Positions 1-64,000 of a stretch of 64,000 bases of DNA are shown piece after piece. Position 1 is the first letter of the stretch; each line of letters begins with the position of its first letter. The notes under the pieces are model-generated. The model saw nothing but the letters and a program-made list of their open reading frames with translations. It did not search any database and was not told the DNA's origin. Source of the DNA: Lingula anatina (Eukaryota > Animalia > Brachiopoda). The position numbers were made by a program, and so were the translations under genes. The stretch lies in assembly GCA_051362555.1 (NCBI GenBank), contig CM120646.1, positions 22,940,001-23,004,000 of the forward strand. The letters are read 5' to 3'.

Positions 1-3000
1 ATTTTTTTATGCTGCATGTATAAGGATACAGATTGCTCACAGTTATGTTGAAACTACACAAAATTCATTGAAGACTATTTATTTTTTTCGAGTTTGGAGA
101 TTGGCCACAGCATTTTGTGTGATATCATGTCCCTTTCTCTGTGACATGGAGGGAAGTTCTTGGTCTCCTGTGACGCAGAAAAGGAACTCGCATTTTCCAG
201 GATTTGTTGCAGTCAGTATCAGAACACTGAACATAGCATGGTGCCACTTTGGAGTGAATTAATTTTCGTCTGGAGAAATTGTTGTTGATTTTTCATTGTT
301 AGAATAATAAATGGTCAAGTGTGTTTCTCTTTTTTTTCCCTTTCATTTGTTTCATCTCATTTGGCATTTACAACCACTGTGCTGTTGTAAATTTCTTTAT
401 TGATACACATTTTGTGAGCTTGGAACCATAAAAAAAAAAGTAACGCAGTGTTACAACAAAGATAAGTTAAACTTTTATAAAGTCATTTATTACATTAGTA
501 TGATCACTTTACAAATTGAGGTACACACGTGATTGAAATATTGTACATCCAGAATTAGAACAATTTTTACTTGAACATTCATGTACAGTTACAATATAAT
601 TACATTGTCACTTCACATATATTTTATCTTAATGTTTAATGAGTCTAATTTGGACTCTTGTACACGGCGGATTAATACTGCAACAACCTACGTGAATGTC
701 TAATAGCGTTGAATCAAAAAGAATATATACATAAGGTTTTTGGGCTTTCCAGTGTCAAATCCTGAATAATTTGGCGTCTTGAGAACAGGCGAAGAATTTT
801 GTGAAGTTTATACAACATTATCAGACAATAATTAAAACCACTTCAAAGATTATCACTCAAAATGAAGCGTCAATGGCCAGCTGTCTACTACATACTTCAT
901 TTCTGTGATAAAATCATTGAAATCTAAATACAGACAGCTTCAAATTAAAAGATGCAGGCAAATCTTTTTAAAAAATAACCAAGATCCAAAAACCAAGGAA
1001 GGCATCAGTCCTTTAAGTAAAAAATAACTTTTGGTCGTCCGTATATTACTGTATAGCGTAACACCGAGCTCCTTTCTATCTACAGGCTATATTATCATAC
1101 TAATACTATACTGCTTCCCCTACAGCACCAGAAGATGTGTTAAAAATTCAAAATAAAACAAAATATAATACACAAATAAATGCTATTACTATTAAAGTTC
1201 AAACCTTCTGATACAATATCTTTTCTGCTTTACAAGTACATATATACAATAACGGTATGTCATTGTCAGTTCAGAATGACTATACCTTACAAAATGATTC
1301 TCTTTCTGGCCAAAACTAATAAGAAAACCTTATGTATAGATTTCTGCACAAAAAAATGTGACTGCAAATATGGATTTTTTTTTTCTTTTTTGTGATGTCC
1401 ACATGATAGGGAGAGATTAAGAAGTCATGTTCAGACCATAAAAGAAAATCTGGTTTAACACATTTCAATATTAATGTGTAAAAGATGCTCACCACAGTAA
1501 AATGTGACTTGTACAAAAATGTATTTCTTAAAAACTCAAATCATAATTAACACCACACTGAGCCTATCATATGAGATACGCGGGTATTCAATGCAGAACT
1601 AGAAGTCAATGTAGAAGAAATAGATATAATAATTATAATAATGAAAATAATTATAGCATATTGCAGAGAAAGTAAATGATGAAGATAAAAACACTTTTTG
1701 TGATCACGAAGCATTTGAAATCAAACAAACCAAATATGCAATACTCCTTTTGCAACTTGTAAAAAATTTGAGACTTGTCTTTGAGTCCATTGATGGGCTT
1801 TGTGAACAGGTGAATAGGAATGGTTCAAAAGCTTTGTAACACTGACAAATAAAATCCAAACAAAAGCTTTGCATGCCATAGTAGAGCAAAAGCTTTAAGC
1901 AGGTTGTAGTAGCAATATTGTGTTAGAGAAGACAGCACACTAAAACTACTGCACCCTTATATACAGCTTTATTGGAGCTTTCAAAAATTAAATCAAGTTA
2001 TTTTTAATATGGAAAAAGTTAATTTTAATGTAAAACAATATTGACGAATAAAAACTATATTTTATAAGAATGATATTTCCATGGTCTAACAAAAAGACCC
2101 TTTTTTCTTTTCCTTTTTTGCTGATGAACATCACGCACCCTACATGCCTAAAATCCTGATTCATTGAATATATTAATGTGTATAAACGATGTATCAAAAA
2201 AAGTTTGCAATTAAGTTACAAAATAAAAAGAAGCCATTACCCATTTTCAGGAACTGTCTACATAATTCTACGAACTTAAATTTTTTAAAACATTTTTATC
2301 ATTTATTGATTTATCATGACTTTTATAATTTCATATTCCCATTCTTATAATCTAAAGCTACAATATATGTGTAGATATTAAAGAAGCTGATATGTTTTTT
2401 AAAATCACGAAATGTACATCATTTTTTTAAACTTTGACATAACTGCCCCCAGATTAAGTGACTCTCTCAAGTCCCATACAGAACAGACGACTAACCAGTC
2501 CCAGGGTCAAACATGGTGACCCACTACAAAGCTTGCCATTTAATCCAATTATAGGCATCGAATAGGTATCCCGTGGGGAAGTATTCAAGTGGGTCGGCCA
2601 TATTTGCCCCTCTGACAAGTTAGTCCCCTATTCTGAATGAGGCCTTCGTTAATATTCTTATAATTTTCAAATGACTGCAAAGCAGAAAATGCACTGCCTG
2701 CTGTGAAAATGGCTACATTCCAATGGTAAAACTTGCCACTAGACTAGTAATAAAAACTTATGACCAGGGACATGGCCCATAAGCTTCAAAATGAAAACAT
2801 CTCAGTACACCTGAGCTTGGCTCTTGCTGGAGTAAGGTACTAGTAATTTATCTTCCAGAAGTGAGAGAGACATTTCATGATTCAGCCTTCGTTTAACACT
2901 TGTCTTAGACTACAGTGTAAAACAAAGCCATTTTCCCCTGAACAATTTCATATTATTATAAAGTTAATAAAAGCACAGCAAATAACCAGTTGAAGTTATA

Positions 3001-3389
3001 CAATAAAATTAGTGAGGATGAAACTTTAAAATTTTCACGATAATTCAACAAAAACAGGATCCATTAATCACGTTCCTAAAATCTGGTAAAAAAAAAGTGC
3101 TTTAAAATGGAGCAAGTCAACCACCAGTGACCTTGCTGGAAGTTAGTGATATGCCTTTGTGATTCAGATTATGATCATTTTCAAAAATGAAATTTTGCTC
3201 CTTTTTTTAAAAAAGTGTAATCCATATACAGAAGTTTCTGGGCTAAAAACTACAAAGTTTGCTGCTGTTACAACTTACAATTTACCCAATGCTGCACAAC
3301 TACTAAATTCTGACATCAAAAGGCATAACTACACCCAACTACACACAGGCATGTTGACTATTTTTATCAAAAGCGGTTTAATACTTCAG

Positions 3390-3655
3390 ATAATGACTCG
3401 ATCTTTTCAATGGGCAAAAATTATCAGACTTTCAGATACATCATTTTAAAATCATAAAAATTGTATATTCTTTACAAAAGCATTTGTGGTGCTTTTAATG
3501 CATAAAATAAAACTATAAGGTAGTCTGCAGCTGCTTCCTTTAAATTTTGTACTAACCATAGGAATTAATGCTCTTATTTTAAGAAATTATGACTTAAAAA
3601 TATGGTATCAGTAAAACTGACATTTTTCCCCATTGACAAGTCATTACCATATATT
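3390..3655 (+). repeat. Diverged dispersed repeat; second copy near 17585-17840
   Basis: Colinear similarity (caatgggcaaaaatt..ttcagatacat..aactata..cctttaaattt..gtatc..attacca). Confidence 0.55.
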
Positions 3656-4928
3656 CTGTTTCAAACTCTTTTTATTTCTGCGTATTCCGTGTTTTCAGGC
3701 ACTTTGAGTTGTGTTTTGCGTTTGGGTACTGCAGGTTTTCCGTGGATCTGAAGATCGGCATATACAATACCCTCCACATTTTTCTTCAAAGGCTGGAAAT
3801 AAAAACAGTGTTACATTGTTTACAGAATTTTACATTTCTTCTTGTTATATCTGTCACAATTTTCTACATACAAGCTGATATCACAAAAGAAACCAAAGTT
3901 TCACTCTCAATTAGTAACAAATCACATCAACATTTGATCAAACATGCTTCCTCACACCTGACAATTTTATGTTGAAGGGGATTGAAAAGGTCAAGGTTGC
4001 CAAATGGTTGGGTAAAGAATGAAATCATTTTCAATGGTTTGTTTCCTATCTAATTATAATTATTATAAGAAGGATTATACATGAAACATTTAAATAATTT
4101 GAATTAGCCACTGATAGATAAATCATGTTACGCAGATTTTTAAAAACTTCATATGAAAATGTCCATTTCCAAATCTTGCAATTTAGTGTGGCAAATCAAA
4201 CACAAAAGGAAATGTTTTTTTTTCTTTACCAATGCATAGTGAAGAGTTATTCACAGTACAAGATAAACCAACTGATAGGAATCAATATAACGGATTATGC
4301 AGAGGGCAATAACCATGAAAACATACTTCAATAGATTTCAACATGAATGAAATTTTACACATTTTACACACTTAAATCAAACAGATAAAAGTTTCACACA
4401 AACAAACACAATGGCCACCCATTAGTCATAAAAATATATGATTTAGAATACATAAATAAATGACGAATCATGCCCTACTTCTGTCTACACAACAACTACG
4501 TGTTAAATAAATATTTTTTTCTGCAAAACCAACTTTTGTTCACAAAAGAGGAAATTACAACTTTTTCAAAAATTAGTTGGTCCATCTGAGACATATCCAC
4601 AATTTACTTCAAGAAATTCAGTGTTGGTGCAAATGTTAATTTGATTTCAGGACCATTCCCAGACCCCACCTTCTCACTTAATCACAATCAACTCAAGCAA
4701 CCTAGATGTCGGTCACGCCTACTGAAGCAGATAGGGAGTAATTAATTATCATTTAGCAGCTTCAGTAGGCGTGCCAGACATCTAAGCCGCTTAAGCTGAA
4801 AGCAATTTAACAAGAAACCCCTTGGAGATGGATCAGTTCTGTTAGATTGACCTAGGTATGGGAACCCAGTCGTAGATGTAGGTAAATTGGTCTGCCTGTA
4901 TCTGTGTGTATGTGAGAGGACGGAGGAT

Positions 4929-5224
4929 TCAAGATGGCGGACAGTTCATGGTCCTGTCTTTTGTCTGAGAAGAACGTGTGATTGACCATAAAACATTTAT
5001 CACATACAACGAGATGTCATGCTTACTCTGATGATCACAATAACACACACACACAACAGTGACAACATCAAATATATCACATTGAATATAAACAGTGAAA
5101 TCATAATAAATAATAATGCTACTGTGTCAAAGAAAATGTTATCCCCAACTAAAAGCCATGACAACAACAATGGCGGACCTCTTCTCCCTCACCTGCTCTA
5201 AGGTCCAGTTTATTTGAGAAAGGG
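4929..5224 (-). CDS. Candidate terminal exon(s) of gene A (unresolved)
   Basis: Acceptors tttcttag|5224 (donor gtgagg after 5193) and ttctcag|4964. Joined in phase 0 to the 9260 exon they give PFLK* or TKDRTMNCPPS* (stop at 4929). The true choice cannot be determined without RNA. Confidence 0.3.
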
Positions 5225-8200
5225 CTAAGAAAATACAAGACATCTTAAGACAAAGCTGTTGTAAAAAGTGGAAAGAAAAAATAGAGTCGAGACAAGGAGA
5301 CTTTGTTATTTTTCAACATTATTAGATATATATTGGCCTGAAATGAAAGTCTGTTACAAAGACATATGAGACATTTACACTTGGTCCCAAAAACATAAAA
5401 CAGAACATGTTCCTGTTCTCATTTCTGAGCTTTCGATCTAAAATCTACTGTGTTGCCTAGACTGTGCTGACGAGTGTTGCCCAGACTGAGCTGGGTTTGC
5501 AATCTTCATACACGAATGGGAGATGCAAATAATCTTTTACCATTATTATTTTTCTAAACATAAATAATTGATCAATTTCATGGCCCATTTCAGAGAGATA
5601 ATTGGGCTGGAAGTCCAAATCCCTACTTTCACTTCAGTGCATTTGGTTCAGTTGTAGCTGTCACACCTAACACATTCCCCCTTTGGGCCACCAACTGCTA
5701 GCGCCACCTTTAATCTCCTCTTCAATTCCTTGAACAGTAATGTCCCTTTTTAGTGAAACAGTACCAGGATTTCTATTTTGACTTCGTACACAACAGGTTA
5801 ACCATTTTGCCACACCTTGTGTGTACAAACCTACTGAGCTGTGTCTTTCCCTACATTACAGGATATATAGACACCAGGGACTTTTAGTTGAGGGTCTTTT
5901 CAATTCTATGATATGAACTAAGGAAATATCTTTGCAAAATATGAAAAAGAAATTATGACGCTGGGACTTTTTCAAACATGGATTGAATACTAGTACTTTA
6001 AATTTGTTAGAAAGAAAATGGTTGCAACTTCTAAAAACAAATCTACAGATTGCAATTAATTATTATCATTTTAATTTTTTTGCTCTACATGATAAGGAAT
6101 GGCACCCACACTAAGTAATTATCAATAATGCACTCTGAGGAGAGAACGGCAATGCAGGTGCATGTTAAAAAAGGCCAGTAACGCCACACCTTTAACCTTG
6201 TGCCCAGCTTTGATGCACATAGCTCTGGGTCGCATTTCCACTTTACTTGTGACAGTTCAGCTCAGACTACACCAACTATGATAGGAGACCAATCTAACAG
6301 TGAGTGACCTATCCAAATGGCACTGGATGCAGCAGGGCAGTGAGGGTGATTCTCATGTTTATAAATCATTATCAAATGATTGAGGACGTCTATACTGAGT
6401 TAAAATGTCACAAATTGACTGGAAATGACCCCCAAATAGGCAAGTTTGCCTCGTCATTAATAGCAAAATGCGCTACAAAGACAAGCAAAAAAAAATTAAA
6501 AAATAAAATAAATCAGAAGTGGATCCAGGACTTCGAAGGATTTCTTTTTCTTTTTTAAAATTCTATACCTCTCTTGTGATGAAGGGTCTACAGGCAGTTG
6601 GGGTGGGCAGTGGGCAGAGAAGGCTGAGGACCCCCCCCCCTCCCTCTTCCTAACAGATACCTGGATCAACCCCTGCATGCAATGGCATTACAACAGCAAG
6701 GCATGCATTAAGCTAGAACAGCAATGGTTATCATATACCTGATGCTACCTATACGCTGGTTACTGCTGAAATAATGGCGACAATTCGGTTATTTTACTGC
6801 TGCAATCACGATGTCTTTTATGTCAATCTTAATCTATCATATGCAAATATAAATATCACATTTTTTTGTTTTGATTCCTAAAAAACAAACAACCTGCACA
6901 GACTGCAGTACTAAATATTCAAGAAATTCAATAATATTAATTTTTTTTTCTAAAACTGCAATCAAAAGGGATGAAATTGTATTTAATTATATTCTGAGAA
7001 CTGTATTTTTGACAATATTTTACTTGACAATGTATAATAAAAACAAATTATTTTATAATGTTTTCGAAGAAAAAAATGGATACCCCTGATATTATCTCCA
7101 TTCTTAGACTGAAAACACAAGAAGTATTATGTATATTGACTTAAACCCAAACTCTTACATCTTTAAACAGCGCTAGAGTGAAAAGCACATAAGAAAAAAG
7201 ATATCTTCATTGATTTTTTTCAGGGAGGAATGGCAAACAGTGTGAGACTGAGGCTTTTATGATCAATGTCAAAATCAAAAGATATCAAATATTCAGACCA
7301 ACAACTCATCCTCCTTTTATTACTTGGAAGAAAATAATCATAAGAATTTAGAAATGAAATATCAGACAAAACACCTGCAATAAAGGAGTGGCAAAGCAGA
7401 CAGACATTAGGAATGCACGGTTGAACAGATACACAAGACCCTTCCTGCAAATACTGAAATATTAACACCACCTGAATTTTCCTCGTGACACGTGCACGCC
7501 CTCGAGCTCTCTCAGGCATTAACGACACAATATCCCAGAAATCAATTTCAAGGAGCTAGCTCATCCGAGAAAATTCCTAATCAATATCAGATAGGGTCAA
7601 TTTTGCAAGAGCTGCTGAAGCAAATTAATAAAGATGATGCTAATCCGGCATGCTGCGTCAATGGAGGACCCATTATCAAGGCGTCTTCTGTGATTCTCGT
7701 CCACGCAGCACATGCCAGTCCTTAATCAGTAGGATGGGTATTAAATTGGCCCTGAAGGCACAGACATGCAATAGCATAGTAACGCAGGCAGTTAAGTATT
7801 TATAACTAATTGAGGTAATTGCAAATCCACTCGGTTTATGTCTTCGGATTTGGCTGCAATTTCGAGATTTCATGATGCTGTGTGGCGACCCCTATCCATG
7901 GGCCGGGGCACCTTTACCACCAGTGCATCCTGGGAAGTAGACTGTATCAACCCCATGCTGTTAGTTTATCCATAGTCCTGGACCACATATATAAGCAGAG
8001 ATTCCAAGATTTTGCTTTCTTTGACTTCAAGTTCAGCTAAAGCGTGCAGTCAATGTAACAAAAGTTATAAGTAAGGGCCCTTCATCTGCATGATCAAGAA
8101 TACATATATCTGCACACACACAGGGTGGCAATGCTGGTGCGAAAAAGCCATAATAAGTTTAAGCCCCTCCTCTGTATAATAAACACCATACATGACCCCA

Positions 8201-9259
8201 TTTCTAAGGAGGTGCTAATTAGCGTGTCCAAACTTGACAGCATGCAATATTGATGGAGTGTTATCCCCCTGTGGCTTGCGTGCAGCACACCCTCACATAA
8301 CGACCCCGCATGTAATATGCATGACTCTAGGATCGAGACGGCATTTCACGAACTATAGTACTATGTATGAGTTACTACAGAGTGGGCAATAATGAGAGAG
8401 GGTCTTAATGAGACAAATGGTCATCCACTGGTGAGCTATTTTCCTGTAAGTCTCTTTAACTCTCTTTTTATTCAATATTTACTTGATTAATAATGTTCAA
8501 CTTTTCCTTTTTTCATTCTTTACTTTTTCCTTTACTATATACCTCTTTTCATTATTCCTTCACACTAATATGCAAGTTCTTTTTGGGTTACATAAAGGAA
8601 AAACTTACTCCTTCCCCCCAAACTTTTGCCACTGTGAGAACACGAACCCTAATTTGCCCACCTTACACCTTCCCATGCCTGATGGCGCCACAGGCATGGA
8701 AGTCAACATACTCTTTTTTTCTTGAATATTCTGTTCAGCCAAACCATTCTAGAATTATTGGACGAAATAATAACCAAAATGAAGAGAAACCAATTAGAGG
8801 CCTATTCTTAAGTTCATGCTTCAGCATGAAAATGATTCCTTTCCTTTTTTTATCTAGTAGAGAGTTTCCCTGCCATTAGCCAAAGGGGTGGTTGCTGCTC
8901 TCTTGTTACCATAAAAATCAATGCAGTTATTTGTGAAAACAGCCAAGATCATCTGCTCCTTTGCCTTGACTAATAAAGTACAGAAAACACTAGACAGAAC
9001 AAGACAAAGTACATTTTAGTTTTTACCACTTTCAACAAAGATATCCTGAAAGTCCAAATACTATTACTGAAAGAAAACAACAAACAGACAAACAAACAAA
9101 AACCTTTAACATCAGTCCTAAAATATGATAGCTGTTTTTAAGATCAGGATTAAAAAAAAAATTATTGTAGTGTCATTGATAGTGTTATTTTATCAATTAG
9201 GAATTTAAATTGCTTAAAAGCAATGTGAAACACCTGTAGGTATAGTGTTATAAACTTAC

Positions 9260-12200
9260 ATCATCCTCCTTAGTAAAGTTGCCGTTCTTGTCATCCATAT
9301 GTTCTGGGCTACTGTAGCCATCATTGGGGGCGCCCTCTGCATCTGGTCTGGAAGTGAAAGTGAAAGGAGATAAACATATGATTTGTGTGCAGACAATTCA
9401 AGAAATAATTCATTAAATGACACAACAATTAAGAGAATAAAATGAGATGTCAATGCATTTTTACATTACTTAGGACATTTATCTTTATTGAATAGATTTC
9501 AAGAGTATCATTGTGAAGAAACACCCATTTTCTTTTCTTTTAACCTTTATAATGAAAAGCAACATACAAATAAAATACTAATTAAACACAAGTGGGTGAT
9601 GTAATTTTCTAATGTCAGATGGTTAGATGGTCATATTTGGTGACAGTATTTGACAATGTACATTAATTGAATAAATGATTATTGAGATTCAAAATTAATT
9701 TCTTCAGCATTCTGATCCCTCGTCGACTCGATCTGTATTAATTCAAAGTCACAGTCCAGTCGTATACAGTTTTTATTTAACCCCCTCCCCTCACTACTAA
9801 AAATCTTCTCTACGCATATTTCCTCGTAATTATAGTATTGTGGTTCTCTTTGATCATCATTAGGGCCTACGCTAACCTTCCCCATCATATACCAAACTAT
9901 GTGAGTGTGTACAGTGTAAATGTCAGTAATGTGGGGGTAACCTTCTCCACAGAGAGCCTGACATTCAGGCAGGGTCAGGACTACAGGTGGAGCTACTACC
10001 TTGTCTTTACTATGGTATTTGGGTGTTGAGAGAGAAAACAGCACCCTGGTCTAAATATACACCTCAGGACGGTGCTGGAAAGTGGTGGTTTTTCAGAAGC
10101 TTTGAATGATTTTGTTCATCCCTCGTGTGCAGTGTGAATTTGCAACTATTTACTTTTATTTTCTGATCTAAGGAAAAAGGTTTTTAACTTTCGTTTTCTG
10201 TTAGTAGTAATCAAAATTTATTTTAGTAGTTTACTTAGAAACATTTAATAAGTAAATATACAAAACAACAGGTTGTGAGTGAAAGTTTTGATCATTTTTG
10301 GGACATAGTCTTTTAGCCAGTCTGATGCACATAATTCATAACCAAAGGCCTAACTAATTAATTAATTTATTAATTACTTCTGACAACAGGGCCAAATATA
10401 GTGTTGGGATGCTCATGTTACAACTTGTTGGGGAGACTTGGAAAAGAAATCAATTTAACAGGTGTATTAAAAATACGCACAATTTTCTGGGTTATCAATA
10501 AACACGCTGATTTTCAAGTTAAAAGTGACAACATGAAATGGAAATTGCATGACAACATGGTCTGAAAACCAAACATCATGGAAGGTGATTAAGCATGCAC
10601 CACTGCACACCATCTGCAAATAAAAGCACGAAGACACGGAAAAAAGTTGTTTACTGATCACCGAAGTCTTTGATTTTTTTTATACAATCAACCAAAATAA
10701 ACATAATTATCTTAGGGTTGGGCACAAAATAAATAACCAAAGTGATATATTTACTTAAACTTTCAATAACAATTCAAATCAAACATGAGAAAAAAATATG
10801 AATAAAAACGGAGGAGACACATACACAGAAATCATGGTGATGAATAATACGGTTGTCCAAAAACTGATAATACGTAGAAATGTTGTGATGAATTCATTCT
10901 GGGCCATTCCATAGTAGTCTTGAAGAAGTATCATGGAATGGCCCTATAACAAATAATCTAAGATACCATACCTATCTTTGAATACACAGGCTTCATAGGT
11001 AGCCTGCTCCTGTGCATGTCTTAATACAAATTGGATAAAAATCACAATGAAAATATGATACAATCTTTGGTAAAATGTTAAATATTATGCAAAAAAATTA
11101 TTTCTATAAACCAAATTTAATCTCGTAGTCCATGGTACTTAAAATACATATCACCTACCAAAAGACCCATCTTGATTTTCTTTTTTATGAAATGGGCATG
11201 ATAGCTGCTGCTGGGAAAGCTAGCTAAATATAAAGCTTAAGCATGCAAATTTGTTTTCTGGATAGAAAAACTTACCAGAATCTTACCAAATCTGTTGAAC
11301 TTCAGATATTAAATAGCAATATAATCCATACAAACAATTATCAGAATGCCTCTTTTTGTCAATGAAGTTCCTTAAAAATGATCATGCAGCTAGTGTAACT
11401 ATTAAGTCTAAGGCTCCATTCCCATTTATACCTTCCAAGCTGTCACATCTAACACAATTTCACATCCAATGCAATGTCACATCCAAGGCAATGACACATC
11501 CAACACAATGTCACATCCAATGCAATGTCACATCCAACACAATGTCACATCCAACAATGTCACACCTAACTCAATGCCATCTCTATATTGTTTCTGCAGA
11601 ATTGTAGTATTCTCCAAGGAATCTTAATAATCTAATGCAAAATAATGCAAGCAATAAATCTGATAAACAAAGCTCATTTGAAGGGGCCCCTTCAATGTGT
11701 ATTATGCTACTGCTTTTGTTAAGGATAGTCAAACGCCATACTTTGTCATTATAAAAAAGCCTGTTATCTGTGCCAACAGAGACAGTCTGCCAGGTCAGTG
11801 TCATACAAATTTGACACTCCTTGTGACTGGTAAAAGGCATATGGTGCAATAGGCAAATGTGTTGGCTAGGTTGCAATCAGCTGACTATTCAGGTATTCAG
11901 CGGGGGATAGATTATTACCTGAACCACTTAGCGAGCACTTTCATAGCTCAGCAATGCCTGGGATATCTTAATAGCAACTTTGGCTCAGGCCAGAAAGCTT
12001 GTATTTTGTGACAAATATTTGCATTGATTGAAATGATTTGTACTACCAAATTACTGTAGTAAAGAAATCAGGTGAAAAATAACAGCAGCTACTTATTAAT
12101 ACCAATATGAAAGAGGTTATAGCACAGTGTCAGCATCTGGTTAAAACATAAGATTCTGAAGCAGAGATAGCTCAATGACTGAAAAATAGAATCATAAACT

Positions 12201-14796
12201 ACCAGAAGGTAATGCCAAACACACATATTAGTAGTTTTAATAACCCATAGCAGGATGCAAGGGAGGATAAAAATGTAACAAAAAAGGAAAACATCAAAAA
12301 TATCAGCTAAGTGACAATACTTTTATGCCTTTTTTTTTTTAATTGATTATTCTACCAGAAGAAAAACTGGTCAAGTTATCTCCTGGTTTTCACAAGTACT
12401 AGGCAAATAAAAATGCCAAGACCACTAAACATTTTCTTATATTTTCTCCCTCCTCCCCTCCCTCCCCCCCCCCCTCCCAGTAGACATAAGTCATTGCAGT
12501 GGGCTGTTGCAGATGCAGGGAAATGTTGAACCTTGTAGAGAGGGTGTCTGTCAATCAAGATAGTAAAAAAGAAAAAGGTGAAGGAAGAACAATTGAATAA
12601 GAACTCTACTTACACAAGGGAGTAGGTGTGCCCACTATCAGTGTGAGGACTGAAAGAAGCAACAAACCCCAAGTCATTAGAAAATTATATAATACACAAC
12701 AAAAACAAAATACAGAGACGCATTTCATTATTTCTTTTTTAATCCCACAACTGTTACGACTAATATTTGTTGCTAAACCAAAAGGGAAAAGCTGATGTAA
12801 TATATGTTTGTTTTTACTTCAACAAAGCAATTGTACACCTGTTAGAAATATAAACAGAATGAAGCCATACAATACACTGCTGTACACATATTTAGATATC
12901 ACACAATATGGAAAGTTTGGGTTTCTATTTTGGTTTCACTTTCACATCTTGAATGTAAGTGTAGGTGAAAATTCTCCCTATCCCCCTTTTTTTTTCATTT
13001 TCCTGTCTCGGTCACCTTAGACCCCATTTCCAGAGATAAGATCGATCTACTTAAGATCGACCTAACTCCCTAGGGGTTCACGCTAAATAGCTGTCAGCCG
13101 AGCGGGCACGAAAGTTAATTACCCCCTTCCAGTTTGTAGTAGGCGTGACGGACATTTAAGCCGGATTATCTGACAGTAATCTAGTGAGACTCCCCGCGGG
13201 GATAGATCGATCTAAAAGCTCTGGGAATACTCCCTTAGTCCCATACCAAAAAGGACCGTCCGCCCTGCCCCCCCCCCCCCCCCCCCCCCCCCAAGCCTTC
13301 ACCATACACATGCATGATATTTAGTACTACTCATGCATAAATAATGATGAAAATTAAAGAAGGACAGATACAAATGTTAGTAGGATTAGTATTAAATGTC
13401 AGGACGGCACCTGGGGGTTTTCTTTACTTCATTCTAGAACATTTTCTCCACATCTGCATTCTGTTTTGCCTTTTACCTTCACAGATATTTGCAATTGTAT
13501 CAATAATTCACTACCGAGTTATCAGAATATAATTTCAGTAACTTGGTCTCATCATTCAAGGAAGAGAAATGTTCTGGACTCGTACTACGTACTAGAAGTA
13601 CTAAATGATTTAATAGCTCAAGTAGATTTCTTTGCAAGATTGCTTGACTATGTTGTAGCTGTAACAGTTCCAGTATTTGCACAACTGGTCTTGGACACAC
13701 ACACACACAAACACACACGGCCAATTAATTAACTTAATAACACAGTAGAAAGTGTACTTGTTGAAAACTTGTGAAAGGAGTAACACCCCCTGTGGCGTAA
13801 TGACATGTTACAACCTGTCAAAGTTGACCCCTCTGCTCAAGTGAATCACACGCTGTGAAACTAAGGGACCATTCTCATACCTAGATCGATCTAGCAGGAT
13901 CGACCCACCTCTGAGGAAATCTCAATAAATTGCATTCGACTTAAACGGCTTAGATGTCTGGCATGCCTACTGAAGCTGCTAAACAATAGTTTTTTACCCT
14001 CTTACACTGTCAGTTGGCATGCCAGACATCAGAGCCGTTCAAGCTGAATGCAATTTAGCAAGAAACCCCTCGGGGATGGGCCGATCCTGCTAGATCAACC
14101 TAGGTATGGGAATGGAGTCATAGAAACAATGACTAAAACAGATCACACAAAAGATAGACACGAGTTTTCACTTCGGCCAGATACTATTTTCAGTATCAAT
14201 AAAGCACACTTTGCTTTTTATTAATAATAAAATATACATCTGTCCCACCTGTAAAAATTTCCTATTGACTCAGAGATTCTATCAATAACAATTCTTACGC
14301 TTTCACTGTGTACTTTTTGTTGGAAACTAGACGGTTTATTAATAATTTCTACATGAGATAGTTGGTATTTTTCTAGTCTCCAGTCTGGCTAGGAATTCCC
14401 CTCCAGCTATGTGTACAATGTGATGCGCCTGACCTTGCATTTTCTCTGTGATTACAAGCATGGCGTAAATAAACACTATAGCTTCCGCAGCACAGAAAGA
14501 TAAATAGTGGAAATTCATATTGCTTTTTCTCTCTTTCTTTCTCTCTCTCTCTTTCTTTTTTCAGTGGCTCGCCCACATAAAGATTTACCCAACAGTTAAT
14601 GGATGAGTCACAAAAAATAAGATGGCTTTTTTTTGAAGTTAATAACTTGCACATTTAACTACAAGAATAATGTTCTATTCACCTTCATAGATTCTCACTT
14701 TCAGAAGGTAGCAAGACTGAACCAGGGCTCCACAAGATCTCTGAACAGACATTTGTAGATCTGGAAAACTACTTGTTCCTGTCCAAAATCACCTTT

Positions 14797-14849
<53 letters not shown>

Positions 14850-15128
14850 GGGGGGAGAGAGAGAGGCTCAGGATGCCAGGCGATAAGTAATCTACATAAA
14901 TTACTTGCATTTGCAGGCAACTTTGACTTAGTAAGTAAATTCTCTATGACAGGAGGGGCTTCAGAGATCATTTCCCTGGGCAAGTAATGATAACATCAGT
15001 GGCAAACAGTCTATTTTATCTCAGGTGTCATCTCCTTGTGAACAGTAAACAACCACTGGGAGAGCTGCTTATAGTTTTTGATTAATCCAAAAAGTATGTG
15101 TATCCATTACCTACTAGTATGGTTATTC

Positions 15129-15165
<37 letters not shown>

Positions 15166-17920
15166 GCACACACACACATACACACACACACACAGAAGTA
15201 ATTTTTGAATGCAGCAGGCTTTTTGTATCTTTGTATGTCTGCATATCTTTCATAATGATCTTTTTTCAAGTGATGCCTGCCATATATATGTATGTGTTAT
15301 TTCTATTATTGCCACTCCTCAGTATTTCACCATCTAAACACACCTGGGTATTCTGACATTCAATAAGCAAGGTCTTGTCTTTTGTGAACTCCTGGACCCT
15401 ATCCACTTCTATCTCTTTTCACTTCAACTCGCTGTGTCTATTCTTAACTTAAACAAAACATTAAGTTATTTTTTACAGACCCTTTGAAGGCAGACTTCCT
15501 TCAACCAGGTGCTTCCCTACCACTGGTACCAAGTACCTGTGCTTTAATGGGTAAACAACTGCCTCTTAAGAGACCACTTCTCTGAGCAGGTGCCTGTTTT
15601 TGCAGATAACATTTAAAATGTTTACAAAAACAAAATGCAACAGAAGCAATGTTTGGGTGGTAAAGGCATATATCCTAGGGTGTAGCTTTCATGTGTTTTT
15701 TTTTTTTATCTGATCACACCTCCAACTTTCACACCCGTGATCTTTTTTTTTTTTTGATAAAAGTAGTGTGTATCACTACACCAGGGGAGATCTGACATAG
15801 ATAAGGATCACTGCGAATATAAAACCAGTGGCAGGTAAGTTGCCACATGTTAACACACCCTGGTAGACTAAATAGAACACTTTGAAGTCAACCACTACAA
15901 GGTGATATTTTTAATCTTAGCACCTGGAGCAAAAAAAAACATAATTATTACATTAGAATCCAACCACAGCATGAAGTTTTTATCTCAACATCTGAACGTG
16001 TTAAAATAATAAATAAATAGCCTAAAATAAAGTGTTTTCCAAACTGTACATATTAGGCACCGACTCCGAGATGGTTGGTACTTCTGTTGTGGAATGATAC
16101 AAATCTCTTACCCTGCAAGGGGCTACACAGTTTTTTTATATTGCACAGTTTTATATTTATTGCACTGAGATAAAATGTTTTCTTTTTTTATGGAGAGTAA
16201 CTATATATAAAGCAATATGACATTCCAGACAGCTGATGCAGAATGTTTCATTTTCAGTTTCGTGTTGATATATGAAAAAATGAGACCTATTTAAACTTTG
16301 TGAGATATTCCAAAATGACAGAGAACAATGAAGTAAATCTTTTGAAAGTGGGTGTTTGATATTTTTGAAAACGAAAGTTTACTCATTATCTCAAGATGGT
16401 GAGTCAGGGCCTGAGTCCTAACTTTAGAAAACAATACCAGTGTTTTATTTTACAAACTCCATGAAGTGTGACAGCAAGGTGTAAAGAAAACTTCCGCGTG
16501 ACATGTCAAAAACCTAAGCTTTGTCTTCAGGGTGTGAAGTTACTGCACTGCAGGCAAGAAAATGACTGCCGCGTTAGGAACATTGATTGTTCTTTGTTCC
16601 TCCTTTATTAAGAGACTTTATTACCAGCTGTCTTATTACAAATGCTCTGTTATATCACTCACTGTTCTCTGCTTATTGATTGGATCCATGTCCATATTAA
16701 TAAAGCATGGATTTAAAGGTATGGCAGATGTCATGCTTAGGTTTACTGTCCCGTTTTCTCTCAGACAAATACGCCATTGCACGGGGAACAATTAAAGGTC
16801 CTCGCTTCATAATGAAATCTAGAAACTTTCAGCTCTGATTTCTTTTTGCTACTCGCTAGGCAAACAGTCACTTCGTTTACTTCATAGATCTGTTTTTCCT
16901 AAAACACACAGTCTGGTCAATATGCCATTCTTAGAAAAAATAAAAATAGACAGGCTCTCTTTTTATCTGAAGAAATATCAATAAATTCAGAGCCAATATT
17001 TAAGATCTTTTTAAAAAATTCTAGAAAGCTAACAAAGTTAAACAATACAGAAACTTTTGTGGTAAATATTTTTTCCTGACAAACTGTGATCTTTTAATGA
17101 ATATTTCATTTCAATCGTTCTTTTTTCTTCTTCTTTTTTCATCCTATCGCAAATCTGAGGAAATAAAGTTTACATTACCAGGAAAAACATACTAAAGACA
17201 TTAAAAATTGACAGATCCTCTACCAAACACTACCTTCAGTTAGAGTGACCCTGATACAACTTAAACAGAAAGTTTTTTTGCTTTTTTTTTGCAAAAATAA
17301 AATCATACAACTATCCACCAAGTTAGCCTCGTATCTTAAAACAATACTTCACACATTCTATAGTAAGTCTAATCTGATATTAACCATCTTACAAGTTGCT
17401 AAATACCGCGTGTAGTGAATACTGAAGGTAAAACACGCACATACACACGCACACATGTACAGACAAAATAATTAACAGAGACTGACGCACATGTGCAGCA
17501 ACATTCACACCCTGAACATATCATATACTAGTGCTAGTTTGATATATATACTACAACTCAAGCCACAATTCACCGATATTTTAATTACTCAATCTTTACA
17601 ATGGGCAAAAATTTTCAAACATTCAGATACATAATTTTAGGATCACAAACTCATTTTTCTATATAGGATTTGTGCTTTATTGAATAGAAAAGAACTATAG
17701 AGCAGCATGTTTTTTTCCTTTAAATTTGGTTCCTGCCACTCAACAGAAATGTTCTAATTCTAAGATTTATTACTTCAAAAACACAGTATCTGTGAAATTC
17801 ACAATTTTCCCGATTGAAAAGATCAAGTAATTACCACATTCTAAATGGTATCTTAGCTAAATAAACTGTGGCCACTATTATACACAGCTCACACTTACCT
17901 CACATTGGAACGGCTTGTCT
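9260..17920 (-). CDS. Gene A, putative cytoplasmic-tail micro-exons (no kinase; Tyr motifs)
   Basis: Candidate exons 17920-17899 (22 nt, tttcag/gtaagt), 12649-12614 (36 nt, tttcag/gtaagt), 11019-10972 (48 nt, ttaag/gtatgg) and 9347-9260 (88 nt, ttccag/gtaagt) splice in frame after the TM exon. They give ...EEK-ETSRSNV-SPHTDSGHTYSL-VHAQEQATYEACVFKD-RPDAEGAPNDGYSSPEHMDDKNGNFTKEDD. I found no kinase motifs in 1-19400. Confidence 0.6.
11443..11580. repeat. Minisatellite, ~17-bp unit AATGTCACATCCAA(C/T)(A/G)C
   Basis: About 8 imperfect tandem units with no unique spacers. Confidence 0.85.
13019..13236 (-). mobile_element. ~215-bp MITE family 1 (PIF/Harbinger-like); other copies near 25250-25480, 37653-37880, 42597-42808
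   Basis: Four dispersed similar copies share GGGAGTCTCACTAG..GCCTAC..AAGGGGGTAATTAAC..GGGAGTTAGG, with TTCCC/GGGAA-containing TIRs and TTA/TAA-like flanks. Confidence 0.65.
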
Positions 17921-19426
17921 CTGAAACATGAAACAAAATAAATAAATAAATAATAAATAAAATAGACAGCACTGTTCTCATATAGAATTATGACACAGAA
18001 TAGACTACTAAACTTAAGTAGGCAGTAAAGCTGGCAAATATACAGACATTATCTAACGTCAGTTACCACATACGATTATTATACAAAATATAAAGTTTTT
18101 ATTTGGATAGGTTAATAGTTTTTATCTTTTGTATAATATCTTTCTATTTCTAAAGCCCTTCTAGCATGCCTTCAAAATGAATGCTTTCTTTAAGCGCATA
18201 AGTTACTATTTAATAAATTTTTTGGAAAAAAATCTAAAAGGAGGAAAATCCCCTTCAATGTGAAATGACTCCTACTGATACACTTCCTAAAACAGTATAA
18301 TACACTTTCTTTTCTCTGGGAAATTCCCCTTTAAAGATTAAATGCTTCTTTGAAGTGAAAGTGTCATTGTGGCAATTATTACCATTACAAGGACCTTAAC
18401 CATTAAAGTCAACCAGGACAAAGAAAAATTGCTATTATTCTGCCTGAAAGCTAGAAAGTAGGGACAATAGGTACTAGTAACCTAAAACCTAAGTCACAAA
18501 ATGACTCAATGCACTTGATAGGCATTTATTAAGTGTTACATCACACACAAAATACTGTTTTGAGAAATTTACTGGGACATCCCACCTGGAATCACATTTA
18601 ACACACACGGTGTGTTTGATGAAAATCCATACCAGGAATCGAATTATCATGCATCACTTCATTTCTCATTCATCATTTATCTCGGGGACAAACTTTAATT
18701 TGCTAATGTGTCTGTGGCTTGGGATGATCAGTGGACTGATCATGTTTCACTCTTTGTGATGAACCACCCCAGGACATCAACAATGTTAGGGACTTTTGTC
18801 TGACACAAACTAGGTCTACAACTTAATGAAATACAAAACTTTTAAAAGGCTGTTTAAATACTAGAAGCTTGGAGTGAAAAAAAAATGAAATGGCATATCA
18901 TTTCATCTCAGTTTTGGAAGGAATATTCTTTGCAATTTCAATTTGGTTGGATTTGTTCCTCCCCAGTTTTGACAGGCATACTAGTACTTATTTCATTATT
19001 TCAAAGGGATGCATCATATTTTAATTAGTACATAAGGCATCCAAGCTCTCTATACTTAAGAATCAAATAGGACAGCTGTACATAAACAATGAATAAGAAG
19101 ACAAAGTTTCTTTAAAAGATGTTGATTAAAGTGAAATACGTACAAGTAATTAGCTACAAATGGACCAAAGATAAAAAAGATTAACAGAGCACTGTCTGGG
19201 TGTACACAAGCTTTATTTTGGTATACATTAAAAACATTTACTAGTAATATTTTACTGAGAAATTTCCAAAAATAAAAAAATAATTCAGTTTGACATAATA
19301 ATTGTTTCCATGATTAAAATGAATCTCCGTGAACATCCTAACCAGATTTAAATATAAATATATTTTGAAATTTAAAAAAAAAATTTAGGGTACCAATAAA
19401 AAATGTTTTGGTTTTTTTTTTTTTAC

Positions 19427-22003
19427 CTTTTTCTTCATCCCTTGTTTTGTGTTTCTTCTTGACACAGTAGGTGTAGGTGACACAGGCCAAGACAATAATC
19501 ACAATGACCCCCAGGATGGCCCCTATTATCCCCCCTATGGCCTCTCCAGATAGACCCCCCACTGTGGATCCAGTAGTTGGTGCTGAAATGAAGAAAAAAT
19601 TGTGGGTAATCAAGTCAACAAAAGCAGCATTTCAAATAAAAAGAAAAAAACTTTTGTAAACAAAATCCGGGTGTGTTGATTTAAAAAAAAGTGACTCCCT
19701 TTCATATCAACCAAGGAACTCAGCAGTAAAGTGTCAGAAGTGGTAAAATTATTTCTACTTACATGACAGTGTAATTCTCAGGACCTTGCTTGGTGGATCA
19801 TTCAACTGGTTCAAAATGTTACTGGCCTGGCACTCATAGTATCCAGGTTTCTGAATGTTATTCAGGTTAAGAACAGAGGAGTTATCGCGATTTCCACTTC
19901 GTGCTTCTCTGGTGTTGGATAGCTCTTCCCGAAAAAACCACTTGAAGTTGGGTTGAGGGTCACCAGTGGCTGAGCAAATGAGAGTGACGGCTGAACCTTT
20001 GACAAACTCCACACTGCCCATTGCTGAGTCTATGATGGGGAGGGCACCTGTGGTGGTATAGGTGATCTCAGGGTTGCTGGCAGCAGCTGAAATATTGTCA
20101 TGTTATTGTATCACAGTGTACAAGATTTTTGTCTAAAGTGAGGCATATCTAGACTTTGCCAGGACATAAATTTTTGCCGATTTTTAAAAAGCTTTGGTAG
20201 AACTATCCACTATTAACTGGCACAATCATTATGATAAATAAATGGTCAGGACAATCAAAATCACCATCAAGCTGGTGTGGCACATACATACATACAGATC
20301 AAAATTAAACTCCTTCCAGGGTTGAATTTATTTTAGCCAAATTACTGGATAATGTCAGTAAAATCAAAAGTCAAAACTTATTCAATGCTAAATTTCCTGA
20401 AAGAGGTACCATTTTTCCCCCATTTTCTTTCTGCATCATTGTAAACCAATTAGAATTTTAAGTTAAAGCTTTTCACTAGAACTATGTTAGCATGAGTACA
20501 GTACTGCAGCAAAATTCTTTCCTTGATGTACTTAACTGATTTCTGTTGATTTTTACTTACTCAGTGACACACTGGCCGACTTCTGTCCAATCATACATGT
20601 AAACTGTGCGCCATCATCAGAGGCTGAGACATCTACTCTCAGCTCACTCTGTCCATTATATGTACAACCATCACTATTCAGGACAGGGTCACTTGACTGT
20701 GCCTCTGAGGTCCTATTTTGTTGCTGACCATTCAGAGACCGGTACCATGTGATCCCCTTGGCTGGACGTCCAAGCTGACCAGAGCACATGAACTTTGTTG
20801 ACCCCTGGTCATTTAATTGCTGGGTGGTCAAGATAGGGTTTTCACTGGGCTCCACTGGAATATGTACACATATTTGCTTATACTAGCTATAGTACATTGT
20901 AATTGAATGAATGAAAAAATAGCAATCATAACCAAGAATATTGTACACAAACCATACAGACATCTGCAAAAGCTGCATTAAAATACAATTATTGAAATTT
21001 TTGTGAATTACTGTTATCTAAAGGTAAAAGCAGACATATATTTTCGTGTAATTTCTAAAAACTTAATTAATTCAGAAAAAAATTGAATTTTATGATTTTT
21101 CTCCACAAGGTATTCAGTATATATTCATGTAAATCTTTATTTTCTCTTGACGAAGCACAAATTTAAAATAATCCTCAATCCTCCCAGTTCAATTCAATTA
21201 GAAAGAAGTTAATATTATAATTTAAAGCAATAATAACTCTTCCTTTGAGATTCAAAATTCCGCAAGAAATACATTGTAAACAACGCATGCAAATATATTC
21301 TATTGCATTTTACCACTAAAACGGCCGTTATTGTAGTAAAACTAAAATTTGTGCTTGTCAATAGGGCTTTCGATGCCTTTCTTCCCTGTCGTTAAGGCAA
21401 CCGTTGCCAATGACGTTAGGGTGTCATGCGGATTCTCGCGTTCATTCGAGACCAAAATAACTTCTGGCGGCAAAAGCCTGATGCAATAGCAGACGTAAGT
21501 TGCGAGTTTTTGTACAGTGCGTCGGATAACGAAAAGCCAAGAATAGCACAGATAGCACACATTGTAGATATAAATGCATTTTGAGCAATAAGACAAATAT
21601 ATATTATGAATCTTATATTATTGTTATGGTGTTGTTGTTGTCTGCTTTTCCCGCGGTTTTAAGTAGGTCAACAGAAACTATCGCTCGATATTGTGTGACT
21701 ATGCAATGTCAGAGAGGGCTCCGTGAGTTAAAATCTCTTAAGAGATTTTAACAAAAAACCAAACGTTTAGGAAAAAAACCCTGGACCAACTTTGAATGCA
21801 GGAATGGGGTCGCTGACCATTGGTAAGTACGGGAAAATTGCCGTTTACTCGAGGAAAATCCAATTTTTGGCCAAAACGAAGAGTTATTATGACTTTAATG
21901 AAAACAAAAAAGATCCAACATTCAATTTTAACACACACGCTGGATGCTGCACCCCCCCTACACACACACAAACACTCACACACACACACTCTCTCTCTAT
22001 CTC

Positions 22004-22037
<34 letters not shown>

Positions 22038-22374
22038 TTGTAGACCTGTATACTAGTACGCCTGTGTCTGTTCACCTTGGATGATTCTTAGATATCTGGT
22101 TACCTGGAATACAGGTGTGCTCCCCAGGGGGTTATCTCTGAACAACAATAATATTTATTATACACTTCATCAGATTCCTAAAAATGGCACTTCCTAAGTG
22201 TCTTAACCAAAAATCTTATTAGAATATATCTAAAGTTACAGTTGATGCCAAAATTTTTAGGATCTTTTCCCTGATCGTAAACTAGGAAAGTGAAACAACT
22301 GAAGTTTGTTCCTGCTTCCTGGTATTGTGTGTCACAACTAATGCTTTATGTCTGGTTGTACCATTACTACGTCC

Positions 22375-22454
<80 letters not shown>

Positions 22455-24470
22455 ATCCAGTACTTCTGTAGCTAGGACTAAGCCTTTAGCTAGTGTGTAA
22501 AACTTATATTTAATTTGGCTAAAACACATAGTACTGTAGAGATAATCGAAAATGTCTGCAAATCTAACTCAATTTTTAATCTTAAAACTTATTTGGATAT
22601 AAATTAAGTTACATGGAAACACTAGCAATAATGCATTCACTGTTCTAGTAAGCATGTTAAGGAAACAAATAGATCATGGCACTACTGTATGCCAAGAGGT
22701 TAATATCTACATTTCTCCACTCACTTTAGCATCGGGTTTTTGGCCAAATGCTCTAAAAATTCTTTGACTTAGTTGAATCAAACTATAAAATTTTTAGCTG
22801 TCTTTGCACTGATTTAAGTAAAAAGATTTAAAAAAAAAAAATCACTCAAAGTATCTCTGTAGTCAGTACTTGACTTAAAAAAATCTTAAAGTGCATTCAG
22901 TATGATTTTATAATTTACCAATATTTCATGAAAGTATCAGTTATAGCCAAAATCATTTATATCTTGTATTGAAACAGTTGAGAAAAAAATTTTAAAAATC
23001 AAAATACATAGTGCTGTGTTTCATACTGAGTCACTTGCCTTTTCAAAATTTACCAGAAATGGCAAAGTCATTCTGATAATGCAGGTAAGTTTTTAATAAG
23101 ACAAACTGAAAATATGAAATTGTCTGTTGTTTTTTATGTTTAGTACATATCCTGCTTAGCAACTTACTAGCATCTTCATGAGAGAAAGAAAATTTTTAGT
23201 AAATTTTCTTATTCATTTATTATTTTCCAGCAAAAAAATTTACAGCCAAAAAATCCTGGATAGGATACCTTTACTAATAAACTGTGCAACTGAGTGTTTA
23301 TTGATCAGATCAGGGAAAATAAATGAATGTCATAAGCAGACAAGCAGCAGTGCCTCAGATCAGTTCAGACATGTGTTTGCTTTTATAACTCTGTCACTAC
23401 AACATTTGATGACAGCCACACATCCCTCACTGCCCCTCTCACTGACACAGAGACCAACCCCTGCAAAAATATTGTCTCACTGAACACTCACTTATGGTTC
23501 TCAATCTGTCCTAGAACCAAAGCTTTTAGTAAACTATCATAGCAGTAAATTATAATGCAGCGCAGAGAAGTGGGTGGTTATATACTATAAAATTTGTCAT
23601 TTTTCTCTCAATCAACATCCATTTATTAACAAATGTGCTTTCCCACAGTGGTATATTTTAAAATATATTTCTGTAATACATACCAAAGTATTTTCAAAAA
23701 TAAAAAAGACAGAAAGAAGAAAAGACAGAAAAACAAAAAGAAGGAAAGAAATGAAATACTTAAATATAAATAAATCAGGAATGATTACCTTTTATCATCA
23801 GCTGTACAGAGATAATCTCTTCTGTTCCTCTCACAGTCACCCTACATCTATACTCTCCCTCATCTCCTGGACATTGTGTCTGCTGGATATTAAGTGTGGC
23901 AGTTTTGGTACTCTCCGACAATGTCCCAGATAGTCTGTCCTTATCGGGGCTGGAGCTTAACTGATCACCATCAGGAAATTGTTGAAGTATTTGTTCAGTT
24001 CCCCTGAACCAGGCAACAACAACTAGTCTTTCTGATGCTGTATATGCGCACTGCAATGTTGTTGTCTCTCCAGGTATGCCAACAACTGTAGTTTGGGTTA
24101 TAATTCCAGAAACTAAAAACATAAAAGGAATATAATGAAATATTACAGTGGTATTTTAAACTTGGATTCTTAAATTATAATGCCATTATTCACATTCTAC
24201 CACATCTACTGTTTTACATTTAAATGAACACGCTTCTAACCTAAGACTCCAGCAAAGCCAAGGCTTAAGCGCAAACGTACGTTTTACTTCAAAATTAAAT
24301 CCTTCATATTTTCTAGTACTAATAATTAAAAGAAGGCGTTGATAAGAAATGTCAAATCCACCATTGCATATATACATTAACTCTAACTTACCTGCTAACA
24401 GCAATATTACGATGACCAGCAACGGCTCAAAATTGAATTTAGATCGACTTGATGATAAACAAACCGCCAT
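19427..24470 (-). CDS. Gene A, exons 1-5: single-pass Ig-superfamily receptor (signal peptide, V-type Ig, C2-like Ig, I-like Ig, TM)
   Basis: Exons 24470-24392 ([26 protein letters not shown]), 24112-23789 (V: LQC..W..DEGEYRC), 20854-20561 (Ig2: [14 protein letters not shown]), 20086-19763 (Ig3: [20 protein letters not shown]) and 19582-19427 (TM: [30 protein letters not shown]). All have AG/GT boundaries and phase-1 introns, one domain per exon, and the splice positions are conserved in paralogues B and C. Confidence 0.9.
22378..22451. repeat. (TA)n microsatellite
   Basis: Direct observation. Further (TA)n at 27404-27441 and 27543-27568; (TG)n/(G)n at 14802-14855; (CT)n(CA)n at 15129-15193 and 21960-22037; poly-T at 61913-61961. 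Confidence 0.95.
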
Positions 24471-24667
24471 TTGTCAACAGGAGCGTCGTTTACAAATTAA
24501 CAAATAAAATTAAGTTTGATCAGTTTCCAGCTCTCAATTCAGTGTAACAAACTAAATCTTGTAATATTCACTAGCTCCAGCATAAGTGATAGATCCTGTT
24601 AGTCCTTAAACTGTTGGGAGGTTCACACGGAAATAAACAGTGTGACCCGACTTCAACCTATTTTATG

Positions 24668-24685
24668 CAATAGATGGCGCTAAAG
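24668..24685 (+). promoter_or_regulatory. CTCF-like motif about 200 bp upstream of the gene A ATG; paralogous motif at 37008-37025
   Basis: CAATAGATGGCGCTA and (reverse) TACCAGATGGCGCCA resemble the bilaterian CTCF core. Motif match only. Confidence 0.35.
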
Positions 24686-25531
24686 GTAAGACAAGCTAGC
24701 CAGACACTTCATCACTTCCTAGAATGGTCATGATATTTTTTCATGACTTGCTTTCTTGTATTTTACTAATGTTTTTGGTTTCATTGATGGTTTGTATGAT
24801 TTTTTGCTCAGTTGTTTAATCAGTTTGGGTTTTATGACTTGGAAAAAAGTACATTTCCGGTCGAGAAGGTTACAAAACTGACCTAGTAATACTTTAATAA
24901 CTTTTAAAAATATTCGTTATTGTAGGTTAATGCAAGGAGTTATAACAGACCTTCTGTTATAACTCCTTGGTTAATGTTCAAGTATTGGTAATAACTCTGT
25001 TGCTCCATATGAGTCGGGTGAGTGCAAAGTAAACTCTCTAGATTTTGTAATTTATTGCACTGAAAATTGCAGATGGAAAAATCTACAAAAATGTACATGC
25101 TGTATTTTAATCTGTGTTGTCTTTTCTCAAGATTCGCCTCGACATTTTTGCGTGACCTTGATCTCTGATGACTTTCAAATCATTTTCAAATAAATGGTTA
25201 TTATGTCCTTGTATGTTGGAAGTGATACCTCTAGCAAGTGAAGTTTCTTACACCCCATTTCCATAGATTTTTAGATTGATCTATCCCTGTGGGGAGTCTC
25301 ACTAGATCACTGTCAGCTTGGCCGGCTTAAGCGTCTGTCCCGCCTACTAAAAGCTGTAAGGGGGTAATTAACTATGGTGTCCGCTCGGCTGACTGCAATT
25401 TAGCCTGAACCCCCAGGGAGTTAGGTCAATCTAAAACTTAATCTTTAGATCAATCTAAATCTCTGGGAAAGCACCCTAATTAGTTACCCAGTTAATTTTC
25501 ATGATATGCACAATGAATGATTTAGCTCGCT

Positions 25532-25795
25532 TAGGCTGAGTTCCCATACCTAGATAGATCTAACTGTGTCGATCTATCTCCAAGGGATTTTTTGCTAAAT
25601 TGCTTTCAGCTTAAGCAGCTTAGATGTCTGGCACGCCTACTGAAGCTGCTAAACAATAATTAATTACCCCCTAGCAGCTTCAGTAGGCATGATAGACATC
25701 TAAGCCGCTTCATTTGATTGCAATTTAGCGAGAATCCTATTTGAGATAGATTGATCCACAGTTAGTATGATATAGGGTCTGGGAACGCTCCCTTT
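25532..25795 (+). mobile_element. ~260-bp palindromic MITE family 2; other copies near 4650-4870, 13862-14120, 42808-43065
   Basis: Internal inverted repeat TTAGATGTCTGGCACGCCTACTGAAGCTGCTA / TAGCAGCTTCAGTAGGC..AGACATCTAAG, with TIRs related to family 1. Confidence 0.65.
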
Positions 25796-26668
25796 ATCTC
25801 CCCTATGCATTGGCATTCATTTTGGATTTCAGCACCATGCCATGTGGGGTTATGGCTTGGGCATACTTGAGGTTAAGTTGACTTATCACCTTTGTTCACA
25901 TTTTTCCTAATTTCAATTTTCTGGATTGAAAGTTACTATAATTGACATCATCTCTGTGAATTTTCAGGCAAATGTATGGAGAAATAAAAAATTGATGTGC
26001 ATAAGATAAATCAACTTTGTTTTATTTCACCCATTACCAAATGAAAATGTAGTTTTTAACAGGCCATAACTCTTGATACTGCATTTTGAATTTAAATGTA
26101 ATTCTATTTTCATTTAGCTTAAAATATTGGCTTTTTAAAAATGTATACTTTGTATGGGTGATTAAGGCAAACAAATAAATATGGCCAATTTACTGAGGTG
26201 ACCTGGCTTTTCAAGGCTAGTTCACAGAATTAATTGGGCACAGCAGAACTTTTTGGGTCAGCATTAACTGGATCCTACGGGGTTAAGTTAAATTTTCCAA
26301 GGTATATATATAAAACAAAGTCACAGTCACCTCAACCTGTCTATCTATAACAGGGTACCGAGAACTGTCAACTTTATTAACTTCATTCCATCACATTTAC
26401 AGCAAAGTATTCATCCTAGTGTTAGCTGACCTTGCAAGGAATTCAGTTTATTGGAATGTATTTCTGAATAACAACTCACTAGTTCTCTGAACAATAATTC
26501 ACTAGTTCACAAAAGACACAAAACAACTGTCACTTTTACTTTAAAAGTTAGTTATAGTATTGATAAACGAAGTATCACGTTTTCAACAATTAATATATTT
26601 AATTACAATCCATGTCTGCAAGGTTGTGTCAATGACCAAAATACAACGTTGAGTCAACAACACATTAT

Positions 26669-26763
26669 GACGGTGTGCACGGCGACAACGGCGATGGCGA
26701 CGACAGACGCAGGTGATGGCTATATAGTATATGTACAGACACATCTGTGTCTGTACATAAAAA
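26669..26763 (-). mobile_element. Solo terminus of the HINE-like element
   Basis: Same hairpin and GAC/GGC microsatellite end as 52010-52078. Confidence 0.6.
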
Positions 26764-27401
26764 GCTGCAAACACGATTCATCTCAATATCAGGAAGATTT
26801 TCCAAAAATTCCAGGACCATGGTCCAATTTATACTAGACTGTGTGTGTACAAGCGTGTGTCAACATGTTTACCACGATGCATAAAAACCAATTTGGAATC
26901 CTATATGTGTATCATTAATAAAAAGGGCAATCAAAGAATGTAAATAAAAGAAATAAGTATTAAAGCACAATACTTTCTTATTAAATATTATAATTTTATT
27001 TGTAAAATAGTGAAAGCTTCTAAAATATTAAATATTCCTGAGAAGCAGGAAGAGCAGAGCTGAAGTTTGGCACGTGCAATAAAATGCTGGACAATAGAGG
27101 CAATATACACAAAATAAGGCCTGTAGGCTGTACAGTGCTACCTTTTACAATTATAAATGGTGTAAAAAGCTAATAATAATTTTATGCTGGAATTAAGCCA
27201 CACTAAATTACCCCGTTTCATGAACCCATTATTAAAATATATACTTTGCTTAATTCATTTTTGAGAAACCAGAACTGACTGTCAAAACAAGGAAAATGGA
27301 TCTAATGTTATTGGCTCTTCATTCTATCAAAACATTTTTACATTAATTTTGGCTGCAATAAACCCTCAGATTTTTATTGTTTCCAATCATTATTCCAATT
27401 A

Positions 27402-27443
<42 letters not shown>

Positions 27444-28062
27444 CATTTTCTCAATAATGACATCAAGGGGGTTTCTTTGGGTCAGTTTGAGCTGACTCCC
27501 ATTGTCAGTGAATAAACCAGCCCTTCTCAGGGAATTATCATGATATATATATATATATATATATATATTATTATTAAGTACCAAAGAACTTTTACAGAGT
27601 CAAACTGTTTTTTATGAGGGTATTCAGAACAGTGTAGTAGTTACAGAATCCTGGATCAAATGTAGCCACCAACTTCAAACTTGCCGCTTAATTCCTGATT
27701 AGACACTGAATACATTCCCTGCGGGGATCACTCAACAAGTATTCTAATTGGGTCATCAATATTTGATTTGCGGTCTGCAGATCTGTTAGTTCCCAGTTCC
27801 GAATGCTCTATTTGTCACTTAAAACCTTTCTATAGCATAAGCCATATACAGTGCATTTGGTTTCTGTACATGTCACAAATGGCACCGCTACTAGATCCTG
27901 TCCCCATGTGGACATTTCAAACCTGTTTTGGCAGACTGGATATTATGCTTTAAATGCATGTATATATTCACTATGCCTATTTCGTTAAACACAAACAAAT
28001 ACTGGCCAAAGCTGCAATGTATACTAATGCCGAAGTGATACCACATGTATTTGAAATATTCT

Positions 28063-31000
28063 TCAACATTTTTCTTCCACATTGTACTTGTCCATGTCCT
28101 CGTACAGTTTCTCCTCAAACTTCCCCAGAGTAAGAACATCACTCTCCGAGGCCAGGAGGACATCCAAGGAGTTAACAATGTCTTTGAATGTTGACCTTGA
28201 ACTTGGGACTTCTTCCCAGCAGGACAACATGATGATGTACCTGGAACGATACACGACAAACAAGGACTATTATTGCTCATCATTCAGTAAAATTACACTT
28301 GACAAGCATTACAGTTTTTTAAACACATGGCAGGCCCGTAGCCAGGGGGGGGTTCGGGGGGTTAGAAAGAACCGCCCCTTTGTTGGGAAAATGTCCACTC
28401 TGGGTAAAATTTGATCTAGGTACTTGCAGTTTTTATGAGAAAAGGTCCACTTTTTCAGAAAAAGAACCCCCCTTTTGAAAACTGCTGGCTACAGGCCTGC
28501 ATGCATATATGTATATCAAAATTAACATTGCACACTCACATGCCCAGTGAACAGTGTGGTGGTTGGGGCATCTGGTATCCCTCAGTTACAGCTTCCATCA
28601 CCTGCTTGGCTGACATACCAGGATAGGGACTGGAACCTAACCAATATACAAGCAGCAGTGAGAATATTGTACTCACGTAAAATACTGTCACTGTCAGAAT
28701 AAAAGAAACTATACTTAACAATCTGATCAAGATTACTGAAGATACACATTGTGTGAATGAAAATTCAGTGTCAAATATTACGCAAATAATAATAATAATG
28801 ATAATATTAATATTCAGACAGATAATAATTATAATAACATTTATTAGAAACTTATTCAGTTACTATTTGCACCACATTCCTGGGATACAGAAGATATTTT
28901 ATTGAAAGGATACAAGATATTGAATAACAATCTGTAATTCTCAAAATTCAAATTCAGCGGTCATACATGGCATCATAAAATCATGATTACCTGTTGAACA
29001 ATTAGAACACAAGTGATCACAGTTTCATAATACTTGTTTGCTAAACATTCTTTCAATATAACAACAAGAACATTCCAATACTTTTATGAGCTTGACCATC
29101 TGGCAACATTCTTACCCAGTGTGACAATCTCCCAGAGCAAGACTCCATAGGCCCAGACATCAGACTGCGTGGAATATATATTGTCAAACAGAGCTTCTGG
29201 GGACATCCAGCGGATTGGCAAGCGACTCTGTTAAAGAGTAACATTAAGAAAAGGTATATCTGTTATGTGGTCATTATAACTGTCAGCTGATAGCACCTAC
29301 ACCTATATCTGTACATAAATTTATTTACATATCCTTACAATACATACAATGTGTGGTTATATGCAATTAACATACACTATGCAAGGGCAGATCCAGAGGT
29401 ATTTTCTGCCAGGCTTCCAAATTGTCTTTATTGATCTATCCCCCATTTTTGACAGTCTTCAGACAGAAAAAAATTAGATACCTGTCAATGTAAACTTGAA
29501 AATCTGATCGTCTTCTCTTCCAGAAGACCCAGAAGACGGCCTAAATCTGCGCCTGTACGGGTGTTATATCATATATATACCTCACAATATATAGGGATAA
29601 GTAATATAAATCATGTGCACTGAGCAGTAACACTTCTTGAAGTCTGCTAGTACTGATAATCGATAAAATAACTATCCAAGATTGCTAATGCCGAATTTCA
29701 GGTAAGAATTCAAAGTAACTTTTTTGGCTTTCATGTACAAAGGCGTTTACTAACCTGCGATTGTTTTATGTAAGTGTGACTTTCAATGACGTCCTTAGCA
29801 AAGCCAAAGTCAGAAATCTTGCAGGTTCTATCCTCTGCTACCAAAATGTTTCGTGCAGCAAGGTCTCGGTGAAGAATCTACAATGTAAATATTGAGATTG
29901 TTGATCTCACGGTGTAATGAAGATGTTGGCACATCTTATTTTCTTTTAAAGTTTATAAGAAAATTATCTTTAATGACTATATGAGGCAAAAATTGGTGAG
30001 ATGGAAAATGGACAAAATAAGCAATAGAAAGAATTAACTATTTTCATAAAACAATTGTTTATCCTAGCTTACCGCCATTGATGAAAGATATGACATTCCA
30101 TTGGCCACATCTGATGCAAACTTCATCAGATCACGTGGTGTCAAGGAGGAGCTGATCCCATGTAAATTACCATACAGCACTTTCTGTTTTGAACGGTCAT
30201 TTCGTAGGTAGTCCTGGAGATTTCCGTTTGGAAGGTACTCAACAATAATTAGTGGCACAGCTAAAACAAATAACTTCAATTTATTTAAAAAGAATATGTC
30301 AATTTATTTTAAGTTTGGCATGTTTACCACTTGCTCAGGTGTTCCACAGGAAGCTTTTGAAATTGCAAAAAAAAAATAAATAAAATAAAATAATAAAAAA
30401 TAATAATAATAATAATTAACAAAGCTATATGAATTCATTGCTTCATTTAAAGTGATTAGAAAATTTACAAAAAATTTAAAACTTTTATATTATATAACAT
30501 GTCTACATACCATCATCTCGAGTGCAGGATCCTAAAAGCTCGACCACGTTTGGGTGAGATTGGAGTTCCAGCATCACTTTCAGTTCTTTCATCATCTCAC
30601 TGTAGAGGGATATGTCACTTGTATCTACAAATATAAGTTTATCTTATTGAATGAAGTACATGCTGAAATCATCAGGTTTTTAATTGACCTGGAGCATCAA
30701 AAATATATGAAAAATGTTGGAATATTTACCCTTTGCAGTTTTAACTGCAGCAATGCTCCAATTCTGTTTTCCATCAAGGTTGAAAATGTTGCCCCTAAAG
30801 ACCTGACCAAAAGCCCCGCTTCCTATCTTTTCCATCAACTTGATATTCTGTCTTCTTATCTCCACATCTCTCTCCTGAATCTCTGCATACTGGGGCTCCT
30901 CCATTGGATTAAACTTTAAGTTTAAATTGGTATAAATATCAACATCAAGATATGGCACCAAAGCTGTCAAATGTACAGAGAAAAATTACTCAAAAAGTAG

Positions 31001-34000
31001 AAAATAATGTTGTACAAAATAGTTTATTTTATCAATACAGAAGCAATAATACATTATGCTTAGCAGCAAAGTTAACACCAAATTTTAATTAAACATAATC
31101 TGAAAAATGAGAATTTCACTAAAATGCATTACCTCCAGAAAACAAACCGTTTTTTTTTACTCAAGCTGTATCTAGGTCTAGTCAAACAAACAGGCTTTTT
31201 TTGTCAGAAAAATGTCTGCACTGGGTAAAATTTGATCTATGAACACAAAGGCTTAATGGCAAAAGGTATATTGTTTCAGGAAAAGAACCCCTCCCCCCCT
31301 CTCCCACTTTGAAACTGTTGGCTACAGGCCTGAATCATAATTTCACAAACTCTTACACAGCATTACACGACATTACGTAACATTACCACTTGATGTTCTG
31401 TAATGAAGTTGGTGTTGACAGGCCATTCATATGGCTCTTCTTTACTCCTTAGCTACAAAAGTACCCGGTAGGAAAACGAATGTTAACATATCATTCTTTT
31501 AAAAATTGCAATCAAATGAAATCAATAACAATATAATGATGGCAATATAATTATTTTCAGTCTTTATTCCTTAAAAATTTCAGTAGACTTTATCACATAT
31601 AAAATTTACAAAAATTTATAGATAAGAGTGTTAAATTAGTGTGTGTATGTATGCATGTGTGTGTGTGCGCGTGCATTCTCAGTTCCTTTAGATCTTTCAG
31701 TGATTTCTGTGCTCCTATTTGTCTTAGGTAAATTGGCAGCTTGTTCCACTAGCTGTGCTGGTGCAGCTATACAAAATGATATGTCACCATATGTCAATGA
31801 TATTCCTTCTATTTTACCAGTAACTACCACATGGCAATTATGTAACATTACCACTTGCTGTTCTGCACTGAGGTTTCTGTTGACAGGCCTTTTGTATGTC
31901 TCTTCATTACTCCTTAGCTGCGAAAGCAGGAAAACAAGTGTTAATATTTCATTCATTAATAATTCGTTCTTTTAAAATTACCATCAAATGATGTCAATAA
32001 TATTCATCCTACAATATTTCACCTGTAAACTATCACTTTTAATTTAAAAAATATACTGTAAGTAATAGCTGTTATCACAAGCAACTCATTACACAAGGAC
32101 TGTACATGTACTATAATTCACAGACTTTATGACCAATCTTTAATCCAGGCCTTGCATTTTTGAGTATGACATTCACCTCTCCACTCACAAAAGTCTGAAG
32201 CTCTTCAACTTCATCCTCTGCATTGTTTTCCTGTGACACTACAATGACAAATAGATGGGTAAGACACATGCATCTTCAAATGAGGAAGGGGGGATCAGGG
32301 AAAATTTGGGAGCAAGGTGTATCAGCATCAGAATAGGAGGAAATGAACTAGGTGAAGTACTTTAATTACAGAGAAAAATCTGAAAAGAAATGCATTTTAA
32401 AATATTAATTAATTTTTAAGTGAATGAATCTGACATGGCCATATTGGGTGAAGAACTTTCTAAAATTATTGAAAGGTCCATTTTCAAGTATGACAAGAAA
32501 AAACTTTCTTCAACGGTTAATTGTTTTCACTAAAGACCAACAAAATTTTCAAGTTTTTACTTTAATCGGGGTAGGGGGCATAGGGAAACACATAGCCTTC
32601 TCTGTATGATTCACCGAAAGCAAGCAATTTGCTAATACATTATCTCCAATCAACTTAGTCTACTACCAGTCATCTCAAATAGCAGCCCCAAGGTCAAATC
32701 TTAAAACTTAAATACCATAGTTACTTGAACAAAACAAATTTTAAAGGTAAAGTTAATTTTTAGGAAAGTTTTTTTACATAATCAAAATCAGAGGTGTACA
32801 GTAAATGGGTATAATACTAGTATGCAACACACATTTGGACCCAACTTTAGGTCTGTTAGTTCTTTGCCTATATAATAAGAAAATGTCCTAACATTTCCAA
32901 CACAGAGTGTAAGACGCTACTCCCCCCCCCCCCCCCCCCCCCCCCGACTCAAACAACTCCCAATTAACTTAAAAAATTTTCTAACAACAAATTTTGAGTT
33001 AAAAAACAAAACCTTATTTTGGTTCATACTGTTAACAATTACAGTTCACAAGAGAAACTACCAATATGATAAATGAGAAACATTCCAATATTGTTTTCAT
33101 GATTGAAATTATGCACGTCAATAAGGTGCATAATGAGATTAAATTATCAATTGATTTCAATTTTATCAATTTTTCTAGCTGGATTCAAAATTACTTTTAA
33201 ATACCTTTTTCTTCTCCTCTTGTTTCTTGTTTCTTCTTGATGCAGTAGGTGTAGGTGACATAAGCCAAGACAATAATCACAATGACCCCCAGGATGGTCC
33301 CTATTATCCCCCCTAGGGCCTCACCAGATAGACCCCCCACTGTGGCCCCAGTAGCTTGCTCTGAAATGATGTCAAGTAAAAAAATGGTATTCCCCATCAC
33401 AACAGGTTTATTCTGAGCATTAATTTAAATTATTGTAACAAGTCAAAATGTCTTTGGAAATACTGACCTGAAATCCAACTACCATCACTTATCAATAATT
33501 ACCACCTCAAATTCACATATATAACTTATTGTTATTGTTAAAATACCACTATCCCAAGTCTGTTGGAGGAAATCCCAGTAACTGACATGTACATGAGAAA
33601 AGTTAACCAAGTAGTAAATCATTAAAGTACCACTTTTACCTGAAAGTGAAATTCTCAAGACCTTGCTTGGTGGATCATTCAACTGGTTCAAAATGTTACT
33701 GGCCTGACACTCATAGTATCCAGGTTTCTGAATGTTATTCAGGTTAAGAACAGAGGAGTTATCACGATTTCCGCTTCGTGCTTCTCTGGTGTTGGATAGC
33801 TCTTCTCGATAAAACCACTTGAAGTTAGGTTGAGGGTCACCAGTGGCTGAGCAAATGAGAGTGACGGCTGAACCTTTGACAAACTCAACACTGCCCATTG
33901 CTGAGTCTATGATGGGGAGGGCACCTGTGGTGGTATAGGTGATCTCAGGGTTGCTGGCAGCAGCTGAAATATTGTAATGTAAAGAACCCTTGGGTGTTGA

Positions 34001-36436
34001 ATGATACAATCACCATGAAAGAGGCATACAGAAAATATATACATAAATATTATGTGAGCATAATTGTCACTTTAGTAAATGGAGTATTAGCAATGCAGAT
34101 GTAAACAGCAGTTAAACTAATTAATTTGTCCTGAATTACCATGACTGCCAATTTTACTATAAATACCAATATTAACTAAGGGATACCTGACACAAATTAG
34201 TTGACATATATAACAAAGAGGAAATGATAGACTTTCAACAAGATGGTAAAAAATGCAGCATAATTTCAGTTTTAATTTGATAAAATTTTATCCAAGATCA
34301 ATACAAGGGCTAAGATCAAAAAAGGAAGATCAAAGATTAGTTCGTAATTTTTTATATAAGAAAAAAAAAGCTGTTTACTCCAGGAATATCCATCAAATTG
34401 TAGGCATTTGCATACATGCATTTGACCTTACGGTCAGTCATGTTTGTATCTTGAAAAAGTTCTTATTTTTTCTAATTCAGGTCTTAAACACAACAAAACC
34501 CTTTAATTAAAGTTGACATGAAGCATATCTACATGCAGTGTTGTTACATATTGTATCTTTTACTTACTCAGTGACACACTGGCCGACTTCTGTCCAATCA
34601 TACATGTAAACTGTGCACCATCATCAGAGGCCGAGACATCTACTCTTAGCTCACTCTGTCCATTATATGTGCAACCATCACTGTTCAGGACAGGGTCACT
34701 AGACTGAGCCTCTGAGGTCCTATTTTGTTGCTGACTGTTCAGAGTCTGGTACCATGTGATCCCCTTGGCTGGACGTCCTAGCTGACCAGAGCACATAAAC
34801 TTTGTTGACCCCTGGTCATTTAATTGTTGGGTGGTCAAGACAGGGTTTTCACTGGGCTCAACTATAATATATACACACATATATATTTTTACTATATATT
34901 TAATAGTTGGGTATTCAAGACAAGAACTTCACTGGGCTCCACTCATATAATAGGAATAAATATACTAGTATGGATGTTAACTTGATTTGCTTATAAAGTG
35001 CAACAGCATTTTCTAGCTGATAGCAAATTACATTGTATGTATATACCTACTGAATGAGTGATCTTTGAAAAGTTTTTTTGAAAATCTATAAAAATTTTTT
35101 TTAAATATTTATCTTAATTGTTTAGCTTTGAAAATATCTGAATCAATCAAATAATTATGCTACATAAATCTCTATTAAATAGACCTGTTCTGTCCTTAGG
35201 TAGCTGTGTCTCTGTCCTTTAAATTATCACAATTTCTAATTGTCTGTTGGTGATTTTTAACTAATCACAGCACTAAATATGTTTTGACTAAAAAAATCCT
35301 TTTGTTAATATATAGTGATGAGGAGAATGTGCAATATACTGGTAAGTGTTTTAGGTTTTGTAGTTTAAAAAAAAAAAACTTAAAATACAAGCATATAATA
35401 CAGACATTTCATTAAAAAGCAACTACTGTAACTGTTTTTTAGCTTTCACTTCAATGTTAGGACATATAAACACTTCAAGTCCAGTGTTATATGCAAAGAA
35501 AAAAAAGTTGCTCAGTTATGTTTCTTATTTAAATAACCATTTAAACTGGTTCTCAATTAATAAGCATAATATAAAGAAACCATGATGTTACCTTTTATCA
35601 CCAGCTCTTGTGAATAGGTTTCTTTTGGAGCTCCTCTCACATTCACTCTACACCTATACTGTCCCTCATCTCCTGGACATTGTGTTTGCTGGATATTTAA
35701 TGTGGTAGTTTTGGTACTTTCTGACAATGTTCCAGATAGTCTGGCCTTATCAGGGCCAAAGCTATATTGTGCACCATCAGGATATAGTTCAAAAATATTC
35801 TCAGAGCCTTTGTACCAGCCAACAACAGCTAATGTTCCTGATGCTGTATATGTACACTGCAATGTTGTTGTTTCTCCAGGTACGCCAACAACTGTAGTTT
35901 GGGTTACAATTCCAGAAACTAAAAACATAAAAGGCATATATATTTGAACTCGAGACAAAGGTATTTAAGATTTGGAATCTTTAACAAAAATATGTAGAAT
36001 ATGTACATGTAACGTTATATAATGATTAGATAAAAATAGGGAAAATGCATTTCAAAATGCATTCCTATTGACGGTTCTAATACGTGCCCAGCAGACAAAC
36101 GACATTGATTCACCGTTGAATCAACGTTAATTTTGGTGGATCTTGTTACGTTGAAACAAAGTAGAATCAATGTCGTTTGCCTGCAGGGCGCTAACGCATG
36201 AATTTTCGTGCTAAGTCAACTCAAGGGCCAACAGTCATGTACCTCTTCTTCTGTGATTATAAATCCTTTGCTAATCACAATTTGAAAAGATCACGTACAT
36301 TAGAAGGAAATGCAACATCGATCATAATTGCGAGTATATTAATTAACTCTAACTTACCTGCTAACAGCAAGATTACGATGACAAACAACGGTTCAAAACT
36401 GAATTTAGATTGACTTGATAAACAAAAAAGAGCCAT
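28063..36436 (-). CDS. Gene B: Ig-domain receptor tyrosine kinase (V-C2-I ectodomain, TM, Cad96Ca/Stitcher-like, RET/FGFR-related kinase), about 789 aa, 15 coding exons
   Basis: Exons 36436-36358, 35918-35592, 34861-34568, 33963-33640, 33360-33205, 32238-32177, 31917-31852, 31452-31387, 30913-30730, 30624-30511, 30260-30073, 29877-29755, 29227-29116, 28636-28540 and 28240-28063 total 2370 nt in one frame. Kinase motifs: [64 protein letters not shown]. The features [14 protein letters not shown] and C-terminal EEKC resemble Cad96Ca-type kinases as I recall them. The 30913 acceptor (aag) is inferred from phase and conservation with D. Confidence 0.9.
28331..28499. mobile_element. MITE with TIR CAGGCCCGTAGCCAG / CTGGCTACAGGCCTG
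   Basis: Present in the last intron of B and absent at the equivalent site in D (about 59570). Decayed relatives lie near 31190-31332 and 61960-62080. Confidence 0.7.
29383..29555. mobile_element. MITE with GGGCAGATCCAG / ATCTGCGCCTG-type ends
   Basis: Related fragments at 42255-42382 and 60470-60500 (reverse); similar ends at 6513-6676. Confidence 0.5.
36087..36188. mobile_element. ~100-bp hairpin MITE with CCCAGCAGACAAACGACATTGATTC TIR (EnSpm/CACTA-like) in gene B intron 1
   Basis: The right end GAATCAATGTCGTTTGCCTGCAGGG is a near-perfect reverse complement of the left end. Confidence 0.6.
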
Positions 36437-36819
36437 TTTTCAACTGTGGAAACCCAGTCTTCTACAAATAAAATTAGAGATTGATCAGTTCCCAATTCCC
36501 CATACAGTGTTTAAAACTAAATCCCATAATGTTCATTGGTTCCAGAATAAGCGATACATCCTGTTAGTCATTTGCCTCCATTTTTTTTTTCTTTTTTTGC
36601 ACTCGGTTCGTGTATAGCAGAGGAAGTCCGAAAACTGAGACAGTTTAAAATTAATCATATAGCTCACACGGAAATGAACACAATCTACATATAACAATCA
36701 TCTTTTCATGATCTAACTAAAAATAATTTGCCAGGTTTGATGATTATGTGATTTGGGAGCATATTCTAGCTGTGTTTTGGACGGTGAGAAAGTTTTAAAA
36801 GTGGGCGTAACTTATTCAC

Positions 36820-39800
36820 AAGAAATGTACTTCTTTTCCAAGAAGATACAAAACCCAATTGACAAAAATTTATACAAATTACCAATGACACCTTAAAAAT
36901 GAGTAAAAATACAAGAAATGAAGCTATGAAAAAGTATTTTAGCATTCCCAGGGGAAATACTGCGACATGCTTTGTGAAAAAAGTGTCTGGCTAGCTTGCC
37001 TTATCCTGTGGCGCCATCTGGTACTGCATTAAAATAGGTTGAAGCAGGGTCTGAAATTGCTTGTCCTCAGTGGGTCATGTTTTCAGTGGGTAGGTGCCCG
37101 CTAATGCTAAAGAGTTTATACAGTATGTAATCGCCAATAGAAAAAAATACATCTCCAATTTTTCTAGCAGCTTTTTGGGTTGCATTCTAAATCTTGTAAA
37201 TATATACTGTACTGTGAAAACTTGGGCGCCTACCAAGCTTCACAAAAGTTCACATACAAGTAATTTAAAAAATACTGGGACAAAATTTTACACTACACTA
37301 AGACTTGGACATAATTATGTCCAAGACTAAGATGATGGTGCTCTACTAAAACGGGCATACCTAGATGAATTAATACACGTTGATGTACTGTTAAACACTA
37401 AAGCCATAGTATATCATGGAGTACGTGCCAATTCAAGGAGTAAAGGCAATTTATGTAGAAGTTTGGTGTGTGTGCTGGTTAATTTGTGGGTTAAGTGGTT
37501 AATGTGGTTTATATTTCCAAAGGGTATGCTGTTTTTTGCTTTTTTTTCAGCATATTTTATCCACATTTTCTAGATATCTACATGTATTTTACCTGTAGTG
37601 CATAATTTAAAACTAATGGTGATTGTTACTGACAAATATATCTGTATTGCTTGGAGACAGTTCCCACAGATATTTAGATGGATCTATCCCCCTGGGGAGT
37701 CTCACTTGATTGCTGTCAGCTTAACCAGCTTAAATGTCTGCCTCGCCTATTTAAAGCTGTAAGGGGGTAATTAACTTGTGTGCACGCTCGGCTCCCAGAA
37801 GCTGACAGCAATTTAGCATGAACCCCCAGGGAGTTAGGCCGATCCAGATGGATCGATCATAAACTGTGGAAACCCAGTCTTGGAGTGTAGTGTGATATCG
37901 ATGACTATGTTTTGCTGTTAGTATGGGAGATGTCATGTTGAGCCTTTCTGTAAAGAAAAAAAGAGAAAAGATTTCCTTAAAGAGTTTTTGTTGTAATATA
38001 TTAGACAAATCATCACAGCAGTACGTAGTTGTAATTGTTGTTGTTGCCAATGTTGATACACGCAGTTGAGGTTGTATTCAGAAGACACCTGCAACAGTGA
38101 TTATAATCTGTTAAATAAGCATTATGTAATATTGCATTAAATTGATAAAAAATAATGTTTTGTGTAGTGCCACTATACAAAATTCTTAAAAGGAAAACTG
38201 TGTTCCTTGTTATTTTTTAACTTACAAGAATGATTGACATACAGCTCAAATTGGCAAACCAGCTTGACTGGATAATTTTTCTTTCTTGTTATCTTTCTTG
38301 TTATCTTGTTTTTGTATTATTGCTATTATATCTCTGTACATTTTCACCGGCTCATTCTGGTGTAGAAAGTATGAATAAAGCATATAAACTATTTAGCCTC
38401 AGCAGGCTCCAACCCACTGAAGACATACATGACCCACTGAGGATCGACAGGCATTTTGGGTACTGTTGGGTTGAAGTCAGGTCACAATACATGTTTATTT
38501 CAATTTGAACCTCCTAACAGTTTAATGACTATTAGTAACAGGATTTATCACTTATGCTGGAATTAGTGAACATTATAGGATTTAGTTTGCTACACTAGAT
38601 TGAGAGTTTGGAACTGATCAAACGCTAACTTTATTTGTTAATTTGCAGACGACATTCCTGTTGAAAAATGGCTGTTTGTTGTTTATCATCAAGTCAATCT
38701 AAATTCAATTTTGAACCATTGTTTGTCATCGTACTCTTGCTGTTAGCAGGTAAGTTAGAGTTAATATGCAGGGAATAATGAATGTAGCATATCGCACTAA
38801 TGTGATCTTTTCAAATTGTAATTAGTAAAGGATTTAACTGCAGAAGAAAAATATGCAGTGCTAATTGAATTACTAATACATATTGCCCTGATTTGCTGGA
38901 GTTTCAGGTAAGAAGTGGATGCATGTTTAAATAATGTAATATTGATTTTAGAATTCAGGGATTTGTTTTACAACTCACCCAGACTTCTTCCCAAGCAGTC
39001 TTAGGGAAAACGTTGATATAAAAATTTGGGTAGGATCAACAGTTTAAAAGTTTGGTGGTACCAGTTCAAACTTTTACCCATCCTGTGCATAGGATCAGCA
39101 AAGGCCAAAAGTTTTGGCCATTTCTGATGACCATTCGATTTCAAGGATTCAGATTTTTGTCAGGTACTTTTAAGTTACTTTGCTCTTTACCATGAGGAAA
39201 AAAAGTTTACAGTGTACATAACATATTTTTTTAAGTTACCAAATCTTAAATACCTTTTTCTTATATTTCAAATATATACCTTTTATGTTTCTAGTTTCTG
39301 GAAATGGATCACAAAATACAGTTGTTGGCATACCTGGAGAAACAACAACATTGCAGTGCACATATTCAGCATCAGGAAGATTAAATGATGTCAGCTGGTT
39401 CAAGGGCACTCAGCAACTACTTTCACAATATCGAGATGGTGAACAATTTCTCTTTGGCCCTGATAAGGCCAGACTATCTGGGACATTGTCAGAAAGTACC
39501 AAAACTTCTACACTTAATATCCAGCAGACACAATGTCCAGGAGATGAGGGACAGTATAGGTGTGAGGTGAATGTGAGAGGAGCACCAGAAGAGATAAATT
39601 TACTACAGCTGATGATAAAAGGTGATCAATCATGATTTATTTATTTATATTTCATTTCTTCCTGACTTTCTTTTTCTCTTTCTGTCTCTCTTTATTTACT
39701 TCTGAAAACATTTAACTCTTTATTATTTTTCATTTGACTCCCATTAAAAAGCTTTGGGAGTCGTCATGACTCTCAAAATAAAAAGCCTAGGGGAAACCCT

Positions 39801-42800
39801 GTATAATATTGGTGACTGTTGTAGAAATTAATTTTGAAACAACACTGTGGGAGTGTATATATAACATTTGTGGATGTTTAGTGAAAAATTACTTTAAAAG
39901 TATCTATATCTGCCCACTGTTGCACTGTGCTATAATCAGCTGTTTTATGAAAGCTGTCCCCTGCTAAAATTTGTTTCATTTAACATCACATACGGTTCTC
40001 AATCTATTCAAGAACATTTGGTGTATTTTTATTACAGTACAGTTCTAATGTTGTTCTGTAGTGAATGTAACAGTTCAAGAACTGTTTTTGGGAAGTCCTT
40101 CAGAATGTCCTAGAATAGATTAAGAATATTTTTCATTAAGAGAGAAAAACATGTTCTAGGGCAGATTGAGCACCATAAGTGAGTGTTCAATGCGACAATT
40201 TTTTGCAGGGTTGATCTATGTGTCAGTGAGAGGGGCAGTGAGAGATGTGTGGCTGTCATCAAATGTTGTAGTGACAGAGTTATAAAAGCAAACACATGTC
40301 TGAACTGATCTGAGGCACTGCTGCTTGTCTGCTTATGACATTCATTTGTTTTCACTGATCTGATCAATATACAGTAACACTGTCTCAGTTGCACAATTTA
40401 TTCAGGAACATTTTGGCTGCAAAATTTTTTTCCCTGGATAATAATATATGAACAGAAAAATTATTAACAAATTCCTTTCACTCATGAAGATATAAGTACG
40501 TTGCTAAGCAGCATATGTAAACATAAAAACAACAGACATTTTCATATTTTCAGTTTGTCTTTATTCAAAACTAACCTGCATTATCAGCATGACATGCCAT
40601 TTCTGGTAAATTTTGAAAAGGCAAGTGACTCGGTATGAAAGTGACTTCATATTTTGATAAATTTTTTTCACAACTGTTTCAATGCAAGATATGAATAACT
40701 TTGACTTTAACTGGTACTTTCACGAAATAAACTATAAAATTATATCAAACTCACTTTAAGATTTTTTGTTTTAGCATTAAAACTACACATATAAATATAA
40801 AATTAAAAAATATATTTAAAAATACTGACTACAGAGATACTTTCAGTCAAATTGTATTTTTACTTACATCAGTGCAAAGACAGATGAGCATTTGACCAAA
40901 AATGCCACGAGTGGAGAAATGTAGATTAGATATCAAGCTCTTGGTGCATGTACGGTACACTAGTGCCAGTAATGATAGTATTTGTTTCCTCATAGATGAT
41001 CAGCATATTTATAACATGTTTAAGTGATTGCATTATTGCTAGTGTTGTTACATAACTTTGTTATATCCAAATAACTTTTAAGATTGAAATATATATATGA
41101 GTTGGAACATTGATAGATTTGCAGACAGTTAGGATTATCCTTACTGTATGTTTTTACCCAAATTAAATAGAAGTTTTACACACTAGCTAGAGTCTTAACC
41201 CTAGCTGCAGGATTAGTGGATATCATATACATGCCACATGATGTGGGTAGTGATCATACAACCAGACATAAAACATTAGATGTAACACACAACACCAGGA
41301 ATTAAGCAGGAACCAACTTCAGTTGCTACACTTTTCTGGTTTATGATCAGGGACAAGATCCCAAATTTTTGGCATCAACTGTAACTAAAGATATTCTAAT
41401 CAGATGTTTAGTCAAGACGTGAAGGAAATGCCTTATTTAGGAAGCTGATGAAGTGTATTACAAATACTTTTCTTGTTCTGAGATAACCCCCTGGGGAGCA
41501 CACCTGTATTTCAGGTCACCTGATTTCTAGGTGTCATCCAAGGTGAACAGACACAGGTGTACTAGTATACCTACAAGTGTGTGGGGTGGGGGTGGGGGTG
41601 GGGAATAGTATCCAGAGTGATTAAAATATATGCTGGTACCAAATGCCTTGTGGAGAAAATTAATAAAATTCAAAATTTTTTTAATTTCTTTTGGAATGAT
41701 TAAGTTTTTAGAAATTTTATGAGAATATATATCTGCTTTAGACAATTAGAACTGTAAGTCACAAAAATTTCAATTATTGTGTTTTTTTAAAATGCAGCTC
41801 TAGCAGATGTCTGTATGGTTTGTGTACAATATTTTTGATTTTGATTGCTATTTTTTTCATACATTTAATTACAATGTACTATAGATAGTATAGGCAGTGT
41901 TTGTATATTCCAGTGGAGCCCAGTGCAAACCCTGTCTTGACCACCCAGCAATTAAATGACCAGGGGTCAACAAAGTTCATGTGTTCTGGTCAGCTTGGAC
42001 GTCCAGCCAAGGGGATCACATGGTACCGGACTCTGAATGGTCAGCAACAAAATAGGACCTCAGAGGCTCAGTCAAGTGACCCTGTCCTGAATGGTGATGG
42101 TTGTACATATAATGGACAGAGTGAGCTAAGAGTAGATGTCTCGGCCTCTGATGATGGTGCACAGTTTACATGTATGATTGGACAGAAGTCAGCCAGTGTG
42201 TCACTTAGTAAGTAAAAATCAGCAGTAATTAATGAAGTATGTCTAGGAAAAGAATTGATCTTTGTTGATTCATCCCCCAATTTTGACTGTCTTCCAACAG
42301 GAAAAATTGGATACCCGTCAATGTAAACCTGAAAATCTGACCATCTTCCGGAAGACCCAGAAGACGGCCTAAATGCGCCTCTGAGTCATGCTAACATAGA
42401 TTTAGTGAAATGCATAAAATTTAAATTCTTGTTGGTTTACCATGATGCAGAAAGAAAATGCTAAGAAACGTCACTCCTGTCAGCATATCTCGCATTAAAT
42501 AAGTTCTGACATTTTGATTTTGTTAACATTATCCAGTTACTAGTGATTTGGCTATTGTAAATTATATCCTTGAACAAGGAGCTTACTGGTAGTTTTAGAC
42601 TGCATTCCCACAGATTTTAGATTGATCTATCCCCATAGCTCACTAGATTACTGTCAGCTTAGCCGGCTAAAATGTCTGTCCCGCCTACTAAAAGCTGTAA
42701 GGGGGTAATTAACTACCGTGCGTGCTCGGCTAACAGCACTTTAGCATGAACCCCAAGGGAGTTAGGTTGATCCAGATGGATCGATCCAGACTGTGGGAAT

Positions 42801-43597
42801 GCAGTCTTAGAGACCATTCTCAGACCCTATTGTACTAACTTTGGGTCGAACTATCTCCAAGGAGATTCTAGCTTAATTGCAATTAACTTAAGCGACTTAG
42901 ACGTCTGTCACACCAGCTGAAGCTGGAAGGGGTATAACAATCATTTAGCAGCTTTATCAGGCGTACCAGACATCTAAGTCACATAAGCTGAAAACAATTT
43001 AGTGAGAAACCCCATAGAGATGGACCGATCCTGTTAGATCAATCTCGGCATGGAAATCCAGTCTTAGTTTATACGTACCAGATAGCCCTGACCTGTATTT
43101 ATTTTTCTTATTAAAAAAAAAAAATCCTAATGATTGTTTAAGATGATAGTATATAGTTCTACCATAGCTTTTTAAAAATCAGCAAAGATTTGTGTCATGG
43201 TTTGAATCCAGATATGCCTCATTTTAGACAAAAATATGGTTTTCTGTGATACAATGACACTGCAATATTTCAGCTGCTGCCAGCAACCCTGAGATCACCT
43301 ATACCACCACAGGTGCCCTCCCCATCATAGACTCAGCAATGGGCAGTGTGGAGTTTGTCAAAGGTTCAGCCGTCACTCTCATTTGCTCAGCCACTGGTGA
43401 CCCTCAACCTAAATTCAAGTGGTTTTATCGTGAAGAGCTATCCAACACCAGAGAAGCACGAAGCGGAAATCGTGATAACTCGTCTGTTCTTAATCTTTAT
43501 TACATTCAGAAACCTGGATACTATGAATGTCAGGCCAGTAACATTTTGAACCAGTTGAACAATCTTCCAAGCAAGGTCCTGAGAATTACACTGTCCT
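36820..43597 (+). repeat. Inverted segmental duplication of the gene A upstream region and ectodomain (about 24860-19763)
   Basis: Reverse-complement similarity covers the upstream region (36820-37050 vs 24650-24860; 38470-38670 vs 24470-24660), exons, and introns 2-3 (e.g. 40110-40394 vs 23178-23483). It ends at the 3' edge of the Ig3 exon. Confidence 0.85.
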
Positions 43598-43617
43598 CCC
43601 CCGCCACATGGTGGTAA
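38668..43617 (+). CDS. Gene C: inverted paralogue encoding signal peptide plus three Ig domains with no TM (about 348 aa; secreted form or truncated copy)
   Basis: Exons 38668-38749, 39295-39621, 41914-42207 and 43274-43617 total 1047 nt in frame. The donor found after Ig3 in A and B is absent here (ctgtcctccccc), so translation reads on to SPATWW*. I saw no TM exon downstream on the plus strand. Confidence 0.8.
42597..43065. mobile_element. Abutting MITE family 1 and family 2 pair in gene C intron 3
   Basis: The two elements join at a shared TTA (about 42807) and are absent from the homologous intron of gene A. Confidence 0.6.
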
Positions 43618-44255
43618 CCAGAACTTTTGAAATTGTATGCACAGATTTTTCAAAATTCCCAGATACAGACTTAAGCAACAGATAAAGGGCAGATTAAAAT
43701 ATATGTGCCAAATATCATAGATTTATTTTCACCAGTTATAAAATCATTAAAGTTAAAATTATTCCCAAGATTTAGTTAAGTTCATGTATATTATTTCACC
43801 TAGAATCAAGGCTTTTTCGTGGGTCGGGGTACAGGCCGTCCAAATTAGAGGGGTTAAAAATTGAATGAAAAAAATATTTAAAAAAAAAAGAATAAATCAA
43901 GGGGGAAGGGGGGTTATAAATAATCCATAATGATCTCTGGCTGACCCTCTTTCACGAACAAACTCTCTAAAATAACAAGGCAGCAAAGCTGTCAAATGTA
44001 CAGACAAAAAGCAGGAAATAACAAAATAGGCTACTGTCAATTCTGATGTAAAAGTACATTATGTTAAACTGCAAATTCAACATCAAATTTTAATTATGCT
44101 CAACAGGTAATACCAATGTAAGTAAAATGTGTAACAAGCATAAGGCTTCAGGCCCATAGGAGTTCAAGTTCACACTTTGAAAATGTAAAACTTCCAGAAA
44201 AAGAAGTCAATTAGACTGCTTTTCCAACTCGAGCTACATTTAAGTCCTGTGTTTC

Positions 44256-45457
44256 TTTTTATGTACAGACACAGATGTGTCTGTACATATTGCCATCACC
44301 TGCGTCTGTCGTCGCCGTCGCCGATGGCGATGCCGATGCCGATGCCGTCGCCGTGCACTTTCCTTGTAAACACGATAAGTGGAAGGCAGTTTTACTTTTT
44401 GGCTTTATATTTACAGAGCTGATGAATATTCATAAAACGCAGGTCAAGTTCGAAAATCAGCATGATCGGGCCATTATTGTAGAAGTTATGCTGTTTTTTC
44501 ACTTTTCAGCATATATGCAACCTTGTAAACACATTTTAAGGAAAACCGTTAGGCCTGTTGTCATGACACTCACAGGAATAATCAATCTTACTAAAACGCA
44601 GGTCAAGTTCGAAAATCAGCATGATCAGGCCACTATTTTAGTAGTTATGCGGTTTTTTCATTGTTCAGCATATATGCAACACTGTAAACACAATATAAGA
44701 AAAACAGTAAGCCCAATTGTCATTAAACTCACAGGAATGGTCAGTCTTACTAGAACGCAGGTTGAGTTCGAAAATCAGCATAATCGGGGCATTATTTTAG
44801 AAGTTATGCTGTTTTTTCACATTTCCTCAGATTTCCTCAGATTAAATTCTTAGGCATGTTAATAGCCTTATTATTTAAGTAATAAGATACGTAAAAGTGT
44901 TTGTTTGACATTTCCTGCATCTTTACAACATTGTTAGTTGATTATGTAAAAATGATGGTAAACTTGTTATCGTGTATTGTGTAATAAAGTGTCAAAAATG
45001 GAAATAAACTCATATCATTGCAGTTTGTCAGATTCAATCATTCACTATGTTCAGAATCTCAGAATGGAAAAAATTGGACATTTAACACTGTTCTATTGAT
45101 ATTTTTCACATCTCATCAATTTTCTTAGTTGATCTTATAAAAATGGCAGTAACCTATTAATTTTGTTTTATGTTAAAAAAGTGTTAAAAATGGAAATAAA
45201 CCCGTTTCAGAACAGTGCAGTCTTGTTTACATTTTGGCATTTTGAAGGTGTGACTTTGAAGTTCCATCGGCCTAAAAACCTTTGTTAGTCACGTTTACTA
45301 TTTGTCCATGATACTAATATTTTATTATTAAAAATTGATGATCATTATGCTGTTAAACATTATGTAATATTGCATCAAAATTTGAAAAAAACCTATTTTG
45401 GGCACTGCTCCCATGATGACCATTTAAGAAAAACCATGTCACTTACTGTTCTCAAAC
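44256..45457 (+). mobile_element. Helentron-associated (HINE/pearl-CvA-like) element, copy T1
   Basis: T-run, then terminal hairpin TGTACAGACACAGATGTGTCTGTACA, a (GTC/GCC)n microsatellite and three ~159-bp core repeats (starting near 44365, 44523, 44683). Confidence 0.6.
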
Positions 45458-45470
45458 AGTACAGTTAATA

Positions 45471-48400
45471 TAGTCCAAGAAATTGGTGCAGAAAAAAGGG
45501 TGAATTGTGCGTTTTTTACCTACAAGCATGAAATTTGCCACAGTTGTAGATAATGGAATTCTAAGCTTTTTTGGATATATGGGCATGTCTGAAAATTCCA
45601 GTATGGCCGCCAAATCCAATATGGCCGCCACAAATACTCTTTTAAATTAAAACATCTAATATATAGTCCTAAAATGGTTTAGAATATCATTTTATAGCTG
45701 GAAAATATCATGCTATGAATGAATTATCAATATCCGCTTCTACAGGCGTATAGAATTCCAAAATGGCCTCCAAAAGTAAAATAAGCAGTTTACTTACGCA
45801 AAATATGCAGCAGTTTTGTAAAATCATCAAGTACTTACAATTACAAGCATAAAAATTGGCACAGTTATGTAGAACATGATTTTAAGCAACGTTGGATATA
45901 GGGGCATATCTGAAAATTCCAATATGGCAGCCAATTTCAATATTGCCCCCAAAATACCCTTTCAAGGTGAAAGTTATTTGTAAAGTCTTTTATAAAAATA
46001 TCAGTTAATGGTTAGAAAATACCATTGTATGTATGAAGTATCAGTATCTGCCACTTAAGGTTTTAAAATTCCAAAATGGCCTCCAAAAGTCAGCAGACCA
46101 CAACTATTGAATTGTAATCACTCGGGAATAGGCATGTGGGCTTTGCAAACTACCTGTATAATCAGCATATTCCTACCTGTGCAGGAGTTATTCTACAGAG
46201 TTTTTAAAAAACCATCAAGCATGATACATTTATTATGTACTGAAAAAAGTCCTTCTTTTGATAAACCAACATAAGTAGTTTGACTTTTTGCTCTGGATTC
46301 TCATTTAGATCAATTCCCAGTTAGCAATCTTCTTATATGGCACTCATGAGTGACTCCCCCTTTCTAAGAAAAAAAGTATCGTGCAAAATCCATAAAATGT
46401 GAAAGAAACACCAGAATAACTTAGCCTTAAAGAGGCAAATATAAAAAACTTGGGGTGCACCAATTTTGTCTGTTGGTTATGATTCTTCAGCTAGATCAGT
46501 GCATGGCGCTTCATCAAATGCTCATAAGTATAACAAAAATGACAGCTAATCAAACATACAGGTCTCAACAATTTGGTGTTTTTCATTGGTAAAGTTTAAA
46601 AAGCGGGGCACATTTGCACTCGATAATGTTATGATATTATCTTGTGCTTCAAAAGTAAATTAGAAAAGCTTCTTATTTAAAAAATTGGCTTTAGTACATT
46701 CGCAGTAATGGCTACCGAGAATTTAGTGAAAATTTATGAGCAAAGAAATACCTGTACCCCAAACAGAGGGCAGGTGTTGATACGTGCTGTATCCAAGAGT
46801 TGCATTGCAGACTTCACACTTCGTGCACTAAAAAAGAAGCACTGATCTATAGGCGCCAAACTTTGGTTTTCATTTGATCATTTGGCAACTTGTTTAGTTA
46901 CAAACTTATACTTTCAAAAAACTGAACATGAAAATAAAAGAATTAAAATCCTCCAGACAGTTAATACATACAAAACTTCAAAAAACGATGTATTCTGAGG
47001 ATTACACCAAGAAATTAGTGCAATATGGACTTTGAAAGGTAAAAATTCATGAGATTTCCGGCATCATTGTCTCTGTGGGACAATCCAGAATGAAGCCATG
47101 AGGAGTATTCACTTACCCAGCTTACAAAATCTACCAGGTAGCTCCTACCACATCTGTTTGTAGTTATGTGTGCAGTTGCTAACTGTGGTGAGGGGAGTCA
47201 GAAGCATTGGAAGACTGGAGCTATAAGGGTTCACACTAGTAACCTACATCTACTAATATGCCCTTCCACACTTTCATGTTCCTATGGACCCTCATGCATG
47301 TAAACTGAGTCAGAAGCATTGGAAGACTGATCTATAAGGGTTCACACTAGTAACCTACATCTACTACTATGCCCCACCACACTTTCATATTCCTATTGAC
47401 CCTCATGCATGTAAACTGATGCTTTCTGGTGTTAAAAACGACTAATGCCTCTTGGTATTTTGTTGGGGAAAGTGGATTACATGTAGAAGCTTTAGCTTTA
47501 AGGAAATACTGGGAAAGCTGAGGGAAACACAACTACTAGTAAAGCTAGGCACACATTAATGAATGAAAATTATTTAACCAAATAAGTAGAAATTTCGGTG
47601 TAGCTAGCTGTTATCCTCTGTTGAGATATTGTCCATTTACTAAAGTAAAAGGTTAACCGCCCATAAATGTGCAACACTTACTTGATAAAATAACTTTCGT
47701 TAATTTGAAACTTATTTGTGAAAATACCTTGACATTTTCATATCCTTGACATTTATAGAATTGCTGCATGTGGTGTCACAACTAGACCAAAAGGAGTCCT
47801 GTTCTATTTTTTATGGTCATTTGGGTCTAAATGTAACTAAAGGAGCGAAAAACCAAAAAAGAGTAAAGACTGTTGTCAGTCAGATTATATAGTAGTCTTT
47901 TTTTACTTTAAAAGGGTTTTAGTGGCCATATTAGAATATTCAGACATGTCCCTATATAACAAATTGCTTAGAATCCTGTTCTGTGCAATTGAGCCAATTT
48001 TCATGCTTGTAGTTTTAAGTGCATGATGAATTCACCATACTGCTGCTGTGAGTGGCCTGTTTTTCTTATTTTTGGAGGCCATTTTGGATTTCTATACACT
48101 TAAAGAATCAAATATTGATACTTCATGCATACCATAGTCTTGTCTAACCATAAAATGTTATCTTAAGTTATTATATGATTATATATACTTGAAGTTTTAA
48201 TTTGAACAGGCTATTGTGTCGGCTATATTGGATTTGGGGGCCATATATTGAAATTTTTAGACATGCTCATACATCCAAAAGTGCTTGGAATCCTGTTTTA
48301 CAACTGTACCAAATGCCATGCTTGTAGTTTTTGATGAATTAACCACTCTGCTGGATATCTTGGATTAGTAGAGTGCTTTTTACTATTGGCGGCCATTTTG

Positions 48401-48945
48401 GATTTAATACACCTAAAAAAAGCAAATATTGATTCTGAATTCATACCATGGTGTTTTTTAACCTTTGTATGATAATTACGCCCTTAAAAGACTATATACT
48501 TGAAGTTTTAATTAGAAGCCGTATTTTTGGAGGCCATCTTGGATTTGAAGGCCATTTTTAAATTTTCGGATATGCCCATACATCCAAACTTGCTCAGAAT
48601 TTCATTTTCCATAAACCTGCCAAATTTTATTTTCAAATGGATATCTTGAATAAATGGTCTGCTTTTTTTACTTTTGGCGGCCATTTTGGATTTAATACAC
48701 CTGAAGGATTCATACCATGGTGTTTTCTAACCTTTATATGATATTTTAAGTCATTAGAAGACTATGTACTTGAAGTTTTAATTTGAAAAGGTATTTTGGT
48801 GGCCATATTGGATTTGACGGCCATTTTGGAATTTTCAGACATGCCCATATATCCAAATTTGCTTAGAATTTTATTGTCCATAAGTGTGCCAAATTTCATG
48901 CTTGTAGGTAAAAAATGCACAATTTTTCACCAATTTCCTGGACTA
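45471..48945. mobile_element. Academ-like DNA transposon, degenerate/non-autonomous
   Basis: Termini TAGTCCAAGAAATTGGTG... / ...CACCAATTTCCTGGACTA with a 3-bp TSD (ATA) on both sides. Long subterminal inverted arrays contain repeated GGCGGCCATTTTGG-like motifs. No intact transposase. The family call rests on the TAG..CTA termini and short TSD. Confidence 0.7.
47197..47418. repeat. Two-copy ~110-bp tandem duplication inside the Academ-like element
   Basis: GAGTCAGAAGCATTGGAAGACTG...CTCATGCATGTAAACT occurs twice. Confidence 0.85.
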
Positions 48946-50578
48946 ATATGTACAGATGTGTCTGTACATATTGCCATCACCTGCGTCTGTCGTCGCCGTC
49001 GTTGCCGTCACTGTCGCTGTCGCCGGCGCCATGCACTTTCATTGTAAACACAATAAGTGGAAGGCAGTTTTACTTTTTGGCTGTATATTTACAGAGCTGA
49101 TGAATATTCATAAAATGCAAGTCAAGTTCGAAAATCGGCATGATCGGGCCACTATTTTAGTAGTTATGCTTTTTTTTCACTTTTCAGCATATATGCAACA
49201 CTGTAAACACAATATACGAAAAACAGATAGCCCAATTGTCATTAAACTCACAGGAGTGGTCATTCCTGCTAAAACGCAGGTTGAGTTCAAAAATCAGCAT
49301 AATCGGGCCATTATTTTAAAGAAATGCAGTTTTTTCACATTTCCTCAGATTTAATTCTTAGGCATGTAAACAGTTTCATTATTGAACTAATAAGATACGT
49401 AAAAGTGTTTGTTTGGCATTTCCTGCAATTTTACAACATTATTAGTTGATTATGTAAAAATGATGGTAAACTTGTTATCGTGTATTGTGTAATAAAGTTT
49501 CAAAAATGGAAATAAACTCATATCATTGCAGTTTGTCAGATTCAATCATTCACTATGTTCAGAATCTCAGACTGGGAGAGATTGGACATTTAACACTGCT
49601 CTGTTGATATTTTTCCCATCTCATCAATTTTCTTAGTTTATCATATAAAAACGGCAGAAAACTGATAATTTTGTTTTATGTTAAAAATTGTTAAAAATGG
49701 AAAAAAAAACATTTCAGAACAGTGCTGTCTCGTTTACATTTTGGCATTTTCAAGTTGTGACTTTGAAGTTCCATGGGCCTGAAGACCTTTGCTAGTCACA
49801 TTTTCTGAATATCCATAATACTAATATTTTATTATTAAAGTTGATGGTCATTATGCTGTTAAACATTATGTAATATTGCATCAAAATTTGAAAAAAAAAA
49901 AAAAAACTATTTTAGGCACTGCTCCCATGATGACCATTTAAGAAAAACCATGTCATTTACTGTTCTCAAACTTACAGGAAAGAAACATGGGACTAAAATA
50001 CAGCTTCGGTAGGAAATACAGTCTGTTTGGTAATTCTTGCTGCCAGTTAAACAGTTATTTTGTGAAAATTTAATTTTTCACATATTGGCATTTTCAAGGT
50101 GTGACTTTGAAGTTCCACGGGCTTGAAAACCCATGCTAGTCACATTTTCTGAAAATCCATGATACGTATATTTTATTATTAAAAATTGACGGTCATTATG
50201 CTGTTAACCATTATGTAATATGGCATCAGAATAGAAGAAAACACAATTTTGGGTGCTGCTGCCATGATGACCATTATGGGAAAACCATGTTACTTATGAT
50301 TGCCAAACTTTCAAAAAAGAAATACAGGACTAAAATGCAGCCTAAGTTGGAAAAGCAGTCTAATTGGCTTCTTTTTCTGGAAGTTATACATTTTCAAAGT
50401 GTAAACTTGTCACATATTTTAATTACATTGGTATTACCTGTTGAGGATAATTAAAATTTGATGTTGAATTTGCAGTTTAACATAATGTATTTTTGCATCA
50501 GAATTGACAGTAGCCTATTTTGTGCATAGTTATTTCCTGTTTTTTGTCTGTACATTTGACAGCTTTGCTGCCTTGTTT
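48946..50578 (+). mobile_element. Same HINE-like element, copy T2
   Basis: Colinear with 44262-45457, then continues with a ~347-bp internal repeat. Its distal part (about 50310-50578) is the reverse complement of 43975-44258. Confidence 0.6.
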
Positions 50579-50579
50579 A

Positions 50580-52078
50580 AAAGTTTGACAATCATAAGTA
50601 ATATGGTTTTCCCATGATGGTCATCATGGCAGCAATACCCAAAATTGTGTTTTCTTCTATTTTGATGCAATATTTCATAATGCTTAACAGCATAAAGACC
50701 ATCAGTTTTTAATAATAAAATATACGTATCGTGGATTTTCAGAAAATGTGACTAGCATGGGTCTTCAAGCCCAAGGTGCTTCTAAGTCACACCTTGAAAT
50801 TGCCAATATGTGAAAAATTAAATTTTCACAAAAAACTGATTAACTGCCAGAAAAATTTACCAAATAGACTGCACTGCCTAATGAAACTGTATTTTAGTCC
50901 CATGTTTCTTTCCTGTAAGTTTGAGAACAGTAAGTGACATAGTTTTCCTTAAATGGTCATCAAGGGAGCAGTGTCCAAAATAGGGGTTTCTTCAAATTTT
51001 GATGCAATATTACATAATGTTTAACAGGATAATAACCATCAATTTTTAATAATAAAATATTAGTATCATGGATATTCAGAAAATGTGACTAGCAAAGGTC
51101 TTCAGGCCCATGGAACTTCAAAGTCACAAATTGAAAATGCCAAAATGTAGACAAGACAGTACTGTCCTGAAATGGGTTTATTTCCATTTTTAACACTTTT
51201 TTAACATAAAACAAAATAAACATTTTACTGCCATTTTTATATGACCAACTAAGAAAATTGATGAGATGGGAAAAGTATCAATAGAACAGTGTTAAATGTC
51301 CAATTTCCTCCATTCTGAGATTCTGAACATAGTGGATGATTGAATCTGACAAACTGCAATGATATGAGTTTATTTCCATTTTTGACACTTTATTACACAA
51401 TACATGATAACAAGTTTACCATGTTTTTTACATAATCAACTAACAATGTTGTAAAGATGCAGGAAATATCAAACAAACACTTTAAGGCATCTTATTAGTT
51501 AAATAATGAGACTGTTAACATGCCTAATAATTGAATCTGAGGAAATGTGAAAAAAAAAGTAACTTCTAAAATAATGGCCCGATTATGCTGATTTTCGAAC
51601 TCAACCTGCATTTTAGTAAGATTGACCACTCCAGTGAGTATAATTACAATTGGCCAATCCGTTTTTCTTATATTGTGTTATCAGTGTTGCATTTATATTG
51701 AAAATAGTGAAAAAACAGCATAAATTCCCTAAAAATGGCCCAATCATGCTGATTTTCGAACTTGACCTGCGTATTATGAATATTCATCAGTTCTGTAAGT
51801 TTCAAGTCAAAAGGTAAAATGGTTTTCCACTTATCGTGTTATCGGTGCTGCATATATGCTAAAAAAAGTGAAAAAACAGCATAAATTCCCTAAAAGTGAC
51901 TCGATCATGCTGATTTTTGAACTTGACCTGCGTATTATGAATATTTATCAGTTCTGCAAGTTTCAAGTCAAAAGGTAAAATGGTTTTCCACTTATCGTGT
52001 TATCGGTAAAAGTGCACGGCGACGACAGACGCAGATGATGTCTATATGTACAGACACATCTGTGTCTGTACATAAAAA
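50580..52078 (-). mobile_element. Same HINE-like element, copy T3, inverted relative to T2
   Basis: Reverse complement of T2 (48946-50310), ending in ..GACGACAGACGCAGATGATG..TGTACAGACACATCTGTGTCTGTACATAAAAA. Confidence 0.6.
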
Positions 52079-52236
52079 ATTGAAAAATGGCAAATCAACA
52101 GGGGAAGACAAGGTAACCAACGAAATGATAAAATCAGGGAAGGATTATCTTATAGATGTAATTGTAAAATTGTTCAATATCATATACAAAAGTGCTAAGT
52201 ACCCATCAATATGGAACAAGGCATATATAGTCCCTA
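52077..52236 (+). mobile_element. 5' fragment of the same LINE ORF2, in the opposite orientation
   Basis: Encodes KLKNGKSTGEDKVTNEMIK..WNKAYIVP, the LINE RT-proximal motif that normally runs directly into IHKSGD..NYR (found at 56471 on the minus strand). Confidence 0.85.
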
Positions 52237-54062
52237 CGGTAATGTGCCAAGCATTTCGACGGGCCCAGTCAATCCGACCACAAAAATTATTTTATAAAAT
52301 TAATTTTTCTGGACTCAAACAATTAGTCCATACGTCAAAATCATGGGACAGAATTTTTTTTCTTGTTCCGATTGTTCGACCACATCGTCGACAAGACTCG
52401 GTAAATTTTCAAGCCAGTGAAATAGATGCTGCATGCCTCGGCCCTTTGTCAATTGTTGTCCTTTCAATAGCTCTCGTCAATGAGGAAGAAACAATTAATT
52501 GAAGATCTAATCTGGAAGCATGACGTACCTGTCTTTTCCTTTGTCCCCGATGACAATAATAGTGCTTATAGACATACAAATTTTGCTATTAAGCAGACTT
52601 GCCCTCGCTGACTGATTCATCACGCCCGTAACTGGGGCGGGGGGGGGGGGGGGGGGGGTAAAAAAAAGGTCTATTCTGGATGAAACCAAATATCGACAGT
52701 GGGTAAAATACGTCGTAAACACCTTCATATAGACCATATATCGCGTTTGCTAGCAATAAAAAAGTTTGGGAAGAATAAGCAATTTATTTTCAAGTTCGAT
52801 TGAAATATATATGCAGATGGGGAAACGTTCTTGAAGTCAACACAGCAAGATCTTACATTTACTACAATCGACCGAAAGATCAGCGGGATCGACCGCCCAG
52901 ACTTCTTGGCGCCAAATACCACGCGCTGTCAAAATCTGATGAACACGTGTCGCTGTTCACCTACATGGATAACTGATTTGTCAACAATAAAAATGACGTC
53001 TTCCTTAACTCCATGGGAGCTTCATAGAGAGTTCCACTGGGCATTTACGTTACCTGTGAGTCACTTTCTATTTCCCTAGATGCATGAAATGTTGATAATA
53101 TTTAGCGTAATCCACGACGAACTCCATTCCTGTGACCCCTCCCCCAAAATGGGACCGTCTTCATTAACATGTGGTTTGCGCTATGCTGGAACAGACCAGA
53201 TAAAACCAGTCTCTCATTTCTGCATGTGCTCAATTCTCACGTCAAATTATAAATGCACCTGTTTTGTGAAAATTATGGCAAGTAAATGCTTTTTTTACGT
53301 TCGGGTTGTATCAGTGGGGTTTTCAATATGCACCGTGGTTTGTGCACAGCGAGAGTATATAAGTAAGAAAATCGGAAGAATGCCAGCAAAATACTGTATG
53401 TCTATCGGCACAGGTACGCTCCGTATTTTGCCTTTACTCAATATGTTTTTATATGACATGCTTTTTAAATAAAATACTTAATAGTAATTTGAAGTTACAC
53501 TGATTTCCGTTTGAGTACCAGTTGGTATTCTTTGGTACGGGTGATTGAATTTTCTTGGAAGTACGTACGTCTACGCCTCGACGCTGAGCAAGCCTTGCGG
53601 GTTGAAAACAACTGATCTCAGACTGGTAAAAAATATCAATTCGGTTGATTTCAGTTGTCATATTAAAATTCAAATAGGGCGTACGTAGATCACATAACTA
53701 GTTAAAGTCCACTTAAGCGCATCATGAAAGTGATCGTAGGTGAGGGAAATGTATAATTAAAAATTATAATTGTCGTCTTTTTTAATGTTAAGTAATGTAA
53801 GCACATATTGTACACAGCAAAATAAGTTTTCAGGAGGATAAAACATGCCTGAAACACATGTTAGGCGAAAATTGCGGCTTATCTTGCGTAACACTTCCGG
53901 TAAAATGCAATACTTCCGGAAAGATGGACGTTTTGGCAGATGCCCCTAACAATCCGACGATATCAAAGGTTTCCATTTGCTGTATTTTAATCAATTCGAC
54001 CAAACTGACATTTCCATGAAATTAATTAATTAATCTTGGTCGAATTGTTTGGCATATTACCG
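52237..54062 (+). mobile_element. Non-autonomous TA-flanked DNA transposon (Tc1/mariner-type), copy E1, 1826 bp
   Basis: Imperfect TIRs CGGTAATGTGCCAAGCATTTCGAC / GTCGAATTGTTTGGCATATTACCG, with TA on both sides (52235-6, 54063-4). No transposase ORF. Confidence 0.75.
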
Positions 54063-54208
54063 TAACTGCTCAGGTACTGCCAATTGGCAGGTCCAGTCTA
54101 AGTCCGCTTGACAGCAATCAAGACAGTTAATTGCTATGGCCTTAATCACGTGGCTAGTTTCAGCAGATAGCGGAGCCTTAGACGGGTTGCGTAACGAGCA
54201 GTTATTTT

Positions 54209-56471
54209 TCAATTCAATTCAATTCAATTTATTTCTGTACTGGTACATAGATTGTCATGACCTTGTACAATATGATATACAAATGACGATACAATACAGT
54301 TAGTGCATTACCATCTTTTTATATAATGAAGATTAGTACTAGTAAAATTACTCATAAAATATTTTATCTAAGCAATGAGATAAACCTGATTATAAATTTA
54401 CCATAAACATACTATAAACATGTTACACAAAAAGAATATGTTTTTAAAAAACTTAAAACCACCGTTACATAGCTGTTTACATGGCTGTTCAAGGCCAGTT
54501 TGATGACATTGATAATTACGATTAATGACAATTACATAAGACAGATAAGTAAATAAGTTACACAGATATAAATACTGTGCCATGTTCAGTCCCACTGCCG
54601 AGTCACTTCTCACAACAGTGGGACCATACACTGACATTTTAAGGGATATGCTAAGAGTTACCAAGCAGAGCAACCATTTCACTTCTTTTCTTGAATGATT
54701 TGATTATAAAGTTGGAGAGGGACACCAAAGTATCTTTGTTGGCACTGTTAAATACATGGCATAATTGACTGTCTGGTGACCTTGAATCAGCTTTTAGGAA
54801 TGAGGATTTACTGAAAAAGGTGACTCGGTCTGTTTTGTACATTGGGCATTGGAATATAAAATGGTATTCATCCTCAATTACCCCTTGTGTGCACAGGCGA
54901 CAGATTCTGTCGCACCTTTCAGTTTTTGGCCTGGTGTGCCGCCCAGTTTCGATGTGGAGTTTATGGTCACTAAGACGTAGTTTAGCAAGGGTTGACAAGG
55001 TGTCGTAATTTGTTATTTTATCAACATAAGTTGCCCTTTCACACTTTTAGTGAAGTATACGGAAGAGAGATAATTTACTGTTGGCTTGAAGTTTGCTATT
55101 GCATATTTGGGTAAAGTGGTCAGTTTGTCTTTGTTTGAAAATTGTGGTGAAGTTTTTTGGAGGTGACTGGCTAAGCCACACATCACCAAGGCCAAATGTG
55201 AAAAGGATTTTTCGGATACCCTCAGACCATGACATACAAGCTGGTCTGAGTGTGTGGACTGCGGGTGGGACATAGGGTGTCAGCAATTTGTAACTATTTA
55301 TCTCTTGTATGTATGCTTGTTTCATTATATATAGTGTAGCATCAGACATTTGAATAATTTTACACCATAGTTTGACAGATGCAAACTGTATTTTTGCATA
55401 GAGGGGAAGGCGGCCAAGTTCAGTGTATACACCATAGTTTGATACGTTTTGATGGAGGCCAAGGATTTGTTTGCAAAATTTTAGGTGCAACTTTTCTGTA
55501 GGGCAGTTATCCGTTGACACCGAGTAGCCCCATATCTCTGAGCAATATGTAAGGATTGGGGAAATGAGGGTATCAAATAATTTCTCTTTTAAGGATGTGT
55601 TAACATTACTCTGAAGTGGAAGAGACTTGGACAGACTGAAGAATGCCTTTGTAGCACGTTGTAGGAGATTATTTTTGGTTTCTGTTAAGTTTCCTGATCG
55701 ATTTAGAAGGAGACCTAGATACATGTATTTGTTGACCTCTTGGATTGGTTTTCCATACAGAAAAAATTTTTCACTGTGAGCTTTTAATTTTGAGTTGAAA
55801 ATAACTATTTTAGTTTTGGTGACATTTACAGTCAGTCTCCACTTGTTACAGAAATTTTCTACTATTTCCAAACTTTGCCTTAGCCCATTGGGGGTCTTGG
55901 ACATAAGGATGAGGTCATCAGCATAAAGTAAACCTTGTATTGGTATTCCATTTATATCTGGACTTGCAGCACTTTCGCCATCAATTGATCTAAGAAGGTC
56001 ATCAATAAAAATATTAAAAAGAAATGGGCTCAATGTGTCACCTTTGTTTTACACCTAGTGTTGTATTAAAGGCTGGGGAGATACCACTACTTGTCTTAAC
56101 ACATGCTTGGGAGTTTTCATACATGCTTTTAATGTTTTTGTACATAAGTCCTCTTATTCCTAGAGTACTTAGCTTGAACAATAGTCCATTCCTCCAAACA
56201 CTATCGAATGCTTTTGAAAAGTCGATGAAACATGTGTATAATTTTTTCTTTCCTTTCATAAATTTTGTAATAATGGACTTAAATATAAAGATATTATCTG
56301 AAGTACCATGACCATGTTTAAACCCAGTTTGATGAGGTAGGGGTACCCCTTGTTGGGATGCGTGTGCTTGAATTCTGTTTAACAGGACCGAGTTGTACAG
56401 CTTTCCGAGGCAGCTTGTAATAGATATTCCCCTGTAGTTGTTAACATTTGATTCATCACCAGATTTGTGGA
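54209..56471 (-). mobile_element. Non-LTR retrotransposon (LINE; RTE-X/CR1-L2-like) 3' part with frameshifted reverse transcriptase
   Basis: ORFs 56487-56038 (IHKSGD..NYRGISI..FIDFSKAFDSV..GVKQ), 56033-55047 (SPFLFNIFIDDL..LLYADD..YLG) and 54998-54651 (LHIETGRH..RICRLC..EDEYHFIFQC). The 3' end has AATAAA plus an (ATTGA)n tail near 54209-54235. The clade call is tentative. Confidence 0.9.
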
Positions 56472-56473
56472 TA

Positions 56474-58354
56474 CGGTAATATGCCAAACAATTCGACCAA
56501 GATTAATTAATTAATTTCATGGAAATGTCAGTTTGGTCGAATTGATTAAAATACAGCAAATGGAAACCTTTGATATCGTCGGATTGTTAGGGGCATCTGC
56601 CAAAACGTCCATCTTTCCGGAAGTATTGCATTTTACCGGAAGTGTTACGCAAGATAAGCCGCAATTTTCGCCTAACATGTGTTTCAGGCATGTTTTATCC
56701 TCCTGAAAACTTATTTTGCTGTGTACAATATGTGCTTACATTACTTAACATTAAAAAAGACGACAATTATAATTTTTAATTATACATTTCCCTCACCTAC
56801 GATCACTTTCATGATGCGCTTCACAAGTTGGACGAGTATTTCCCCGGAGACAGGTGTTGTAAACAAAGGCCGGTAGCTTAAGTGGACTTTAACTAGTTAT
56901 GTGATCTACGTACGCCCTATTTGAATTTTAATATGACAACTGAAATCAACCGAATTGATATTTTTTACCAGTCTGAGATCAGTTGTTTTCAACCCGCAAG
57001 GCTTGCTCAGCGTCGAGGCGTAGACGTACGTACTTCCAAGAAAATTCAATCACCCGTACCAAAGAATACCAACTGGTACTCAAACGGAAATCAGTGTAAC
57101 TTCAAATTACTATTAAGTATTTTATTTAAAAAGCATGTCATATAAAAACATATTGAGTAAAGGCAAAATACGGAGCGTACCTGTGCCGATAGACATACAG
57201 TATTTTGCTGGCATTCTTCCGATTTTCTTACTTATATACTCTCGCTGTGCACAAACCACGGTGCATATTGAAAACCCCACTGATACAACCCGAACGTAAA
57301 AAAAGCATTTACTTGCCATAATTTTCACAAAACAGGTGCATTTATAATTTGACGTGAGAATTGAGCACATGCAGAAATGAGAGACTGGTTTTATCTGGTC
57401 TGTTCCAGCATAGCGCAAACCACATGTTAATGAAGACGGTCCCATTTTGGGGGAGGGGTCACAGGAATGGAGTTCGTCGTGGATTACGCTAAATATTATC
57501 AACATTTCATGCATCTAGGGAAATAGAAAGTGACTCACAGGTAACGTAAATGCCCAGTGGAACTCTCTATGAAGCTCCCATGGAGTTAAGGAAGACGTCA
57601 TTTTTATTGTTGACAAATCAGTTATCCATGTAGGTGAACAGCGACACGTGTTCATCAGATTTTGACAGCGCGTGGTATTTGGCGCCAAGAAGTCTGGGCG
57701 GTCGATCCCGCTGATCTTTCGGTCGATTGTAGTAAATGTAAGATCTTGCTGTGTTGACTTCAAGAACGTTTCCCCATCTGCATATATATTTCAATCGAAC
57801 TTGAAAATAAATTGCTTATTCTTCCCAAACTTTTTTATTGCTAGCAAACGCGATATATGGTCTATATGAAGGTGTTTACGACGTATTTTACCCACTGTCG
57901 ATATTTGGTTTCATCCAGAATAGACCTTTTTTTTACCCCCCCCCCCCCCCCCGCCCCAGTTACGGGCGTGATGAATCAGTCAGCGAGGGCAAGTCTGCTT
58001 AATAGCAAAATTTGTATGTCTATAAGCACTATTATTGTCATCGGGGACAAAGGAAAAGACAGGTACGTCATGCTTCCAGATTAGATCTTCAATTAATTGT
58101 TTCTTCCTCATTGACGAGAGCTATTGAAAGGACAACAATTGACAAAGGGCCGAGGCATGCAGCATCTATTTCACTGGCTTGAAAATTTACCGAGTCTTGT
58201 CGACGATGTGGTCGAACAATCGGAACAAGAAAAAAAATTCTGTCCCATGATTTTGACGTATGGACTAATTGTTTGAGTCCAGAAAAATTAATTTTATAAA
58301 ATAATTTTTGTGGTCGGATTGACTGGGCCCGTCGAAATGCTTGGCACATTACCG
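56474..58354 (-). mobile_element. Same TA-flanked DNA transposon, copy E2, inverted, 1881 bp
   Basis: Near-identical reverse complement of 52237-54062 (the ORF-track translations are identical or nearly so). It differs by a 58-bp indel (56822-56879) and poly-C length. TA at 56472-3 and 58355-6. Confidence 0.8.
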
Positions 58355-59288
58355 TATGCAAACAATTACCAGCCATGTAATCAGCCTTGAGATTCTATTA
58401 CAGGGTGACATCAGACCAAAATGACTGTCTAGATCTGTCCATTTATATAGAGACATACCTGTGAATATCTGTGGAAAATCAATCTGTCGCCCTGGTAGAG
58501 GGTATATATATAGATCTATACCATTTCCAATAGATTGTGCTAATTACCAGACAGTACAGTCACTTTGCAATCCAAAGCATGCATGCTCTCTATAATGAGA
58601 AGATTTAAAGGGGTCCTTTGGGTCAGTCTGAGCCAACTCCCATGGTCAGTGAATAGCCAACACTTCATAGGAAATTACGTATCTTGAAAAATAAGTACCA
58701 TGCATGGAACTTTTGACAGTCAAAATGGTTTTTATGAGCGCATTCAGAACACTGGACTGATTGACCCCTGGATCAAATATGGCCACTGACTTAAAAACTT
58801 GCCGCTTAATTCACGATTAGACACTGGATAGATTCCCCTCAGAGATTACTTAATTAACAAGCATGCAAGTGGGTCGGCCATATTTGATCTGTGGATCTGT
58901 TAGTTCGCTGTTCTGAATACTCTCTTTTAACGCTCCTTGCTAAAAATAAAACTGCTATTTGGTTGCTATGTGTCACAAATAACAGCGCTACTCCCGCCCT
59001 TGAGTGGATATTTTAAACTCGTTTTGGCAGACTGAATATTTTGCTTTCAAATATGAGTATATATTCACTCTGATATACATGTATCTCATGATATACCTCG
59101 ACCAGGGCAACAGATTGATTTTTCACAGATGTTTCGAGATAAACAGACAGTCATTTGGCTCTGTGTGGATTTTCCCGTTTTTCTTTATATAATCTGCCAC
59201 CCTGGTATAGAGGGTATACTCATGATATTGGGCAAAGCTACAATGTCTACTGATGACCGAATGAGACCACATGTATTTGAAATATTCT

Positions 59289-61911
59289 TCAACATTTTTC
59301 TTCCGCATTGTACTTGTCGATGTCCTCGTACAGTTTTTCCTCAAACTTTCCCAGAGTAAGAACATCGCTGTCTGAGGCCAGGAGGACATCCAAGGAATTA
59401 ACGATGTCTTTAAATGTTGAACGTGCACTTGGGACCTCTTCCCAGCAGGACGACATGATGATGTACCTGGAGTGAGAAGTAACACACAGGGAGTCGGACT
59501 ATAAGTAATTGAGACATTATTGCTCATGATTCAGTAAAATTAAACTTGCCAAGCATTACAATTTGTAATACACATACATATTTATATATCAAAATTAACA
59601 TTGTATACTTACATGCCCAGTGAACAGTGTGGTGGTTGTGGCATCCGGTATCCTTCAGTTATAGCTTCCATCACCTGCTTGGCTGACATACCAGGATAGG
59701 GACTGGAACCTAACCAATATGAGCACCAGTGAGAATTGTACTCATGTAAAATACTGCAAAAATTGTCACTAATAAATAAAAGAAACTATACTTAGCAATC
59801 TGATCAAGATTACTGAAGATACACATTGTGTGAATGAAAATTCAGTGCCAAATATTACACAAATAATAATAATGATAATATTAATATTCAGACAGATAAT
59901 AATTATCATAACATTTATTATTTACTTATTCATTTACTGTTTGCACCACATTCCTGGGATACAGAAGATATTTATTGAAAGGATACAAGATATTGAATAA
60001 CAATCTGTAATTCTCAAAATTAAAATACAACAGTCATACATGGCATCAGAAAAGCACAATAACCCCTTGAACAATAGAACACAAGTGATCACAGTTTCAC
60101 AATGCTTGTATGCTAAACCTTCTTTCAATATAATAACACGTACTTTCCAAGACTTTTATGAGCTTCACCATCTGGCAATCTTACCCAGTGTGACAATCTC
60201 CCAGAGCAAGACGCCATACGCCCAGACATCAGACTGCGTGGTATACATGTTGTCAAACAGAGCTTCTGGGGACATCCAGCGAATTGGCAAGCGTCCCTGT
60301 GAAAGAAAAACATAAAACGTACCTTATATCTGTCAAGTGGTTATTGCAATTGTCATTTGATAACACCTGTCTATTTACACATCCTTACAATGCATTAAAA
60401 AATATGCAGCTATACTTTAATTGGCAAACACTAAATATATGCTGCTTAAAATTGTACATCCCCTGGGGTTGATTGAGGCCATCTTCTGGGTCTTCCGGAA
60501 TCATGTAAATCACGAGCAGTAACACTTCTTGAAGTCTGCTAGTACTGATAATGGATAAAATAACTATCCAAGATTGCTAATGCTAAGTTTCAGGTCAGAA
60601 TGCAAAGTAAATATATTTTGGTTTTTATGTACAAAAGCATTTACTAACCTGCGATTGTTTTTCGTAAGTGTGGGTTTTGATGACATCCTTTGCAAAGCCA
60701 AAGTCCGAAATCTTGCAGGTCCTATCTTCAGCTACCAAAATGTTTCGTGCAGCAAGGTCTCGGTGGAGAATCTACAATGTAAATATTGAGATTGTTGATC
60801 TCACAGTGTAATGAAAATAATAGCACATCTTATTTTCTTTTAAAGTTTATTAGAAAGTGATCTTTACTGACTATGAGGCAAAAAATGGTAATATAGAAAA
60901 TGGACAAAATAAGCAATAAGAAGGAATTATCTGCTTTCATAAGACAATTGTTTATCCTAGCTTACCGCCATTGATGAAAGATATGACATTCCATTAGCCA
61001 CATCTAATGCAAACTTTATCAGATCATGTGGTGTCAAGGAGGAGCTGATCCCATGTAAATTCCCATAACGCACTTCCCGTTTTGAACGGTCATTTCGTAG
61101 GTAGTCCTGGAGATTTCCATTTGGAAGGTACTCGACAATAATCAATGGCACAGCTAAAATAAATCACTTCAATTTATCTTCAAAGAATTTGTCAATTTAC
61201 TTTAAGGTTGGAAGTTTACCATTTATATACAGGTGTTCCAAAGGAAGCTATTGAAATTGCAAAAAAAAAGCAGAAAAAATTCTGAAGTAAACGGGTTCAT
61301 ACTCAGTACTTTACTTTTATGGTGCGTATTCTTCACCACTGACGTGATTATTATTAACGCAGTTATATGAATTCAGTGCTTCATTAACAGTGATTTGAAA
61401 ATTTATAAGATTTGTTTTAAATAACATGTCTACATACCATCATCTCGAGTGCAGGATCCTAAAAGCTGAACCACGTTTGGGTGAGTTTGGAGTTTCAACA
61501 TCACTTTCAGTTCTTTCATCATCTCACTGCAGAGGGATGTGTCACTTGTATCTACAAATATAAGTTTATCTTATTGAAGAACATGCTGAAATCATCTGAC
61601 TTTTAATGGACTGAAGTATCATATCGCAACTATTGTTGAAATCAATATTTACCCTTTGCAGTTTTAACAGCAGCAATGCTCCAATTGTATTTTCCATCTA
61701 GATTGAAAATGTTGCCCCTAAAGACTTGGCTAAAAGCCCCGCTTCCTATCTTTTCCATCAACTTGATATTCTGTCTTCTTATCTCCACATCTCTCTCCAG
61801 AATCTCTGCATACAGTGGCTCTTCCATCGGCTTAAACTTTAAGATTAAATTCATATAAATATCAACATCAATACAAGGCATCCAGATGAGACTGGGGGTC
61901 TCAAACAAACT

Positions 61912-61962
<51 letters not shown>

Positions 61963-64000
61963 TCAGAAAAAGTTTAGAACTGGGTAAAATTTGATCTAGA
62001 AACAAAAAGGCTTAATGGCAAAAGGTGTATTATTTAGGAAAAGACCACCCCCACTCTGAAATGGCAGGCTACGGACCTGAATCATAATTTCCACAACCTC
62101 TTATACAGCATTACATGACATTATGTAACATTACCTTTTGTTGCTCTGTGCTAAGGTTGGTGTTGACAGGCCTCTCGTATGCCTCCTCATTACAACTTAT
62201 CTACAAAAGCAGGAAAACAAGCATTAATACTTTTTTAAACAGATTTATTTCTACAATAATGATATATACAAAATAAATAAATTCAGAGCAGGCGGCATGT
62301 CGCCACATCATAATGTGCTAGCTGCGGTATTATAATAAATTGTAAATAAATAGATTAACTATAATTATATAAAGTAAATAATAATGCATTATTTTAAATT
62401 AAAGTAAATAAATGAGTTAAATATGATAATATAGAAGTAATAATAATAATTGTGATAACACGATTAGTACGCATATAAATATTGGTGACAGCAACAAGGA
62501 AGGGGGCCTAGGCACGGGGAGATGTATGCGGGAAGTGATGGACTAGCTGATCAGGAGAGGGAGACGGGTGGGTGGACTTGTCAAAGCATTTAAACATTAT
62601 CAATTAAAAATGTCGAAACAATGTCAAAGACTTAATACTTCATTAATACTTCATAATTAAGGACATTGTAACCCTTTATTATCATCCAATTACCAAAAAT
62701 GAGTTTTTTTCCTGCATCTAATTATTCAATAATGCAGCTATCTTTGTGCTAATTTAAACAATGAAAAAAACCCTCAAAATATAAAATATCAGCGTTTATA
62801 TTTTTTTCGTTGCAATGTATAAGCACAGGCAACTCAAAACTTTAATCATTAATTTAACACCTTCCTATTTTGAGGTGAGATAGCAATTGGTATGGGGCAT
62901 AACTTCATCCCTGATTTTCATTATAAACAAAGGCATTATTTTGCTTTATCAAAGATAAAATCTGAACTAAGACTTTTAAGAAAACATTATCACTGGCAGG
63001 GTTTTGGAGTACTAAATGGTGTCATTAAATTGGAGCTGAAATGGTGACCGTGGGTGCTCAGGTAAAAGAGAAATTTGAGAAACTGATTTTTCAGTTTTTT
63101 TACCCTAAAATCACAACAATGACTTCACCCATAAGATGACATATAAGTAATTGTTAAATAATCTAGTCACTGAACACTGAAGATCTATTACTCAAAAGAA
63201 TGTAAGGCAAAAATAAGAAGTTTTGGTCGAAGGGTGACAATATCCTTAACATTTCATTCTTTTAAAATTACAATCACATGACATTATATAATATTCATAC
63301 TACACTATTTCACCTGTAAATGGTTAATTTCAGTTTATTTCAAAGATAAAAGTAATAGCTGTTATCACATGCAACCCATTACAAAGGGACTGTACTATAT
63401 ACTACAGTATACTGTAATTCACAGACTTTATGACCAATCTTTAATCCAAACCCTGCATTTTTGAGTATGACATTCACCTCTCCACTCAGAAAACTCTGAA
63501 GCTCACTGTCTTCAACTTCATCCTCTGCGTTGTTTTCTTGCGACACTACAATGAAAAAACGGATGGGCTTTACACACATGCATCTTCAAATGGGGGGGAG
63601 GGGGGATCATGGAAAATTTGGGAGCAAGTTTTATGAGCAAAACATAATAGGAGGAAATGAAACAGCTTAAATGTTTAAATTACAGAAATAAATCTGAAAA
63701 GTTTGTCACTTCAAAAATTAATTAATATTTTGAAATGCATAAATCGGACATAGTCATATTGGGTGAAAAACTTTTGAAAATTATTGAGAGGTCCATTCTC
63801 AAGTTTGAGATTTTCAAAGTGAAAAAATGTACTTTTGTTTTCCAATAAAATTTTCAAAACCAACAAAATTTTCAAATTTTTACAATAACAGGGGTATATC
63901 CATTATAAAGTGTATAATGAGATTTAATTATCAGTTGATTTTAATCTAATTTATTTATCTGGATTCAAAATTACTTTAACCTTTTTCGCCAACTCTTGTT
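59289..64000 (-). CDS. Gene D (5'-partial): second receptor tyrosine kinase, close paralogue of gene B
   Basis: Exons >64000-63981 (end of TM exon, TRVGEK), 63545-63478, 62200-62135, 61836-61653, 61551-61438, 61153-60966, 60771-60649, 60296-60185, 59709-59613 and 59466-59289. Kinase exon lengths match B exactly and the introns are homologous. [11 protein letters not shown] and LPIRWMSPE are intact; the protein ends [15 protein letters not shown]. Confidence 0.9.
62233..62631 (-). mobile_element. Probable 5'-truncated retroposed insertion
   Basis: Flanked by the direct repeat TTAATACTT (62224-32, 62632-40). The minus-strand end has AATAAA followed by an A-run. Absent from the B intron. Confidence 0.45.
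62661..63245. mobile_element. TTAA-flanked non-autonomous DNA transposon (Kolobok-like), 585 bp
   Basis: TTAA-GGACATTGTAACCCTT...AAGGGTGACAATATCC-TTAA; absent from the homologous B intron. Confidence 0.7.

What the first reader, a model, noticed from the sequence alone, without database searches (positions are those of the whole stretch)
9260..64000. Clustered variable-Ig receptor system: one ectodomain wired to a kinase (B, D), a kinase-less Tyr tail (A) or no anchor (C)
Seen: A, B and C share the SP-V-C2-I exon set. B continues into an intact tyrosine kinase, A into unrelated Tyr-containing micro-exons, and C stops before the TM; D is a second kinase copy whose ectodomain is off-window. Established: vertebrate paired receptors (SIRP, Siglec-5/14, CD300, NITR) and cnidarian Alr genes pair similar ectodomains with different outputs, but they signal through adaptor motifs rather than an intrinsic kinase. 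Inference: this is an invertebrate paired/decoy recognition system (immune, allorecognition, gamete or neuronal) whose activating arm is a built-in RTK. I do not recognise it as a described system.
Basis: partly seen in the sequence, partly recalled or inferred. Interest (0 to 1): 0.9.

Follow-up and report, generated by a model that had tools for sequence, protein, structure and literature searches.

The report
Brachiopod kinase-versus-ITIM paired Ig receptors
A lamp-shell gene cluster builds near-copies of one antibody-like surface receptor with three different ends (a tyrosine kinase, a spliced tail carrying the two motifs that vertebrate immune brakes use, or no membrane anchor), and likely works as an accelerator-and-brake recognition system whose binding partners are still unknown.

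Summary
The anatomy is real; homologs are labelled Lingula anatina. A, B and C share signal peptide, V, C2 and I exons. B (789 aa) and D carry intact-looking Cad96Ca-like tyrosine kinases. C (348 aa) lacks a membrane anchor. It encodes an ITIM (IVYADL) and an ITSM (TEYAEI) 26 residues apart, the PD-1/BTLA layout. RNA reads splice it to A's tail in 4 of 4 runs, so A does not end in a kinase and is not a mere decoy. 'One ectodomain' is overstated: V domains are 71-72% identical, with changes concentrated on the binding face, while C2/I are 94-98% identical. V is nearly invariant between two assemblies, which argues against allorecognition. Best reading: a lineage-specific paired system with kinase as accelerator, ITIM/ITSM receptor as brake and C as soluble competitor. 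The sponge Geodia RTK/SAML/SAMS trio is a partial precedent, so this is a new variant rather than categorically new.

The parts
24392..24470 (-). Gene A exon 1, signal peptide
   Evidence: model; matches RefSeq P0002
23789..24112 (-). Gene A V-set Ig exon
   Evidence: Pfam V-set E 2.6e-10; 0 of 108 residues differ from P0002
20561..20854 (-). Gene A C2-set Ig exon
   Evidence: Pfam C2-set_2 on P0002
19763..20086 (-). Gene A I-set Ig exon
19427..19582 (-). Gene A transmembrane exon
   Evidence: 91% nt identical to B's TM exon
17899..17920 (-). Gene A tail micro-exon 1 (22 nt)
   Evidence: GT-AG, in frame, matches P0002; not covered by reads
12614..12649 (-). Gene A tail micro-exon 2 (36 nt, Tyr409)
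   Evidence: RNA joint to 9347
9260..9347 (-). Gene A tail exon 3 (Tyr423)
   Evidence: RNA joints on both sides
6739..6765 (-). Minor 27-nt cassette exon in A with an in-frame stop ahead of the ITIM/ITSM exon
   Evidence: 4 reads in 1 of 4 runs (table 5c); AG/GT flanks
3661..3792 (-). Gene A last coding exon: ITIM IVYADL (3768-3751, Y452), ITSM TEYAEI (3690-3673, Y478), stop
   Evidence: spliced in 4 of 4 RNA runs
33205..36436 (-). Gene B ectodomain and TM exons: SP 36436-36358, V 35918-35592, C2 34861-34568, I 33963-33640, TM 33360-33205
   Evidence: Pfam; RefSeq P0008 779 of 789 residues identical over the whole protein
31387..32238 (-). Gene B juxtamembrane exons (32238-32177, 31917-31852, 31452-31387; the last two are a tandem duplicate)
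28063..30913 (-). Gene B tyrosine kinase, 7 exons, Cad96Ca-like
38668..43617 (+). Gene C, inverted and head-to-head with B: SP 38668-38749, V 39295-39621, C2 41914-42207, I 43274-43617 reading through the lost donor to a stop; no TM
   Evidence: RefSeq P0004, 348 aa, 341 of 348 identical, four accessions
59289..64000 (-). Gene D: end of TM exon (63981-64000), two juxtamembrane exons, 7 kinase exons; ectodomain off-window
   Evidence: RefSeq P0006 374 of 382 identical

Best explanation
This is a brachiopod-specific cluster of nectin-shaped V-C2-I receptors in which B and D carry intact-looking tyrosine kinases, A carries a spliced ITIM+ITSM tail and C has no anchor, and it likely works as a paired accelerator-and-brake recognition system. 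Inferred steps: ligand on the V domain clusters B or D and activates the kinase. A, brought alongside through ligand or through its nearly identical C2-I stalk, would be phosphorylated on Y452 and Y478. It would then dock a tandem-SH2 phosphatase (SHP2/Corkscrew type) that damps the kinase signal. C would be secreted and compete for ligand. Because the V faces differ, each member probably reads a different ligand or ligand variant, so the cell would integrate separate go and stop cues rather than one ligand through two arms. The family likely arose by tail swapping at the phase-1 intron after the shared TM exon, plus duplication.
For: Shown: gene models. A's tail is spliced GT-AG on the minus strand in 4 of 4 RNA runs. 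The ITIM and ITSM fit the consensus given in PMC8631942; A's ITIM matches BTLA's IVYASL at 5 of 6 positions, with the pY+1 Ala that paper links to phosphatase docking, and the spacing is 26 versus 25 in BTLA. Shuffles of A's 104-residue tail give both motifs in 0.22% and this order and spacing in 0.03% of 200,000. The tail has 0 of 92 differences between two assemblies. Kinase catalytic motifs are intact in B and D; B-D dN 0.044 versus dS 0.211. V differences fall in 33 of 55 front-face columns versus 8 of 53 others, Fisher p 1.4e-6; strands were checked on an AlphaFold model of mean pLDDT 65.6 whose top Foldseek hits are nectin-1. The same kinase clade sits on unrelated Ig ectodomains in three other Lingula proteins, which fits kinase grafting.
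Against: No ligand, co-expression, binding or signalling data. Only A's tail was laid with reads; B, C, D and A's ectodomain rest on DNA anatomy and RefSeq models. V domains differ by about 28%, unlike classic pairs that share a ligand. Front-face dN/dS (0.58-1.25) is not distinguishable from neutral (binomial p 0.16-0.85), so positive selection is not shown. SHP2-type phosphatases often promote RTK-to-ERK signalling (established knowledge), so the tail need not inhibit. C has 5 private replacement versus 5 silent changes in its I exon, against 1 versus 3-4 in A and B, which fits decay. RefSeq models of D (FN3 in place of V) and P0005 (no V) lack the V domain, and P0007 has a broken kinase. 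A Lingula SHP2 gene was not looked for.
Confidence: 0.5

Rival explanations
1. Birth-and-death by-products: an old ITIM-type adhesion receptor (A) and a young kinase chimera family (B, D and others) share exons by shuffling and conversion but act independently; C is a decaying truncated duplicate.
For: The cluster and its relatives include broken or V-less models (P0005, P0007, P0009-P0011). C's I exon shows 5 replacement versus 5 silent private changes. C abuts about 14 kb of repeats. The kinase clade is found on several unrelated ectodomains.
Against: C is open and 348 aa in both assemblies, with four RefSeq accessions. C2/I exons stay 95-97% identical in DNA between B and A/C, while three of four B introns give no alignment to A, which suggests continued homogenisation.
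Confidence: 0.25
2. A is a positive scaffold: B phosphorylates A, A docks SHP2/Corkscrew, and this boosts Ras-ERK output, as PZR- or Dos/Gab-type docking proteins do.
For: Tandem motifs suit bivalent SHP2 binding. SHP2/Corkscrew acts positively downstream of many RTKs (established knowledge, not tested here).
Against: Motif layout and pY+1 Ala match inhibitory checkpoint receptors. No Grb2-type YxN site among A's five cytoplasmic-side tyrosines.
Confidence: 0.17
3. Allorecognition or gamete-compatibility locus of the Hydractinia Alr kind, with allele-specific V domains.
For: Clustered V-led Ig receptors with tyrosine motifs and possibly secreted forms, as in Alr (passages of 10.1101/2022.03.04.482883).
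Against: V differs between the window and the RefSeq models at 0 of 108 (A), 0 of 109 (B; 1 for the second isoform type) and 3 of 109 (C) positions. Only two assemblies were compared. Lingula is solitary (own knowledge).
Confidence: 0.08

Closest known systems
Geodia cydonium RTK with sponge adhesion molecules SAML and SAMS
   Same: An Ig-domain RTK exists beside kinase-less long and short Ig receptors, tied to self/non-self recognition and grafting (passages, PMC11926128; PMC7153836). That their Ig domains are nearly identical and that SAML bears an ITIM is recalled; the original papers were not held.
   Different: Two Ig domains (V-like + C1), with polymorphism spread over the whole ectodomain (section 10 read). 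Here there are three domains, paralog divergence is focused on the V face, the tail is a tandem ITIM+ITSM, and one member has no anchor. No homology between the two systems was tested.
PD-1 / BTLA / SIRP-alpha / Siglec ITIM-ITSM receptors and vertebrate paired receptors
   Same: V-set-led ectodomain; ITIM then ITSM about 25 residues apart; pY+1 Ala; clustered paralogs with different tails.
   Different: The activating partner here has its own kinase instead of a charged TM and ITAM adaptor (B's TM has no charged residue). No orthology: non-Lingula hits are generic Ig proteins at about 23-35% identity.
Cad96Ca/Stitcher (Ret-like RTK)
   Same: Best single-kinase hits outside Lingula, 47-51% identity; similar kinase insert and C-terminus.
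   Different: Cadherin ectodomain in arthropods versus V-C2-I here. The Lingula kinases form their own clade (100/100) apart from arthropod Cad96Ca (no FGFR/Ret outgroup). A starfish Ig-RTK (P0031) has a similar kinase at 51%.
Nectin / CADM (Necl) adhesion receptors
   Same: V-C2-I three-domain rod; top Foldseek hits nectin-1 and nectin-3; RefSeq calls A and C 'cell adhesion molecule 3-like'.
   Different: 15-18% identity; no kinase-bearing nectins known to me; A ends in an ITIM/ITSM exon.
Hydractinia Alr complex
   Same: Invertebrate cluster of V/I-set receptors with ITAM or ITIM tails and possibly secreted forms.
   Different: No intrinsic kinase in the passages seen; highly polymorphic alleles; FN3-like fold.

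Membership tests
ITIM/ITSM inhibitory receptor | ITIM consensus S/I/V/LxYxxI/V/L in the cytoplasmic tail | tested here: met
   IVYADL at 450-455 (consensus from PMC8631942)
ITIM/ITSM inhibitory receptor | ITSM TxYxxV/I about 25 residues downstream | tested here: met
   TEYAEI, Y452 to Y478 = 26; shuffle frequency 0.0003
ITIM/ITSM inhibitory receptor | Motif exon is in the spliced mRNA | tested here: met
   joint 9260->3792 in 4 of 4 runs
ITIM/ITSM inhibitory receptor | Phospho-dependent SHP recruitment and inhibition | not testable with these tools
   needs biochemistry
Paired receptors (SIRP, Siglec-5/14, CD300) | Clustered paralogs with related ectodomains and opposite-type tails | tested here: met
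Paired receptors (SIRP, Siglec-5/14, CD300) | Near-identical ligand-binding domain or shared ligand | tested here: inconclusive
   V 71-72% identical, about 55% on the front face; ligands unknown
Paired receptors (SIRP, Siglec-5/14, CD300) | Activating member signals through an ITAM adaptor via a charged TM residue | tested here: not met
   B's TM is uncharged and B carries a kinase; A has no ITAM
FGFR (RefSeq name of B/D) | Kinase closest to FGFR, with tandem activation-loop YY | tested here: not met
   no YY.KT motif (motif recalled); Cad96Ca hits about 325-345 bits versus FGFR1/RET about 260-269 bits in PDB (different searches, rough comparison)
Cad96Ca/Stitcher | Cad96Ca-type kinase domain | tested here: inconclusive
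   best hits 47-51%; separate clade, tree lacks outgroup
Cad96Ca/Stitcher | Cadherin ectodomain | tested here: not met
   Pfam shows only Ig domains
Active receptor tyrosine kinase | Gly loop, VAIK Lys, alphaC Glu, HRD, DFG, TK-type P+1 loop | tested here: met
   all present in B and D; D has GSGAFS; activity untested
Allorecognition determinants (Alr1/Alr2) | High allelic polymorphism of the V domain | tested here: not met
   0-3 differences per V between two assemblies; sample of two only
Nectin/CADM | V-C2-(C2/I) rod fold | tested here: met
   Foldseek nectin-1 E 9e-14 on a pLDDT 65.6 model
Nectin/CADM | Orthology and V-V trans adhesion | not tested
   identity 15-18%; no complex prediction obtained

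The most novel reading that the evidence does not exclude
A lophotrochozoan independently built a vertebrate-style checkpoint system: a PD-1/BTLA-like ITIM+ITSM receptor that directly opposes sibling receptors whose activating arm is a grafted Cad96Ca-type tyrosine kinase. Diversified V faces set specificity, a homogenised C2-I stalk couples the partners, and a secreted sibling tunes the threshold.
Probability: 0.3. Interest if true: 0.8.

Novelty: new variant of a known kind. Interest (0 to 1): 0.58.

Why it matters
Activating/inhibitory receptor pairs are central to vertebrate immunity, and how far that logic reaches into invertebrates is open. This locus gives a compact test case in a brachiopod. 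Four sibling proteins can be expressed together, and two named tyrosines (Y452, Y478) predict phosphatase docking. The activating arm needs no adaptor. It also shows how a new signalling pair can arise by swapping tails behind a shared transmembrane exon. The current database names (FGFR3-like, CADM3-like) hide all of this.

Tried and rejected
No whole genome is held, so family size in this assembly and a Lingula SHP2 gene were not checked. The run search listed no indexed RNA holder; 9 same-species raw-read runs were offered, of which 4 were laid on 3550-17400 only. Expression of B, C, D and A's ectodomain exons therefore stays untested by reads. Orthologs outside Lingula: none close. One search gave 7 of 149 candidates, all Lingula. 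One search gave 8 of 7998 scored, 7 Lingula plus a fish CD22-like protein. In one search the best 150 of 2044 were listed: two Lingula paralogs at the top, then mostly long multi-Ig proteins; one V-C2-I relative, P0265, is also Lingula. A's last exon has no Pfam or PDB match and no second copy in the window. A TM remnant behind C was not found. Positive selection on the V face was not demonstrated. A prediction of an A-B complex was not obtained, so it gives no verdict. FGFR identity was rejected. Papers: 'Lingula anatina + ITIM + immunoglobulin' gave 0; searches gave no listing that describes this locus (titles and abstract starts only). The Lingula immune-gene survey I recall (Gerdol and colleagues, 2018) and the original Geodia papers were not held, so a prior mention cannot be excluded. 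No supplements were read. Earlier scan findings: none.
Full report
Source and approach. No genome is held for the window. A search with B's I-set exon returned 7 proteins among 149 candidates, all labelled Lingula anatina by their sources. They match the window's genes at 97-99% but not letter for letter, so they serve as independent gene models from another assembly.

Observation. Self-comparison and six-frame reading located three copies of a signal-peptide, V, C2 and I exon set and two kinase gene bodies. Exon models built by coordinates have GT-AG introns throughout and no internal stops. B is 789 aa in 15 exons. D gives 382 aa from the end of its TM exon at the window edge. C is 348 aa on the opposite strand, head-to-head with B. 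A is 484 aa in 9 exons. Pfam assigns V-set, CD80-like C2-set and I-set to the three Ig exons and a tyrosine kinase to B. C's I exon has lost the splice donor that A and B keep and stops 6 residues later. No TM exon copy lies behind it in the window. The RefSeq counterpart is also 348 aa without TM and has four accessions, which suggests transcript variants (inference).

Gene A continues past 9260 to a last exon at 3792-3661. It encodes IVYADL and TEYAEI, which fit the ITIM and ITSM consensus as given in PMC8631942 (passages). The tyrosines are 26 residues apart; BTLA's are Y257 and Y282, and BTLA's ITIM is IVYASL. In 200,000 shuffles of A's 104-residue tail, both motifs appeared in 0.22% and in this order at 20-35 residues in 0.03%; the test was designed after seeing the motifs. 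Four of the nine listed RNA runs were laid on 3550-17400. The joint 9260->3792 had 125, 165, 9 and 21 reads, and 12614->9347 had 22, 22, 5 and 2, all GT-AG on the minus strand. A's tail therefore ends in this exon and a stop, not in a kinase. The link from the TM exon through the 22-nt micro-exon rests on frame, splice sites and the RefSeq model, not on reads.

The ectodomains. Between paralogs V is 71-72% identical, C2 96% and I 94-98%. dN is 0.16-0.17 in V against 0.008-0.025 in C2/I, while dS is 0.20-0.35 against 0.11-0.19. Of 41 variable V columns, 33 lie in the 55 columns covering the BC loop, C, C', C'', the end of F, the FG loop and G, and 8 in the other 53 (p 1.4e-6). The strand layout agrees with an AlphaFold model of modest confidence (mean pLDDT 65.6, five-row alignment), whose best Foldseek hits are nectin-1 and nectin-3. 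That face is the usual ligand face of V-set receptors (established knowledge). Its dN/dS of 0.58-1.25 exceeds that of C2/I (Fisher p 0.0002-0.003) but is not distinguishable from neutral. Between the two assemblies V differs at 0, 0 and 3 positions in A, B and C. So V varies between genes, not visibly between individuals. A and C align across introns at about 76-84%. B's V-C2, C2-I and I-TM introns give no alignment to A's, and its V-C2 and C2-I introns none to C's. Yet B's C2 and I exons are 95-97% identical in DNA to theirs, which suggests exon-limited conversion (inference).

The kinase. B and D keep the Gly loop, AAVK lysine, alphaC glutamate, [11 protein letters not shown] and LPIRWMSPE, with dN 0.044 and dS 0.211 between them. 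The best 120 of 1875 hits are, outside Lingula and multi-kinase proteins, mostly arthropod Cad96Ca at 47-51%, plus a starfish Ig-RTK at 51%. FGFR1 and RET score lower in the PDB search. In a 19-row tree without FGFR or Ret outgroups, seven Lingula kinases form one clade (100/100) apart from arthropod Cad96Ca. Three of them carry quite different multi-Ig or Ig-FN3 ectodomains, so this kinase seems to have been joined to several ectodomains in this lineage. A distant Lingula V-C2-I protein (P0265, 26% identity to A over 383 columns) has a short tyrosine-bearing tail and no kinase behind its TM. This weakly favours a kinase-less ancestor; the direction is not settled.

Range. Close relatives were found only in Lingula. 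The feature-based atlas search returned Fasciclin-3, MAG, CD22 and Siglec-like clusters, which are leads only. Among the 149 stored hits numbered from P0129, 54 had a predicted TM and 15 of those had ITIM or ITSM matches in tails under 250 residues. Such tails are common in Ig receptors; what is unusual is the kinase-bearing sibling.

Mechanism. Shown: gene structures, splicing of A's tail, motifs, intact kinase residues, divergence pattern. Inferred: B and D activate on ligand clustering; A is phosphorylated and docks an SHP2-type phosphatase that damps the signal; C is secreted and competes; different V faces read different ligands. I put this at 0.5. Rivals are independent function with C decaying (0.25), A as a positive SHP2 scaffold (0.17) and allorecognition (0.08). 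Against C's function: 5 replacement and 5 silent private changes in its I exon, against 1 and 4 in A and 1 and 3 in B. Whether the biology is immune, neural or adhesive cannot be told from these data.

Comparison with what is known. It works like vertebrate paired receptors and PD-1/BTLA-type brakes but is not a member of those families: there is no ITAM-adaptor arm and no orthology. It is not an FGFR despite its RefSeq name, and it is not Cad96Ca proper (no cadherin). The nearest precedent in layout is the Geodia RTK with SAML and SAMS (passages and section 10 of PMC11926128; passages of PMC7153836). Their near-identical Ig domains and an ITIM in SAML are recalled, not read. Hydractinia Alr genes pair ITAM and ITIM tails, with no built-in kinase in the passages seen. 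Ten literature searches were run; those aimed at this locus listed no paper describing it, judged from listings only, and subscription papers are mostly not held.

Verdict. A real, lineage-specific cluster, better defined than first reported: kinase versus ITIM+ITSM versus anchorless. It is a new variant of a known kind, with function untested. Interest 0.58.

Noticed in passing
window 6739-6765 (-): 27-nt cassette exon with an in-frame stop, included in 4 reads of run X7 only; would give A without ITIM/ITSM, or be degraded.
   Followed up: partly
P0001/P0008 versus P0003/P0012: RefSeq isoforms of B differ across SP, V, C2, I and TM but share one kinase, implying two ectodomain cassettes ahead of one kinase in that assembly (copy-number variation or assembly artefact); the window has one cassette.
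   Followed up: partly
P0006, P0005, P0007, P0009-P0011: Further family members in RefSeq: D's model begins with an FN3 domain instead of V, P0005 lacks V, P0007 has a truncated kinase missing its N-lobe start, and three are kinase fragments.
   Followed up: partly
P0265: Distant Lingula V-C2-I-TM protein with a Tyr tail; its model starts with what looks like the C-terminal piece of a tyrosine kinase, hinting at another kinase/kinase-less neighbourhood.
   Followed up: no
window 54654-56502 (-), flanked by 52235-54064 and 56472-58356: Frameshifted reverse-transcriptase (LINE-like) fragment, Pfam RVT_1, sitting between 1.9-kb inverted repeats of 97% identity.
   Followed up: partly
window 43974-52078: Nest of repeats including a 2.8-kb imperfect palindrome at 49047-51840, right behind the point where gene C breaks off.
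   Followed up: no
window 4671-4876, 13016-13228, 13858-14124, 25248-25793, 37661-37885, 42595-43070: Short palindromic repeat families (MITE-like); the copy at about 13016-13230 draws very deep RNA coverage from copies elsewhere.
   Followed up: no
window 43596-43617 (+): C's read-through tail (SPATWW) resembles in protein, but not in DNA, the start of A's TM exon; the RefSeq C ends SPATGS. It may be coincidence or a different 3' end in the other assembly.
   Followed up: partly
window 31387-31452 and 31852-31917; 34898-34939: B has a tandem-duplicated 66-nt juxtamembrane exon (single in D) and a 42-nt duplicate of the C2 exon start just upstream of C2.
   Followed up: no
V Cys107 and C2 Cys198/199 in A and B (108 and 200 in C): One extra conserved cysteine in V and one in C2, also seen in P0265, possibly an inter-domain disulfide.
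   Followed up: no

Follow-up and report, generated by a model that had tools for sequence, protein, structure and literature searches.

Short-tract gene conversion probably underlies the exon-bounded similarity of two linked immunoglobulin-like receptor genes in Lingula anatina

How can two neighbouring genes be nearly identical in their exons while the introns between these exons are unrelated? This question is raised by genes A and B, which lie on the same strand, about 4 kb from each other, in a 64,000-nt stretch of the Lingula anatina genome (GCA_051362555.1, CM120646.1, positions 22,940,001-23,004,000, forward strand), the whole of which was analyzed and is called the window below. A preliminary description of this DNA had proposed that an old A/B duplication is being homogenised by exon-limited gene conversion, from which the V exon largely escapes. 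We examined the exons, the introns and their borders in A and B, and compared them with two further genes of the window, C and D (Table 1).

Judged from their sequences, genes A to D form a V/C2/I-set receptor family specific to Lingula anatina. No relative above 33% identity was found outside this species in the protein database, the nearest one being 33% identical. According to Pfam, the ectodomain consists of V-set, C2-set_2 and I-set domains in B and of FN3, C2-set_2 and I-set domains in D, where FN3 takes the place of V; the C2-set is CD80-like and the transmembrane (TM) peptide is devoid of charged residues. The family members differ by their tails. B and D carry a FGFR/RET-like tyrosine kinase, which in B is detected by Pfam (PK_Tyr_Ser-Thr, 3e-90), matches the structures of FGFR1 and RET with E-values of 1e-77 to 1e-79 (7.8e-79 for FGFR1 8jqi, RET being equally close) and displays the HRDLAARN and DFG motifs, both found in P0002. 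The predicted last exon of A encodes IVYADL and TEYAEI, which we take from the motif consensus to be ITIM-like and ITSM-like, respectively, with a putative function. C possesses no tail, as no donor follows its Ig3 exon and the frame ends with SSPATWW and a stop codon. On this basis the annotation can be corrected: "FGFR3" and "cell adhesion molecule 3-like" would be names given to members of one Lingula-specific family, with a common ectodomain and alternative tails that are ITIM/ITSM-like, kinase or absent.

Table 1. Positions of the receptor gene features within the window.
Feature	Coordinates	Strand	Evidence
Gene A predicted last exon	3664..3792	-	100% tblastn match, P0001 residues 442-484; upstream AG
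Gene A transmembrane exon	19427..19582	-	RNA joint 19582/19763
Gene A Ig3 (I-set) exon, phase 1	19763..20086	-	Pfam Ig_3/I-set; RNA joints 20086/20561, 19582/19763
Gene A Ig2 (C2-set_2) exon	20561..20854	-	Pfam C2-set_2; RNA joint 20086/20561
Gene A V-set exon	23789..24112	-	tblastn, P0001 residues 28-134 identical; AG/GT borders
Gene A leader exon, coding part	24392..24470	-	Translation (26 residues), then GTAAGT
Gene B juxtamembrane and tyrosine-kinase exons with introns	28066..32239	-	tblastn P0002; Pfam; collinear with D; RNA joints 31452/31852, 29877/30073, 29227/29755
Gene B transmembrane exon	33205..33360	-	Borders and alignment; 8 of 51 residues differ from RefSeq model P0002
Gene B Ig3 exon	33640..33963	-	RNA joint 33963/34568; 100% match, P0002 residues 235-341
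Gene B Ig2 exon	34568..34861	-	RNA joint 33963/34568
Ig2 exon 5'-end relic inside B intron 2	34898..34941	-	35-36/48 identical to A, B and C Ig2 exon starts
Gene B V-set exon	35592..35918	-	RNA joint 35918/36358; identical to P0002
Gene B leader exon, coding part	36358..36436	-	RNA joint 35918/36358; translation
Gene C, inverted partial copy of A	38668..43608	+	tblastn P0004; exon coordinates
Gene C exons: leader; V; Ig2; Ig3	38668-38749; 39295-39621; 41914-42207; 43274-43595	+	
Gene D, kinase half only; Ig exons beyond window end	59292..64000	-	tblastn P0006; collinear with B including introns

The near-identity of the Ig2 and Ig3 exons, including most third codon positions, was described correctly and with exact coordinates. 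Indeed, A and B share 313 of 324 nucleotides in Ig3 (96.6%) and 278 of 294 in Ig2 (94.6%), with RNA joints at the borders, and among A, B and C the third position varies in only 14 of 97 codons of Ig2 and 14 of 106 codons of Ig3. The A-B identity amounts to 138/156 (88.5%) in the TM exon and 267/324 (82.4%) in V; at the protein level it is 96-98% in Ig2/Ig3 and 72% in V. A and C are similarly close (305/322 in Ig3, 283/294 in Ig2), and in the leader exons of A, B and C the alignment begins some 135 nt before the ATG, non-coding part included.

The introns behave quite differently. Intron 2, given as about 2.9 kb in A and 0.73 kb in B, measures 2,934 and 730 nt, intron 3 474 and 604 nt, and intron 4 180 and 279 nt, respectively. 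A sensitive blastn search (word 7) returned no A-B HSP at E<1e-3 for introns 3 and 4 and, for intron 2, only a TA-rich low-complexity match of 78 nt (3%); B and C introns 2-4 gave no alignment either. High identity between the A and B introns would have counted against the proposal of conversion, and none was seen in introns 2-4. Intron 1 is an exception to this lack of relatedness: A, B and C have the same 16 nt at its start, and of its 440 nt in B about 190 can be aligned with C (some 99 nt following exon 1 and some 94 nt preceding the V exon). We also measured anchored ungapped A-B identity in 10-nt steps outside the splice sites. Upstream of V, Ig2 and Ig3, 7-10 of 10 nucleotides are identical in the first step and 7-9 of 10 in the second (19/20 before V, 17/20 before Ig3, 26/37 before Ig2), while downstream 10/10 is kept at the Ig2 donor alone. 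Further out, identity falls to 15-45%, like that of unrelated sequences, so that the exon-bounded collapse of similarity, with identity at chance 10-20 nt outside the splice sites and, around exon 1 and V, at up to about 100 nt, is real. Finally, B intron 2 contains a relic of an Ig2 exon start with its own AG, followed by a 37-nt spacer that resembles the end of A intron 2 (26/37 identical) and then by the live Ig2 exon.

We then considered silent divergence. Between A and B, the NG86 dS is 0.37 in V, 0.19 in Ig2, 0.12 in Ig3 and 0.15 in TM, and divergence at 4-fold sites is 0.12 in V, 0.14 in Ig2 and 0.11 in Ig3, which represents only 4-6 differences per exon. The 4-fold values of 0.06-0.12 in V and 0.10-0.14 in Ig2/Ig3 are not distinguishable (Fisher p 0.73-1.0), whereas dN is 0.16 in V and 0.008-0.025 in Ig2/Ig3. 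Likewise, the variable sites at codon positions 1/2/3 number 26/25/28 in V versus 4/2/14 in Ig2 and 5/2/14 in Ig3. The V framework codons have a pS of 0.14-0.19 and the variable segments alone reach 0.20-0.36, with a pN/pS of 0.6-1.07; dN/dS in Ig2/Ig3 is 0.07-0.16. The idea that V largely escapes homogenisation is thus not supported at silent sites: its 4-fold divergence is that of Ig2 and Ig3, and its additional differences are amino-acid replacements. Sites specific to A, B and C are distributed in a star-like manner (28/25/21 in V, 6/10/5 in Ig2, 5/4/11 in Ig3), and A-B and A-C have equal silent divergence.

Two ordinary duplications within the same 64 kb, A-C and B-D, display the introns that one would expect, and A-B breaks this rule. 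Between A and C, 73-80% of the shorter intron can be aligned, with K of 0.15-0.22. In agreement with the preliminary description, B aligns through its introns with D (27442-33197 with 58580-63977, 69-88% identity), this being limited to the kinase half, as the other part of D lies outside the window. Alignment to the D region was tested for six B introns and covers 10-99% of their length, with K of 0.085-0.19; in some it covers only 10-42%, for which either a high-copy repeat (bin 29177-29757) or an exon duplication specific to B provides the explanation. Since dS in the B-D kinase exons is 0.32 (200 codons), silent sites in this family are not slower than introns, and duplicates at the silent divergence of A-B keep alignable introns. 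At 0.11-0.14, the A-B introns should therefore still align, which argues that the exons of B are younger than its introns. The histories are indeed discordant: in the introns A goes with C, in the kinase half B goes with D (91% amino-acid identity, for 80% in Ig3, which is 98% identical between B and A), and the exons draw a three-way star.

We thus propose that the leader, V, Ig2, Ig3 and TM exons of B, 82-97% identical to A and C within non-aligning introns, are probably islands written in by short-tract interlocus gene conversion. B would represent an older kinase-type lineage whose ectodomain exons swapped sequence with the A/C lineage around the time of the A-C duplication. The tracts would have stopped where homology stopped and, once the introns had diverged, would have been confined to exons; later on, purifying selection may have held Ig2/Ig3 while replacements built up in V. 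The Ig2-start relic, 37 nt upstream of the live exon, could be a scar left when B received one of these patches. The shared intron flanks exceed the splice consensus and point to tracts at the DNA level. Homogenisation by exon-limited conversion is in this sense retained, as the exon similarity goes beyond what the introns allow, but an ongoing process is not supported, as the divergence of the islands is close to that of the A-C duplication. The A-B silent divergence, similar in every exon, could result from a single event or equally well from several, and no recent exchange is visible. When third positions were submitted to a max-gap permutation, none of the three exons reached significance (P=0.83 in V, 0.95 in Ig2 and 0.30 in Ig3); owing to the star shape of the exon tree, long runs private to one pair are lacking. 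GC3 is 0.43-0.53 in Ig2/Ig3/TM, 0.25-0.34 in V and 0.41-0.60 in the B kinase exons; being no higher in Ig2/Ig3/TM than in the kinase exons, it gives no specific signature of biased conversion. In the parts of PMC2720389 used here, co-converted introns are the usual criterion that separates conversion from selection; by construction, an exon-bounded case such as A-B offers none.

One may wonder whether the pattern is created by the assembly, near-identical exons being misplaced in two loci by haplotype collapse or chimeric joining. Some irregularities point in this direction: the window's base at position 20738 is found in no contig of four DNA runs, and differences from the RefSeq models are patchy, with 8 of 51 TM residues but none of the 311 residues of V+Ig2+Ig3 in B and, in A, none of the 107 V residues, three in Ig2, two in Ig3 and three in TM. 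However, in both genes exons and introns are bridged by contigs of independent DNA runs from three studies: these span B intron 3 whole (33946-34587) with 0 differences, B intron 2 with its relic (34830-35679) and A intron 3 (20069-20580). RNA reads also show that exons of A and B are transcribed and spliced, the joints between Ig2 and Ig3 in both genes and between Ig3 and TM in A being all CT..AC, i.e. GT..AG on the minus strand. The A and B loci are thus correctly assembled, and an artefact has a negligible probability. At 5 of the 8 differences in A and 4 of the 8 in B, the RefSeq model shows the state of a paralogue in the window, which is only suggestive of gene conversion. Another scenario is a plain duplication of the age of A-C, after which deletions and insertions removed and replaced the intron interiors of B, the exons being leftover homology. 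The star-shaped exon tree, the equal silent divergence of A-B and A-C and the alignable remainder of intron 1 between B and C are all in its favor, and the less alignable B-D introns tell that turnover does occur here. Yet these particular introns have their own explanation in the repeat and the exon duplication, and the scenario needs the replacement of all of B introns 2, 3 and 4 (1,613 nt) where A-C keep most of theirs. Moreover, no source of the new sequence is visible, B introns 2-4 having a single-copy-like depth in four DNA runs and no match elsewhere in the window, and the lower B-D identity in Ig3 than in the kinase is left unexplained. We consider this scenario unlikely.

The exons could also descend from an old duplication with no exchange at all and have been frozen by purifying selection extending to synonymous sites, through splicing enhancers or codon usage. 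The strong constraint on Ig2/Ig3, the fact that the shared flanks are largely splice signals and the absence of any significant conversion-tract statistic would agree with this. Nevertheless, the family does change at silent sites, as the B-D kinase dS exceeds the intron K; 4-fold divergence is as low in V as in Ig2/Ig3 despite the unconserved V protein, and the non-coding stretch upstream of the ATG is alignable too. Frozen exons are, in our opinion, quite improbable. Finally, a reverse-transcribed, spliced mRNA of A/C type could have served as template, in which case similarity would end at the borders of every exon. It is true that all five exons, 5' untranslated part included, are alike at a similar silent divergence, that an element bearing a reverse transcriptase lies within the cluster, and that C Ig3 runs straight into four codons (SPAT) resembling the start of the TM-exon peptide in the RefSeq A model. 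But a spliced cDNA could not have carried the shared intron sequence, i.e. the 16 nt after exon 1, the matches before Ig2 and Ig3, and those before V, where weaker similarity extends to about 90 nt. In addition, cDNA-templated repair is expected to remove introns, none of which is missing from B. We find this route very improbable.

Conversion at the DNA level being the preferred reading, A-B would offer a clean case of concerted evolution bounded by exons, with its calibration provided internally, the mechanism in itself being already known. It is conceivable, if rather doubtful, that the locus constitutes an independent lophotrochozoan paired-receptor system in which A would be inhibitory, B and D would be kinase activators replacing ITAM-coupled ones and C a tail-less decoy, the Ig2-Ig3 stalk being kept near-identical by conversion and V driven apart by selection for different ligands. 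Provided that the tails signal in the way indicated by their motifs, the logic of paired receptors would not be confined to vertebrates, and the activating arm would here be a kinase. This would bear on how often paired systems arise and on whether homogenisation of the stalk together with diversification of V is general.

A parallel can be drawn with several known systems. No Siglec appears among the best 60 of the 106 PDB sequences matched by the ectodomain, where the matches are generic IgSF proteins (PTPRD, SYG-2, CD276, SIRP-alpha, CADM4). The genes are thus not Siglecs, even if the predicted tail of A, with its putative ITIM plus ITIM-like/ITSM motif, recalls this family. Siglecs are characterised by a sialic-acid-binding arginine and atypical V-set disulphides; the V exon here has an ordinary LQC...YRC cysteine pair. 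In paired receptors, the activating member is short-tailed and recruits an ITAM adaptor through a charged TM residue; with a complete tyrosine-kinase domain in the tail and an uncharged TM peptide, B and D are not classical activating members. Their FGFR-type kinase domain and RefSeq name relate them to the FGFR/RET receptors. However, FGFR ectodomains contain three I-set domains with an acid box, unlike the V-set (FN3 in D), CD80-like C2-set and I-set found here.

Regarding concerted evolution, the preliminary description invoked the paired Siglec genes. SIGLEC11 and SIGLEC16 are neighbouring inhibitory and activating receptor genes whose ectodomain parts are kept alike by repeated conversion, and the consulted sections of PMC5701461 define the converted region as upstream sequence plus the first eight exons, V-set included, with introns used as neutral sites. 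This is the opposite of the pattern in the Lingula genes, whose intron interiors are unrelated. BMP8A/B, DDX19A/B and TUBG1/2 are paralogues kept similar by conversion long after duplication; as presented in the portion of PMC2720389 cited here, they have at least one intron >97% identical together with both flanking exons and a raised GC3, neither of which is seen in A-B. The closest precedent is rather given by the CEACAM1-related paired receptors of mammals (bovine CEACAM1/33/35), for which the relevant passages of PMC7042247 describe conversion in exons, introns being affected to a minor extent. There, the homogenised exon is the ligand-binding, V-like N exon, whereas in Lingula the membrane-proximal Ig2/Ig3 are most alike and V has 72% protein identity; the partner tail is here a tyrosine kinase and not an ITAM-like motif. 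The likeness, which is one of pattern and is not shown by sequence, is that in both cases linked IgSF genes with different cytoplasmic signalling tails have ectodomain exons that evolve in concert.

RNA reads agree with the exon borders of the preliminary description, which proved exact: joints linking window positions 20086 and 20561, 19582 and 19763, 33963 and 34568, and 35918 and 36358 were found in three studies, each of them with GT..AG in the orientation of the gene. Between the receptor genes A and B, similarity collapses outside the exons, as had been described. Anchored at the splice sites, the upstream flanks of the V (V-set), Ig2 (C2-set) and Ig3 (I-set) exons are identical at 7-10 of 10 positions over nt 1-10 and at 7-9 of 10 over nt 11-20, and reach chance level beyond 20 nt; downstream, 10/10 is kept at the Ig2 donor only. 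Intron 2 is indeed far longer in A. Word-7 blastn at E<1e-3 gave zero HSPs between A and B for introns 3 and 4, and a TA-rich low-complexity match only for intron 2. The flanking introns are thus unrelated, as claimed, for introns 2-4. Intron 1 is partly shared: A, B and C have its initial 16 nt in common, alignment of B with C extends over about 99 nt following exon 1 and over about 94 nt preceding V, and about 135 nt 5' of the ATG are alignable among the three genes. Since flanks are partly shared around the exons, the anatomy of B is one of five homology islands, each made of an exon together with flanking sequence of 4 to about 130 nt.

Features of the receptor cluster, with A-B comparisons (TM, transmembrane)
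Feature	Position	Strand	Content or A-B comparison
Gene A	3664-24470	minus	leader, V-set, CD80-like C2-set, I-set and TM exons; predicted tail (model mapping)
A predicted last tail exon	3664-3792	minus	encodes IVYADL and TEYAEI
Gene B	28066-36436	minus	ectodomain as in A, plus FGFR/RET-like tyrosine kinase
B segment directly before kinase domain	30731-30913	minus	aligned with A tail motif
B juxtamembrane exons	31387-31452; 31849-31917	minus	similar peptides, 22 residues from each
B TM exon	33205-33360	minus
Indel in B intron after TM exon	32422-32541		118-nt skip, one G instead
Gene C	38668-43608	plus	inverted copy of A leader-to-Ig3 part
C end	43585-43625	plus	Ig3 exon without GT donor
Gene D	59292 to beyond 64000	minus	kinase half alone within window
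High-depth bins	21043-22204; 25110-25690; 26272-26852; 28015-28595; 29177-29757		high-copy repeats
Repeat block downstream of C	44256-52078	both	e.g. 44256-45457 vs 52078-50919, 84% identical
Retroelement between C and D	52235-58356
Inverted repeat, 1.9 kb	52235-54064 vs 58356-56472		96.7% identical
Reverse-transcriptase ORFs	54651-56502	minus	frame-broken; Pfam RVT_1
Ig3 exon			A-B identity 313/324
Ig2 exon			A-B identity 278/294
TM exon			A-B identity 138/156
V exon			A-B identity 267/324
Intron 2			A 2,934 nt, B 730 nt
Intron 3			A 474 nt, B 604 nt
Intron 4			A 180 nt, B 279 nt

The cluster itself provides a calibration of this contrast. Between A and C, 73-80% of the shorter intron is alignable, with K(JC) of 0.15-0.22. 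As described, the introns of B and D align readily; the whole kinase half is common to both genes, introns included, with K of 0.085-0.19 in the tested introns and, in the exons, dS of 0.32 and dN of 0.063 (200 codons). Silent sites are therefore not slower than introns in this family, and duplicates at dS of about 0.3 keep readily alignable introns. Between A and B, 4-fold sites differ at 4/33 in V, 6/42 in Ig2 and 5/47 in Ig3, and NG86 dS is 0.37, 0.19 and 0.12, respectively, and 0.15 in TM. The A-B exons are less diverged than the B-D yardstick, yet introns 2-4 are without any alignment, a pattern that requires more than selection. Moreover, the introns group A with C, whereas exon site patterns form a three-way star (A-/B-/C-specific sites: V 28/25/21, Ig2 6/10/5, Ig3 5/4/11), and the kinase of B is 91% identical to that of D at the protein level while its Ig3 is 80% identical to D versus 98% to A. 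Altogether, the exon/intron contrast and these discordant histories lead us to conclude that B is a mosaic, its ectodomain exons being younger than the introns around them.

Neither repeats nor assembly account for this pattern. Repeat masking as the cause of the A-B intron non-alignment was rejected: B introns 2-4 and A introns 3-4 show single-copy-like depth in four DNA runs from three studies, and among introns 2-4 of both genes the only high-copy block is that at 21043-22204, in A intron 2. Within the window, B introns 3 and 4 have no match elsewhere, and B intron 2 matches Ig2 exon starts only, via the relic described below. Misassembly was likewise rejected: independent contigs cover the whole of B intron 3 with 0 differences, and others run across the exon-intron borders at B intron 2 and A intron 3.

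More flanking sequence is shared than the splice consensus would account for (19/20 nt preceding V, 17/20 preceding Ig3, 26/37 preceding Ig2 and 16 nt following exon 1), so the exchange took place at the DNA level and not via spliced cDNA. B intron 2 contains, 37 nt upstream of the live Ig2 exon, the relic of another Ig2 exon start, which is 44 nt long and preceded by an AG. Of the 48 exon-part columns aligned, 35-36 are identical to the three live Ig2 exons; the relic reads EPSEV..., as does the D model, and the 37 nt separating it from the live exon resemble the end of A intron 2. We infer that a patch was pasted into B here and that the relic is its scar. Interlocus gene conversion would act through short tracts, ending where homology ends, and we regard it, with moderate confidence, as the best explanation. 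Of the Siglec-like, exon-limited conversion first proposed, exon similarity beyond the intron expectation and gene conversion as its best explanation are retained; the Siglec model, the escape of V and ongoing homogenisation are not.

Indeed, V does not differ from Ig2/Ig3 in 4-fold divergence (0.06-0.12 vs 0.10-0.14; Fisher p 0.73-1.0), contrary to the view that V largely escapes. Framework codons of V have pS of 0.14-0.19, and its variable segments alone reach 0.20-0.36, with pN of 0.21-0.22 and pN/pS of 0.6-1.07. Variable sites at codon positions 1/2/3 number 26/25/28 in V, 4/2/14 in Ig2 and 5/2/14 in Ig3. Because silent divergence is equal and replacements differ, V is similar in age to the other exons, from which it is set apart by its selection regime: replacement is fast in V, and constraint on Ig2/Ig3 is strong (dN/dS 0.07-0.16). 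On the other hand, the V proteins of A, B, C and the unlinked model P0007 are equidistant (72-75%), whereas the Ig3 proteins of A, B, C and the model P0005 cluster at 93-98%, versus 80% for D and P0007; this is one point in favour of the preliminary description on V.

That the exons are still being homogenised is only a possibility: silent divergence is much the same across exons and roughly that of the A-C duplication, which a single bout of conversion would explain just as well as a process still under way. Only 1 site varies within the first 136 nt of Ig3, and a within-exon tract test (max-gap permutation, third positions) was not significant (P 0.30-0.95; Ig3, P=0.30). GC3 as a signature of biased conversion was not discriminating. 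The window departs from the RefSeq models in patches, with 12 of the 21 differences showing the state of a window paralogue: in B, 8/51 residues differ in TM, four of these RefSeq states being those of A, and 0/311 in V+Ig2+Ig3; in A, 0/107 differ in V and 3, 2 and 3 in Ig2, Ig3 and TM. These hint at ongoing exchange, though they may also be model or assembly differences. Among 30 exonic variants from RNA reads or DNA contigs, 17 carry the base of a window paralogue, but this may be cross-mapping (C and other paralogues lie outside the mapped stretch, 150-nt reads are unassignable in identical stretches and DNA contigs break within exons), and they were thus unused as evidence.

Some RNA joints link the two genes. 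B Ig2 is joined to A Ig3 (34568 to 20086) by 40, 4 and 19 reads in three runs, and A Ig2 to B Ig3 (20561 to 33963) by 4 reads, as read-through splicing from B into A or trans-splicing would produce. The longest shorter-side flanks are 73-74 nt and 45 nt, respectively, and A and B are identical over Ig3 nt 1-76, first differing at position 77. We thus do not favour such splicing; the joints are probably due to placement ambiguity. In one RNA run (X11), A TM, Ig3 and Ig2 have depths of 21-31 and A V and leader about 0 (98% likeness); a V-to-Ig2 joint is listed for neither A nor B. At 20610, 20640 and 20834, every read on A Ig2 has the B/C base. What is expressed may be another allele or paralogue.

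A search with the Ig3 exon peptide matched seven NCBI Lingula anatina models at 79-98% identity and nothing else. With Ig2+Ig3, the same set was found without P0004, the short model of C, and the next match was a snail hemicentin-like protein (33% identical). Six of the seven models sit on one RefSeq scaffold of about 593 kb. The RefSeq names "FGFR3" and "cell adhesion molecule 3-like" obscure a single lineage-specific family. No Siglec occurs among the best 60 of 106 PDB sequence matches of the ectodomain, and Siglec membership was rejected. Word searches of a limited literature collection found nothing on this Lingula receptor family.

Gene C lacks a splice donor 3' of Ig3 and meets a stop nine codons further (...RITLSSPATWW*), where SPAT matches the beginning of the peptide encoded by the TM exon in the RefSeq A model (SSPATG); A-C homology stops at 19765/43595. 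Judged from sequence, it looks as though the Ig3 exon ran directly into the start of the TM exon, with no intron between them. Similar juxtamembrane exons occur twice in B, and the D and P0005 models have a single one; this is a B-specific internal exon duplication. In the family alignment, the ITIM-like VEGIVYADLQ of A aligns with ten residues of the kinase genes directly before the kinase domain; the A tail exon may derive from the juxtamembrane exon of a kinase-type gene.

Elsewhere, DNA-contig depth reaches 100 to 10,000 times that of neighbouring bins in five blocks, which are high-copy repeats, one within A intron 2 and two within introns of the B kinase half. The retroelement between C and D comprises reverse-transcriptase ORFs enclosed by the inverted repeat. 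The block downstream of C holds mutually similar repeats in both orientations and tandem arrays of period 159-161 and 111. The 118-nt skip in B, present in 16 and 3 RNA reads as well as in contigs from each of the four DNA runs, is an indel polymorphism and not an intron.

The process proposed here is already known; the family is undescribed and lineage-specific. A parallel can be drawn with paired receptors, whose conversion is well documented, as in Siglec-11/16 (PMC5701461) and the bovine CEACAM1 paralogues (PMC7042247). In Siglec-11/16, the similar, converted region comprises upstream sequence and the first eight exons, V-set included, and its intronic sites served as neutral sites (PMC5701461). 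For the CEACAM1 paralogues, conversion is reported for exons, and for introns only to a minor extent (PMC7042247), which makes them the closer precedent for the Lingula locus. Surveys of long-lived concerted pairs require co-converted introns (PMC2720389), which the Lingula locus lacks. What is unusual in this locus is that the intron interiors are wholly unrelated, that homogenisation is strongest in the stalk and not in the V domain, and that the partner of the ITIM/ITSM-like gene is a receptor tyrosine kinase.
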